Positions 1 through 64,000 of a DNA stretch of 64,000 nt are shown in pieces. Position 1 is the stretch's first letter; every line of letters begins with the position of its first letter. Source of the DNA: Sphaerodactylus townsendi (lineage: Eukaryota); the NCBI RefSeq assembly GCF_021028975.2, contig NC_059434.1, positions 74,834,001 through 74,898,000 on the forward strand. The letters are read 5' to 3'. The notes beneath the pieces were generated by a model. The model saw nothing but the letters and a program-made list of their open reading frames with translations, was not told the DNA's origin and did not search any database. The translations under genes were made by a program, and so were the position numbers.

Positions 1-131
1 GGGGATTTAACCGGGGAGGTCGTCCCTCAAACCTGGTTAGTTTGTGTTCTGAAACCTGGCTAAGACGGTAGTGGGGATTCAACCGGGGAGGTCGTCCCTC
101 AAACCTGGTTAGTTTGTGTTCTGAAACATGG
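1..131. repeat. 72-bp tandem repeat (~2 copies, cut by the window edge)
   Basis: GGGGATT(T/C)AACCGGGGAGGTCGTCCCTCAAACCTGG at 1 and 73. Confidence 0.9.
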
Positions 132-2146
132 ATAGCATGATCCCCACCCCCACGAGGGAACAACGGAGTTAGAAGCGTCCAGCCTGGAGGCTCTTCCCAG
201 CTGCAAACCTCAAGGACAGAACTAGGAGATAATTAAGCACCTGCGACAGTGAAAGCGCTCCCAAAGAATTCCCCCTGCCCAAACATGGCAACTTGATACT
301 AAGCAGAGTTGGTACTTGGATGGGAGACCACTAAGGAAAGCTCTGCAGAGGAAAGCAGTGGCAAACCACCTCTGCTTCTCATTTGCCATGAAAGCCCCTT
401 GCTGGGGTCACCATAAGTCAGTTGTCAATTGATGGTCTTATGTACCTAAGAGCAACGTCCAATATCAATCTAACGCAATTAGAGATGCACATTCTCCAAG
501 ACGTCATATGGACTAGATGTGCTTCTCCCATCCCAAACCTACACCAAAAAAACCTCTATTTCTGAATTCAGAATAAACCTTACCAACACGCCCATGTGTG
601 ACTATCCTGTAAAATGTATTTCACTTCCAAATACCAAGGTTTGTTAAACAAAACAAAACAAAACAAAACAAGGTATTGTAAGTTTTTGGAAAGGACAGGA
701 AAGATCAAGTTGGAGCTACTCAGCCTACTGGGGCACCATTGCTAATTTCAGAGGCAAATAAATTGATTCAGCAAGCCGGAGGAGAGATGAGCAATAAGGC
801 TCAAAAGCAGGAGTCCAACCATCGAAAATATTAAAATTGTACAAGGAACCTTTTTTAAACCCTCTTATTCAGTTCCTTTTGCTACGCCTCATAACAACCA
901 GAAATATCCTTCAAAAATAATTAAATGGGGTCTGAAACAGAGGCAGATGTCTTCTGTTCTGAATGGTGCTACTATTGGTCAGATGAGATCACATGACAAC
1001 TTAATCACATGGGCAGTTCTGAATATAGCGCTGCCTAGTGAGTCATGGAATTGATGGTCTTCTTGAATGATTTGTACAAGGTGGGTGGCACAGAAAATGT
1101 TACAAGCATAGAATCATAGAGTTGGAAGAAAGTGTTACAAACATTGAATTGAGGGCCAACAAGTCCAACCCCCTGCTCAGGGTGACAAACTCACACAAAG
1201 CAGCCAGGTTAACAAAGGGAATTCTCATGCTGAGTTTCCCAGCGTCTAGCAAGTTTGGGCTGCACAAGAGACAGGCCATTTGCACATATAATTTAACCCC
1301 AACACAAAAACGTGTATTGTGTCAGGCTTAGCCTACACTTTGTTTCAAAACAAGCGTGTTTGACTTCTGCACCTTGACGGCTGCAACCCAAAAACTTCAA
1401 TATAAAGACAGAAGTGGATTTCTAGCAGTGAGCTTTCCAGGCCTTGCCAGGATTCATTAATAACCCTGCCAGTTAACTAATTAGAAGCACAAACAGACTT
1501 TTAACAGAAAGTCATATTAGGAGGATGTTGTGGTTTTTCCGGGTTGTATGGCTGTGGTCCAGTAGCATTTTCTCCTGACGTTTCACCTGCATCTGTGGTT
1601 GATGCCAACCACATATGCAGGCAAAACGTCAGAAGAAAATACTTCTAGACCACGGCCATACAACCTGGAAAAACCACAACATCCTAGTGATTCTGGCTGT
1701 GAAAGCCTTCGCAATACAGTCATATTCGATTTCCTTGGAAAACCAAAATGCACAACACTACAAAACGTAGTAAGAAAATTACCCAGCATTTGATGAAGCA
1801 AACCAGGATTTGAATGAATTTCTGAGAGCCATTTCCTGGTTTGACAAACTTATCACAGTTAAAACAAACAATACAGGTATGTGATGTCTCTACGAGAGAG
1901 ATAACCAGATCCTTGAAACATCCTTTCTTAACAGCTGTCAAGACCAAAACAGGAAGAACTGAGTTGCTTTCAGCCCAGCCCTAAGCAAGCTTGTTCATAA
2001 AGCCCATTTATTTCAAAGGAATGTAGGATAGAAGCACAGTATGCTACCCAAAACACGCTGCACGGTCTACCCCATGCCCCAGTGCTCACCCAAATGTCCC
2101 AATATTATTGTGTGCATATTCCCCTCCTGCCAGCAGCAGCCATTGA

Positions 2147-2407
2147 CAGCTTTAAAAAGGGCTTGGACAGATTTATGGAGGAGAAGTCGATCTATGGCTA
2201 CCAATCTTGATCCTCTTTGATCTGAGATTGCAAATGCCTTTGCAGACCAGGTGCTCGGGAGCAGCAGCAGCAGCAGGCCATTGCTTTCACATCCTGCACG
2301 TGAGCTCCCAAAGGCACCTGGTGGGCCACTGCGAGTAGCAGAGTGCTGGACTAGATGGACTCTGGTCTGATCCAGCAGGCTAGTTCTTATGTTCTTATGT
2401 TCTTATG
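2147..2407 (+). mobile_element. CR1 LINE 3'UTR fragment
   Basis: Near-identical to 18558-18807; (TTCTTATG)x3 tail. Confidence 0.88.
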
Positions 2408-3776
2408 ACAAGGAGCAAGAATAGGGAAGCTGTACCACACCTGACCCTGGAAGGGGCCTTAGTTGCACCCAGCAGGTTCCAAACAACCTTTACTTCTCGG
2501 TGGCAAAAAGTTTGGAAGAAAACACATCTCAATCTCCTTCATTGCCTTGCTTTTGCCACAACCCGTCACATCTATTCAGTGGTCCTCACCATGTGGCTCA
2601 CAGAGAGTCACACTTGCAACCATCCTCAACCAAACAAGCCACATGATTGCTGAACGCCCTATGCCCCACCCCAACAAACAATAATATTAAATGGGCAATG
2701 ATAACCAGATAGCTTTTTCATTCCACCTATTTATTTGTGGCATGCGTTTTACTTCTGGATACACTGTTGGAGGTGCAAAGAAAATCCCCCAAATTAGAAT
2801 AAGTGCCAGAAGCGGCATGGGAAAGAGTCACAACAAGCTGTCTGCACAGAGCAAGCATGACTGTGCTAGGTGATTGCTTTTAATTGCATCTAATCAACTG
2901 CACAAAACAGAGCAATATACTGTGAACTTCCTGGTCAGGTCAGCTAAGGAATGGAAGAGATGGAAAGGCAGGGGAGAATAGCAGGAAGTAGGAGTGTGCC
3001 TGTCAAAAGAATAGTCTGAAGAATCCTGACAGAATGTTTGGGATATGTAGATGGGTGCCTACCGCATCTGTGAAGCTCCCTTCATTACATCAGGGATGGA
3101 GACGAATGAACATCCAGTCCCGTAGCAGAAGGCAGCTCCCAATCTGGTGGAAAAGGAAGAGACAGGTGAATTCTAACCTGGGGTGCCAGGTATGTCTGTC
3201 CAAGGTAGCAGGGCCATTATGGGGTAACAACATAGTAAGCAACAAACAGCAGGTTAAGGTAAACAGGGTGAGCAATCACTGCAATCAAATTATGCCCAAG
3301 GAGAAAAACCACACCAACCAAACGTAGCTCTGTTGCAGCGACCATTAAGTACACCTCTGTTGCCAAAACTAGGACTAATCAGCTGCAACCCTATGTACAT
3401 TCCCTCTGCTGAAGTCAATGGGATTTATTTTCTAGCATATACGCTTAGGCTTCAAGCATTCCCCTATGCACGATTACATAATCGCTTAATGGTTCTACTT
3501 TTTCCCCGTGAAGATTTTATATTTTACAAACTGACAGTGTGAAGTACGTGGACGATTCCCTATACACAATGCGCGCAATGCTGTTCCAATTGATGCTACG
3601 GCTGGGGCATCAATAAATTATTTAGTAATGGGGCTTTCTGAGAATGCTGCTCTTATCTTTGGCACGAAGCATTCGTACATAAGCAACGTGCAACGGAGGA
3701 GGGGGATTAATAGAGGAATTTTTTCCTGAAATTTCATTCTAACAGCCAGAACAAGGCCACAGTTTGGTGAGACATA

Positions 3777-3905
3777 GGCCCCTTCCACACATGCAGAATA
3801 ATGCACTTTCAATCCACTTTGCAGCTGTGTGGAATTGCAATTCCACTTGGAAACATTTGTGAAAGTAGACTGAAAGTGCATTATTCTGCATGTGCAGAAG
3901 GGGCC
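3777..3905. mobile_element. Palindromic ~130-150 bp MITE family (PIF/Harbinger-like); copies near 4968, 5305, 5568, 8872, 10103, 14661, 20006, 35481, 50735, 60914
   Basis: GGCCCCTTCC(A/G)CACATGCAGAATAATGCACTTTCAA...inverted end; 3-bp TCA duplication around the 60914-61064 copy. Confidence 0.8.
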
Positions 3906-4502
3906 TTAGTTATGGTAGAGCGAACGATTTGCTTGTAGAAGGGTCCCAGGCTCACAATCACTGATACTGCAGCTAAAGACTCTCAGGCAGCAGGTAATAA
4001 GAAAGGATTTCAGTTGTTTTTGTTTGCCTTCTAAAAAGTTCTAATAAAATCACACCAAAATGAGAAAGGATGATTTCTCTGCCTAAGACCACAGAGAACT
4101 GATGCTATCTAGTCAAGACAATCCTGCATGCAGTGTGGTGGTTAGAGTTTCAGACCAGGCTCAAATTCCTATTCTTCCCTGGAAGGTTGCTGGGTGACCT
4201 TGGGCAGGACACACACTCTTACCCTAATCTACCTCACAGGGCTGTCGTGATGATAAAATGAATGAGAACAGAACAATGTAAGTTGGTTTGGGTCTTCACT
4301 GTGAAGGAAGATGGGAAATAAACCTAAACAGTGCAAAATACAAACACAGTAAGCCTCCACCTGAAACAACTAGTCAAAACAACTAGTCAAAACTTCAAGA
4401 ATAAAAGAACAGGGGAGGAGGGAGTCAATTCAAATGTAGGCATAAGACAAAATAAAAATCTTGTGGACCGTGTTGTATAATGGTTGGAGTGTTGAACTAG
4501 AC

Positions 4503-4908
4503 CAGTGATCGCTAACCTTTTCGAGACCGAGTGCCCAAATTGCAACCCAAAACCCACTTATTTATCGCAAAGTGCCAACACAGCAATTTAACCTGAATAC
4601 TGAGGTTTTAGTTTAGAAAATATGGTTGGCTCCAAGGTGCGCGTTACTTGGGAGTAAGCTTGATGAAGCAACCGTGCAACGCTTCAAATGGGTGAATCAC
4701 AACCCTAGGAGGGTTTACTCAGAAGCAAGGCCCATTGCCAGCAACCGAGCTTACTCCCAGGTAAAGGATCGTGCCCAGGCTAGCCTAAATATGTGTGTGG
4801 GGGGGTGATTTTCCGCCCCCCCCACATGATGAACTCTGTGCACGTGTGCCCACAGAAAGGGCTCTGAGTGCCACCTCCGGCACCCGTGCCATAGGTTCGC
4901 CATCACTG
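4503..4908 (-). mobile_element. Non-autonomous hAT element (TIR CAGTGATGGCGAACC); other copies 50134-50592, 51159-51636
   Basis: 8-bp TSDs AACTAGAC, TACTAGGA and CTGTAGAG. Confidence 0.88.
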
Positions 4909-7900
4909 AACTAGACTCTGGGAGACTGCATGAAAATCCCCTTTCTTTGATGAATTTCCTTTGGTGGCAGAATAATGCATTTTCAATCCACTTTCAATGT
5001 ACTTTGCAGCTGGAGTTTACTGTGCAGAACAGTAATTGTTCAATTGCAAGCAACTGTGAAAGTGAATTGAAAGTGCATTATTCTGCATGTAAGGAAGGGG
5101 CCCAAATCTCTCAACCTCAAAAATGTACTACACAGAAAGGGCTTAAAGACTAACATTTTTTTTATCCCAGACCATAAGCATTTGTAAACTAGAATCTACA
5201 TTCTTCAGATATACTCAACAGATCCACACTAAACTGTCACTTTCGTAGAACTCAGGAGGGGGAGGAATCAAGATCAAGAGGCCTTGAAACACAAGAAACA
5301 GAGGCACACGCAAAATAATGCGTTTTCAAACCACTTTCACAACTGTTTGCAAGTGGATTTTGCCATTCCGCACAGCTTCAAAGAGCACTGAAAGCAGTTT
5401 GAAAGTGCATTATTTTGCATGTGCGGAATGAGCCAGAGTGAAATACCACCCAGTAAAATTCTAATCTAATCAAGAAAACCAGAGATTATTCACTAGTGCA
5501 TACCAAATTCACATTAGGATGTAAAACCCATTGAATTTAGGGCTTTACTTTGAGGAAACATGCATAGGGCCCCTTCTGCACACGCAAAATAATGCGTTTT
5601 CAAACCACTTTCACAACTGTTTGAAAGTGGATTTTGCCATTCCGCACAGCTTCAAAGAGCACTGAAAGCAGTTTGAAAGTGCATTATTCTGCAAGTGCGG
5701 AATGAGCCTAGGATTGCAGCATATATATATTTTTAGGCAGGGAAAAAGGGCTTTGCAGAAAAGCAGGCCTGGTGGAAGGATTTCAAGAGAGAGAATGGAA
5801 ACAGAAAGGATACTGTGGGCAAGCAATTCAGGAGTACGAGAGCAAGAAAAATGTACCATATTTCCTTAAAAAGAAAATGACCCCTAACTATGGCTGATTC
5901 CGCATGGGCCAAAAACAGCAGTGTGGAAATGGTGTGAAAATGGTGTAAAAGGGTTCAAAACGGTGTAAAAGGGTTTAAAACTGTTTTCACACCGTTTTCA
6001 CACTGCTGTTTTTGGCCCGTGCGGAATCAGCCTAAGTGATGGTCAGAATTTTATGACTGTACGTTTACTTTGTATGGGAATGCACGATGACCTCATCTTT
6101 TTCAGGAAGGGGGGAGTCTTCCATATGTAAATACAAATAACAGAAAAAAGAACCAAAAAATTATCGCATATGAGAACATTGCAGGCAAAGCCTCGGAGTC
6201 TTAAAGCAGCCATATGTTAGTAATGTCAACATCCGCTGGGGCATGGAGACCTCTCCTGGAATACAGCTGATCTCCAATATCCCAGCCATACCAGGCCATA
6301 TAGCTGAACAATACATCTCCCCCTCTTACAAAATCCAAGGCAGCACAGAGCTTACGCTCTCGCTCGCTTTAACGTTAGACCATCTGCCCTACTCTGTGCC
6401 CTACTCCCGACAGTACTATAAGCAGAAAGAGTCTGCCCTTGTGATCCAGGAACTACTGAATCAGTACAACATATCTTATTTTTCTGCTCATTCTACGCTG
6501 ATATTCGGGCCAAGTTCTTAACCCCTATTCTTGCACTGAGAACCAACTCTTCTGTTGCCGCTTTGCCGTTCTTTGCATTAAATAGCCCTTCTGCAGATTT
6601 GTGCGAGAGGGTACTGAAAAAATCTATAACACGTATATTTTTCTAATTCTGTTTTCTGTTCTGTTTTACATTACTTGTTAGTGCTAACCATCCTGTCTCC
6701 TTGTAATGATTATGCTGGATTAACTTTTGATGCCAATAAAGGCCTGCGTGTGTATGTAACTGATCTCCAAAGGACAGAGATTCGCTCCCCTGCAGAAAAG
6801 GGCATTATAACCGGCTGAGCCTTCTCCCTTCCCCCAACCCCTCCCTTCCCACGCTACACCCTCCAAGTCTCCAATAATTTTCCAGCTCAGGATTGCAACC
6901 CTACGTTAGAGCGACAGATCCCACACCCCTTCTGGTCCAGCAGCAGTAGGGCCCAGGGGAAAGGTCAGAAGTAATGCTCGCACATCCATGCACACGCCAG
7001 CAATGGCACGTACACCCACACGCTCCAATGCCAGCCCTGGACAGCGGCATGTGCAGTCAGACACGTGGCTCTGCACCCGTCGGCTGATTTTTCTTCTTTT
7101 CCTTCCTTTCTTTTTTTTTCCCTTTTCAAGCCAGCTGGGAGGCCGCTGATCGCTTTAGATGCCTGAGCATCTCTCCCAGCCAGGCCAGGCCGAAGGATGG
7201 CACCTTTCAGAAGCCGGCAGGGAAGAAAAGGGGTCAAGATGCAGAAAACCACTGCAATATCTCTAGGGCTGCTTTCAAGCAGAAAATCCTGCCAGGATGG
7301 TAATTTTTGCTGCGTTTTCGCATCCTCCCAATATGCAGTTTGCAGGATGGAGAAAGGAGATGATGTGCTGAAAGGGCGTTTACAACCAAAAAGGTTACAG
7401 ATCCTGGGGGGAAACTGTGGGGGGAGGGGGTTAGCCTTCAGTACTTATAAGGACACACCGGTCATATTCGCTGGCTCTGACCATCGGAAACGGCTCTCCA
7501 GGCCCTTTTCAGACTGGCAGAAAATGTAAAGTAGATGTGGATTAATGCTGAAGCTTTTTGATGTAGGTTTTTTCTTCCACACCTCCTGTACATTCTATGG
7601 AGAGATCTGTGCACCTGATACCCTTTCAAAGTTATCTCCACACAAACCCTAAAAACTGTCCCTTCACCCCACAGGGACGTTCCTGAAATAGCCATTGCAC
7701 CAGCCAGCCTCTCCCTTCTGGGGAAGAGTCAGTTGCCTTCCCCCCCCTCCCCCCCAAGACAAGCCCAAGCTAAGGTCTGCAAAGTACCGAAGAAGCAAAA
7801 TCCCGTGGGGAAGGAAGGCGCTCAGCGGCTTTCCAAAATCCCTCGCCCACTGGGCCATTAAGCCAGATCATGGAGCTTAGATCTGACTTGCAAAAATGGT

Positions 7901-8399
7901 CCGGAAAGAGCAAAGGGATTCCAGGGTGGTGATACAGGGGCCGGCAATGGCAAACCCCCTCTCAAGCCTCTGGCCTGGAAACCCCTAAACCGGCTGACGC
8001 TTGACGGCACCAGCCCTATGCAACGACGTCCCCAAGCAGACGCAGATACACCCCCGTACAGCAATGCCTTGGCTGCCTCCCCCCACCCCCCATGCAAATG
8101 CAGAATGACAGCTGGCAACTGCAAGCAAATGCAAGCGTGTTTGCGCACCAGCACCCCGAAATAAAAGCTCTCCTGGCTGCTTGCAAGGAAAGGGAGACAT
8201 AACCGACCCCTTTTCCCTGCTAAATAGAAACAGTGCTCGTATTCCTCCCCCCTTCCCCCCTCCCCAAGTATCGAGAGCTGTCAGGCAGCGAAGCCTTAGC
8301 AGCAGAGTCGATACAGAAGCGGATCAATAATGCATGGGAAGATGCTCTGATCCGTCTTTTTAGTCTGCAGTCCTGGGCACGCACACAGCCAAGGAGAAC

Positions 8400-8800
8400 T
8401 CAAAGACGGCTTACTCGCGAGTAAAAACGCAGAGGCTCGGGCTTGCACAGCGCCTGCCCACTCACCCCCCACTCAGCAAAAGAGGCAGGTCCCCCCCCCC
8501 CCCATCGCCGGTGCTCTGGATCTAGGGCGGTCGCAGAAATCCTCACCTGTCCCAGCTACTGCTCCCCGGGTGTTCCAGATGTGGATGCACCTCTGGCCCG
8601 GGTTCCTGCAGCCGGCGGCACAATAACAAGGAAGTTTGTCTTCCCAGCCAGGCGGTGACCCCTATCTACGTGATTGACGGGAACTCCCTTCCAATGGGAA
8701 GGCAAAAAGGTTTTCCGGCTGCGCCAATTGTCGCCTTCCAGAGGGTGACATGCAGAAGGGGGTGGGGCTGCTTGGAGGAGGAGGAGGAGGAGGAGGAGGC
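8400..8800 (-). promoter_or_regulatory. CpG-rich promoter and non-coding first exon of the next minus-strand gene (HERC3 expected by synteny)
   Basis: CCAAT boxes, TTCCGG, palindrome TTACTCGCGAGTAA; minus-strand donors CAG|GTGAGG (8546) and GGG|GTGAGT (8465); no HERC3 coding exon seen in the window. Confidence 0.45.
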
Positions 8801-10675
8801 TGGTCTTTAACTGTTGACACGCCAAAGAGGTGCAAAATCATTGGTAACAAACAGTAAATGTGGGTTAAGAGTGTCCTTCCACACATGCAGAATAATGCAC
8901 TTTCAATCCACTTTCACAATTGTTTGCAAGTGGATTTTGCTATTCCACACAGTAAAATCCAGCTGCAGAGTGCTTTTAAAGTGGATTGACAGTGCATTAT
9001 TCTGCATGTGTGGAAGGGGCCACTTGGTGGTAGAGGAAAGCGTCACCAAGTCACAGGCCAGTGGCCACTTATGGTGGCCCCATAGGTTTTCAAAGCAATA
9101 GACATTCAGAGATGAGCTTGCCATTGACTGTCTCTATGGAGCAGCCCTGGGTTTCCTTGGTGAGCTTCCACCCAAATACCAACCAGAACTGGTCTTGCTT
9201 AGCAGCCCATCTCTGAGAAGATCTGGCTCACCTGGGCCATCCAGATTAGGGAATGTGCAAACTTTAGGATTACACAGAAATCACAACCAGGGCACAATTA
9301 ACAGTGCTTGCCTCTTACGTAATCTCCCATGAAAACTCAGTTTAACCAACTTGCTAGCAATGAATTCCTCGCATCTCTTTGGTGCCTTGACAATTGAAGA
9401 ACAGCCCTTTTCTCCCTACCAAGCAGAACTATTCCAAGCAATTTACTGCTGAATGATGAACAGGGCAAGACAGGGCCTGAATATGCCCGGCGCCAACCAG
9501 GTTGATAGATAAAAGCGGATGATGAACACATTGATGGTTTTATGAGTTGTTCTGCTGTAAACATTGCCGTGGCATGTTGTAGCAATTCATTTCCAGACGC
9601 GTGTAAAACGCTGATCGCCCTAAATCAACCAGCAGGCTCCAGTCCAGCCAAGCGTTTGGCAAGCAGTGCCAGAAACAGAAGCCGAATTCCTAGTGCTTGT
9701 AAACGAAATTACAGCGCCATCTTCATGGGAGCTCACATTCTGTTGTAAAATGGGCTTTCTGATGGAGTTATTTTGGATCAGCCCAGTTTGTGCTGAGTGC
9801 ACCGAATAAAACAATCTGACAAAGAGGTCAATGCAAAGATAAAACTTACATTTAATAAGTTAGCTTCAGTTCACATTCTTGGTTCAGGTGAAAGATAGAC
9901 AGAAAGCCCTCATCTCAAGAAACATACTTCCCTATACAAGAGGGCACCTAATGCGCCGTCATGTGCGTGCAAGGTATGAATTGCTTCTGTTGGAAGGACC
10001 CACAGTAGCAAGATGCCATCATGGCACATCCATGTGCTTAGAAATGAATGGCTACAGAGGGAGGAGGAGGAAGTTAGTTGCCAGTCCCCAGGCCCAGACA
10101 AAGGCCCTTTTGCACATGCAGACTAATGCACTTTCAATCCACTTTCACAATTGTTTGCAAGTGGATTTTGCTATTCCGCACAGTAAAATCCAGCTGCAAA
10201 GTGGATTGAAAGTGCATTAGTCTGCATGTGCAGAAGAGGCCAAAGAGAGAGCAATCCCCAAGAGATAACAATTTAGAAAGATGCAGCATCCCACAGTGTC
10301 CAGGCATGCAGAGTCGCTAATTCCAACACTTTCATCCACTTTTAATGTATTGCATAGGAACATTCCGAAGAGATGCACTGGTCACTGACTGGAATTCTTT
10401 GGAATAACTTTTGGGTCCTTTCGGAGGACAACTGTGTTGTCTGCAGTGGAAAAGTTAAAGTCACCTCAGAGACCAACAAGATTTGGGGGGGGGGGGGGAT
10501 AAACTTTTGATAGTCAAAGCTCCCTTTCTCAGATAGGTACTTGCAACATAAGATTAAGAAGCCAATTGCTTGCCCAGTGATTGAAGAAGATGTAGCTCGT
10601 TTTGTTCTGTATTTTTACTTTAACATTAGGATCCAACAGACAAGCAACTAGCTTCTTAAAATGCAAACATTCAGT

Positions 10676-10893
10676 AAGGTGACCAGATTGTCACCTTTTT
10701 AAACCAGGACGGGGGCACGTATGCTGCCGCACTGCCTTCTGGGGCGCTCCCCTGTTTCCCACCCTGTGACAGGGCGGGAAAAGGGGAGCGCCCCAGAAGG
10801 CAAAATCGGGACAGTTAAAAAAAAACCAGGAAGCGGGACATATTGGTTTAAGGCGGGACTGTCCCGCCAAAAGCAGGACGTCTGGTCACCTTA
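10676..10893. mobile_element. hAT-like MITE (TAAGGTGACCAGA TIR)
   Basis: Inverted termini; near-perfect 8-bp TSD (A/G)CATTCAG. Confidence 0.75.
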
Positions 10894-12094
10894 GCATTCA
10901 GTGATCATAACATCATGGGTGATGGTCACAAAATCAACTTTGAAAATTCAAAATCTACTGTGTTGTTATGATTTGTACATATGGATCCATGTTATTTTAT
11001 ACGGAACACTTTTGTATAACAGTAAAGTTTTCATTGCACATATTATATTTGTTATTCACTTAGTTGGTTTAGGGTCCTTTGGTTTGCTGATTTTGTTATG
11101 CAGGTTTCTTAAGAGGAAAACCTGCTTCTTTTTTTCTTTCCTGTAACCTTCAAAGTAAGTATTATGCAGACAGTTCCCTGTGTGTTTTCAACACTGAATA
11201 AGGCTTCCATAATATTGGTTTTAAAAGATAAATCAATAGGTCAGTTTGTTTGAAATAAGTTCAGTGGGACTTCTCAGATTTCCATTGCTCAACAGCCCTA
11301 ATTTACTGAAATTTAAAAAAATTGAAGATCAGTCTCTAGCTTGTATTTAAAAAAACACACCCAGAACTTAGCTTGACTCTAAGCATAGGCAAGGACTTAT
11401 TTCTTAATATGCTTTGAACTGCATTACACTCATATAATACTAATCCACAGAGAAGTTTTGGTGTGCATTTCTACCTAAGTATAGAGTTTACCATTACTTT
11501 GTTTCACACTACAAAGGTTTCCACTACAAAGGCTTAATAGCAAAACTCAAGACTTTCCCAAAGCAATTTAAGAAGAAAGGAGATGCAGGCTTTTCAATTG
11601 CTTGCAAAGAGGAAATTCATACATGGGAAGAGGGTGAGTTTTCACGACCTATAAAATTTCTCAAGTTTTATCTCTCTCGTGCCACTACATCGCACCAAAC
11701 TAGAAGGAAATAATCTTAACCTCTACATAGACCTGTAATCATTTAATCTCTCATAGGTTACTAGTGAAATCCCAGAAACGAACATCTTATTAGACACCCA
11801 TAGTGCATACACAAACTCAGTTGTTCAGTTGCATAGATAAATTCCTCAGTGATTGTATTTTTGAATAGGAAAGAAGAAGGTATATAAACTATGACTCTAG
11901 AGCAAAACATAGCAGAATTTGGAACTAAATATGACTCTTTTAGGATATATTTGAGGAGTGGGGTGCTAGAAAAACTAGGATGTGAAGGGAATGTCGGGAA
12001 ATTATTTTGATGGAATTAAACGGTTTCTTGGGGGTGCTGTATAGAAAGGGATATAATACAGGTGGGATGCTGATCGAATTGGACAGCCGAGGAT

Positions 12095-12290
12095 AGCCAG
12101 ATCTTGCCAGATCTCAAAAGCTAAGCAGAATAAACCCAGCTTAGTAGTTGGATGGAAGACCACCAAGGAAGTCCAGAGGTTGCTATGCAGAGGCAAGCAA
12201 TGTCAAAATGACCTCTGAATGTCACTTGCCTTGAAAACCCTGCAGGATCATCATAAATTATCTATGACATGATGGCACACTCCATCACCA
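12095..12290 (+). mobile_element. 5S-rRNA-derived SINE (degenerate); related copies ~300-430, 13130-13250(-), 54410-54640(-)
   Basis: GATCTCAAAAGCTAAGCAG...TTAGTAGTTGGATGGAAGACC resembles 5S internal boxes, followed by a non-5S tail. Confidence 0.65.
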
Positions 12291-15200
12291 GGTGAGATGC
12301 TAGAACATCTGGAGTGCCAAAGGTTCGCCACCACTGTGCTAGAATAACCAGGATGTGAAGGGAATGGCAGGCAAAGATTTTTATGGCACTTAAGGGGTAC
12401 TTGGAGATAATGTTCAAAAAGGGAAACGATAGAGGTGAACACTTACCCATTATCCAAGCCCCAGCTATGTGTGGATTTATACCAGGGCACTGAATCAATT
12501 GTGCAGAGTGGTGCTGTGTATGGTTGTTACTAATTATAAGACTTAAGAAGGGAGGCAAAACAGGGGGCAGGCAGATATGTGAGCACATGTGGCAGATTTG
12601 GAGCCCAAGGTCTTCCTTCCTGAGATTCTGGGGGCAGATCCGGTTCCAGATTTTGGGGGTTCCCAGGCAGAGAGTTCTCAGGGCCCGCCTCCACTCCTTT
12701 GCCCACCACCAGGCATTTATGCCATCCTCCCCCCACCCCAATCTGCTTGTGTCTCCTTTCCTTGTGTGCTCACAAGCATTCCCACTGTCCATATGTTCAC
12801 AAATGCCGATTGCCTCTTTGCTTGCACCTATGCTCTCCTTGTGTATTTGTAAATAAAAGAAATATTGCAAAGTCACCATACACCTCTGCCATTCCCTGGG
12901 AACTGGCTGACTAAGATAGAGTCTACCTAAACAGCCCAAACAAGGTATGCAGGATCCCACCCACTCCTCAGGTCTCATCACAAGTTAGAGCAAGTCTCTG
13001 TCCTTTCTACGAATTAGGAGAGGGCTCTTGGGGTGTACAGGGTTTCTAACCCCTTTGAGACTGAGCTTTTGATGAGATGTGCATGTAAAACGCTGAAGTC
13101 GCAGCCGAATTCAAGGTGAGATAGAAGTTGAGGTGGTTTGTCGTTGCTTGACTCTGCATGTCAACCCTGGACTTCCTTGGCGGTCTCCCACCTAAGCAGT
13201 AACCAGGGCCAACCCTACTTAGCTTCTGAGATCTGGGATCAGGCCATTCAGATCTTATCCCCTATTGCAGAAGGCATCTTACAAAAATGACCACAGTCTT
13301 GACCCACAGCTTTGACAAATAAATATTTTCCACCTGCAGACTCTAAAAGGTGAATCCATATTCAGACACTTAGCAACATTTTTTCCTGCATATGATTGCC
13401 TAAGCATAGCGCCTAAGTGGCACTAAGATTAAAATATAATTACAGTCATTAGATGGCTTGAGGAGTTATTCTGTGTTGCACACACTGGAAAACAAGTATG
13501 TTTTCCTGCCATGAAACGAATTATTCTAGTTCGACCCTGCAGAAGTTTCAGACATTTGCAATTGACTGCAGGTGACAAATTACCACTTCCAATCTTCAAT
13601 TTGCTCCATTGCAAAAAGGCATTTTTTTCTACTGCTGTCTGTTGTTTTTAGCATAGCTGACTTCTGGCCAGCCTGTGAGAATCATGGCTTTTGGCAATCT
13701 ACCTTGCGAAAATGTATCAAAAAGAGTGATAGAAATGTTTGAATCGGTCATGAATTTTCCTTCGATCTTAATGTATAGCTTTCTAGTAGACATACTGTAT
13801 AGGTTAGCTGACCTGCAGGATCATCTTTTGGGTAGGTTCTCAGCATGATTGGGAATTGAGGTAAGTGGGAGATGTAAAAAGTGGGGGTTTCTGTGTGAAA
13901 ACTATTTACAGTCAGCCCTAGAGGCATTACACAAATTTCATAGAGGGAAATGCCACAGTATCTGGACCCTCAGTCTAAGCTTGTCAGATACATTGCTAGA
14001 GACAAAAGAAGAGGCCACTTTAAGAGAATCTCTACTGAGCAAGCTTCATGACTTCCGGAGACTGATGGACGACCCCTTTTATTGCTGACACTAACAGTAA
14101 AGTATTGAGTTACACAGAGTTCATTAATGATACATTAATAATAATGTAGGGTATTCTGTCAGGGAAAAGCTAGCAGTGGCACAGAAGCAAACAAACACAA
14201 ATAGACAGTGGCAGCTAAAAGCAGGGCTCCCGGGAGTATCATATTATTTGTTAGGAGTTCTACAAATTTTTTTTACTAAGTTCTTAATAGCACAGGCCAA
14301 AGTAAAAGCTTGATTCCTTTACATTAGGAATTTGTTTCGTTAAAAAAAGAGGCAAGTAATTATTATTTTATGATGTTAATGTAGATTAATTTGAATCCTC
14401 CAAAAATAATAAGGGGAGAGATATCCTTCTGTCATCGTCATCTGTCTGATTAAATGTGTTGAAGAGATATGTCATATTCGACAAATTGCTACATCATCTC
14501 ATCCAAAATGTCAAACAGCTCACAACATCATTTCCCCTTCCTCCACTTTATCCTCACATAAGCAGTAACTCTGTGAGGAATGTGAAGCAGAGAGAGAGCA
14601 ACCAGCCCATGTTCATGTAGTGATAAAGTGGGGATTCGAACAGAAGTTTCCCTGATCCTAGGCCCTTCCACACATGCAGAATAATGCATTTTCAATCCAC
14701 TTTGCAGCTGGATTTTACTGTACGGAATAGCAAACAATTGTGAAAGTGGATTGAAAATGCATTATTCTGCATGTGCGGAAAGGGCCATTGTCTGACACTG
14801 ATTTCCCTGTGCCAGAGGTGTCCAACTCTGGCGTTTCAGATGTTCATGGACTACAATTCCCACCAGTCCCTATTGGCATGGCCAATTGACCATGTCAGCA
14901 GGGGCTGATGGGAAATGTAGTCCACAAACATCTGAAGCACCAGAGTTGGACACCTCTCCCTATGCCATGCTGGATTTCTGAGGAGAACTTTGAAGGGGAC
15001 AATAGGACTGTGAAAGGATGCGAAAAATAAAGGGTTCAAATTCCCATAATGCAGTTTGATAACTAAGTTACCATTCTGAAGCCTATAAACTGTTCCTGAA
15101 TGAGGGTCACGGTTTCCAGAGCATGGTGTACAATATAACATCTTGGGAGTGCAGAATTGCACAGGTACTGAAAGGAAGATGCAGGTTAAAGATAAGGATT

Positions 15201-16753
15201 GCAAACTTCAGGTGAGGCCTGGACATCTCCTGGTATTAAAACACCAGCAATCAGTTCCCCCAGAGAAAGACCAGCTTTTAAGCTCTGATCTCCCTAGGCT
15301 CCACTGCAAAATCTTCAGGAATTTCCCAATCTGGAGTCGGCAACCCGACTAAGGAAAGGCAAACTTTTCCTAATCCACTGAGGCAACGTTGATAGGCTGA
15401 CATACAAGATGAACATTTTGAGATAAAACCTTCACGCTCCCCACCAACGCCCATAAATCTCCAGGCATTTCAGGCTGTGTGGCCGTGGTCTGGTGGATCT
15501 TGTTCCTTAGGAAGGAACCACAGACCACAGCCACACAGCCCAGAAAACCCACCAGAACCAGTATACTTCCATAATTTGGGTTTATGTTAATCCTACCCTG
15601 TCTGTCTCTCCTGTCTGTCTCTCACCCACTCTGAATAGACTGATTCATCTCTTTGATGGGTACTTGCTTTAGGCTGGTACCTTCTTCCCACTGCACCCTT
15701 TTCTGTTGCTGGAACTCTTTTAAGTATAAATTTAGCTGCTTTGGATGGCATCTGACGAAGCAAACTGTGACTCATGAAAGCTTTAAATTTTGTTAGTCTT
15801 TAAGGCGCAACTGGAGTCTTGCTTGATAAAAAAGAAACTACCTAGTTAAATTAAAACTATCCATTCCTGTGTAGTTCTGAATGTGACAAAGAGGAAAGAG
15901 ATTAAGTCCTTTCAAAATACAGGTAGGCCTGGACTATGATCGACACCTCAGCAATACACATAATTACTTTATTTACAGAGACTACCTCATGCAGAAATGG
16001 GATTTAATGTATGCCTAACTTTACAAGAAACTCCAGCCAACCGTGCTCATGTAATATTTATTCTTCTTTGTATTAGTTTATTGCCTCTTTACAAATAAAG
16101 CCACATTCAGTATAGGTTAGGCTTGGGTGAAGGTATATTTACTTATTTTTCATTCATTTACAGATTGCCTTGAAAACTTCGTTTGGGATGTACAGTTTTC
16201 AAAGTTAAAAAAACACCAAAAAATGAGTTGTTTCACCACATCATAACATGAAAAATAAATAAAAGTATTTTCAAAAGAAATAGAATTGTCACCACAGTAG
16301 TAATAAGAAGCAGTCCTTCTCACGTAAGTATACCATAATTGGGAAAGAGATTATCCAAATGACTGGGTGGTGGTGGAAAGTGCCGTAAAGTCACAGCCGA
16401 CATGGTTTTCAAGGCAAGAGACAAACAGAGAATGGTTCGCCATTGCTTGCCTCCACATACCAACCCTGGACTTATCTGGTGGTCTCCCAAACAAATACAA
16501 ACCAGGGCCAACCCTACTTAGATTTTGAGATCAGGTTAGCCTGGGTCATCCAGACTGGGGGAAAAGCCTGTAGTGCTCGTTTAATGTGCGTCTGAAAGAC
16601 AAAAGATGAGATGACAGACAGCTCTTGAGGCAAGGGACTCCATAAGGGGCGTCCCATGCTGAAAGCCAGCTTGGTGTAGAGATGCCAGCAGGGCATGATG
16701 GGAATTGTAGTCCATGAACATCTGAAGACAGCCCTGGATTACAGGGTCTGATT

Positions 16754-17139
16754 CAGTGGTGGGATCCAAACATTTTAGTAACAGGTTCCCATGGTGGTGG
16801 GATTCAAACTGTGACGTAGCGCCAATGGGGCTGGTGAGGCACGACGGCAGGCGTGGCGGCGAGGCATTCCGGAGATGAGGCATTCCTGGGGCGGGGGGGC
16901 TGTGTAGGACGCCGGTCATTGGGCGGGAAGCAGATACGCGCCGAAGCAGGCTGCCACGCACACCGGTGCACCTCCTGCTAGACTGCTTCAAGTTCTGCAC
17001 GCTACTGCTGAGAGGAGGGGTGTAACTAAGGCAAAAATCGCGTGGCAAAATCACCAATTAGTAACCCCCTCTCGGCACACACAAATAATTAGTAACCTAC
17101 TCTCGGGAACCTGTGAGAACCTGCTGGATCCCACCTCTG
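16754..17139 (+). mobile_element. Non-autonomous hAT element (TIR CAGTGGTGGGATCC); other copies 42540-42940, 43427-43815, 61071-61262
   Basis: TIRs plus 8-bp TSDs GTCTGATT, CCCAGAGC and CCTCAGAG. Confidence 0.88.
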
Positions 17140-17673
17140 GTCTGATTAGGTTTGAATCCCCATTCTGCTGCAGAAGTTCACTGGGTCTCACCCTCACCTA
17201 CCTCACAGGAGGATAAAATAGAAGCGGGAAGAATGATGCAAGAACCAGATCAGGAAAAAAGTGGGGTTCAGGTATTCAGTTAAATGAGATTAGAATGAAT
17301 ATTGGGAAAGCCCTAATCAACAGTCTTTCCTCCGTAAAAGATTGGTTCTTGAGAAGGATTCTCTTGACAGAGGCAATGTGTTGAATATTGAATAGTTACA
17401 TATATATCACACCTTTTGTCCACTGCTGAACTCAATATGGTATATGTAACATTCCTGCGAGGACTCCTGTACAGTATTTGACAACAAGGATTCATTGCCT
17501 TGAGCCCCATAATCTGATACCAAAAGGGAGAATCAGAATTCTCCTTGTGGCAAAGAGAAAAATCCTCAGATTACTTTGTTGTCTTCAGTGAACAAAAACA
17601 AAAGAGTTAGGCAGAAAAGGACATCAACTAGGTTCGAATCAACAATCCAAACAGCGTTCCTTGCATCCAAATT

Positions 17674-17888
17674 TCATGACAGACCAAACTTTTCATAGTG
17701 CTCCAGTGCAAACAGGAACATTTCTCGGAGAACATCTTGGCTACTATATCTTGGAAGAATGAGGTTTCGATTACAGGTGCAGGCTACAGGATACCACTTG
17801 TCTGGATCTTCTTTTCTGGCATCCGAAATTGTAAATTTGAACGTTTCCATCCCTAGACCTGGAATGCAGTTCGTTCCTGTAAGAAAAG
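17674..17888 (-). CDS. HERC5: HERC5-like exon 24 (HECT C-lobe, catalytic Cys codon 17773-17775, stop)
   Basis: AFLTG...YPVACTCNRNLILPRY...EKFGLS*; Phe at position -4 as in HECT ligases. Confidence 0.95.
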
Positions 17889-20800
17889 CTGAGGAAACAA
17901 TACAAATTGAATAAGGGGCAGCTGGCAAATAACCTTTTAAAAAATGGAGTAAAAAAGATGCACACGGACGAAGAAACGTGGGCCTGCTTCATATGTGTGC
18001 ACAGGGTACAGAAGCACAGCTGCAAATAGCAGATATGCACCAGGAAGGTCAAGCCAATCACAATCATGCATGTTGACCATTTGCTTACACAAGCACAATC
18101 ACGCTTATATTAGTTGATTATTGAGAGCAGTTTTATCCTGCCTTTCTTCCAAAAACTCAAACCGGAAAAGGGAAGAGGATAAATAAATATATTTATTTAT
18201 ATACCCCGTTTCTCCCCCATTGGGATTCAATGCAGCTTAGGACAAATTCTTCCCTCTTCCATTTTCTCACAACAGCCCTGTGAGGTAGGTTAGGCTGAGA
18301 ATTTGTGATGGGGCCAAGGTCACCTAACAAGTTTCCGTAGTAGAAATGGAGAATCAATCCCAGGTTGGCTAAGGTCTTAGTCCATAATGCCAGACTGGCT
18401 CTTTTATGTGCCCCTTACACATTTCCCTCATTTGCATTCATTGAAAATGCTGGGGGGAAGAATTAGGACTAATAAAAGGAAACACTTCTTCACACAACGT
18501 GTGATTGGTGTTTGGAATATGCTGCCACAGGAGGTGGTTATGGCCACTAACCTGGATAGCTTTAAAAAGGGCTTGGACAGATTTATGGAGGAGAAGTCGA
18601 TCTATGGCTACCAATCTTGATCCTCCTTGATCTCAGATTGCAAATGCCTTAGCAGACCAGGTTCAGGAGCAGCAGCAGCAGAAGGCCATTGCTTTCACAT
18701 CCGGCATGTGAGCTCCCAAGGCACCTGGTGGGCCATTGCGAGAAGCAAAATGCTGGACTAGATGGACTCTGGTCTGATCCAGCAGGCTAGTTCTTATGTT
18801 CTTATGCATTTTATTCTCAGAAAGGCCCTGTGAAGTAGGTTAGAATACCAAAGTTACCCAGTGAGTTCATGGCACACAAAGATCTGAATCTAGGTCTTTG
18901 TACAACAATCTAATCATTTCACCCCACCAATAATGGTGTGGGATTCTCATATGTAACTTCTGTACTGCTTAATGTGTCATGTTAATATTTATACTATGCT
19001 TCACTTCTTTGTTCCACATCCAAATAAAATCTAAATGTATTGGTTACTGAATGTCCTATTTTATTAATTATATGGACTCCCTAAGCATAATCCGTCTTGA
19101 GTCCTATGATAAAGGCAGATTGCAAATAAATAAATAACTTGATTATGCTCTCTTTTTTTTGTTACAATATCAATATCAATATTATTCTTTATTGTTATGG
19201 TTTCAGTGATGTACCTTTGTAATTAAAATGAAAAATGTAAATAAATAATAAAGTAAATAAATGATTACCAAGAAAATCCTTCTTCTTTTCTTCTGGAAGG
19301 TCATGAAACACAGCCCAAAAATTCCTGATTGTCTCATCTGACTTTTCATAGCCATTGTATCGAGCATTCTGTCACAGAGAATAAAAACAGTCCTGGTCTA
19401 TTTATCTTTCAGTATAATTTTATATAAACCAATATGCATGGCCTACCACACGCTCAGCACAGTTAGTTTGGTCATTGGTTTGCGTTTATAGAAAGAGCCA
19501 CTCCCCACAGTACAAACTGACAAACCCAGGTTTGGACAATAAGTGTATGCTTGTCAGAAAGTTGTGGGCAACCCCAGCAGCCTATTGAATGATACCTGCA
19601 TGATTATCAAGACTCCAAGGCCCCAGGGATTCTGAACGTGAGATGCCAGAACTCATTTCTGGCCAAAGGATCAGCTTGATCAGCAAAGTAAGTTTCTTAA
19701 TCCCATGAGGCCAAAAAAGGCCAGATAATACACCCTGATCCCTGTAGGAGCTTACATGCCAGCCTTATTCACCAGTATGAGGCTACTGAGTGCTGTGCAA
19801 AGATCTTCTGAGGGCTAGTTCAAGACAACCACCAATAAACTACTCTGTGCAGTTCAAATGATGCATCCCAGATGTTGCAGAGCATGCTGGGTTTTAAACC
19901 ATGGCTAAAGCAATGCTACTTCTGTGCCTGTGAAAATGCTGCCATCCCAAGATACGTTTGGATTGCTTTTCCAGTTCAAGCCCTTCCTTAGGCCTGCCCC
20001 CTTTCAGGCCCCTTAAACACATGCAGAATAACGCACTTCCAATCCACTTTCAATGCACTTTGCAGCTGGATTTTACTGTGCAGAAAAGCAAAATCCATTT
20101 GCAGAAAATTGTGAAAGTGGATTGAAAGTGCATTGTTCTGCATGTGAGGAGTATTGTTCTGCATGTGAGAGTATTGACTCAGCTCATACACCTGTACATT
20201 TTCTCCCGAAGACTTGAAATTACTGCTGGTGAAGGTTAAAGAAGAAACATGCCAAAGCAGGACTATGGCTGAACATCAAGACAAAGAGTAATGGCTATTG
20301 GGGCAAAACTCAGCTTTAAGGTTGACAATGAAGAAATTGCTCGATTTCTATTCCTTGGCTCCATCATCAACCATAATGGAGACTGCAACCAGAAATCAGG
20401 AGTACATTGTGACTGGGAAGGGCAGCCATAAAGGAGCTAGAAAAGTTTATTAAATAACAGGATATGTCACTGGCAACCAAGATCAAGACAGCCAGTGTGG
20501 TGTAGTGGTTAAGAATGGTGGATTCTAAACTGGGTTTGACTCCCCACTCCTCCACATAAGCTGCGGACTTTTATCAGGTGAACTGGATTTATTTCCCAGC
20601 TCCTCCAAATGAACCCTGCTGTGTGACCTTGGGCTAGTCACAGTTCTTTGGAACTCTCTCAGCCCCACCTACCTCACAGGTTGTCTGTTTTGGGGAGAGG
20701 AACAGAAGGGTTTGTAAATTGCTTAAGCCCCCTTACAGGAGAGAAAGACAGGGTATAAATCCAAATTGTTATTCTTCTAGTATTTGCTACTTCTATGTAT

Positions 20801-23800
20801 GGGTATGAAAGTTGGAAAATGCTGTCAGGAAGTAAGTAGATTTATTTGAAATATGGTGCTGGACAAGAATGGATACTATGGACCGCCAAAAAAGACAAAT
20901 CAGTGGGTTCCAGATCACATCAAGCCTCAACTCTCCTTAGAAACTAAAAAGACTATTGTACTTTGGTCACATATTGAGAAGACAAGAGTCACTCGAAAAG
21001 ATAATAATGCTAGGACAAATCGAAGACAGCAGGAAAAGAGAAAGACTCACCATGAGAAGGATTGATTCAATAAACGAAAGCCTTAGTTTGCAAGTCCTGA
21101 GCAATGACTTCTGGAAGTCATTAATTTATAGAGTTGCCATTAATTGGAAGCAACTTGACGGCACTTGACACCAGGGACAAAGTGAGGGGGAATTGCGCCC
21201 GGTGCGCATATGCGCCCACGCCCCTCCAAGCCCCCGTCCATCCCGGAATGCCCCCAGAATGCCTCTGTCAGGGCACGTGCCCGGTGCGTCATGTACCCCC
21301 CGCTCCCTTGGCACTATGCCACTGCTCACTGCTCACTGCTCACACTGCCACAGCCATTTTAACACATAAAAGTGATGAGTGCATGCATTCTTCATAATAC
21401 AAAAAGTTACTTACTATTGGTGGAAATTAGGTATGTACTAAACATGCCTGAAGGTAGCAATAAGGACCAGTGCAGAAAGAGTCAAAACAGCAAGGACTGC
21501 AATACAGATGCTTCACTGCCCAATTCTATCAAATATATTTCACTGACTGCTTAATTCAGCTACACATACATGCACACACGGTTTATGCTCATTGTTACCT
21601 TTTCTAGTTGTTCCCAATTGTAATTGGTCTGCCCAAGCAGAAGTAGGCGGAGCTCAGTAGGAAGGAAGACGTTCCACTTTTTAGTTTGGCAGCCTCTTGA
21701 AAACCCATCCATGAAATTCTTAAACTGCTCTTTAACAGAATCGTTGAATATGTAATTCACATAGGCATCAACGTATTCTTTTCTGTAAACAAATTGTTCA
21801 GCCGTTTTATTTATTTACTAGGTTTACTCATCTTTTTTTCCTTGCAAAATATCTAACCTCAAAATAACAGCCTGGATCCAAAAGGTAATGGTGGCACCTA
21901 GGTTACCATCAGAATACTGAAGCAGCACTTAGTAGCTTTGGGTCAAAGACAATTTAAGCCTCCTGTTAGAAAATCTTTCACCAAAGGCCCCTAATTGCCA
22001 CTGAGTTTGAAAATATCAAGGTTCAGCATCAAAGCTGTCAAAAAGGGCATTAATACCGTGTTTCCCCGAATATAAGACAGTGTCTTATATTAATTTTTGC
22101 TCCCAAAGATGTGCTATGTCTTATTTTCAGGGGATGTCTTATTTTTCTGTGTTCTGTTCGTCGGGCATGCTTCCAAACAAAAACTTTGCTATGTCTTACT
22201 TTCGGGGGATGCCTTATATTTCGCACTTCAGCAAAACCTCTACTATGTCTTATTTTTCGGGGATGTCTTATATTAGGGGAAACGGTATTTGAGCTTGACT
22301 CATTGTTATCTTAGCAAAACACAAAGCCACAAGCTTGCATTGGCTGGGATAATGCATATGCTTGGGTAGAAGAGTTTTTGCTGGGCAGAATTGCTGCTGC
22401 TTCTTGCATTCACCATCTGCATATTCCCCTAGCCAGAGGCGTGTCTCTAGGCAACCCCCTACTGTGCCTTGGAGCAGGGCATGGCAGGGCTCCACCTCCA
22501 CCCCCAGCTGCCGCCCCCCACCCCCGCCTCCCAGCCGGCAGTCCCTTGTGCCCTCCCTCCTGGGTGGAGCCAAGGGCTCCCGAAGACGACAAGGCAGGAG
22601 GACTTCCTGCTGCCTTGTCATCTTCCTGGTAACGTGAAGGCCGATTTTGCACCCCCTACGCGACCAGATTAGTGGCACCCAGGGACAGAGGATACCCCTC
22701 GTCCCTAGGTAAATACGCCACTGCCCCTAGCGATTTTCACAAGTCCCTTCCTTCTTCAAAGTCTGATCTGAAGAGATGGGGTGGATGACCAGCAGGAGAG
22801 ACCTTTGCAAGGGACTTCTGGGGAGAAGGATTAAACACATGCCTCCCCTGCAAATTTCCCCTGCATCAGCATTAGGAACGTCTCTTTCCCCCAGATACAA
22901 CAATCATCTTAAAACAAATTGAAAACCTTGCCTGTTGTACTTAGTGACAGGAATGTTGGCACCATTTTCTTTCAATTCAACAGAAACTTTACATCCTCCT
23001 TCTTCTTTCAGTACCTCAATAAAGAGAGAGGTAAAATCAAAGCTACTGTGGATCATAAAAACATTATTACAATTTACTTTGATTATACTCTGTCTTGCTT
23101 CCCAACTGAAACCGAAAGAGGTGTGCATCATTCTCTATTCCTCCATTTTTATCCAGCTTTTAAAAATTCTGAATGTTGCATGCAGGCATGTCAGCAAACT
23201 GATCAGAAAAGTCAAAGTGCCTACATGTGTATGCCACAAATCAGGGCTATGAAGAGGGCATCAATATGTCTTACTGTGAAATCCAGCATCAAGCTTTCTA
23301 AGATGTCATCATACTGCTCATCCAAGACTGCTTGAAGACACCTAATGGGCAAAACAGCAAAGTGAAATACATAAAATGCAAGTACTTAGGAATAGTTGAA
23401 ATCAGAGACCCCCAATCTTCTTGCACCTTTCGTATTTTGAGGAAGAGAATGGTAAGTGTCACTCCAAAATGGCTGTTATAGAAGCTGAAGCCAAACCCAA
23501 AATGGCTGTCTCAGGAGGTGGAGCTGAATGGGGTACCTCCCCCCTTGCACCTCCTGAGAAGAAGGAAAGACTGAAGGGGAAATGGACCCACACACTAAGG
23601 AAAGTCCTGGTGCTTACCAATCTTCCCTATCTTCTAGCAGAAAACTGGTTCATTTGAATGAGGACAGCCAATAACAAGCTTTGCCTTACAACAGCCCCAT
23701 CCATTTTATGAAAGGTTTGGCAGGTACCAAGGGAAGCACTGCTGAGCGCCACGATGCCGATGGGCATCATGTTGGAGAACCCAGAGTTAAATGCAACTGG

Positions 23801-26800
23801 CGTCTGACTAGCCCAGTGGTTCTCAACCTTCCTAATGCGGCGACCCTTTAATACAGTTCCTCATGTTGTGGTGACCCCCAACCATAAAATATCTGTACCG
23901 TGGGAACTTAATCTGGATGCTGATCAGTCTTAGGCAACCCCTGTGAAAGGGTTGTTTGACCCCCAAAGGAGTCACGACCCACAGGCTGAGAACCGCTGGA
24001 CTAGCCGAATAATCCTACGCAGACTTATTCCAGCCTTTTTAAAGGCTTAGCCTAAAGTAACTCTGCACAGAATTGCACTGTAAGCATGCTTAATATTGCC
24101 GCTCAGTTATGGAGTTAAGTTACAGTTCTGATTCCCTGTTCCTACAGAGAAAGATTTGTCAAAGTTAAGGACCTTGTAAAGTCCATGTGACTCTGAACAT
24201 AAAAACACAGAAAGAACGCTTGCTCCAATAATTGTTTTAATGTCCGGATCTATGGAATATTACTCCACACAGTGTAGTGACTAAAGCGTCAGACTAGCCA
24301 AATCAGACTAGCCGGGTCAGGGAAATCCAAGTTTGAATCCCCACTTGTGCCACTAAGGCCGCTAGGTGACACTGGGCCAATCATCCACTCTCAGCTTGAC
24401 CTACCTCACAGGGTTGTTGTGTGGATAAAATGGAGGAGAGGCAAATGATGTAAGCCACTTTGGCTCTCCCCTGGAGTGAAAAGTGGGATACAAAAGTAAA
24501 ACAAACAAATGAATAAATCCCAATACTCCGCACCTTCCTTCTATAGGAGAAAGCTCTTTCAAATCTTCCAGAGTCAGTGGAACATTTGCCATCTTCTTGA
24601 ACAGAGCGAGAGGGAAAGGGAAGGCAGCTATCTTCTTATTATAGAGTGCCATTCCAAATATATTCCCAATCAGAAAATGTACGTCTTCCTCTGATGGTAC
24701 CTAGTTTGAAAATTTAGCATACGTAAAATGCAGTATTAGCTTTTTGAATGGGCAGAAAGAACATCAAGTTGTAAAAAACAGCTATGCTTGAGCACCTTAT
24801 AGGCCAACCAGATTTTTGTGGTAGAAGTTTTCAAAAGTAAAAGCTCCCTTCATCGAACAGGGCTTGAATCTAGATGTTCTACTGCAGATAAACATAGCTA
24901 CCCTCTGACCCTATAAGCCTTTTGACAGTGTAAGCCTTTTTTTACAGAAAGAAGTTCTTCGGTGGAAGAAGAAAAGCCTCCGCATTTTAAAGAGGTCCCG
25001 TCAGCTATCAGCAACACTTTTGCTTTTGTATGGTTGCACTTGCCATTTTGTAGGCCCCAGGAAACAAAATGGCGGGCGCAACTGTACAAAAGCGAAAGTG
25101 TTGCTGACAGCCACCCGCAGCACTATAAAAGCTCTTTTATCAAAGTGCTGTGTTTAACGTTGCAAAAGATAATGGCTTTGACAAAGCCGGCACTTAGATA
25201 TGATTCTTTAGTCTTAGAAGAGAATTGAAAGGTGGGGGAAGGCAAGCTCCAGGACCCAGACGGAGCACTCCATAAAAGAAAGGTCTAGGAAGATGTGGCT
25301 AATACACATCTCCTCTGTTATCTTTTTGTGGAAAAAGGTATAACAATTGTCAGGTTTTTAAGCCCTCTAGTGGTGGGGAAGGAAATTACGAGGCAAGAAA
25401 AATGCAGGAAACACTGTGGTGCAAACGCTCTGTCGCTGCTGTGGATGCTTCACAGAATCATCACCATGCGGAAGCAGCCAAAGCAGCCCAAGACAGGATC
25501 TTGGGACCATGTATCTGGAGAATACAGGGATTGACCCTGCAACCATCTGCATGCGAAACAGACGCTCTGGCACTGAGCTGACTACTCCCTGAAAGGAAAA
25601 CATTCCCTTTTTGGTCTTCCTCTTTGGGAAGACAAATGGGAAGACAGAGGTCCTGAGTTCTGAAAGTCAGAACTGAGGACCTCTGACCTACAAAATCAAT
25701 TCACTGACATTTGACAGGTTGCTATTGACATGCTGGAGATCCAACGACAGATCTCCCAGCATCACATCTGGTAATCCTGGATGCTAGATCAGGAAGGCTG
25801 GCACCTGATTCTGCAAAACATGCTCCCCTAGCTAGTAAATAACAGCAGTGGCGTAGGAGGTTAAGAGCTTGTGTATCTAATCTGGAGGAACCAGGTTTGA
25901 TTCCCAGCTCTGCTGCCTGAGCTGTGGAGGCTTATCTGGGGAATTCAGATTAGCCTGTACACTCCCACACACGCCAGCTGGGTGACCTTGGGCTGGTCAC
26001 AGCTTCTCGGAGCTCTCTCAGCCCCACCTACCTCACAGGGTGTTTGTTGTGAGGGGGGAAAGGGCAAGGAGATTGTCAGCCCCTTTGAGTCTCCTGCAGG
26101 AGAGAAAGGGGGGATATAAATCCAAACTACTACTACTACTACTCTTCTTCTTCTTCATAAGAAGCATAAATAACTGCAGCATGGAAGCAGAACCATCTTA
26201 CCTGGCTGGAGAACCAAATCAGATGGGACTCTTCAAACAGCTGGAAGATCTGTGCTTCTGGAGCACACAGTTCCCTTCCAAGGATTGTGAAGAACTCTTG
26301 GGATGGCCCCCCATCATCAATTCCAGGTTCCCCAATGAAACACACCTGAGAAACCCAATAACGGTCAGATTATTTATACAAATGTGAGCAGAATTAGTAA
26401 CGGAAGAAATCTCTGTCCTACTTTTTGACCTTACATAGGTCCACAAAAAGAACTGTCAAGCTGTAGCCAATTTATGGCAACCCAGTAGGGTTTTAAAGGA
26501 AAGAGACTAACAGAAATGGTTTGCCGTTGCCTAGCTTTAGATAACAACGCTGGCATCGCTTGGCCTCCCATCACAGTACTAACCAGGGCTGACCCAGTGA
26601 CCCTGCTTAGCTTTTGAGATCTGATGAGAGCAAGCTAGCCTGGACTATCCAGGTCAGGGAGGCAGCATGGGTTACTGGGTAAGAGCAGCAGACCCTAATC
26701 TGGAGAACCCGGTAAAACCAGGTAAAATTCTCTAATCTGGAAAACCAGGTAAATCTCCTGAACAAGAAACCTCCTGGGTGACCTCGCATTGTCAGGCCAC

Positions 26801-29800
26801 GCATTGGAAGGCGATGGCATATCACCTCTGATCATCTATGCCTATTCGCAAGTCAGTGATACAGCCCAGTTCATAGTAAAAACCGAAACGTGTGTCCTCA
26901 GACTATCCATCTGGTGCGTTAGAGCAAAGTCCTCTTGGATGAGTCTCACCCTCGTGCAAGTGTGTAGAGGAAACCGAGCCCAGCAAGGGTCTTCTCAGGA
27001 GCAAACCCGGAGAAGAACTCGCATATTTCCACATCCACAAGATTGGGCATAGTCAACTGCAACGCAGCTCTGGAAGCAGTTCCCACTGAGCACAGTAAGG
27101 CTTTCCCAAACGAAGCGTGCCTAGAACTGCAGATCTCTGTTTCGTGTACTCCGCAGAAAGCCCGCCGGTTTTGCACGGCTTGACTCCCACTGCGGCTCTG
27201 CGGCGCCGACCAGGAACCCCAGAGCAGCTCCAGCAGCAGTTCAGGGACTGTTTTGCTTGCCGGAGCAGGAAATATTCTGCTTGCACAACCGGGTTGCCTC
27301 CCTCCGTCCTTGCAGCGGCTGCGGCGGATCATGCTGGCCCTTCCCGGCCTCCGCCTCCTGGCTCGCGCTTGTTGGTGGCGGGCAAACCGGCAGACGGCTC
27401 TAGCTGCCCGGGCTCTCTGCGTCGCCGCCCAGGACGGGCCGGCTGGGTCAGGACAGCAGCAGCAGCGGCCGCCCTTGTCGCCCGCCCTGCTGGACATCCT
27501 GGTGTGCCCTTTGTCCAAGAAGCCGCTCAGGTCAGCCTCGCCTTCCTCTCCGTCGCGCCCTGCTAGCCCCTGTTCTCTGCTCCTAACTTTGCAGGCCCCC
27601 CCCCCCCCCCGTGCTTCGTGCACCTCTGATTTCTGCTTGCATGCAAATCCTGCCTTACGTGTCTCAGATGGCTCCGAAGGGAGAAATCTTAGGTCTACTC
27701 AGAAGTAACACCATTTTATTCAGCGGGGTTACAATCCTTTTTAGGATTGCATCGTAAATCCGCCTCTTCCTTTCCCCCCCCCCCCCCCTCCCTCCGCCGG
27801 TACTCCATTATGGCCCTTTTTGTTCCCTTTGCTATTTTCCCCCCCCCCCCCCCCCTTTGCAACCGCCACCCTCTTTTCTTTCCCTTCCAGGGACTACTTT
27901 CAGTTTGCGAGCTCTCTCTCCCCCCCCCCCCCTTCGCGTTCGGATTTCTGGGATATATCACATTTACTCCAAAGGGGAGCATGTCATTTGTTTCTTCCTA
28001 AAGCTATGCATGCTGCAATTTTGATTTACTGTATTGGCAAAGGCTTGCAGGGCTGAAATTAACTATTATGAGTTTTGCGGGTTATATGGCTGTGGTCAGG
28101 TAGTTTTTGTTCCCAAAGTTTTGCCCGCACTTTAGGAGTGAAAACTACCAGACCACGTCCACATAGCCCGGAAAACCCACAACAATGGTACACTTTGGAG
28201 CCATCTTGGTGCATCAGTGCCAGGCTATAAAGTGGAACCTATGCCAGCGGAGGAGGCAAACAGCACCCTGGCACAGTGGATGATGGTCTGGAGGTGTTCA
28301 TGCAAGTGGAGTCTGCTTCCCCATCAGGCTTTGAGTCGGGGAACGTCCCCTTCCCCAGCCATAGACTTACACCACCAGAAAGTGTGGTTGGTGTAAGCCT
28401 GCTTGGCCTATGAGGCCATTTGGGCAGCAGGAGGAGGGTTTTTGAATCTCACTCCTTCCTGTTCTGCCCGAGGCCCCTCCACCACCCCAGTCTGGATTGG
28501 GCTGCTAGTATGATTGGCACCCAGTGAGATGTACAACAGAGTGATTAGAACCCAGCTCTCTTACATCCAGTGCCCTTGCTCTCCCATGGTAGATGCACGA
28601 TATACCTAGGCAACTGTGATAAGGGTCATGAAAAATGACATGCTGCAGTGGTCTTCCTCCAAACTGTGCCGGTTAACATTTTGGGGCTCCTCAGCCATTT
28701 GTCAAGAGCTTCGTGATGAGCAACTGAACAATGGCAAGCGAGCTTCCTTGACAGACTGCTGATGTTTCCCTGTGGTGCGCAGGCACACAAGTGGGATGTG
28801 CGTGCCCCCACTAGAACATCCCATTTGCATGTGGCACTGGTGAAGCCAGAACTGGTTTGTGTGACTGAAACATTCCAGCAGTTGTCTAAGGATTCCTCAG
28901 CAGGCAACTGGAAAACTCCCTGGAGGTGAACAGTTTGAATAAAACATAGGCATGCCAGACAAGGGGACCATCAACAGAGTTCTCACATCCTGGTTTTTCT
29001 CAATTTGCCCAGCTGCTGAGGCCCATTAATGGTGCTCTTCTACAGGAACAGATCATAGCCAGGGTTAGATTGGTCTGGACCTATGGGGGGCCTTTTCTGC
29101 TGCTGACTCCAAACTGTGGTGTGGTGGTTAAGAGCAATGGACTCTAATCTGGAGAACCAGGTTCGATTCCCCACTCATCCACATGAGTGACGAACTCTTA
29201 TCTGGTCAACTGAATCTGTTTTCCCCTACTCCTACACATGAAGCCTGCTGAGTGACCTTGGGCTATTCACAGTTCTGTAAGAACTCTCTCAGCCTCACAA
29301 GGTGTCCATTGGGGGGAGGGGAAAGGAAGGAAGTGTTAAGCCGCTTTGAGACTCCACACATTAGACAAAAGTGGAGTATAAATCTAGCTCTTCTTCTTTA
29401 GAGGCAAGACTGGCACTACCCATCAAGGCCTTCTGGACAGTCTTTTAAGGACCTACAGAGATCATTTGATTTAGATAAAGGCTGAGGGATCCGTTCCCTA
29501 CTGATTTGAGAGCTGTTGCCAAGTGTGGTTTTATGAACCCTTTTCATGGGGTGGAGTTGTATTTACATATGACTTGGTGAGGAAGCAGTTAAGAACTCAA
29601 CTAAAAATTGCTACTTGTTGCTTTAAATCAGTAAATTCAATTTATGAAAACACGTAACACTGCTTTGTACTGAAAGACCACTGGAGCTTGCATGGTGTAC
29701 TGTAGCAGTAAAAAGTGGTGGACTCGAATCTGGAGAACTGGGTTCAATTCCCCACTCCTACACATGAAGCCTGCTGAGTGACCTTGGACTAATCACTGTT

Positions 29801-32372
29801 CTCTCAGAACTCTCTCAGCCCAGCATACCTCACAAGAGGTCTGTTGTGGGGAGAGGAAGGGAAGGAATTTATAAGCCGCTTTGAGAATCATTAAAGGTGG
29901 AGAAAAATGGGATATAAATCCAAACTGTCTCCATACTCTCGATACTGGCTGCTTTGACTGGCAGCTGCTGTCCAGGTAGAGAAAGGTTAAGAACAAGCCA
30001 GCTGGATCAGACCAGAGTCCATCTAGTCCAGCTCTCTGCTACTCGCAGTGGCCCACCAGGTGCCTTTGGGAGCTCACATGCAGGATGTGAAAGCAATGGC
30101 CTTCTGTGGCTGTTGCTCCCGAGCACCTGGACTGTTCAGGCATTTGCAATCTCAGATCAAAGAGGATCAAGATTGGTAGCCATAGATCGACTTCTCCTCC
30201 ATAAATCTGTCCAAGCCCCTTAGTGGCCATCACCACCTCCTGTGGCAGCATATTCCCAACACCAATCACATGTTGCGTGAAGAAGTGTTTCCTTTTATTA
30301 GTCCTAATTCTTCCCCCCAGCATTTTCAATGAATGCCCCCTGGTTCTAGTATTGTGAGAAAGAGAGAAGAATTTCTCTCTGTCAACATTTTCTACCCCAT
30401 GCATAATTTTATAGACTTCAATCATATCCCCCCTCAAACGTCTCCTCTCCAAACTAAAGAGCCCCAAACGCTGCAGCCTCTCCTCATAAGGAAGGTGCTC
30501 CAGTCCCTCAATCATCCTCGTTGCCCTTCTCTGCACTTTTTCTATCTCTTCGATATCCTTTTCAAAGGATATTTCTTTCTTCAGGTTTCTCATCTCCTGT
30601 TGCCTGATCCTTTTAAGGGAAGGTCCCAGGGATTGATCTTCTGCACGCAAAGCACAGGCTTCGCCACTAAGACACCAATGCTTTTTGTATTTACTAGGTA
30701 TGAAGAATCCACCAACGAATTAATTAACGAAGAGCTGGGCATTGCCTATCCCATTATTGATGGCATTCCTAATATGATACCACAGGCAGCAAGGATGATT
30801 GCCAAGGAGAACCGAGAAAAGGAACCCGAACAGACCTAGACGACAGTCCTCTTAAAAAAGGGACAGTGAAAGATACACGGAGGCAGAAAAATGTTCCCGT
30901 CACTTCCTACTATGACTGTACTCGTTCCACTGTTGTCGTTAGCTGGTCTGTTTTATTCAGCCAGTGTGGATGAAAACTTTCCCCAGGGATGCACAAGCAC
31001 ATCCAGCCTCTGTTTCTACAGTCTGCTGCTTCCCATTACAATCCCCGTTTACGTGTTTTTCCATCTCTGGACCTGGATGGGCCTGACACTCTTCCGCCAC
31101 AACTAGGATGCGGAGGGTCTGTTAGCAAAGAATATGGTAGCAGTCCACAACATGGTATCTTACAGATTCTAAAGTAAGGGACCACATAGTGAATTAAATA
31201 GATCTCCACAAAGGTGCCTCCCAAGTCTATAGAAGATCTGCATGCCTTTTAAGGAAAGCAACTTCCCAGTTCAACACTGGTAGCACCAAACCATATTTGT
31301 GAGAACCATTAAGCCTAGAAGAAACTGTGGGGTTGCAAAATGAAGTCCTGTGACGTATCACATCATGTGGACAAGACTGCCTTCATGGGCTTCACTTTCT
31401 CTCCCTTGTGTGCATGGGGGCGAGGGCTGAGATTGCCCCAAGCCAACCCTAACGGAGCCGACAAGTGAACACATTCAAACCATCTATCGAGTTCATTAAA
31501 AATGCTCTGTGTAAAGCTTGACAGACAGCTTTCTCCCTTACACGTTCTTGAAATCAGGATTTGCATACCTTCTCCTTCGCCAGCAACGCACAGAAGAGCA
31601 GTCTTTCATGCAGGGATTTTGTAAAGTGAGAAGTTGTCTTTTGTGCACTAGATATTGAGCTCTCAGGTTACAGATGGTTTAAAACCAGGTGTAGCAGTAA
31701 GGAGGCATACTCTCTTGCATTTCGCTACCCTGTAGGGTTGCAGATATCCGGCTGTTTGAATTCATGTATGCAAAAGGATTGGAATTCACACACAGTGCTG
31801 TGGAAGTGATCAGCACTGGATGAAAATGTTACCGAATAGCAAACTTTTAGTTTTTAAATAAAACCACCTTTAAACCCAGCAGTTTTCCACAATGACTGTA
31901 CTTGGGAACATTTGGCTGACTGCTGACACCATCTGGGAAATCATGAAGGACCAAAGGAGTCCAGGTGCAATCCACTGGGTGCTGAGAGAACCAGATCTCT
32001 GCCCCCAGTTTAACTGAGGTTAATACCACTTAAATCCTGTTCAGGCGAAGTTGCCACTGACTTGGCCCATTGATTACAACGGGTTTAAATGCAGCGGGCA
32101 CAAATCATGTTGGGGCTCTTGTGCTTTTCCACAGTTAAACACCAAAGACATGTCAATGCAGCTTTATCAAGTGTAACTGATGTCTGAGACAGTTCTTAGA
32201 CTTAAAGCTCTGCTGCTTCTAACGATAAGCTGGAAGTTGTGACATTTATTTATTTCTAATATATGTGCATAACCTTTCTTCCAGACAACTGGGACCTGCT
32301 CATGTCAGGGACATTGTGGGACAACCCTCCAAAATTAAGAGAGAGAGAGAGAGAGAGTGAAAGTTTGAGAGC

Positions 32373-32404
<32 letters not shown>

Positions 32405-35400
32405 AAGGGAATGCAACCCAACCTGAGAAACAAGGTAGGAACCAAAAAGGTTGAGAAATCTAAAACTGTTCCTTAAAATGTATGAAATAAATATTTTATT
32501 GCATTCTAAGCAAAAAATCACGAAACAAACTTTTCAAACAAAAATATACATTCAGATCTGAGAACAATAATACAATATCATGAACTATATTGCAAACAAC
32601 CACAAAGCCTTAATTTTAATAATCCAATGCACGGATTTCAGGATGAAACACATAAAAGACCTGACGCGTTTTGATCTAATTGGATCTTCTTCAGAAGTCA
32701 TTGAAACAACCCACGCATATATAAAACTTCTCACAATCCATACAAACTTATTTACAGTTCAGCATGAGTTATATAGCTAAAAGAAACAATAATTGGTGTT
32801 CCCGTAAATATCTACAGTATAGTCGAAGGCTTTCACGGCCGGAATCACTGGGGTCCTGTGTGGTTTCCGGGCTGTATGGCCATCTCAGATCCTCTGAAGA
32901 TGCCAGCCACAGATGTAGGCGAAACGTCAGGAGAGAATGCTGCTAGAACACAGCCATACAGCCCGGAAACCACACAGGACCCCATCTACAGTATATATTG
33001 TGAATCTCATAAGTTTCAATCCAACAGGTAACTTTTAAATAGAACATCACTCATAAGACAAAATAACAGCAAACGATGTTCCCATAGATGTCTATGGTTT
33101 GTATTATGAATCTTACATGTTTCTATTCAGGTAATTTTTCCACTGAACACTACTTGGCAGACCTGCCTTGGACTATGTTTCTTGCTGCCTCCTGGATATA
33201 TTCTTGAACCACACAGTCCAGGGCAGGAACACCATTCACAATATATACTATAGATACCTACAGTGATACCATTATTAAAATTAAGGCTCTGTGGTCGTTT
33301 GTAATATATTTTATGATATTGCAGCACTGTGTGATCTCAGATATGAATGTGCATTTTTGTCGACAATTTTATGTTTAGTGGGGGCTTTTTGCTTAGAATA
33401 CAGCACAGTGCAATTAAATATATATTCCATACATATTAAGGGGCAGGTTTTAGACTTCTCAACCTGTGCATGTGCTACACAACTGCAACATGTTTCCCTG
33501 GAGCACAGAGCAAGACATGAATGTTTTGTGCCTCAATCAGAGGAAATGAAGCATAATTTCTTACTTGGAAGAAGAGCAGGAATTGGTTTGCTTTCATATT
33601 CCTTAGACACATCCACGTATCTTGCACCAGATATTGTCTCCTCACAATTAGTTCTATGTTTGGACTAAGGTTTGGCTGCAAGGACACAAATATTAGGTTA
33701 ACAGACTTCCTAGTGTGTTCTGCAGTCATGTCAGGCACCTGTGGGGATGTACCTACCCAGCTGGACATCCAATTCAATAAAACACAGTCTAGATTATGCA
33801 GTAGGATCTTTGCTTCCATATCCAAGATACAAGGGACCTGAATGACAACCTGAAAGGTATACTGAAATGACAAAGGGAAAATTAATCTGAAAAGTAACAC
33901 ACACATTTAAAAATCGGGTTGTTAGAAATGTAGGGTTGCTGTTTCCCTCCTATCTGGCATTTGTGGCCATCAGAAAATAAAATACATTCACACGTTAGTG
34001 CTTTTATTTCAAACATGGCAGCAGAGTCAGACAATCATCTTCCCACCTGCCAATGTTTGATGGTTTCTGGAATCATCCATTGATAGGAATCCAGTCCTTA
34101 AAAGTCAATGTATGAACAACCCCCTGCTCATCTGCTTTATAACATTCTTGACTGAAAGCAGCACTTGGGGACAACAGCAGAGCCCACGAGAAGTTCAAAG
34201 GCCTGTCAGAGAAAGCCAAATGGTTTTCTACCTATCCTATCAGTGAGAAAGAACATCATAATGCTCAGATGCAGAGGGAAAGTCCCAAGGTCTATGGAAT
34301 TGTTGCATTTGTTAGGAAGAGATGGAGCAAAGAAGCTCTGAGTAGTATCAGGGACCTGTGTGAGCACTGATAGCACAATGGATGGAAGAAAATCTGGCCA
34401 GGTATACAGCCTTTTAACAGCTGAAGGGTGCTGACTTTTGCTGCTATGGGTGGGTTAAAGCTCTAGAATTTCTGGACAGACTATCAAAATATGCCCCTGT
34501 CAGCTATCTCTCTTCGAGATCATAGAAGGGTGTGGTGGAAGTCATATATGATAATATGTTAACAGCTCCCACCAACCATTTAAATGGGCACTAATAAGTC
34601 AAATCTAAGCATTAAAAAGTGTCAACCTTACCTTCACTTCCAACCGCTTTGATTGAAATATTCTGACTACCTGTTTACAAATATAATAGAAAAATCAAAT
34701 ATTTAGCACATGCTGACATGAGGGGTCTTACAGTTTTCTCCTTTGAAAGCTACACACTCAAGAACTAGGTGAATGTTTGATGGTGTCATGTTGAAAGGCC
34801 CCTAGTAGCATTCTGTTTGGCTTGCCTTATTCTAACAAGAAACATGCAAAGAACTGGCTGATTGGTGCCAAACAATGTAAAATTTAACCTCCCATTCCTT
34901 GGCCTTGCTGCCGCCGGCCCCCCTACCCCCCCGCTTGTCAGGCTATAATGTTGCTACAACAACAGGCATTGATTCCCCTTCTCTGCCTCACCGAAAAGAA
35001 CCCTGCCAGGGTCTACTCATGCATTACAGTCTCACAAATCAGATTGCCATATTTGATTCCTCTGACAAACAGTCAAAATTTAGATAAGTGTAATGAGAAC
35101 TGGAGCTCTGGACTGCAGTCAGAAATTTGGGGGAATGTGATTTATTTTGAGAGGCATAATTAGTGGCTCCTGCTTTGATACTTATGTTGGAATCATGAAC
35201 CTCAACACAGTAAGAACCTCCATAGGACTGCTTGCTGTACACCTGCCTGTTGTTGTACTTACTTGCTCAAAGTTTTGTGTAGGGCTCAATTTTGGAGCAC
35301 ACAGCATTTCTTTAACTTCAGGAACATAAAAGTTCCTTTCCTGGATCTTGAAACCAGTCCTGCTATTTACCTACACAAACAGCCAAACAAGAAAATAACC

Positions 35401-38400
35401 CATGAATATATTATCTAATAATAATAGTAATACTTTTCTGCTAAAAAGCACTGCACGATAAACTCAAATAAGAACACTATGGCTCATTCCACACATGCAG
35501 AATAATGCACTTTCAAACTGCTTTCAGTGCTCTTTGAAGCTGTGCGGAATAGCAAAATCCACTTGCAAACAGTTGTGAAAGTGGTTTGAAAACGCATTAT
35601 TTTGCGTGTGCGGAAGGGGCCTATAATATTAAGCCAAAAGTCCAAATGCAAAACAAAGAATCCTTGATAACACTTTTCATAAGGGCAAGTTCTACAAAGG
35701 CAGCCATGTCAGTTTGCTGTAGCTAAAATAAGAAAGAGTCTTGTGGCACCTTAAAGTTTAAGAATTTATTGTACATTTTTGATAAGTCAGAGCTCACTTC
35801 ATCTGGCACTGCAAGTCATTTGTTTTGTAACAGTTTAGCCCCCTGAGAAAGAAGCATTTTCTTTTAAAGACAAGGAAATGAAAAGTCTCTTTATCAGTTC
35901 CAAATTGACACATTAAGCACTAAACCACAAGGTTGCATTGAGATTACTATTTTCTAAAGCAAATCTCTACAGGTTACTGCCCTCTGACTGAAGAGAAGAC
36001 AGATATTTATTTTCATGTATCACATGAAAACCTTCTGTCCCTGCCAAAGATCACTTATATTTATTTTTAAGATGCTTATTTAAAATTAATCTAATCACTC
36101 CTGAAACGGTTGAATATGAAAGAATTACAATGAAACAAAAATATTTGCATATTAGATGAAATCAGAATTAGAAGGACACACATAATGTGCATTATCCTAT
36201 CTCTCTTATGATTAAATGATAAAATTAAATTTCCTTAGATTCTCAACAAAATGCTTTGAAAAAGATCAGATACTCTCATGTAACCCACATCTGTGAGATT
36301 CAGGGGTGTTTATATAGGCCCAATTACATTAAATTCACAACTCCATCAAAACCATTTAATTCATCTCCTCAAATATATGAAGAAGCATGGCCAAGCTTTC
36401 AACTAACTTTCCCACAGGAATACTGCAAACCAATGATTTGCTTTTTCCTCACATTGCAAAATGTATTTCTGGGCCAGCATTTAATGTTGAAATGGTAAAA
36501 GTAAATTCTCAGCCCTGCTTTGTTCAACTGTTGACAAATAGAACTGTTATACTTTAGCAGTCTTGGTGAAGTGATTCTCTCACATCAAGGCCAGCCTCTT
36601 TGTTGAGGCCAAAGCTTGGGGAGAATGCCACACAACTAGTCCTCAGTCACCACTGCATGGCACTGAGAAAAGCAAAGTTGGCAAGAAGAGGGCATACCAA
36701 AGAGGACATGCCTAATGAGCATCTCAGCATAACATATGGGCACTTCCTTTACAGAATCTCTGTGGTCCAATTGAGACTGCAAATGTACTTCAAGGATCTG
36801 TTAGCCAATGGTTAAAATAATTTTACTCTAATCTGGAGGGAAGAACTTTAGTGTTTGATTTTCTATTTCTTGACATGAGTGGTGGACTCTTATCTGGTGA
36901 ACTGGGTTGTTTCCCTGCATGACCTTGGGCTAATAGTTCTCTCAGAACTCCCTCAGCCCCACCAACCTCACAAGATCTCTGTTGTGGGAAGAGGGAGGGA
37001 AAGAACTTTGTAAGCTGCTTGAGACTCCTTACAAGAGACAAAGGCAGGATAAAAATCCAAACTCCTCCTCTTCCTTCTTACCAATGCTATGTTTAGCAGC
37101 ACAGAAAATGACTCAGGGCTTCAGTTCAAGGGTTTCACCTACCTCATATAGCACTTGTAGGATCAGGAGAGGGCTAGGTGCATTCCAGTATGTGTCTACC
37201 ATCTCAGAATTTCTCGTCTGTTCAATGATGGAATATATCTTGACCCTGGAAATTCTTTGATAGATGTCCACTAGATCCTTGAAGAATGGGATGTCTAAGC
37301 TGGACCACAGAGATTCTGTAAAGAAAAAGCCTTATTATATACTAAGCTGGTTAGGTACTGCCATCTGCTGAGAATTGTTCTCTGTGGTATCCCTTCCCTT
37401 TAATTAGGATACACCAAACTAGAAAATCAAATTAATAAAATAAATAAAAAACAATTTCCATGTTTTGTAGGGCAGGTGTTTTCACCATGTATTCCCACTT
37501 CACATTTGGACCTTGCAGGTGGATCCTGCTGCCAGCCCCTTCCTTACCAAGTATCTGCCTGTCTTCTGTCTCAAGATCCAAGATGATTTGTGCCAACTGG
37601 CTGAGCAGCGAGTCCGATTGGTGGTCCTTCTTCCTCAAAATTACAGGCAGGATGAGGAAGACTCTGAGCGCTTCAGGGGAATTAGCAGAATAACGCAGGG
37701 ACGGTGCAAGCTTTTTAACAGCATTTGTCACCTTGAAGACAGAGGAAAATGGAATGTCATGCAGCTATAAAACATTTGATTTTCACCATTTTGTGGCGGT
37801 AAGATTAAACGCAATGTATTGTATCATCCGACAACATTTTTTCTCTCCCTGTCCCTGCCCCCTTTTCTTTTCTTTTTTTTTTAATAGGCAGCTGATAAAG
37901 ATTTCTGGTAACAAAAGGGCTGCAGTTAGGCACAGGAGAGAAAAAGAAAAGGCCAAGGCCAATGGGGCAAAACAAAATTAAAATATTTTATTACTCAGTT
38001 AAAATTCCCCAAATTCCCTACGGCCGTTTCCGCACGGGCGGAAAATGACGGCCTGGAGACGGTAAAAACGCCGTCTCCAGGCTGCCATTCGCACGGGCGG
38101 CTGGCCCGCAGCCGGCGTATTCCGAGAACGCTAAGAAGCGTTCTTTTGGGAATACGCCCGCCCGTGCGCCGCTACCCGGCCGAGAGCAGCGGCTTCACGC
38201 AGCGCCTGCCCGACCCGGCAGCGTATGTCCCTGTAAGCCTCCGGCGCGTCGCTGAGGCCTGGGGACCACGCTTAACCCTGCGCCCGCTCGAGCAGGCGTG
38301 CAGAGACCAGGGGGGCGTGTCCCCGAACTTCGACAACGTGCCGGAAGGCCCAGATGCTTTCGAGCGTCGTCTTGAACCAGGCGCTCCGCGCCGACTGCCG

Positions 38401-41400
38401 CCCCTCTTCGGGGACGTCCGTGCGGGCCGGTCAAAAGCGTCTTTCGAGGTCAGCGCCAACGCCAACCCAGCCGTTTCCGCTGCCATGCAGAAACGGCCTA
38501 TATGTTTTGCCAAGAGGCGTCTTCAGGAAAATCTGTTTTGCCAAGAGGCGGTCTTCAGGAAAATCTGTGGTGATTCTCCAAAAAGAGCATATTATTGCAC
38601 TGATTGAGCAGGGCGCCGCATCTGTAGAAAGATTTCCCCAGTTAAAACTCGAACTGCGCAGATTTGGTGTTTTTTTTAAAAGATATTCTATTTTTAAATT
38701 TTCCTTTGGACCAGCTAGGCTGCTTATAAAACTGGATCAGGCTTGTTTAGCATTTGGTGGAGACGTGCCTTTTAATGCAAAAATTGGGAAACGCTATTTA
38801 ACTCTGCACATTAGGTAGAATTTCACTGTTGTGTCTTACCTCTGTGCAGACTTCAGGGTTTTTTGCAATCTTATCTGAGAAAAGGAGCACAGCAGACATA
38901 TTTATACCTGCAGCTTCCTGGGATGTTCTGAAATGTTCATCTTGACTGGAAAGATAAGAGTGGGTTATACATTGGAACTTCTTGTTCACCGAGTAAATAC
39001 AAAAATATTTGATCAAATGTGGGTGCAAAGAGAACTAACTGCATAATACACACCTTGGACCTGGTTCTCTCAATTTTATTTCACATTATATAGGCAGGGA
39101 ATTTCTTTTTATACCAGTTTTTAATGTCTCCTCCATTCCCAGATTACTAGAGTTTTATTTTATTTATTTTGAACACTTCTATGTTGCCTTTCCAACCAAT
39201 TTCAGGGTTTTCAAGGCAGTAAACATTAAAACAGAATTAAAATGCAAACACATCCTGTCTGAACACAATCACATCCAAACAAGAAACATAAACCACATCG
39301 GCTCTACAATGGCATTTGTCAGATCTCAGAAGGTAAGCAAAGTCAGCCCTAGTTAGTCCTTGGCCAGGAATTAACCACTTGCAAGGGGAGGAAATAGCAA
39401 ACCACCTCTGTTCACGCCCTGAAAAGCCTACCTGGACTATACCTTGATGGCATTTCCACCACATTTAAAAACATTTTATGTGTTTATAATGTAAACACAA
39501 AATATAAACACGTGAAGTTTGTTGCTGAGTTGACTTGTAATTCACAAGAATACTTGCCATGATGCGTAAAAGCGTGGAATGGGCTGAATATCTTCAAGGT
39601 GGCAACACACTCTTGTTGAGAAGCTTCCGTTATTTTGATACAGATGAGAGAGAATCAGCTATGAATGTCCCTGTTGATACAAAAAGAGAAAAAAGAGTCA
39701 CTGAGGCTTCAAGTTGTTGCCTGGAGAACAGAACTGGACTTGCCGCTGAGGTAAAACAGATAAAGGAAAGCCCTTTGTGCAAACTGAGCAGTCTCTCCGT
39801 GACACAGTTGCTTATTGCCCAACCAATGGCTTGTGAGAGAAAAGAAAATACAACCACGGTGGCTATCTTTCCTGTTCTCTATTCATGCAATCAACTATCT
39901 TATATTTATCCCACTCTTCCATCAAGGAGCTCATCACTCTTCTTGTCACCATTTTATTCTTACAAAAATTCCAAGGCCATCTGGTGAGCATCAAAGCTGT
40001 GTGGAGCCAAGGTTTTCTCAGCCCTACACTGACAGTTTAGGGAAGTATAGCAGAAAAGGACTGGATCATGATGTAAAGCAAGCAGAAGATACTGCCTTGT
40101 TGAGCAAACAAGGGTAGAAATCCAGGCCAATAGTACATCTGTTTTGTCTTCTGCACTGAAGGGTTTTGGTGCTTTGGGTGAATGAGGGGGTGTCATAAGG
40201 GAAAGTGGTAGACACTGCCAACAAATCCAGAATTTGCTCCCCAAAGTACAGGAGACTGAGAACTGGATTTCATGCAGAACAGAGCATCCATCTTGAATTG
40301 CAACAAATGCAGATTTGAAATTAAGTAAATTGGTATGTTGAGTAGTGCTCCATAGCCTAGCAACAGAAGACCATAAGTCTCCAAGACACATTTGTTGAGT
40401 GTGTGTTGAGTGCTTTAAAAAACAATAAAACCTGTAGCCACTTGGTTCAGCTAGACCTTATTCAAGTACTGAAGAAGGGATATATGGAATAGAGATTTGA
40501 ATGGGCATCTCTCAATAAGAAATAGTGTAATTCTTATGCAGATTCTACTCAAAGGCAGATTTGGTTGTTCTGGATTTCAGTTTTGTAACATCTACGCTTG
40601 AACTCAATTGTAAGATGTAGGTGGGGGGGGGGGGTATTATAAACTTGTGCCTTGAAGTAATAAAGCTTTAGTGACAATGGCTGCATGTTGATAAGATTCT
40701 GACTCCTCCGCTGGCTGCACAGATTTCTAAACCCAGCCACATTAGATTGGCTCCCCACTTACCTTGGTACATTGCCAGCTCCACTTTGGCGTCCGGGCGA
40801 AAGCCTCCATGACTTATGACCCGCGGGAATTCTTGCTCCCCACTCAGCGTTTGCCGTTAAAGACTACTTGTGAGGCGGAAAGAATGCCGGAGTTTTACGG
40901 TACGAAGCAATGAAGAAGCGTTTCATTGGCTTTAATACGGAGTTATTAAAGATCATGGAGGAGAAATGGGGCCTCCATTTTCATTGGCTGGAAGACGAGG
41001 TCGTTTTGAAGCAGAGCTCGGATGTCTGCGTCATCAGAAATGCTGGAAGCTTTGGAAGCATTTGTTTGAGCGTCTGCACCTGCTGGCGTGGCAGAATGAA
41101 ATCGGTTGCTTGCCGCCACTGCGATCTGCGTCTGCTCTGCAGCACCTCGCTGAACGCTAATAGATCGTAAACTAAATTCATTGTGAATGGGTACGCTTAA
41201 TGAACCATGAACAAAGGGAACAATAGCGTCACGTGCGTTTATTACTGCGTCTCAATGCCTGCATTGTAATAGAACCATCCGGCGATGATTCTACGCAATC
41301 TTCATGTGGCTTCATTCGGCGCACTTTATTGTTGGCAGCCCTCCCCAAACAGAATGGAGGATTCTTTCCCCTGATTGGCCGGAAAGCTCTGCGCCCCAGC

Positions 41401-42979
41401 GAATCAACCGCGCGTCATCTTCCGGGTTCCCCACCACCCCACCACCCCGCGCCAAGCGCGGGGTTTGGGAAAATGTTGCTGTTTTTCAAAGAGCAGATTT
41501 GACGCGCGCCAGGGAGGCGGAAGAGCGGCAATTTCTGCGCAACTTCTTTTAATGGAAGGCTGGGGATATGGGGAGCATACTGGAACCACGATCTGCAGCT
41601 AACCCCGCGGCTAATGGTGAGTGGGAAGCGACCCATTGCTTAATCTTACTTCTCTTGCCCAATCCAGCTCATGATGCACACACAGACAAGGACTGGGGGA
41701 TGGCTTGGCTGAACAATCTTTGCAGCATCACGGGATGAATATACATAGCCAAGTCGTAGATTACTAGACTGGGCCTCAACTTCTGATCATGGATTCCCTG
41801 AAAAGCTACATGCCACTATGCACAGACTGAATATTATGTTGTTGCTTTTGAATTTAGTATTATTGGCCAAATGTGGCAGGGACACGGATTCTTTAAAAAC
41901 ATCAGGTGTGCAATAGTTGTAGAGGAGATACGTACTGTATTTTGTTAGAATCCAAATCAGAAACCCATTTATCTATCTCTTCCTCTTCTATTCTGGCAAG
42001 TGTCTGGTTTAAACTGGCATATGAATTCTGGGGAAAAAAGACACAACACACACAAAATGATCCCAGAACTTTTTTGAGATCCCTCCACTGGAGATTTGAA
42101 ACCCAAAGTGGATATGTCTCCTTGCATTTTGTTGATGTTTCCCCCGATCCCTGATAATGCAGACATTTATGGCATTAAAGCACACCAAAAGAAAAAATGA
42201 CTTTTACAATCAAATTATAAGGCAAACTATGGACCATTCCAGTTTGTAGCACAATAAATACCTAGCAGTTATTTGAGTGATGTTCAATGACCAGATGGCT
42301 TGCGTCAAATGACACTTATAGTGAAGGTTTTCCCAATGTCCCCAGCCAGATATGCCCCTCCCTGGTCCCTCTGCGCTGTGGGCCAGATCAGGATCAGGCC
42401 TTTGTGGCATTTTTAAATGTCCAAGCTCAGCCCTAAAATGGCATCAGTTTTCACAAGTCAGACCTGTAAATGCCACAACATCTAATTTGATCCTAAGGCA
42501 GAGAAGCAAAGCTGTAGCCATTTCCCCACCGCCCAGAGCCAGTGGTGGGATCCAAAAATTTTAGTGACAGGTTCCCATGGTGGTGGGATTCAAACTGTGG
42601 TGTAGTGCCAATGGGGCTGGGCGGGGCATGACGGGAAGATGGCCGGGCATTTCACCAGGGTGGGGCATTCACCAGAGAAGACTTTATTGGCAGGGACGCG
42701 GCAGCTGCGCAGCCGATCGCCCAAGATTGGAAGCGAATACGCGGAAGCGAAGGCGCCACGCACACCGGTGCACCTCATGCTAGACTGCTTCAAGTTCTGC
42801 ACGCTACTGCTGAGAGGAGGGGCGTAACTAAGGCAAAAATCACGACAAAATCGCAAGTTCGCCGCCACCGCCCACCGACGCACAAATAATTAGTAACCTA
42901 CTCTCGGGAACCTGTAAGAACCTGCTGGATCCCACCTCTGCCCAGAGCCCTTCGGGGGAGGGGCAGTATATAAGACTAA

Positions 42980-43010
<31 letters not shown>

Positions 43011-46000
43011 ATATAAAGCCTGCAATAAATATAAATATAAAGCCTGCAATAATTTAGAACCCTTACTGACCTTTTTCTTCAGAAAAAGCAAAATACTTTG
43101 GTTATCTCCAGCAATGACTTTTATTTTTTCCTCTGAAGCGCTCCCTTCTGTGACAGACAATAAAGCAAAGGATTATTCAAGGAGTCCTGTCTCAGCTCTA
43201 GTGACCTGGTGAAGTGGGATCTGGCACTTGGAACCTTATGCTTATGACACATCTTTAAAGTATTCTTCTGTTGTTTTTGCTGTGATAGGTAAACATGGTT
43301 ATTCAGGCAGAACTTATAACATGCTTTAACTGGTGTTCCATCAGTGATCCCTCCTCATGCCTTATGTTGTTATTGTTATTTTTAGGTAAATGTATCTTAT
43401 TGTGTTGTGTGTATATAAGTTATAAGCAGTGGTGGGATCCAAAAATTTTAGTAACAGGTTCCCATGGTGGTGGGATTCAAACTGTGGTGTAGCGCCAATG
43501 GAGCTGGGCGGGGCACAACGGGGGTGTGGCCAGGCATTCTGGGGGTGGGGTGTTCCTGGGCGGGGCTGTGGCAAGGACGCAGCTACTGCGCCGGTCCTTG
43601 GGTGGGAAACGAATGCACGCAGGCGCAGGCTGCCACGCACGCCGGTGCACCTCCTGCTAGACTGCTTCAAGTTCTGCACTCTACTGCTGAGAGGAGGGGC
43701 GTAACTAAGGCAAAAATCACGTGGCAAAATCACCAATTAGTAACTCCCTCTCGGCACACACAAATAATTAGTAACCTACTCTCGGGAACCTGTGAGAACC
43801 TGCTGGATCCCACCTAGTGTTTTAATTACATGTTCTTGTTTCAATCGTCTTAACATATGTTTTTATTATGTGTATTTTTAATCTGTTAGCCATCTTGGTG
43901 GTCCTGATCAGAGCAGAAAGGTGGGGTATACATTTTATAAATAAATATAAAAGTTTAACCTACTAAGAATATAACAGAAAGAGAATTCAGGCTCTGTGGC
44001 TGGTATAAGCTTTGTCAGCTATGTAATGATGGAAATGCGTTGTTTTAAATTGAGAATGTTCCTTGCCCAAACAAGATTGAATTTATTTATTTATTATTTG
44101 GTTTTATATACCGCCCTATCCCAAGAGGGCTCAGGGCGGTGTACAACACAAGCTTCACCACAAAAACAACCAGACCCAACCTCAAAAACAGGTGGCAAAG
44201 GAGATCTTAAATTACAAAAAATTGTGGCAAAATTGATCTTAAATTACTTTCACACTAGTTCTGTTCCCAATGGAGCAGCTGTGGGGCAGAGAATCCTTTT
44301 CTACCCCAGTCCCAAAGCCCTTTCTAGCCTTGCAACTCTATGTAAATGGTTTGACTGAAGTGAAGTCAAGTCTTCATTTGCGGTCTATAACAATGCAACT
44401 CTACAATACAACAAAAACATCTACAACAAAACAGCAAATGCAAATCTCACTCCAGTATTCCAGCACTATCCATATATGTATCATTATACAATGTAAGCAT
44501 ACTAAACAGCACACAAATACTAAATAGAAGTTTGACTGTATTATTATCTGCCTTGAGTCTCAATGAGAATAGTGGGCTATGAATAAAGCACACAAATAAA
44601 TGCTGATTTTTAAATTACAGATGGACATTAAATTCACAATGTCTTTGATTTGCAGCCAAACATGAAGCACATCTTATAAAGATCATAAAAATAATTGATC
44701 CTGTTTGGATTTCCTACCCTTCTCAGCAAAGTCAACAGGAAGGGGAATCAACTGGTCACACATTCTTCCATTGCCAAGCTGTCCTTGAGATCCAGAACCA
44801 AATGCATAGACTTTCCATAGATCTTCAACATAGACAAGTGTATGCCATCTGTTTATAGGAGAAAAGCAAATAATGCGTATTCAGGATCTTTAGCTCAACC
44901 TGGCCCTTACAAGCTGAAAAACTGCAAACCATCAAAGAAGGAAATTATTTTGGTATCATTCCATCATTTATTTACATTTGTACAATAACTATTTTTAGCA
45001 CTGCAATTAATTCCTGATTTAAAACCAAAATCTCATGTTTTCCCACTAAAGGAGCAGCAGTGGCGCAGGAGGTTAAGAGCTCGTGCATCTAATCTGGAGG
45101 AACCGGGTTTGACTCTCCGCTCTATCGCCTGAGCTGTGGAGGCTTATCTGGGGAATTCAGATTAGCCTGTACACTCCCATGCATGCCAGCTGGGTGACCT
45201 TGGGCTAGTCACAGCTTCTCGGAGCTCTCTCAGCCCCACCTACCTCACAGGGTGTTTGTTGTGAGGGGGGAAAGGCAAGGAGATTGTAAGCCCCTTTGAG
45301 TCTCCTACAGGAGAGAAAGGGGATATAAATTCAAACTCTTCTTCTTCTTCCAATGAGAATCAGTGCAGTGTAGAGGCTAAGAGCGTCCAACTAATATTTG
45401 GGCTAAGTGACCTTAACCTACCAGGACAAAGGGAGCTCTTGCCTTCCGGAGAGAAGACAAGAGGGAGACACTGAAGTGTAAAACACAAGTTCACTGTTGA
45501 ATAAATAACATTAATGGCTGGACACTTGGCTTAATGTTCTAAACCAGAGGTCTGCAACCTGCGGCTCGCCAGATGTTCATGGACTACAATTCCCATCAGC
45601 CCCTGCCAGCATGGCCAATTGTAGTCCATGAACATCTGGAGAACCGCAGGTTGCAGACCCCTGTTCTAAACTTTATGGTGCCCAAACAGAGGGGGAAGTT
45701 GATTCAATCACAGCTTCCAGACAATGCCGAATGTAAATGAAGGTGGTCTTGGGAGAGGTTAGTCAGAAATTAGAAAACAAAGATTAGTATTCCTGGTAGG
45801 AACTCTTGATGAAATCTTGGATAATATATCCTCTGTTTCGTGGCTCTTCTCTGACCAACAGAACCAATAATGCAAATATCAGGGGGTGAGATCTACAAGA
45901 TTCCTGGTTTGTGATGGATTTGGTAGCCTTGAATGCATCAAAGAAAACTCAGTGAACATTCTAAAAAGTGACAGTTGGTACTGTAGCTCTCTGATTGAAA

Positions 46001-47473
46001 GTTTAATACTGTAATACTGTAAACTGTGCTTGTTATTGGTAACCAAATTGTAACCAAAACGATGAACTGTAAATGTGTGTGTATTTCTCTCTCAGTATAA
46101 GCAAAGTTCTTTTGTTTATGATTTCTGAGGTAAAAAGGCTGGTCTTTACCAAGATAACTGTTCTTATTTAAAGTGGCACACAAGCTACATTCTGCTCGTT
46201 ATTCTGCTGACAGGATTACATATATATGTAAGGTCAACAGGTACACCTGCTGACCTTCAGTTTCTACCTGACAGTGGCCCTTTCCACACTACCAAAATAA
46301 AATCTCTTGAAGCAGAAAATAAAATGTGACCTCTCAAGAGTTTTGCAGTTTTTAGCCCAAAAAGTTTTATGTCCAGTCTCAATACATTTTATTTGCATCC
46401 TGTTCCCTAGCAATTCTTTATCTGAAAATGTTTTGAAAATATTTTCACTTGCTGTGTATAGGTCTCCCTATGCCTCCCAGACTTCCTCATCTGAGCCATT
46501 TTCGGAGCTTGAGCCGGCTGTCTCGCACTGTATTTTTGTCAGTTCCTTTTTTAAATTTTGGGAGGGTCCCGTCTCCTTAGCTTCAAAGACATTACCCCTA
46601 GAGAATCACAGCACGAGGTTTTGAAGCTCTGTAGCACTGGATCTGCAGTTCTTTTTAAAAAGGGAATGACCACAAAATGGTGATCAGGAATCATTTTGAG
46701 GGGGTGAGTGTGAACAAACGGGGGGGTTGAAAATGTTCTGCAAATGCTACTACGGCCCTGGCCCTGTGACTGATCCCCATATCTCCACTACCCAAAAATT
46801 AATTAAAAGGGCTTCTCTCACGTACCCTGCCTGTATTATGCACTGGTACAAATCTGGAGAGAGAAACCTTTTCTCACCCATTTTATCCTCTTTTCAACTT
46901 GGCAAAATCATCTCTCTGACATAAAACATTTGGAAGGTGGGTGGCTTTCTTACCTCCCACAGGCCACCTCAGATACTCGAACACCAAACAGCTCTGCCAC
47001 AAAACGTGGAAACAGCTCGTTGCGCGTGGAGTTGTGGCCAAGCTGGCCATAGCAGCCAGCTCCAAAAGTGCAAACCAGTCCATCCTTAACAAGAAAGAGA
47101 CAAATCGACCCGACACACTCAAAGAGCAAATATGCCATACCATGCAACACTGATAATTTCCCCCAGAGTTATTCCTTTAGTTTCACAACAACCCTGTGAG
47201 GTATATGAGACTTTAACAAAGATTGGCTGATGGGAACCAAAAGACCAGTCATGGCTGTGTGGGGATTCAAATCTGGGATCCTAGTCTGACTATACCAACC
47301 AGCTCACGTTATATAACTGAGGAAATAAAACTTTGAAAGCTTATGGGTGACCAAGACTCTCTCTCTCTCTGTGTGTGTGTGTGTGTTTGTGTGTATAACT
47401 ATATATCTTTATCTATCTATCTATCTGTCTGTCTGTCGGTCTGTCGGTCTGTCGGTCTGTCTATCTATCTCTA

Positions 47474-47508
<35 letters not shown>

Positions 47509-50500
47509 ATACGTCTATCTATATATGTCTCTCTCTCTGTATCTATCTATATCTATCTATACCTATATCTATATATACAACCTTCTTCTCTTAAATATAT
47601 ACACAACCTTCTTCTCTTAAATATGGAGAACAATGTTACTGCAGAGTACTTAAGGATCTCCTACATTATTTACCTTTTTTTGCTTCTCAAATTTCCACAG
47701 GCATAGCTCACACACTTCTAATTCTATTTTCATAAGCATAAGATTTAAACACAATGCGCAATTAACCTGCAGAATTCACTGGTTCAGTAATGCTGTAATA
47801 CTTGGCTTCTAAAATTTACTAGATAAGCTCCCAGAGGAGGGAGAGAAAGAATAGGCATATAAGAACATGCCCTATTAAAATATATAAAGTGTTTCGTTAA
47901 ATGACAAAAACAACCTTTGTAAGAACGGCAGTGTGCTCTCCTCCGCATGAAATGAACACTGTCTTCTTATGCTCCAATGCTTTCACATATGTGGGGGAAT
48001 GCTTATCTGAAAAGGAGATAAAAAGGGAAACGGAGCCACCACAAGAGGGTGCTGATTGATCTTTGAAAAAGGAATAACAAAGTATTTCTTATCCCAGCTA
48101 GAAATGATTCAGATCTGCTAGATATGGGAAGATGGAAGTGTCTGCATCTGATGAGGATTAACTCCTTGCAGAATCCCAACCCCTTGGGCAAGCCTTGCTG
48201 TGAGCTTGCTTCTGCCTGGGTGCAACAGGTGTGTTACCTGTCACTGCCATGTGCCTGGTACATCGCTGATCCCCAGCCTGTTTATTGGTTCTCCTGTACC
48301 ACGAGCTGCGGACTGTTATCTGACTACGCCTTGCCTGCCACCTGCCTTGACCCATTGGACTGTTATCGGACTGTGCTTTGCCTGCTGCCCGTTTGGCACT
48401 GCAAGGCCGGACCTGGCCATGCCCTGCCTGCCAGCAGCACACCAACTCTGCTCACCTTCTGTATGTCCAAGGCCCAGCTGCCCAAAGGCATTCTTTCCCC
48501 AGGAGTAGACTGATCCAGACAGAGAGACTGCCATACTGTGATATCCTCCAGCTGCGATCCGGGCCAGCGGAATGCCGTCCAGTGCCTGCACCCGCCGTGG
48601 TACCCAGGCAGGCCTCATCTTTCCTCCCAAGCCAAGTTGACCGTAGTCATTTTGACCCCAGCTGAAGAGCTGTCCTCCTTAATACAACATACAAAAGGGG
48701 AGTCGGGAGTTGCAGACACTGAGATCACAGTCAAGCTGCAATATTAACTAGAAGCCCCCTCAAAATCTATCTGCTTCACATTCATATCCTAACATCCTGA
48801 CTTCTCCATAACGTTGCCTGTATGAATGACATATCATACCTTTTGACAGGGCCATGGAATGATAGTTGCCACATGCAATTTGAACCATTTGTTTATCTCC
48901 CAATCCTTTCAGCAGTCTATTCAAAGAGAAGAATGCACACAAGAGATGTCTAACAGTAACATTCCTTGCAAAAGATTTGGGCAGGTCATTCAAGAGTACT
49001 ATGTTCTGTGCTTTGAAATCTGCAATCCACAATATAGTTCTATGTTTTTTACTCTGTCGGGGCAATCCACAATATAGTTCTATGTTTTTTACTCTGTCGG
49101 GGCAATCCACAATATAGTTCTATGTTTTTTACTCTGTCGGGGCAGGAAGAAGAGTTTGGATTTATAACCCCCCCCCCCCCACTTCTCTTCTGTAAGGAGA
49201 CTCAAAGGAGCTTACAATCTCCTTTCCCTCCCCACTGCCACAACAATCACCCTGTGAGGTGGGTGGGGCTGAGAGAGCTCCGAAGAGCTGTGACTTGTCC
49301 AAAGTCACCCAGGTGGCGTGTGCTGGAGTGCACAGGCGAATCTAGTTCCCCAGATAAGCCTCCACAGCTCAGGTGGCAGAACAGGGAATCCAGTTCTCCA
49401 TATTAGAGTGAACCTGCTCTTAACCACTACACTACACTGGCTCTCAAGTAGGATCCTCTCGAGTAGGATGTGGATTCACAAAGACCAGCTGGTTGTGGAT
49501 TGAGAGATGCAGGATTTTCCTATGGCTATCCCACACTGAAGTGGTCATGCCATTAGAACCATGATGCCTTTCTGATAACATTTTTGCATGACTACTTGGA
49601 AGTTTTCTTTGGGGGTGGGAGGAACCAGAGGCATTTACATCTTGCATTCTCCTATAAAGTGAACTTATGGAAGAAACACAACTCCAGTGTTCCTATTCTT
49701 CATCTATTATTTTAGACCCTCCCGTAGTAAATAGTGTTTTTTAAGAACCTTAGCAGTTATGTCTCACCTTGGTTCTGACTTAACGTTCTGGAAGTCAACA
49801 CTGTGTTCAGAAAGTTTTCCTTCTGACGAGAGAATGAGTAGATGAGAGGTTTCGCAGTCCACTGAATTCACCTTGACATTCTTTTCCAGCTTAATGCGCC
49901 CTGCAAGATCAACCAAGAGAGAAGCTGCGATGCTGTTTAGAGACAAAAACATACCAATAGCAGGTTTGGGAATGTTCAACAATTGCACTGGGCAAGAGCA
50001 GAAACTGACTTGGTGTGGAATTATTGCATGGTCATCATTTTTCAAAAGGAGGCTGCTTCTAGCCCTCAAGGCTGCCAGGGCAGAAGAGCATGTGAATTGT
50101 GTCTACATGGTAAAATCTCAGGAACTACTAGGACAGTGATGGCGAACCTATGGCACGGGTGCCAGAGGTGGCACTCGGAGCCCTCTCTGTGGGCACGTGC
50201 ACACAGAGTTCATCATGTCCATCTACTGGACTCTGTGGGCACACACACACACACACATCTAGGCTGACCTGGGCCACTGAGCAGGGAGGACTTGGCTGGT
50301 GGGCCTGGTGCCTGTGCTCCGGGTGGCTGCTGCCCCGGGGGGGGGGTGTGTGTGTGCAGAGGAGGCATAGATGCTAGAGAGGCACAGAGTTGTGCGTGCG
50401 GGACTTGCTGGAGGCTAGAGCAGGCTGGCCCCTGCTCGAGCGGGTGGGGTGGAGGAAGAGGGAGCCAATCGTTTTTTCCTAAACTAAAACCTCAGCATTC

Positions 50501-53268
50501 TGGTTAAATTGCCGGGTTGGCACTTTGCGAGAAATAAGTGGGGTTTGGGTTGCAATTTGGGCACTCGGTCTCAAAAAGGTTCGCCATCCCTGTACTAGGA
50601 GAAGGACTCCTCAGAAAGACTACCAGAGGGAATCTTCAAGAGCCAGTGTAGTATAGTGGTTAAAGTTTCAGATTAGGATCTGGAAGACTCAGGTTCAGAT
50701 CCCCATTCTGCACTGGAAACTTGCTGAGTGACTTCAGCCCCATCCGCACATGCAGAATAATGCACTTTCAATCCACTTTCACAATTGTTTGAAAGTGGAT
50801 TTTGCTAGTCCGCACAGCTGCAAGGAACATTGAAAGTGGATTGAAAGTGCTTTTTTTTCCTGCATGTGCGGAAGGGGCTTTTGAGCCACTCACATGCTTT
50901 CAGTTTAATTTTCTTCACAGGGTTGTCGTAAGGATAATATATAAGAGGAGAATAATGTAAGCCACTTTTGCCTGAGGAGAATGGCAGGGTATGAATGAAG
51001 TAATTAATAAATAATTGAATATTTTAGGACCCAGTTTATCTCATCTATCTGTTAAGCGTTGGAAGGTTGGGGAAGGGAAGGATCTCAGCAACATATAAGG
51101 CCATATAGTCCACCCTCCAAAGCAGCCATTTTCTCCAAGAGAACTGATCTCTGTAGAGCAGTGGTGGCGAACCTATGGCACGAGTGCCAGAGGTGGCACT
51201 CGGAGCCCTTTCTGTCAGCACGCACACACAGAGTTCATCACCCCACACACACACACACATCTAGGCTGGCCTGGGCCACTGGCACAATGCCCCACAGCAA
51301 GCAGGGAGGACTTGGCTGGCGAGTCTGGTGCCTGTGCTCTGGGTGGCTGTTGCCCGAGGGGGGGGGGGCAGAGGAGGTGGAGATGCTAGAGAGGTGCAGA
51401 GCAGTGCGTGTGGGACTTGCTGGAGGCTAGAGCAGGCTGGCCCCTGCTTGAGCAGGTGGGGCGGAGGCAGAGGGGTGGGGTGGAGGCACTGGAGCAGCAC
51501 AAGGTAGAGCGGCGGGTGCACACAGGACTAAAACGTCAGTATTCAGGTTAAATTGCCATGTTGGCACTTTGCGATGAATAAGTGGGTTTTGGGTTGCAAT
51601 TTGGGCACTCGGTCTCGAAAAGGTTCGCCATCACTGCTGTAGAGTGAAATATCCAGGGCTTTCCTGTACGCTGGTAACCCTATTCTCCATACAAAGAGCA
51701 GCCAGTATGTCGATAGAGATAGTGATTCATAATATCAGGTAAATTAAGAAAGAATATTTCTTGCTTCAGCTTTGTGAGTAAAGTGCAGTTAAGTCGCTTC
51801 TGACTGATGGAGACTCTATGAACCAATACTCCCCAAAACTGTCTAATATTAACAACCGTGCTCAAGTCTTACAAACTGAGGGCTGTGGTTTCATTTCCAT
51901 TGCTCCTATCAGAGACCGCAATGCTCAATGAAGGAGTAAAAGGTGTTCTCTTTCCTTGGTCAAAATCCCTCCTCTATTTTCTCTTCACAACAGCCCTGTG
52001 CTGTAGGTTATGCTCTGTGTGTGTGACAGAGAAAGACAGACAGAGACCGGCTAGTCAAAGGTCACCCAGGGAGCTTCATGACTGAGCGGAGACTTGAACC
52101 TGAGTTTTTTTTCCATTTCAGACCTAACCACACCAGCTCTCAGTGTTAAGAATATGAATTTCAGAAGATGTGTGGACTTTGTGCGCCTGTGCTCACCTGA
52201 ATTTTGTTCACCTGAACTTTGTTGACTGTTTATTAAAATAGGCTGGGCGAAAAACCACTAGCCTGCTCACCACTGTGGAGAAATTCTTCCTGGGGAAGTT
52301 GCATAATCATGGGGACACCACCCCTCTCTTCTGTGCCTACCAAAGGAGCTTCTTTGATTGATGGTCTCTCCCTGTAATCTGGCTACTATTCACCCCTCAG
52401 TAGCCATATGTCCATCAGGTGCTAAACTTAGAGACTGACATGTCTCCACCATCACCTCTTCTAGCAAAAGTTCTGGGTCCCCACACAGAGTTCATGTTGG
52501 TGGCAGCTAGCTACCCTCCAGCAAACCCAGCACTGGAAATCTGGAAAACACCACTCTAGCCTCAATACTCGGTGATCCAAGATGACCAATCACCTTCCTA
52601 CAGCAAGAAGTTCACCAACAAGCGTACTGAATCTGGTACTGGGAAGACACGGGAGCCCTCTTGGTGGAAAAGGTTATAGCCTTTGTATCAGGATGCTGAG
52701 GCTCAGAGCTAGAGCACTATCTAGGCCAGCCCAAGGATGTCCAATTCTGGTGGTCTGGATATTTATGGACTACAATCCCCACCAGCCCCTGCCAGCTGAT
52801 GAAAATCATAGTCCATGAACAACTGAAGGACCACAGTTGGACACCCCTGATCTAGGTGATGATGTGAAAGCCCACCACCAAAATTCCACAAAGCCTTGCC
52901 AAGTTTGGCAGATCAGGGATCTCATGCGTCCAGCACGCCCACCCACAGCCACATCCCATCATGTTCAGGGGTGCTTACTCTCAGGTTGCACCCTTTCAGT
53001 GGTCGGTGATGGGGGATTGGCAGCGCCAACAGGTCTACTCACTGGGTTTCCTAGGGTGGCTCTGGGGGTCGCCTCCTTCCTCTGCGCCCACCCAAACGAC
53101 CACCGTCCCGTCGTTCTTCACCGCAGACAGGCAGCCGCGCTTGCAGCTGATCTGGCGGAGGGTGCCCAGGTCCTCCTGGAAGAACGGGGCCTCGGGGAAG
53201 AAGAGGAGCGACGGAGGCAAGGGGGCACCACTGATCGCCCCGTGGCAGGGGGCGCGCCGCCTGGGCAT
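17674..53268 (-). CDS. HERC5: HERC5-like small HERC E3 ligase, copy 1 (RCC1-like domain + HECT); 24 exons, ~1008 aa; exon 10 disrupted in this assembly
   Basis: 24 exons assembled by hand with compatible splice phases, 3027 nt in total. N-terminal exons resemble human HERC5 (RIKLEKNVKVNSVDCETSHLLILSSEGK; RWHTLVYVEDLWKVYAFGSGSQGQLGNG; IAGDNQSILL). HECT motifs FIGEPGIDDGGPSQEFF, PFPLALFKK, FLTG and PVACTC are present. Exact orthology (HERC5 vs another small HERC) needs a phylogeny. Confidence 0.8.
18433..18810 (+). mobile_element. CR1 LINE 3' fragment, specific to copy 1
   Basis: Same family as 29988; (TTCTTATG)n tail; tgcatt duplicated at both ends; empty site in the paralog near 59463. Confidence 0.9.
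19269..19368 (-). CDS. HERC5: HERC5-like exon 23 (HECT)
   Basis: NARYNGYEKSDETIRNFWAVFHDLPEEKKKDFL. Confidence 0.94.
20200..21170 (+). mobile_element. Degraded RTE/BovB-like LINE 3' fragment interrupted by a SINE (paralogous copy ~61300-62305)
   Basis: Remnants such as DSFEMWCW, YFGHILRRQESLEKIIMLG and RKQLDGT. Confidence 0.7.
21599..21782 (-). CDS. HERC5: HERC5-like exon 22 (HECT)
   Basis: KEYVDAYVNYIFNDSVKEQF...FLPTEL...YNWEQLEK. Confidence 0.94.
22056..22285. mobile_element. Tc1/mariner (Tigger/pogo-like) MITE, specific to copy 1
   Basis: CCGTGTTTCCCC...GGGGAAACGG termini; TA TSD; empty site in the paralog near 63037. Confidence 0.8.
22433..22723. mobile_element. GC-rich hAT-like element shared by both paralogs (also ~63185-63735)
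   Basis: CAGAGGC...GCCACTG termini; 8-bp TSD CCCCTAGC in both copies. Confidence 0.7.
22932..23014 (-). CDS. HERC5: HERC5-like exon 21 (HECT; GC donor)
   Basis: VELKENGANIPVTKYNR; the frame requires AG|GCAAG. Confidence 0.85.
23275..23341 (-). CDS. HERC5: HERC5-like exon 20 (HECT)
   Basis: CLQAVLDEQYDDILESLMLDFT; donor gtaaga. Confidence 0.9.
23814..23998 (+). mobile_element. SPIN/URR1-like hAT MITE
   Basis: CAGTGGTTCTCAACCTTCCTAATGC...GAGAACCGCTG termini; 8-bp TSD GACTAGCC. Confidence 0.85.
24534..24700 (-). CDS. HERC5: HERC5-like exon 19 (HECT)
   Basis: FLIGNIFGMALYN...FPFPLALFKK...TLEDLKELSP. Confidence 0.94.
25843..26157 (+). mobile_element. tRNA-derived squamate SINE (Squam3-like); other copies ~20491-20778, 29115-29398, 29690-29930, 36825-37075, 45052-45350, 49147-49445(-), 58331-58646, 60121-60362(-), 61601-61930
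   Basis: A/B-box-like head (TGGCGTAGGAGG...GGTTTGATTCCC), conserved body and (TTC)n tail; many copies in the window. Confidence 0.85.
26202..26345 (-). CDS. HERC5: HERC5-like exon 18 (HECT)
   Basis: VCFIGEPGIDDGGPSQEFF...SHLIWF. Confidence 0.93.
27050..27620. promoter_or_regulatory. CpG island / PYURF-PIGY promoter
   Basis: CpG-dense; ETS-like CCGGAG/CAGGAA motifs upstream of the PYURF ATG. Confidence 0.75.
27331..27530 (+). CDS. PYURF: PYURF (PreY, mitochondrial TRM112-like protein) exon 1
   Basis: Arg/Ala/Leu-rich transit-like N-terminus, then LLDILVCPLSKKPLR; donor AG|gtcagc; CpG island. Confidence 0.95.
29988..30561 (-). mobile_element. CR1 LINE, 5'-truncated (ORF2 C-terminus + 3'UTR), in the PYURF intron
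   Basis: [46 protein letters not shown], the typical CR1 ORF2 end. Confidence 0.93.
30698..30839 (+). CDS. PYURF: PYURF exon 2 (113 aa in total)
   Basis: YEESTNELINEELGIAYPIIDGIPNMIPQAARM; acceptor tttactag|. Confidence 0.96.
30891..31106 (+). CDS. PIGY: PIGY, GPI-GlcNAc transferase subunit Y, 71 aa; second cistron
   Basis: MFPSLPTMTVLVPLLSLAGLFYSASVDENFPQGCTSTSSLCFYSLLLPITIPVYVFFHLWTWMGLTLFRHN; starts 51 nt after the PYURF stop in the same exon. Confidence 0.98.
   Translation: MFPSLPTMTVLVPLLSLAGLFYSASVDENFPQGCTSTSSLCFYSLLLPITIPVYVFFHLWTWMGLTLFRHN
32340..32404. repeat. (GA)n/(TG)n microsatellite
   Basis: Directly visible. Confidence 0.95.
32815..32985. mobile_element. Penelope-like inverted-repeat fragment (related pieces ~1525-1715, 15470-15560, 28070-28185)
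   Basis: GTGGTTTCCGGGCTGTATGGC...GCCATACAGCCCGGAAACCAC inverted arms; GACGTTTCGCC motif. Confidence 0.6.
33565..33675 (-). CDS. HERC5: HERC5-like exon 17 (start of HECT)
   Basis: PNIELIVRRQYLVQDT (L.VRR..LV.D motif); donor gtaag. Confidence 0.88.
33757..33861 (-). CDS. HERC5: HERC5-like exon 16
   Basis: VPCILDMEAKILLHNLD, corresponding to the family PFIFD..AK..L..D motif; alternative acceptor at 33849. Confidence 0.8.
34632..34670 (-). CDS. HERC5: HERC5-like exon 15 (39-nt micro-exon, VVRIFQSKRLEVK)
   Basis: aaacag|...AAG|gtaagg; phase 0-0 and open, but little motif support. Confidence 0.6.
35263..35370 (-). CDS. HERC5: HERC5-like exon 14
   Basis: VNSRTGFKIQERNFYVPEV; donor gtaagt. Confidence 0.88.
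37143..37315 (-). CDS. HERC5: HERC5-like exon 13
   Basis: ESLWSSLDIPFFKDLVDIYQ...LQVLYE; phases 1 to 0. Confidence 0.88.
37548..37731 (-). CDS. HERC5: HERC5-like exon 12
   Basis: SPEALRVFLILP motif; donor gtaagg. Confidence 0.9.
38022..38498. mobile_element. GC-rich TIR element (GGCCGTTTC termini)
   Basis: Inverted termini ggccgtttccgca / tgcagaaacggcc; interior looks scrambled. Confidence 0.6.
38840..38945 (-). CDS. HERC5: HERC5-like exon 11
   Basis: QDEHFRTSQEAAGINMSAVLLFSDKIAKNPEVCTE; tttccag|...|gtaaga. Confidence 0.85.
39611..39670 (-). pseudogene. HERC5: HERC5-like exon 10, disrupted (in-frame TGA, indels); real lesion or consensus error
   Basis: 60-nt phase 2-2 exon at the expected position; fragments of the family IFSS..C.NGSFL motif are spread over different frames; the exon-9 frame reads D-I-H-S-stop. 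Confidence 0.65.
40745..41625. promoter_or_regulatory. Orphan CpG-rich, probably bidirectional promoter in HERC intron 9
   Basis: Four ATTGG/CCAAT boxes (~40746, 40925, 40983, 41375); ETS motifs CCGGAA/TTCCGG/GCGGAAG; E2F-like GCGCGCCA; outward-facing consensus donors at 40762 (-) and 41617 (+). Confidence 0.55.
41936..42027 (-). CDS. HERC5: HERC5-like exon 9
   Basis: NSYASLNQTLARIEEEEIDKWVSD; ttttccccag|...|gtacgt. Confidence 0.88.
43071..43147 (-). CDS. HERC5: HERC5-like exon 8
   Basis: EGSASEEKIKVIAGDNQSILLFLKKK; donor gtcagt. Confidence 0.88.
44718..44848 (-). CDS. HERC5: HERC5-like exon 7
   Basis: WHTLVYVEDLWKVYAFGSGSQGQLGNGRMCDQLIPLPV; cag|...|gtagg. Confidence 0.92.
46954..47084 (-). 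CDS. HERC5: HERC5-like exon 6
   Basis: DGLVCTFGAGCYGQLGHNSTRNELFPRFVAELFGVRVSEVACGR; donor gtaag. Confidence 0.93.
47357..47580. repeat. Compound microsatellite (TC)n(TG)n(TCTA/TCTG)n
   Basis: Directly visible. Confidence 0.95.
47915..48006 (-). CDS. HERC5: HERC5-like exon 5
   Basis: DKHSPTYVKALEHKKTVFISCGGEHTAVLTK; ttttcag|...|gttgt. Confidence 0.9.
48456..48677 (-). CDS. HERC5: HERC5-like exon 4 (RCC1 repeats)
   Basis: GQLFSWGQNDYGQLGLG...[34 protein letters not shown]. Confidence 0.93.
48840..48916 (-). CDS. HERC5: HERC5-like exon 3 (RCC1 repeat)
   Basis: LLKGLGDKQMVQIACGNYHSMALSKG; tag|...|gtatg. Confidence 0.92.
49022..49144. repeat. 40-bp tandem repeat x3
   Basis: GCAATCCACAATATAGTTCTATGTTTTTTACTCTGTCGGG repeated exactly. 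Confidence 0.95.
49768..49900 (-). CDS. HERC5: HERC5-like exon 2
   Basis: cttgcag|GG...AG|gtgag; RIKLEKNVKVNSVDCETSHLLILSSEGK. Confidence 0.9.
53043..53268 (-). CDS. HERC5: HERC5-like exon 1 (MPRRRAPCHG...PRKP), phase 1 end
   Basis: ATG in a CpG island; SLLFFP and RQISC resemble the HERC5 N-terminus; donor CCA|GTGAGT. Confidence 0.8.
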
Positions 53269-53543
53269 GTTCTCCGGGCAGCTTCCTCGCCAGGCACCCC
53301 AACACCGCCGGTCCTATGCGAAGAAAACGCCAAAACAAGGAACCACCAACTCCAGCCGTCTGTTCCAGGACATGCAACTGACCCCAAAAGCGGAGGGGGA
53401 AAGAAGTTACTTTGCAAAACTTTGCAAACGCGACGGTCAGTTTGCAAGCCGTCTGAGCGCCTCCGCCGCTTGCACAGATCTCGCTCCGTTTCCGTGGGCT
53501 GGATTGGCAGCCGAAAGGCAGCAGCGAAGGGCGGCTCTTCTGG

Positions 53544-53841
53544 GGAAATGGAAACTGAAAATAAGCGCGCTGCTGTCTAGTGTGCAAAACAGCTGTGAAT
53601 ATACATAAATGCCGAAAGTTACACTTACTGGAGTTACGCTTTCGGCATTTATATATATTCGTAGCTGTTTTAGACAATAGGCAACCGTGCACTTCTTTTC
53701 ACTTTTCAATCCACTTAGTAAATCAGTAGTTTCTAAGTTTGTGTGTTTGTGTTCTTAAGCAGCAGGACTGGCGGTGTTTTTTTGTGTATTGTTCATTGCT
53801 ATTTCGTACGCTTCAGTGTGATAAGTTGAAATGGAAACTGA
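53544..53841. promoter_or_regulatory. ISRE/IRF element cluster upstream of HERC5-like exon 1
   Basis: GGAAATGGAAACTGAAAAT (53544-53562); GAAAAGTGAAAAG on the minus strand (~53695-53707); second GAAATGGAAACTGA (53828-53841). Confidence 0.7.
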
Positions 53842-54842
53842 CAGCGGAGACAACAGCATTTCTGCTCTCTGCCAAACGAAAGGTGATGAAATCACTCCGC
53901 CCCTTCTTAATAAACGCCACGCTCCCCAAATCTGCATATGCAAATAAGGTTGCAATCTCATTAAGGCTGCTGTGGCTACTAGTTGGAATCCGAGAACTGA
54001 AAGGGACCACAGAGGCCATCCAGCCCCACCCTCTGCCATGCGGGAACCCACAGTCAAATCACTCCTGGTTATTCACTGGTTTTAACGTTTTATACTTTTG
54101 TAGTGCTTTTATATTATTGTAGTCCTTATTATGTTTACATATTTAAGATGCCTCGAGTCCCTTGGGAGATTGGCGGGGTAGAAATGTAAAATATAAATAA
54201 TAAATAAGATGCCTCTTTAAAAACGTACAGCAGATGTGTACTGATAATTGATAGAACCCATTCCTGCTCATTGCTGCTTTTAATGTTTTCCTTGCATCTA
54301 TGTAGTGTTATGTTTCTAACATTCAGTATGGTGAAGAGTATGGTGGAGTGCTAAGTAGCTTCAACGCTGCATTGTGTCATTTTGGTTGGTTTGAAGTGTT
54401 GGATGTGGTGGTAGAAAGTGCCCTGAAGTCGCAGCTGACTTATAGCGCCTCCTGAGGGTTTTCAAGGCAGGAGTGGTGGTTTGCCACTGCCTTGCTCTGC
54501 ATAATGAATGTTGTCTTCCTGGGTGGTCTCCCATCCAGATGTTAATCAGGGCCAGCTGGCTCTGCCAGGCCACCTTGGACTTCCTGGGTCAATTCTGCTC
54601 AGCTTCTGAAATCTGAGGATTCTAGTCTGGGCCATTTCAGGCCAGGGTTTTTACCATCAAAAGATAGATGCCTCCATCTCCTACATCCAAATTTAACCCT
54701 CAAAAGTAGGATTGAAGGTATGAAACCACTTTACACTATTTACTAGACCACTTCCTCTATCAAGATGTGTATCATGTAGTTTCCTTCCAGCATCTTTAGT
54801 AGTAGTAGTCCTTCAGGTCACTTGCTCCCTGTTCCTCTAAGC

Positions 54843-55028
54843 CAGTGGTTCTCAACCTTCCTAATGCCGCAACCCTTTAATACAGTTCCTCATGTTGTGG
54901 TGACCTCCAACCCTAACATTTATCCATTTTACAGATGGAGAACACTGATGCAGAGAGTCTTAGGCAACCCCTGTGAAAGGGTTGTTTGACCCCCAAAGGG
55001 GTCCCGACTTCCAGGTTGAGAACCACTG
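54843..55028 (+). mobile_element. SPIN/URR1-like hAT MITE, different internal segment
   Basis: Same termini; 8-bp TSD CTCTAAGC. Confidence 0.85.
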
Positions 55029-58005
55029 CTCTAAGCTGGGGACCGAACCTGGGGAAGTTCTGCAAGGAAAACAGGTACTGTGCCACCAAGCTGTGGACTC
55101 ATGATAAAGGTTTATGGGTCTCCTGTCCCCCACACTCGGGCTTCAATAAATACACCCCATTTTTTTTTACATCCAGGCTAATGAAGTCTGAAAAACCCAA
55201 AAACTTGCGTCTTTGCTCCTTTCATGTTTTTTCTCCCCCTCAGGAGTTCTATTACTGACCTTCCCAGCTTAGCATCACATCAATGATCCCCTCAGTATTT
55301 ACAAAGCACTGGCCTCTGCCTGTGTCCAGGTGCCTTGTTTTAATCCTGCTACTCAAAAGTAAGCTATTGTCAGTACTTAAAAACTGCAATCGTGTTTAGA
55401 AATGATCAAGCACTGGCCCATTTGGTCTATGTTCAGCAAGCATGCCTTGAAGAAGCATTTCTTTCCTTGATAACCCCACATCCTATTTGAGAAGTCAGTG
55501 CTGACAACTGTGGACATCATTATCTCAGCTGCACCCACCTTACAAGGTTGCCCATGTTATGCTGCCCTAAATACCTTGGAAGAAGAGTAAATAACCAGCC
55601 ATTCATTACAGCAATCAAGAAGGCGGCAGGAAGAATCTAAAACAAGAGGTATTTTATTAGGAATAGTCTATCGACAGGGCGTTATAGACAATGTAAAAAT
55701 CAATCTGTAAAGAAATCTATGACAATCTCCATCACAAATACTTGCACTGTGATGAGCTACTGCTATGTATTTTGTAAAGACCCTTGGTGCTGTGGCTAGC
55801 CAAAATGGCAGCAGTGTGTACTGAATATGGAGCCACCATACTGGAAATGAAAGAACTTCCTGAGACCAGGATGAGCAGACACATATACGCGCCCTTGAGA
55901 TCTAGTAAACCAGATTTCAGGTGGTAACAGTTCTAGTACAGAAGACGCCATTCAGAATTTAGAAACAATCAGAAATTCATATAATCTCCTTAAATCAAGA
56001 ATGGGCCTTCTATCAAGCACAGCCTACAAAGCATGATAGTGTACTAGCTCTTAAAGACCTGCAGGGATTGCCTGTTCATTTCTGTGCCCAATTCAAGGCA
56101 TTAATATTAATGCCCTGCTATCTCCTGCATATTCTTGCTGAGACCTTGCATTCATTCTCATAGGCTACAGGCCACGAAGGCTAAAGGTCCTTTTTATTTT
56201 AAGCACGTTTTAATTTGTGGGTGTCCACTCTTGTCTGCTAGTTCTTCCTCCTGCCCCCCAGTTAGTGGCAACTAATTGATCACTGTTGTCTGGTTTTGAT
56301 TGTTGCTGCTTTTCTTAATTTTTGTGGCAATTGATTTTGGGAGTGATCATCTTTGTTTTGTCTTTGGTTGTTTAATGAATTGCAACCCTTAGACACATTT
56401 GCCTGAGGATTAGAATATGTGGTGATGACGCAGTTTCCACCAGTAGGCGTGGAGGTCTCACAAAGTGACTCATGAAGTACCCCATTGGTGGGAAATGTGT
56501 CCCATACATTCTAGTCCTCCCTCCCTCTCCCAAAGATGAAGTTGGCCAGTGAAGAAAGCTGGCAAACTGGCCTCCTCGCCATTCCTGGCCGATGCCTTCC
56601 CCCGCCCTCCCTCTCTCACCCCTCCAACAACCCAACTGGGCCCTTCAGGGCATTGGCTTTAAGCCTCCAATGTCCTACAGGGCCTGGCAGACCCTGCTTC
56701 TCCACCCTCTGTCTCCCATCCCCAAATGATCAAGCCAGGCCTGGCCGACTTCTGCTGGGTCTGGCAACAGGCCCCCCAGTCCCCCACACTCCAAACCCAA
56801 GCCTCCCCAAACAGCATTTAGCTGGCTGCGACAACAAGTGGCAGCAGGAGCGGCCGGGCCAAGGAGCAGTAGCCTCAGGTAAGTCCTTCCCAACCAACTA
56901 GTTTTCTAGGGCCTGCCCTCCCCACTTCCCCACCTAGAGTCCATTTATTTTCACCTAAAATGGGCTTCATTGCTAGTTATTTTGTAATGTTGTGAGCCAC
57001 CTCAGATGTGCATATAGACAGGTGGCAGATGAGTATTTTAACTAAACACCCAATGAAGAAGAGAGGCAAGAGTCTGCAAGCTGAGCCTTTCTTTTCTCAT
57101 GATAAGATTCTCTTTCTTCTCCATTACCATGGTCATAATCCGGCCTACCAGTCATTTCAGGCTGTATGGAAGGAAATTTCTGCGATGTAAACTATGGTTG
57201 CCAACTCCGGGTTAGAGAATTCATGAAGATTTGGGGGGGGCAAGCTTCAGACAGTGGGGGGAGCTCAGCAGGGTATAATGACTGCCCTTCAAAGCAGTCA
57301 TTTCCTCCAGGAAAAATAAACATTCAATGAGCGCGGTGAGTTGCAGTTTCTTGTAAAGTTAGGCATACATGAAATCCCATTTCTGCATGGGTTGGTCTCT
57401 GTAGATAAAATTATTATGTGTAATGCTGAGGTGTCGATTATAGCCCAGGCCTACCTGCGTTTTGAAAAGACTGCAGCTCTTTCCTCTTTGCCACATTCAG
57501 AGCTACACAGGAATGGGCAGTTTTAATGTAACTGGGTAGGTTTTTTTTTTATCAAGCAAGACTCCAGTTGCACCTTAAAGACTAACAAAATTTAAAGCTT
57601 TCATGAGTCACAGTTTGCTTCGTCAGATGCCATCCAAAGCAGCTACATTTATACTTAAAAGAGTTCCAGCAACAGAAAAGAGTGCGGTGGGTAGAGGATA
57701 CCAGCCTAAAGCTAGAACCCAACCCTTCTTCATATCCCATCTTTTGTCCACCGCTGAATTCAATATGATATATGTAACGTTCCTGGGAGGTCTCCCGTAC
57801 AGGTATTTGACAAAAAGGATTCATGTGCCTTGAGCCCATAAACTGGTACCAAAAGGGGGAATTAGATTTCTCCTTTTGGCAGAGAGAAAAATCCTCAGCT
57901 TTGTTTGTTGTCTTCAGTGAACAAAGAGTAAAAGAGTTAGGCAGAAGGGGACATCAACTAGGTTCAGATCAACCAATTCCAAACAGCGTTCCTTGCATCC
58001 AAGTT

Positions 58006-58220
58006 TTATGATAGACCAAACTTTTCATAGTGCTCCAGTGCAAACAGGAACATTTCTCGGAGAACATCTTGGTTACTATATCTTGGAAGCCGAAGGTATC
58101 GAAAACAGGTGCAGGCTGAAGGATACCACTTGTCTGGATCTTCTTTTCTGGATTCCACAATTGTAAATACGAACCTTTCCATCCCTTTACCTGGAATGCA
58201 GTTCGTTCCTGTAAGAAAAG
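58006..58220 (-). CDS. Tandem HERC5-like paralog (copy 2), last exon (catalytic Cys codon 58105-58107)
   Basis: Gap-free alignment to 17674-17888; AFLTG...YPSACTCFRYLRLPRY...EKFGLS*. Confidence 0.93.
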
Positions 58221-59901
58221 CTGAGGAAACAATACAAATTTAATAAGGGGCAGCTGGCGAACATCATTTTAAAAATGGAGTAAAAAAGGTGCACGTGGAA
58301 GAAACGTGGGCCTGCTTCATACGGTAGGTAGGAGCAGCAGTGGCGTTCTGGTTAAGAGCAGGTGTGCTCTAACATGGAGGAACCTGGTTTGATTCCCGGC
58401 TCTGCTGCTGGAGCTGTGGGGGTTTATCTGGGGAATTCAGATTAGCTTGTATACTTCAACACATGCCGGGGGGGGGGGGGGGGGGCGTTACCCTGGGATA
58501 GTCACAGCTTTTCGGAGCTCTCTCAGCCCCACCCACCTCACAGGTGTTTGTTGTGAGGAGGGAAGGGAAAGGAGATTGTAAGCCCCTTTGAGTCTCCTTA
58601 CAGGAGAGAAAGGGGGGATATAAATCCAACTCTACTTCTTCTTCTTATGTGTACATAGGGTATAGAAGCACAGCTACAAATAGCAGATATGCACCAGGAC
58701 GGTCAAGTCAATCACAATCATGCATTTCTTTATTTATTTAATATATCAAATTTATAAACCACCCACCCCCGAAGGGCTCTGGGCAGTGTACACTAGGCCA
58801 GACACAGTATTACATACAATAGGCCAAAACAACAATACACAGAATAAAATAAATTAGAGCAGGTTAAAACAATTTACAAAATTCATAAAACTAGCAGCAT
58901 CAATACAGTATATATAACAATAAGATTATAAAAATGTGTGGCGCCTGAATCCAAGGCCGGGCGGGGGAAGCAGTGTAAATTAGATGTTATATTGGGCGTG
59001 CCAATGATTGAATGGCACGCAACACAGGGGCATCCCATAGGGGGAATCTGTGGCCGGCCTCACCAAAAGCCCGGTGGAACAAAACCGTTTTACCATTTGC
59101 TTATTTGCATGTTTACCATTTGATTATACAAGCACAATCACACTTATATTAGTTGATTCATTACTGCAGTTTTATCCTGCCTTTCTTCCAAAAACTCAAA
59201 AAGGAAAAGGGAAGAGGATGCATTTATTTATATACCTCTTTCTCCCCCATGAGGATTGAATGCAGCTTAGGACAAATTCTCCCCTCTTCCATTTTCTCAC
59301 AACAGCCCTGTGAGGTGGGTTAGGCTGAAAATTTGTGGCGGGTCCAACTTCACCTAGCAAGCTTCCATAGTGGAAATAGAGAATCAATCCCAGTTTGTCT
59401 AAGGTCTTAGTCCAGAACACCAGAGTGGCTCTTTTATGTGCCCCTTACACATTTCCCTCATTTGCATTTTATTCTCGGAAAGGCCCTGTGAAGTAGGTTA
59501 GGATACCAAAGTTACCCAGTGAGTTCATGGCACACAAAGATCTGAATCTAGGTCTTCGTACAACAATCTAATCATTTCACCAATAATGGTGTAGGATTCT
59601 CATATGTAACTTCTGTACTGCTTAATGTGTCATGTTAATACTTATACTATGCTTTACTTCTTTGTTCCCAATCCAAATAAAATCTAAATGTATTGGTTAC
59701 TCAATGTCCTATTTTGTTAATTATACTGACTCCCTAAGCATAATCCGTCTTGAGTCCCAAGAGAAAGGCAGATTGCAAATAAATAACTTGATTATGCCCT
59801 CTTTTTTGTCATGAGATCAATTTTATTCCTTATCGTTATGGTTTCAATGATGTACCTTTGTAAGTAACATTTAAAATGTAAATAAATAATAAAGTAATTA
59901 C

Positions 59902-60001
59902 CAAGAAAATCCTTCTTTTTTTCTTCTGGAAGGTCATGGAACACGGCCCAAAAATTCTTGATTGTTTCATCTGACTTTTCATAGCCATCATATAGAGCAT
60001 T
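59902..60001 (-). CDS. Copy 2 penultimate exon (equivalent of exon 23)
   Basis: NALYDGYEKSDETIKNFWAVFHDLPEEKKKDFL; same length and splice sites as copy 1. Confidence 0.93.
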
Positions 60002-62585
60002 CTGTCACAGAGAACAAAAACAGTCCTGGTCTATTTATCCTTCAGTATAGTTTTATATAAACCAATGTAAACCCAACACATATTCAGCACAATTAGTTTG
60101 GTAACTGGTTGGCATTTTTAGAAGAAGAGTTGGATTTATATCCCTCCTTTCTCTCTTGTAAGGAGACTCCAAGAGGCTTATATACTCCTTCCTCCCCGCC
60201 CACAGCAAACACCCTGTGAGGTAGGTGGAGTTGGAAGTGCTCCAAAGAATTGACTAGCCCAGATAAATCTCCACAGCTCAAGTGGCAGAGCAGCGAATCA
60301 AACCCGGTTCTCCAGATTAGAGTACACCTGCTCTTAACCACTACACCACCACACTGGCTCTCTAGGAGCCACTCCACACATTACAAACTGACAAACCCAG
60401 GTTTGGACCATAAGTGTATGCTTGTCAGAAAGCTGTGGGCAACCCCAGCAGCCTACTGAACGTTACCTGCATGATTGTCAGGACTCTAAGACCCTAGGGA
60501 TTCTGAACGTGAGATGCCAGAACTCATTTTTGGCCATAGGAAAGAAGATCAGCTTGATCAGCAAAGGAAGTTTCTTAATCCCAAGAGGCCAAAAAGACCA
60601 GATAATACTCTCTGATCCCTGTAGGAGCTTACAGGTCAGGCTTATTCACTAGTATGAGGGTACCGAGTGCTGTGTAAAGATCTTCTGAGGGCTAGTTCAA
60701 GACAGCCACCAATAAACTACTATGTACAGTCCAAATGGTGCATCCCAGACATTGTACAGTCCAAATGGTGCATCCCAGACGTTGCAGAACATGCTGAGTT
60801 GTGAACCATGGCTAAAGCAATGCTACTTCTGTGCCTGTGAAAATGCTGCCATCTCAAGATACGTTTGGATTGCTTTTCCACTTCAAGCCCTTCCTTAGGC
60901 CTGCCCCCTTTCAGGCCCCTTCCACACATGCAGAATAACATACTTTCAATCCACTTTCAGTGCACTTTGCAGCTGGATTTTACTGTGCAGAATAGCAACA
61001 TCCTCTTGCAAACAATTGTGAAAGTGGATTGAAAGTGCATTGTTCTGCATGTGAGGAAGGGGCCTCAGAGCAGTGGTGGGATCCAAAAATTTTAATAACA
61101 GGTTCCGATGGTGGTGGGATTCAAACAGTGGGGCTGCTGCACACACGCACCTCCAGTCCCCATTGGGCAGGAAGGTTACTTTAGTAACCCCTTCTCGGCA
61201 CTCAGAAAAAATTAGTAACCACTTCTAGAGAAGTGGTGAGAACTGGTTGGATCCCACCTCTACCTCAGAGTATCAACTCAGCTCATACACCTGTACATTT
61301 TCTCCTGAAGACTTGAAATTTACCGATGCTGAAGGTTAAAGAAGAAAAGTGCCAAAGCAGGACTATGATTGGATATCAAGAAGGCAAAACTAATGGCTAT
61401 TGGGGCAAAACTCAACTTTAAGGTTGAAAATGAAGAAATTGAAATTGCTCAAGATTTTCTGTTCCTTGGCTCCATTATCAACCATAAAGGAGACTGCAAC
61501 CAGAAATCAGAATTAGATTGTGACTAGGGAGGGCAGCCATGAAGGAGCTAGAAAAGTTTATTAGATAGCAGGATATATCACTGGCAACCAAGATCAAGAC
61601 AGCCAGTGTGGTGTAGTGGTTAAGAGCGGTGGACTCTAATCTGGAGAACTGGGTTTGACTCCCCACTCCTTCACATGAGCTGCGGACTTTTATCTGGCGA
61701 ACTGGATTTGTTTCCCCGCTCCTCCACCCTGCTGGGTGACCTTGGGCCAGTCACAGTTCTTCGGAACTCTCTCAGCCCCACTTACCTTACAAGGTGTCTG
61801 TTGTGGGGAGAGGGAGGGAAAGGAGCATGTAAGCCACCTTGAGTCTCCTTACAGGAGAGAAAGGTGCGGTACAAATCCTCCTCCTCCTCCTCCTCCTCCT
61901 CCTCCTCCTCCTCCTCCTCCTCCTCCTCGTATCTGCTACTTCTATGTATGGGTATGAAAGTTGGAAAATGAAGAAAGCTGTCAGAAAGAAAGTAGATTCC
62001 TTTGAAATGTGGTGTTGGATAAGAATGGATACTCTGGACCGCCAAAAGACAAATCAGTAGGCTATAGATCAAATCAAGTCTCAAGTCTCCTTTGGTCACA
62101 TTATGAGAAGAGTCGATGAAAAATACAATAATGCTAGGACAAATTGAAGACAGCAGGAAAAGAGGAAGACCCAACATGAGAAAGATTGGTTCAATCAAAG
62201 AAAGCCTCAGTTTGCAAGTCCTGAGCAATTGATAGGACTTCTGGAAGTCACTGCAAGTTATATAGACTTGCCAATAATCAGAAGCAACTTGACAGCACTC
62301 GACACACAGCCTCTTTAACAAATCTTTAGCCCATAAATTCATAAAAGTGATGAACATATGCACTAAACTTTCCTCATAATGCAAGGAGTTAGTTTCTGTT
62401 GCTAGAGATTATGTAATACATCAGATGTACTAAACATGCCTGAAGGTAGCAATAAGGACAAGTGCTGAAAGAGTCAAAACAGCAAGGACTGAAACACAGA
62501 TGCTTCACTGCCCAATTCTACCTATTTCACTGACTGCTTAATTCAGCTACATACACAAGCACTCTCGGTTTATGCTCATTGTTAC

Positions 62586-62769
62586 CTTTTCCAGTTGTTC
62601 CCAATTGTAATTGGTATGCCCAAGCAGAACTAGGCGGAGCTCAGTAGGAAGGAAGACTTTCCACTTTTTAGTTTGGCAGCCTCTTAAAAACCCATCCAGA
62701 AAATTCTTAAACTGCTCCTTGACGGAATCATTGAATACGTAATTCACGTAGGCATCAACGTATTCTTTT
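62586..62769 (-). CDS. Copy 2 equivalent of exon 22
   Basis: KEYVDAYVNYVFNDSVKEQFKNFLDGF...YNWEQLEK; intact. Confidence 0.93.
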
Positions 62770-63945
62770 CTGCAAATAAATTGATCAGGCATTTAATTTA
62801 TTTACTAGGTTTACTCATCTTTTTCTCTAGCAAAATATCTAACCTCAAAATAACGGCATGGATCCAACTAATGGTGGCACCTACGTTGCCATCAGAATAC
62901 TGAAGCAGCGCTTAGTAGCTTTAGCTCAAAGATAATTTAAGCCTCCTGTTAGAAAATCTTTCACCAAAGGCCCCTAATTGCCATTGAGTTTGAAAATATC
63001 AAGGTTCACCATCAAAGTTGTTAACATGGGCATTAATATTTGAGCTTGACTCATTGTTATCTTAGCAAAACACAAAGCCACAAGCTTGCATTGGCTGGGA
63101 TAATACATATGCTGGGGTAAAAGAGTTTTTACTGGAGAGAATTGCTGCTACTACTTGCATTCACCATTTGCATATTCCCCTAGCCAGAGGCATATTGGGG
63201 GGGGGGGGATGGCACCCGGAGACAAATTGTCTTTGGCTGCCCCACCCCCCCCACTGCGCCTGGGGACAATGTGGGGCTTTGTACCCTGCCCCCCAACTGC
63301 CGCCCCCCCAGCCCTGCCCCCTGGTTCTTGGCCCCCCCTCTGGGGAAACCAGAAGCAACTGCCATCCCCCCAAGTGCTGCTTTTATAAGCACTGGCAACA
63401 CCTCCCCAAGGCGCACCCCCGTCCTCGGTGCTTTTAAAAGCAGCTCTCGGAAGACAGGGGCCGGCAGTCGCTTCTGCTTTCCCCAGGGGGAGGGCAGAAG
63501 GGACTGCCGGCTGGGAGCTTCTGCTCTCCCGGGGAAGGGCAGCAGCCAGGCTTCCTTGGCCCTGCCCATGTCGATGACGACTTGAGTGTGGTCAAGGTGC
63601 CCAAAGATGATGAGGCAGCAAGACTTCCTGCTGCCTTGCCGTCTTCCTGATCACGATTTTGTGCCCCCCACGTGACCAGATTAGTGGCGCCCGGGAACAG
63701 AGGATACTCCTCGTCCCTAGGTAAATAAGCCACTGCCCCTAGCGCTTTCTTCACAAGTCCCTTCCTGCTTCAGAATCTGATCTGAAGAGATGGGGTGGAT
63801 GACCAGAAGGAGAGACCTTTGCAAGGGACTTCTGGGGAGAAGGATTAAACACATGCCTCCCCTGCAAATTTCCCCTGCATCAGCATTAGGAACGTCTCTT
63901 TCCCCCAGATACAACAGTCATCTTAAAACAAATTGAAAACCTTGC

Positions 63946-64000
63946 CTGTTGTACTTGGTGACAGCAATGTTCGCACCATTTTTTTTCAATTCCACAGAAA
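63946..64000 (-). CDS. Copy 2 equivalent of exon 21 (partial, runs off the window)
   Basis: SVELKKNGANIAVTKYNR; same GC donor. Confidence 0.88.

Follow-up and report, generated by a model that had tools for sequence, protein, structure and literature searches.

A gecko gene of probable HERC7 type and the likely chimeric origin of placental HERC5

The window analysed here is a 64,000-nucleotide stretch of the Sphaerodactylus townsendi genome (NC_059434.1, positions 74,834,001–74,898,000). Together with flanks of 300 kb, it holds a tandem array of four small HERC genes, all on the same strand, in the order HERC6, HERC7 copy B, HERC7 copy A and HERC3 (the HERC7 assignment, a likely one, is taken up below). 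The gene under study, copy A, is a 23-exon gene on the minus strand at 17674–53268. A first-pass annotation had placed a gene and its motifs in this interval, and all 11 of the motifs sought do translate from the minus strand within it, with 22 exons readable. Copy B, also on the minus strand, extends over window-equivalent positions 90123–58006 with the full 23 exons and a 994-amino-acid frame; its last exons (20–23) occupy 58006–64000 of the window and the gene continues to window-equivalent 90123. On the same strand, HERC6 lies at window-equivalent 123575–94044 and HERC3, which adjoins copy A, begins at window-equivalent −7352 and has 23 coding exons with the same intron phases as the HERC7 copies. 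The gecko HERC4 gene is on a different contig. The same gene order is found in fused models of lizard, tortoise, bird, snake, sawfish and desman, and HERC6 is also upstream of HERC7 on one strand in those of lizard, tortoise and sawfish. The first-pass annotation included neither the tandem copy B, whose last exons are in the window, nor the nested PYURF/PIGY gene described below.

The spliced model of copy A joins the 22 readable exons into a 972-amino-acid open frame with canonical acceptors and GT donors, apart from one GC donor that is also present in copy B. Exons 1–9 (53268–53043, 49900–49768, 48916–48840, 48677–48456, 48006–47915, 47084–46954, 44848–44718, 43147–43071 and 42027–41936; together 41936–53268) encode a basic leader, an RCC1-like domain (RLD) with degenerate first blades and the start of the spacer. 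The spacer proper (33565–38945) is encoded by exons 11–16 (38945–38840, 37731–37548, 37315–37143, 35370–35263, 33849–33757 and 33675–33565), and the HECT domain (17674–26345) by exons 17–23 (26345–26202, 24700–24534, 23341–23275, 23014–22932, 21782–21599, 19368–19269 and 17888–17674). In the last of these, the codon at 17775–17773 specifies a Cys that falls on the Cys position conserved across all 18 rows displayed. Model and alignment show the small-HERC architecture of one RLD, a spacer and a C-terminal HECT domain with a catalytic-position Cys. Pfam RCC1/RLD and HECT matches were obtained on the copy-B protein and on a platypus protein. At 44700–44718, copy B's exon-7 donor reads AT in copy A and the model uses an in-frame GT 18 bases upstream; this alternative donor would shorten the exon by six codons, and the difference from copy B could be real or an assembly error.

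Exon 10 of copy A (39610–39670, minus strand) is scrambled in the assembly, with frameshifts and a stop. Contigs were available from four public short-read runs, all of one study and possibly the assembly's own source. None of the four sets covers 39568–39655 as assembled. In three of them, a contig that matches the copy-A flank exactly leads on to an undamaged exon of the exon-10 type, which differs from copy B by one letter; its depth is similar to that of the copy-B-type contig. Because the copy-A flank runs into an intact exon 10, copy A is likely to be whole, with about 992 amino acids, and exon 10 is likely to be intact in the animal; a decaying gene, which the scrambled exon suggests, was rejected on these contigs. 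The trees reported below used the 972-amino-acid model, which lacks exon 10. More widely, the assembled letters of 39558–39661, where the intact exon 10 seems to be hidden, are unsupported by contigs of all four runs, and there is a second contig-unsupported patch near 40710–41300. Gap-free contig records confirm a 12-base deletion in exon 9. Domain by domain, copies A and B share 89, 77 and 91% identity, and they are sisters in all trees (100/99), which argues for a recent duplication; these identities, and the like depth of both exon-10 flanks, led us to reject a single locus assembled twice.

A second gene is nested antisense within intron 16 of copy A. PYURF, on the plus strand, has two exons (27331–27530 and 30698–30839) that give a spliced model of 113 amino acids with Trm112p matches, and behind its stop, in the same nested gene, lies a 71-amino-acid PIGY reading frame (30891–31106, plus strand) with a PIG-Y match that is the only one over the cut-off in the gecko genome. 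The PYURF/PIGY exons are missing from intron 16 of copy B, and the nesting of PYURF in a HERC7 intron was seen in this one gecko. No more than a hint of nesting elsewhere comes from gene models: of 11 sauropsid ones that are N-terminal only, six stop at exon 16, and two C-terminal ones start at exon 17. The automatic model P0001 starts inside intron 16 and splits the host gene. In the PYURF intron, adjoining its exon 2, a minus-strand fragment at 30039–30719 may correspond to the end of a CR1-type LINE reverse transcriptase.

Upstream of copy A, an ISRE-like element at 53545–53560, 277 bases from the start codon, is the sole triple-GAAA match in the window (0.02 expected). A second ISRE-like element lies at 53828–53839; its pattern matches twice in the window, both times in the copy A promoter (0.22 expected; 4 of 100 shuffles reach two). 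In the copy B promoter, at about 90300–90600 window-equivalent, the same ISRE patterns are unmatched and the matching element looks eroded, and the sequence hints that the two copies may be induced differently.

Three homologue searches, a search of 50% representatives and three cluster look-ups gave 420 proteins, many of which are unrelated RCC1-repeat proteins or isoforms. The 92-row alignment consists of 82 small HERCs, each named or classified as such and picked for taxon spread, five gecko models and five trimmed or split records; the spacer tree has 73 rows (19 dropped), and the mixture-model trees and approximately unbiased (AU) tests used a 35-row subset. Group labels were assigned in this analysis, and the rows contain no human sequence, with marmoset as the primate HERC5. 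By raw identity, exons 1–9 of copy A are closest to HERC5 (49–52% to three placental proteins, against 37–40% to gecko HERC3/4 and 31–35% to HERC6), whereas exons 17–23 are 44–45% identical to gecko HERC3/4, 39–41% to HERC5 and 36–39% to HERC6. From this contrast, the first-pass annotation had argued that the gecko gene is a mosaic of a HERC5-type N terminus and a HERC3/4-type spacer and HECT. The contrast is borne out, as is the statement that exons 1–9 follow HERC5, but the gecko gene is not itself mosaic: separate trees of the RLD, spacer and HECT, the check suggested at that stage, place its protein in one clade in all three. We refer to this as the HERC7 clade. It has support of 99/96 in the 92-row RLD tree (with HERC5 and four chimeric rows inside), 100/100 in the 92-row HECT tree (where its 32 rows form one clade) and 100/100 in the 73-row spacer tree (with three chimeric rows inside), and the mixture-model trees agree with the full trees. 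Its members come from lizards, snakes, turtles, crocodile, birds, platypus, caecilian, lungfish, ray-finned fishes and sharks, in roughly species order.

Descent of the spacer and HECT from HERC3 or HERC4 does not survive these trees, in which the two domains never nest in either group; uniting the squamate HECT with HERC3 is rejected (p-AU 9e-84), as is uniting the sauropsid HECTs with vertebrate HERC3/4 (p-AU 2e-7). The branches of HERC3/4 are short, so the raw closeness of the copy A HECT to them reflects retained ancestry, and the C-terminal part is 49–65% identical to HERC7-clade proteins of shark, lungfish, caecilian, platypus and tortoise. HERC3 and HERC4 have the same domain order as the gecko protein and, among the four human-type paralogues, the highest raw identity in the spacer and HECT, but they form separate, slowly evolving clades with intact first RCC1 blades and are not the source of its C-terminal part, which by these sequence comparisons is not HERC3/4-type by descent. 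The HERC7 HECT clade is sister to HERC6 in the best tree (94/85 to 98/98); a position sister to HERC3 is not rejected (p-AU 0.12). Copy A itself is outside the HERC6 clade: a separate gecko HERC6 gene lies upstream, and the two clades are distinct in the RLD, HECT and spacer trees.

This clade is likely to be the HERC7 of Li et al., an assignment made by taxon range and not by accession match. Li et al. 2022 (J Immunol) is reportedly the paper that defined HERC7. The accessible text of PMC10003058 describes HERC7 as a small HERC outside HERC3/4/5/6 and lists it for elephant shark, teleosts, coelacanth, green anole and chicken, which is the taxon range of the gecko clade; for anole it gives HERC5/6 in addition to HERC7, and for chicken HERC7 alone. 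In our trees, the anole has one row in each of the HERC7 and HERC6 clades, and all four bird rows besides HERC3 fall in the HERC7 clade. Salmon HERC7 sits in the HERC5/6 locus (PMC12234341, excerpt). HERC7 has been described as non-mammalian and lost in mammals (PMC10003058, accessible text), whereas a complete mammalian protein of HERC7 type, platypus XP_028923070.1 (P0171), falls within the HERC7 clade in each of the three trees, and exons 1–9 survive in placental HERC5 as set out below; this gecko also differs from the published picture in having two tandem copies. The platypus protein is annotated as HERC5-like and has a long, compositionally odd branch, and its pairing with HERC5 in exons 2–9 has support of just 47/40. 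The matches listed, which were cut short or filtered by length and cannot show absence, included neither HERC7 nor HERC5 from a marsupial, and no HERC6 from a bird. Searches of the PDB returned UVR8, large HERCs, E6AP and other HECTs, with no small HERC among the matches listed (for one search, the best 60 of 105), and a protein atlas search returned generic HECT clusters only.

Placental HERC5 changes its position between the trees. In the 92-row RLD tree it lies inside the tetrapod HERC7 clade (99/97), with HERC6 as a separate clade (100/99), and its exons 2–9 are within HERC7 at 100/99 under the mixture model; its spacer and HECT are inside therian HERC6 (100/100 in both trees). The union of HERC5 and HERC7 in the HECT is rejected (p-AU 4e-42), as is that of HERC5 and HERC6 in exons 2–9 (p-AU 2e-6 under the mixture model). 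Copy A and placental HERC5 are thus orthologous in the RLD but not in the spacer and HECT. A cumulative score-difference scan, together with block trees, located the breakpoint: all 13 aligned HERC5 rows switch between exon 9 and the start of exon 10, platypus and gecko HERC7 have no switch, and opossum HERC6 is HERC6-like throughout. Platypus HERC7 and HERC5 share an exon-9 motif, which in HERC5 only is followed by a HERC6-type exon 10, and this points to intron 9 as the site of the switch. Among 52 proteins scored, the 7-6-6 pattern is present in 18/18 single-gene HERC5 proteins and absent from the 12 placental and seven marsupial HERC6 proteins, all of which are 6-6-6; the remaining 15 comprise chimeras from rodents or bats and models that are fused or of poor quality. 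Trees and AU tests thereby uphold another part of the first-pass annotation, that the gecko gene is the older, unrecombined form and that mammalian (here placental) HERC5 gained a HERC6-type HECT by recombination. The congruence of the gecko trees does not overturn that idea, since it is the HERC5 proteins whose rows are incongruent. The breakpoint had been put near exons 9–11, close to the switch seen at about intron 9, with the HECT as the exchanged part; the exchange took in the spacer as well.

We therefore read the gecko gene as unrecombined and likely HERC7, and placental HERC5 as a chimera, with exons 1–9 from HERC7 and exons 10–23 from HERC6, likely joined by unequal crossover; we put the probability of this reading at about 0.88. 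If the tandem HERC6 and HERC7 genes mispaired and crossed over near intron 9, the product would have been the order HERC6, a gene with a HERC7 front and HERC6 back, and HERC7. The old HERC7 would then have decayed, with its intronic PYURF/PIGY left in place between HERC5 and HERC3. In sheep and cattle, gene lists give the order HERC3, PYURF, PIGY, HERC5, HERC6 (excerpts of PMC6609385 and PMC10486602), an order and not exon positions; PYURF/PIGY between HERC5 and HERC3 fits a crossover followed by HERC7 loss. The event would have taken place on the therian stem or, with higher probability, on that of placentals. In the trees, the back part of HERC5 groups as sister to placental HERC6 (97/94 for the HECT under the mixture model, 92/90 for the HECT and 96/72 for the spacer), which suggests the placental stem; an earlier, pre-therian origin is not rejected (p-AU 0.076), and later conversion could make the back part look younger.

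The same trees are predicted if HERC5 is a HERC7 gene converted in place, by long gene conversion or repeated exchange from HERC6 over exons 10–23 without duplication and loss, and conversion among small HERCs has been reported for bat and rodent RLDs (PMC7775381, excerpt). We regard this as improbable. The conversion must span 14 exons across the PYURF/PIGY intron, the observed switch is single and sharp, and PYURF should have stayed inside HERC5, whereas the livestock lists put it between HERC5 and HERC3. Still less credible is that HERC5 arose by simple duplication, from HERC6 or from a HERC5/6 ancestor, with an RLD drawn to HERC7 by fast evolution or convergence, as published whole-protein trees (PMC10003058, PMC6002735 and PMC11277259, each in part) and positive selection on the RLD (PMC7775381, excerpt) might suggest. 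The HERC5 RLD branches are short; exon blocks 1–3, 4–6 and 7–9 each make HERC6 monophyletic without HERC5 (SH-aLRT 95–98); HERC5, platypus and reptiles have in common the leader motif, the degenerate blades and the exon-9 motif; and the AU test rejects the grouping at the protein level (2e-6 under the mixture model). Least probable of all is a chimeric origin of the gecko, squamate or sauropsid gene, with an RLD of HERC5 type and a spacer and HECT derived from HERC3 or HERC4; the first-pass annotation had offered the squamate-specific form of this as its alternative. The HECT's raw identity (44–45% to gecko HERC3/4 against 36–41% to HERC5/6) and the HERC3 gene adjoining copy A on the same strand speak for it, but short HERC3/4 branches account for the former, the 100/100 placement of HECT and spacer with shark, ray-finned fish, lungfish, caecilian and platypus and the AU rejections given above refute any origin within sauropsids, and only an event before the shark split is left.

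The HERC7-front, HERC6-back arrangement that we propose for placental HERC5 is also seen elsewhere. Predicted proteins of a newt (P0297, switch near exon 11), of anchovy and shad, both clupeiform (P0264 and P0403), and of coelacanth (P0214, switch near exons 15–16) combine a HERC7-type front with a HERC6-type back, and these joins are apparently independent repeats of the event, as far as the gene models can be trusted. In Myotis bats and hystricognath rodents, HERC5/6 chimeras with a HERC5-type RLD and a HERC6 spacer and HECT have been attributed to unequal crossover with a breakpoint just before the spacer (PMC7775381, excerpt), and in our scan two rodent HERC5/6 chimera rows also switch in exon 9. 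These chimeras have the same polarity and mechanism as proposed here for HERC5 but are younger. The excerpt of PMC7775381 takes HERC5 as their parent, whereas in our reading HERC5 itself arose earlier, through an event of this kind; the gecko gene, unlike all of these, is the unrecombined parent type. A Molossus 'HERC5 isoform' (P0307, 1,383 amino acids) has a HERC5 front and apparently more than one HERC6-type C-terminal block, and may be another HERC5/6 duplicate outside Myotis. In a Heteronotia gecko, three distinct HERC6-named proteins on one contig (P0371, P0374 and P0381) suggest a HERC6 expansion.

These results bear on several published accounts. HERC5 has been dated to 413 million years (PMC6002735, repeated in PMC13128273, both in part); under the chimeric origin, HERC5 as a whole would be far younger. 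Lizard and coelacanth 'HERC5' have been noted to cluster apart and to be possibly HERC6 or a hybrid (PMC6002735, excerpt); placental HERC5 has the same place in the cluster as the gecko gene and is orthologous to it in exons 1–9, but the hybrid is the placental gene and not the lizard 'HERC5'. The accessible parts of PMC11277259, PMC13128273, PMC7544217, PMC8228270 and PMC10617486 keep the older views or do not address the matter. We found no statement of HERC5 as a HERC7/HERC6 chimera or of a platypus HERC7 in a literature coverage that excludes Li et al. 2022, the 2005 HERC papers and figures, so part of this may be known. The gecko gene is probably an ordinary member of a known family, and the chimeric HERC5 origin that it exposes is likely to be unreported.

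If the chimeric origin holds, HERC5 does not go back 413 million years, nor did it arise simply by duplication of HERC6, and HERC7 was not lost from mammals. It would account for the resemblance of human HERC5 and HERC6 in their back parts and for their difference in front, and it means that names assigned automatically ('HERC3', 'HERC4', 'HERC5-like') are misleading for this cluster, as are selection scans and trees of whole proteins. Human HERC5 ISGylates broadly and human HERC6 does not, a property decided by the RLD (PMC3260183 and PMC10831901, excerpts), and the reason for this difference becomes testable with reptile and platypus HERC7 and HERC6 as natural parents. We judge it somewhat better than an even bet that human HERC5 is a young placental invention, made from a substrate- and ribosome-binding HERC7 RLD and an ISG15-competent HERC6 spacer and HECT; that the fusion has recurred in newt, herring-like fishes, coelacanth, bats and rodents, making the cluster a domain-swapping engine of antiviral immunity; and that platypus and reptiles keep both parents.

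HERC7 is an old, likely antiviral, lineage of ubiquitin ligases, and human HERC5 is the main ISG15-tagging enzyme. Fish HERC7 genes are induced by interferon or virus and have ISRE sites; zebrafish HERC7c is reported to transfer ubiquitin, not ISG15, and to lower STING, MAVS and IRF7; and carp HERC7 is reportedly modified by ISG15 (all from the accessible text of PMC10003058). Broad ISG15 ligases are human HERC5 and mouse HERC6 (PMC10831901 and PMC3260183, excerpts), both of which would carry a HERC6-clade HECT if they are like the placentals sampled. As both known broad ISG15 ligases would have a HECT of that clade, we lean towards gecko HERC7 being an interferon-induced HECT E3, in which the RLD would pick substrates and the HECT Cys would transfer ubiquitin, rather than a broad ISG15 ligase; broad ISG15 transfer more likely falls to a HERC6-type HECT. 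An ISG15 role for gecko HERC7 is nonetheless possible, given the modification of the carp protein and an ISG15-like frame in the gecko genome (contig C13, L055:1441–1962, minus strand, in G000) with two ubiquitin-like domains and, at its end, an LRGG-type motif and a short extension. Elsewhere in the genome, at G000:C4:8171500–8186100 (L056 and L057), a 15-kb stretch contains three ubiquitin-domain matches, and the open frame around each is about 500 amino acids long.

What the first reader, a model, noticed from the sequence alone, without database searches (positions are those of the whole stretch)
17674..17888. Tandem HERC5-like paralogs diverge almost only by amino-acid changes in the catalytic HECT C-lobe exon
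Seen: a gap-free codon alignment of 17674-17888 against 58006-58220 gives 11 replacements involving 18 nt: L>K, T>R, K>V, S>V, D>E, A>S, V>S, N>F, N>Y, I>R, S>N. Six are multi-nucleotide codon changes. There are only 2 synonymous changes, plus TGA>TAA. The two preceding exons show the opposite pattern (exon 23: 3 nonsynonymous/5 synonymous; exon 22: 6/7). Four replacements flank the catalytic Cys: YPVACTCNRNLILPRY vs YPSACTCFRYLRLPRY. Established: the HECT C-lobe carries the thioester Cys and influences modifier and chain-type specificity; human HERC5 is the interferon-induced ISG15 ligase. Inference: positive selection on the active-site surface, meaning different UBL/chain specificity between paralogs or an arms race with viral antagonists in a reptile antiviral ligase family.
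Basis: partly seen in the sequence, partly recalled or inferred. Interest (0 to 1): 0.85.

Follow-up and report, generated by a model that had tools for sequence, protein, structure and literature searches.

The report
Fast-changing active-site exon in duplicated gecko HERC5-like genes
Two neighbouring copies of an antiviral-type HERC5-like ubiquitin-family ligase gene in a dwarf gecko differ in their last exon almost only by amino-acid changes clustered around the catalytic cysteine; the pattern is real and suggests adaptive change, as already described for mammalian HERC genes, but the statistics do not yet prove it.

Summary
The terminal HECT exons are on the minus strand at 17674-17888 (copy A) and 58006-58220 (copy B). 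They differ at 21 nt: 11 replacements (18 nt, six multi-nucleotide codons), 2 synonymous changes and TGA/TAA. Contigs of independent sequencing runs carry both versions.

The window is Sphaerodactylus townsendi. A and B are intact, lineage-specific tandem paralogs.

- Pairwise omega is 1.77 but is not significantly above 1 (P=0.31).
- The exon's nonsynonymous divergence (0.103) equals the intron divergence (0.096).
- The conserved core is frozen, with 1 and 3 lineage-specific changes at 153 invariant HECT codons against about 17 expected.
- Multi-nucleotide codon changes far exceed intron tandem substitutions (P=5e-4).
- Site models and a branch-site test on copy A are nominally significant (P=0.01-0.003). 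They fade to P=0.1-0.16 when double-nucleotide mutations are modelled.

The C-lobe exon is not unique: spacer exons 12-16 diverged as much.

By position, the changes match E2-facing residues of human HERC5 (F995, F999). They do not match its reported ISG15-selectivity residues.

Rapid evolution and duplication of HERC5/6, HECT domain included, is already published for mammals. This is a new squamate member of a known kind.

The parts
17674..17888 (-). Terminal coding exon of copy A (HECT C-lobe, 70 codons + TGA; first 2 nt complete a split Ala codon)
   Evidence: HECT C-lobe match to E6AP/WWP1/ITCH chains; contigs of runs X1, X2 identical
58006..58220 (-). Terminal coding exon of copy B (70 codons + TAA), 100% identical in protein to XP_048365976/XP_048365977
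17773..17775 (-). Catalytic Cys codon (TGT, exon site 38) of copy A; followed by Asn (site 39) instead of the usual Phe/Tyr/Leu
58105..58107 (-). Catalytic Cys codon (TGT) of copy B, followed by Phe
19269..19368 (-).
59902..60001 (-). Penultimate coding exon of copy B
21599..21782 (-).
62586..62769 (-). Antepenultimate coding exon of copy B
17674..53268 (-). Whole coding span of copy A (22 of the 23 coding exons of B are matched; the gene is called with a 994-aa product carrying RCC1 repeats and HECT)
58006..64000 (-). 3' part of copy B inside the window (last three exons and part of a fourth); the rest was read from L001
33757..33852 (-). Spacer exon 15 of copy A: the second exon with omega above 1 against B (13 N / 2 S, dN 0.19)

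Best explanation
A HERC5-like gene (RCC1-like domain, spacer, HECT domain) was duplicated in tandem in the Sphaerodactylus lineage, and both copies remain under selection as working ligases. After the duplication, both copies replaced residues in the last exon at or above the neutral rate. The replaced residues lie in the beta-strands and loops that frame the catalytic Cys (C-4, C+1, C+3, C+5, the preceding strand at sites 15-23, and sites 11 and 49). The C-terminal helices, the catalytic Cys, the -4 Phe and every squamate-invariant residue stayed fixed. The most likely cause is selection for new amino acids on this surface. That would mean paralog specialisation of the trans-thiolation / donor-handling face, or escape from something that binds it, as proposed for mammalian HERC5/6. 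Shown: the pattern itself, its authenticity, the intact core, the excess of double hits, and the monophyly of A and B. Inferred: that the driver is positive selection, and what the surface binds.
For: The pattern is exact and is present in reads. A and B are sister sequences (bootstrap 100/97) and both are called as full-length genes. The core is under strong constraint: lineage-specific changes at 153 squamate-invariant HECT codons number 1 (A) and 3 (B), against about 17 expected if neutral. Gene-wide polarised N/S is 39/20 for A and 48/34 for B. Codons that are variable in other squamates evolve 3.9 times faster in the terminal exon than in HECT exons 17-22 (nt-level Fisher P=4e-4, codon-level P=0.04). 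Their pN of 0.18 exceeds the intron rate of 0.096 (P=0.009). Seven of 12 substitution events are runs of 2 or more nt, against 14% in 12,240 intron sites (P=5e-4; 0 of 393 intron windows reach this). Multi-hit codons are 6/13 here against 21/174 in other exons (P=0.004). Outgroup codons show hits on both lineages and repeated hits at sites 11, 21, 41 and 43. A B-type contig from a second organism carries yet another residue at site 41. Site models: M7/M8 P=1e-4, M8a/M8 P=0.01, M1a/M2a P=0.009. Branch-site test on A: P=0.003, with 7 of 12 flagged sites in this exon; it is still P=0.03 at a double-mutation rate of 0.02, roughly what introns imply. The AlphaFold2 model of B (C-lobe pLDDT about 90-95) puts the changes in or next to strands 941-945, 957-959 and 964-967 and none in helices 973-990. 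Mammalian precedent: HERC6 shows positive selection including the HECT domain, and codon 992 of artiodactyl HERC5 is flagged by MEME.
Against: Pairwise omega of 1.77 rests on 17 N against 3 S and is not above 1 (P=0.31). The exon's pN of 0.103 equals the intron divergence (P=0.43). Counted as events rather than nucleotides, the rate at variable codons is not above neutral (P=0.19). When the double-nucleotide rate is fitted (about 0.05, which improves lnL by 8-12 units), the branch-site test on A drops to 2dlnL=2.0 (P=0.16), M8a/M8 to P=0.13 and M1a/M2a to P=0.10. The branch-site test on B is null. The differing sites are the most variable columns of the whole family (Mann-Whitney P=4e-5), which weak constraint also predicts. 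Only 9 sequences were used, with my own codon-model code and naive posteriors. There is no expression data.
Confidence: 0.5

Rival explanations
1. Near-neutral drift. The eleven positions are simply the least constrained positions of the C-lobe. They drift at the mutation rate in both copies, and multi-nucleotide mutations (one event hitting two adjacent bases, nearly always nonsynonymous) inflate the nonsynonymous count. The low synonymous count is sampling noise.
For: The exon's pN of 0.103 is about equal to the intron rate of 0.096. pS of 0.060 is not significantly low (P=0.15-0.33). Ten of the 11 differing codons are variable in other squamates, and the sites rank 1, 3, 4, 5, 7... of 70 in family-wide entropy. 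The event-level rate is not above neutral (P=0.19). Adding a double-nucleotide rate improves every model strongly and removes significance, as described by Venkat et al. (10.1101/165969). Four of the 8 replacement events on the A lineage are tandem doubles (GT>AA, GA>TC, TT>AA, GG>TT).
Against: Introns of the same gene pair show tandem runs in only 14% of events, about 5% beyond chance, against 58% in the exon (P=5e-4). Variable codons in the other HECT exons evolve at about half the intron rate, not at it. Sites 11, 21, 41 and 43 were hit independently on both lineages, so at least two of the six 'multi-nucleotide' differences are not single events. The fitted double rate (about 9% of events) is two to three times the intron-derived one.
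Confidence: 0.38
2. Copy A is losing catalytic function, and its C-lobe is decaying or has become a non-catalytic or decoy domain. Phe-to-Asn next to the catalytic Cys would be the sign. The replacement excess would then be relaxed constraint on one copy.
For: A carries radical derived residues at moderately conserved positions (R15T, V17K, F39N). The position equivalent to human F995 is modelled as contacting the E2. The branch-site signal is on A only. A's homolog of exon 10 is degenerate.
Against: A has a single lineage-specific change at 153 invariant HECT codons, against about 17 expected under neutrality, and none in the terminal exon. The catalytic Cys, the -4 Phe and the open frame are intact. 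The replacements are shared between both lineages (A 8 nt, B 5, unresolved 5). The A-type exon is kept in a second organism. The gene is called with a 994-aa product.
Confidence: 0.07
3. Artefact or recombination: an assembly or base-calling error, or short conversion patches copied from another HERC paralog.
For: The differences are clustered in short runs, as micro-conversion would give. The region is a tandem repeat of about 40 kb.
Against: Contigs from two runs match A exactly, and both types occur in a second organism. A diverged donor would bring synonymous differences too, but the ratio here is 18:2. The neighbouring paralog (gene C, L001:5700-6080) has none of A's or B's derived residues. 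No other copy of the exon lies in the window. The flanks show ordinary divergence.
Confidence: 0.03

Closest known systems
Mammalian HERC5/HERC6 rapid evolution and lineage-specific duplication (Jacquet et al. 2020, PMC7775381; Paparisto et al. 2018, PMC6002735)
   Same: Same gene family and domain layout. Tandem or lineage-specific duplicates. The fastest divergence is in the spacer and, for HERC6, also in the HECT domain, with M8 classes of a few percent of sites. Here too the spacer exons are the most diverged (pN 0.113), and a HECT subset reaches omega 1.4-1.5. Codon 992 (C-2) of artiodactyl HERC5 is flagged by MEME, and its equivalent, site 36, has the top posterior here.
   Different: This is a squamate (gecko) lineage, a whole-gene tandem duplicate rather than a HERC5/6 chimera. 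The hot spot flanks the catalytic Cys in the C-lobe, which those papers do not single out. The statistical support here is far weaker (9 sequences, not robust to MNM).
Human HERC5 C-lobe determinants (preprint 10.1101/2025.09.26.678755)
   Same: By alignment through whale HERC5, site 39 corresponds to F995 and site 43 to F999. Site 36 corresponds to L992, and probably site 21 to P980. These are the four C-lobe residues modelled at the UbcH8-HERC5 trans-thiolation interface. Three of them differ between A and B, and the fourth is hypervariable in squamates.
   Different: The residues reported to make human HERC5 ISG15-selective (D987/P988/E1015, equivalent to sites 27/28/59) are identical in A and B, and site 59 is Phe rather than Glu. 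Squamate proteins have a 4-residue longer loop before the Cys, so the P980 equivalence is uncertain. The overlap of two secure positions is not significant by itself (hypergeometric P of about 0.11, my arithmetic). The human interface is itself a model.
False positives of branch-site tests caused by multinucleotide mutations (Venkat, Hahn and Thornton, 10.1101/165969)
   Same: The signal on copy A is carried largely by codons with two adjacent changes, and it disappears when a double-mutation rate is fitted.
   Different: Here the local mutational background can be measured in the introns of the same duplicates, and it is too low to give the observed share of double hits.

Membership tests
HECT E3 ligases (Pfam PF00632) | C-lobe with the catalytic Cys in the conserved (S/A)xTC...LP.Y context | tested here: met
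   phmmer of the exon against PDB chains aligns it to the C-lobes of E6AP, WWP1, WWP2, ITCH and HUWE1, with the Cys in register. TGT is present in both copies. The Cys is invariant in 40 family members (C961).
HECT E3 ligases (Pfam PF00632) | Conserved Phe four residues from the C-terminus (established knowledge: needed for transfer to substrate) | tested here: met
   Both copies end ...EKFGLS*, with Phe at -4.
Small HERC proteins (RLD + spacer + HECT) | N-terminal RCC1-like beta-propeller, helical spacer and C-terminal HECT in one protein of about 1000 aa | tested here: met
   Precomputed Pfam RCC1/RCC1_2/WD40_RLD plus HECT hits on copy B's protein and on the 994-aa product called for copy A. 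The AlphaFold2 model of B shows propeller strands at 20-366, helices at 383-637 and HECT at 644-990. Exons of A match B along the whole length.
HERC5 orthologs / ISG15 ligase | Position in the conserved HERC cluster next to PYURF-PIGY and another small HERC | tested here: met
   A second, divergent HERC lies upstream (1028 aa, L001:1-6080). PIGY is nested antisense in an intron of copy A at window 30891-31103. The single-copy gene of six other squamates shows the same arrangement.
HERC5 orthologs / ISG15 ligase | C-lobe residues reported to confer ISG15 selectivity in human HERC5 (P988, E1015) | tested here: inconclusive
   The Asp-Pro pair is kept (sites 27/28), but the E1015 equivalent (site 59) is Phe in both copies and is hypervariable in squamates. 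The loop length differs, so the equivalence is approximate.
HERC5 orthologs / ISG15 ligase | Interferon induction and conjugation of ISG15 rather than ubiquitin | not testable with these tools
   No RNA run was listed among the holders of the locus. No biochemical data exist for any squamate HERC in the papers read.
Genes under positive selection (arms-race paralogs) | dN/dS significantly above 1 at a class of sites or on a branch, robust to model choice | tested here: inconclusive
   Nominally significant without MNM: M8a/M8 P=0.01 and branch-site on A P=0.003. Not significant with the fitted double-nucleotide rate: P=0.13 and P=0.16. Pairwise test P=0.31.

The most novel reading that the evidence does not exclude
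After the duplication, copy A rebuilt the E2-facing rim of its active site (Phe to Asn at C+1, Arg to Ile at C+5, plus V17K and R15T) while keeping the rest of the HECT domain frozen. The two gecko paralogs would then use different E2~modifier partners, or one would escape or trap a viral antagonist that docks on the catalytic face. This would be an arms race fought at the active site of a HECT ligase rather than at its substrate-binding domain.
Probability: 0.15. Interest if true: 0.7.

Novelty: new member of a known kind. Interest (0 to 1): 0.4.

Why it matters
Small HERC ligases are interferon-linked antiviral effectors. Their rapid evolution has been mapped in mammals mainly to the RCC1-like blade 1 and the spacer. 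A young paralog pair gives a clean natural experiment: the catalytic-face residues changed while the core stayed fixed. It could show which C-lobe surface residues tune E2 and modifier handling, or are targeted by pathogens. It also extends the HERC duplication story to squamates. The case is methodologically useful as well, because the introns of the same duplicates calibrate the multi-nucleotide mutation rate that confounds branch-site tests.

Tried and rejected
1. Gene conversion as the cause of the low synonymous count: rejected. The flanking intron and 3' region are as diverged as the exon. The high identity of exons 17-19 is not mirrored in their introns (88.9%).
2. The neighbouring paralog (gene C) as a donor of the clustered changes: rejected, because it shares none of the derived residues.
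3. Pseudogenisation of A: rejected for the HECT core.
4. Branch-site test on B and on A+B: no support (P=0.38 and P=0.08).
5. Look-ups that failed. The isoform X2 protein and the Euleptes protein, which would be the best outgroup, are not on record as gene products. Euleptes could therefore be used only at the protein level.
6. RNA evidence: no RNA holders were listed, so expression of A and B is unknown.
7. Copy A's own annotated protein did not appear in the protein searches.
Copy A was handled exon by exon, by reference. The database protein of copy B (P0164) was used for folding. Codon likelihoods were computed on exon-wise alignments.
9. Complex prediction was not used: no binding claim is made, and no gecko ISG15 or E2 sequence was in hand.

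Full report
WHAT IS THERE. The gene lies on the minus strand. A sequence search against solved structures aligns the exon to the C-lobes of E6AP, WWP1/2, ITCH and HUWE1, with the catalytic Cys in register. There are 11 replacements using 18 nt, six of them multi-nucleotide, plus 2 synonymous changes and TGA/TAA. The counts for the two upstream exons (3N/5S and 6N/7S) are also right.

IDENTITY AND CONTEXT. Copy B's exon is 70/70 identical to 'E3 ISG15--protein ligase HERC5-like' of Sphaerodactylus townsendi. The locus fetched through that protein (L001, chromosome record CM037623.2) overlaps the window. It shows an array of a divergent HERC (1028 aa), then copy B (993 aa), then copy A (called product 994 aa). 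Copy A spans 53268-17674 of the window; only the last exons of B are inside it. I mapped the 23 coding exon blocks of B and found 22 of them in A. In six other squamates the gene is single-copy at the place read, with PYURF-PIGY nested antisense in an intron. In S. townsendi only copy A keeps PIGY (window 30891-31103), so A sits at the ancestral position. A and B are sister sequences in nucleotide trees of HECT exons 17-23 and of the terminal exon alone (bootstrap 100 and 97). The duplication is therefore lineage-specific.

AUTHENTICITY. Contigs of two runs of the same species match copy A with no difference across 17300-18161, and a second set of contigs there carries B-type letters. Two runs of a second organism, about 1.5-2% diverged in the flanks, hold an A-type version (at most 1 difference per ~110 nt) and a B-type version. 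The differences are in the DNA of independent samples, and the duplication predates the split of the two organisms. All runs were contigs and none is on record as RNA, so expression is unknown.

HOW UNUSUAL IS THE EXON? By Nei-Gojobori counting, the terminal exon has Nd 17.2 over 166 sites and Sd 2.8 over 47 sites, giving omega 1.77. The whole gene has pS 0.124 and omega 0.46. By region:
- RLD exons: pN 0.045.
- Spacer exons 12-16: pN 0.113.
- HECT exons 17-22: pN 0.030.
- Terminal exon: pN 0.103.
The exon is an outlier within the HECT domain (P=0.009) and against its two neighbours (P=0.006). It is not an outlier against the spacer, where exon 15 has omega 1.69. Omega above 1 is not significant on its own (P=0.31). 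pN equals the divergence of 12,240 aligned intron sites of the same duplicates (0.096). The immediate flanks are 7.9% and 10.4% diverged against 9.8% in the exon, so recent gene conversion does not explain the few synonymous changes.

CONSTRAINT IS INTACT. Of 153 HECT codons invariant in seven other squamates, only 1 changed specifically in A and 3 in B. About 17 changes are expected at the neutral rate, and the terminal exon contributes none for A. Polarised with two gecko outgroups, gene-wide changes are 39N/20S on A and 48N/34S on B. In the terminal exon they are 8/0 on A, 5/1 on B and 5/1 unresolved. Neither copy is decaying. An exon that evolves at the neutral rate overall while 30 of its 70 codons are frozen must be evolving faster than neutral at the remainder. 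In the 40 codons that vary in other squamates, pN is about 0.18 (P=0.009 against introns, P=0.08 against gene-wide pS). Such codons change 3.9 times faster here than in HECT exons 17-22 (P=4e-4 by nucleotides, P=0.04 by codons).

THE MULTI-NUCLEOTIDE CHANGES ARE THE CRUX. In introns, 14% of substitution events are runs of two or more adjacent bases, about 5% beyond chance. In the exon the figure is 7 of 12 (P=5e-4), and none of 393 matched intron windows reaches that. Multi-hit codons are 6 of 13 changed codons here against 21 of 174 elsewhere in the gene (P=0.004). Outgroup codons resolve the events as follows:
- Site 11: CAA changed to CTA in A and to AAA in B.
- Site 21: GAG changed to TCG in A and to GTG in B.
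- Site 41: ATC changed to AAC in A and to TAC in B.
- Site 43: AGG changed to ATT in A and to CGG in B.
- Site 34: a tandem double (GT>TC) on the B lineage.
Several 'double' differences are thus independent hits on both lineages. Four genuine tandem doubles remain on A: GT>AA, GA>TC, TT>AA and GG>TT. The B-type contig of the second organism has Phe (TTC) at site 41, a third state, and also differs from reference B at sites 49 and 51.

CODON MODELS. I wrote the code myself: GY94 with F3x4 frequencies, a fixed species-like tree, 9 sequences, 312 codons of HECT exons 17-23, and naive posteriors.
- M0 gives omega 0.32.
- M1a/M2a gives P=0.009, M7/M8 gives P=1e-4 and M8a/M8 gives P=0.01. M8 places 13% of sites at omega 1.54.
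- High-posterior sites occur in every HECT exon. In the terminal exon they are sites 17, 21, 36, 41, 43, 59 and 63.
- The branch-site test with A as foreground gives 2dlnL=8.9 (P=0.003), with 7 of 12 flagged sites in the terminal exon. With B as foreground it gives 0.8; with A+B, 3.0.
- Adding an instantaneous double-nucleotide rate improves all models by 8-12 log units. At its best value (about 0.05) the A test falls to 2.0 (P=0.16), M8a/M8 to P=0.13 and M1a/M2a to P=0.10. This is the behaviour described by Venkat et al. (10.1101/165969).
- At a rate of 0.02, roughly what the introns imply, the A test is still 4.5 (P=0.03).
The formal evidence for positive selection is therefore borderline. 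It depends on whether the double hits are mutational or selective, and the intron calibration favours the latter moderately.

WHERE THE SITES SIT. An AlphaFold2 model of copy B built from 40 homologs (mean pLDDT 84; C-lobe about 90-95) places strands at residues 941-945, 957-959 and 964-967 and helices at 973-985 and 987-990. The differing sites map as follows:
- Sites 21-22 are in the first strand, with 15, 17 and 23 at its edges.
- Site 34 is in the strand before the Cys.
- Site 39 is directly after the Cys.
- Sites 41 and 43 alternate in the strand after it.
- Sites 11 and 49 are in loops.
- None lies in the helices.
Family-wide, these are among the most variable columns of the exon (ranks 1, 3, 4, 5, 7, 12, 13, 15, 20, 24 and 42 of 70; P=4e-5). 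Both weak constraint and recurrent diversification predict that. I had no coordinates, so I could not test whether the sites form one patch.

COMPARISON WITH HUMAN HERC5. A 2025 preprint models UbcH8 L121/M123 against HERC5 F995, L992, F999 and P980. It attributes ISG15 selectivity to D987/P988/E1015, and reports that P988L/E1015M makes HERC5 a ubiquitin ligase. Aligning through whale HERC5, whose Cys falls at 996 (an offset of 2), gives F995 = site 39, F999 = site 43, L992 = site 36, P980 approximately site 21, D987/P988 = sites 27/28 and E1015 = site 59. It is a lead only: the human interface is a model, the loop lengths differ, and the overlap is not significant by itself.

WHAT IS KNOWN. 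Positive selection and lineage-specific duplication of HERC5/HERC6 are published for mammals. The spacer is the hottest region, and significant signals are reported in the HERC6 HECT domain. Codon 992 of artiodactyl HERC5 appears in the MEME list (PMC7775381; PMC6002735). The papers found by my searches do not treat squamates or the residues flanking the catalytic Cys. I file this as a new member of a known kind.

VERDICT. My odds:
- Selection-driven diversification of the catalytic-face residues after a young duplication: about 0.5.
- Near-neutral drift at weakly constrained sites inflated by multi-nucleotide mutation: about 0.38.
- Loss of catalytic function in A: about 0.07.
- Artefact or conversion: about 0.03.

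LIMITS. Only nine sequences were used. The best outgroup (Euleptes) was available only as protein. The codon code is my own. There are no RNA data and no 3D coordinates.

Noticed in passing
window 30891-31103 (+), inside the intron 26348-33562 of copy A: A PIG-Y open reading frame (94% identical to the Heteronotia protein) is nested antisense in copy A only. No match exists in the locus of copy B (L001). The single-copy gene of six other squamates has the same nested PYURF-PIGY, so A is the positional parent and B the daughter copy.
   Followed up: partly
window 39583-39698 (-): The homolog in copy A of B's coding exon 10 (19 codons plus split codons, 60 nt) carries several frameshifting indels, stops in all frames and an altered donor. 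A probably skips or replaces this exon. The 3' ends of exons 9 and 14 also fail to align between the copies.
   Followed up: partly
window 33562-37731 (-), exons 12-16 of copy A: The spacer exons are the most diverged part of the paralog pair (pN 0.113 against pS 0.137; exon 15 has 13 N / 2 S, omega 1.69). This is the same hot region reported for mammalian HERC6.
   Followed up: partly
window 17706-17885, contigs of runs X5/X7: In a second, about 1.5-2% diverged organism the B-type exon differs from reference copy B at about 3% of positions, mostly nonsynonymous (Y41F, N49S, D51N, plus CGG/AGG). The A-type exon is nearly identical. Either B keeps changing fast or that organism has a further paralog.
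   Followed up: no
L001:1-6080 (upstream of copy B, outside the window): A third, much more divergent small-HERC gene (1028-aa product) ends about 4 kb upstream of copy B. Its C-lobe reads ...LPEAQTCCHLLLLPPYST...GFGKQ* and shares none of the A- or B-specific residues.
   Followed up: partly
window 18252-18300 and the dispersed family at about 20490-20770, 25843-26156, 29115-29400, 36825-37078, 45050-45350, 49146-49445, 58330-58645, 61600-61910: An interspersed repeat family is scattered through the introns of both copies. Contig depth over 18252-18300 reaches about 10^5, so it is a very high-copy element.
   Followed up: no
window 43071-43148 and 38837-38947 (-), exons 8 and 11 of copy A: These two exons are 100% and 98% identical between A and B, and the intron piece around exon 8 is 94.7% identical, against about 80-91% elsewhere. 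This may be a small, more recent conversion tract.
   Followed up: no
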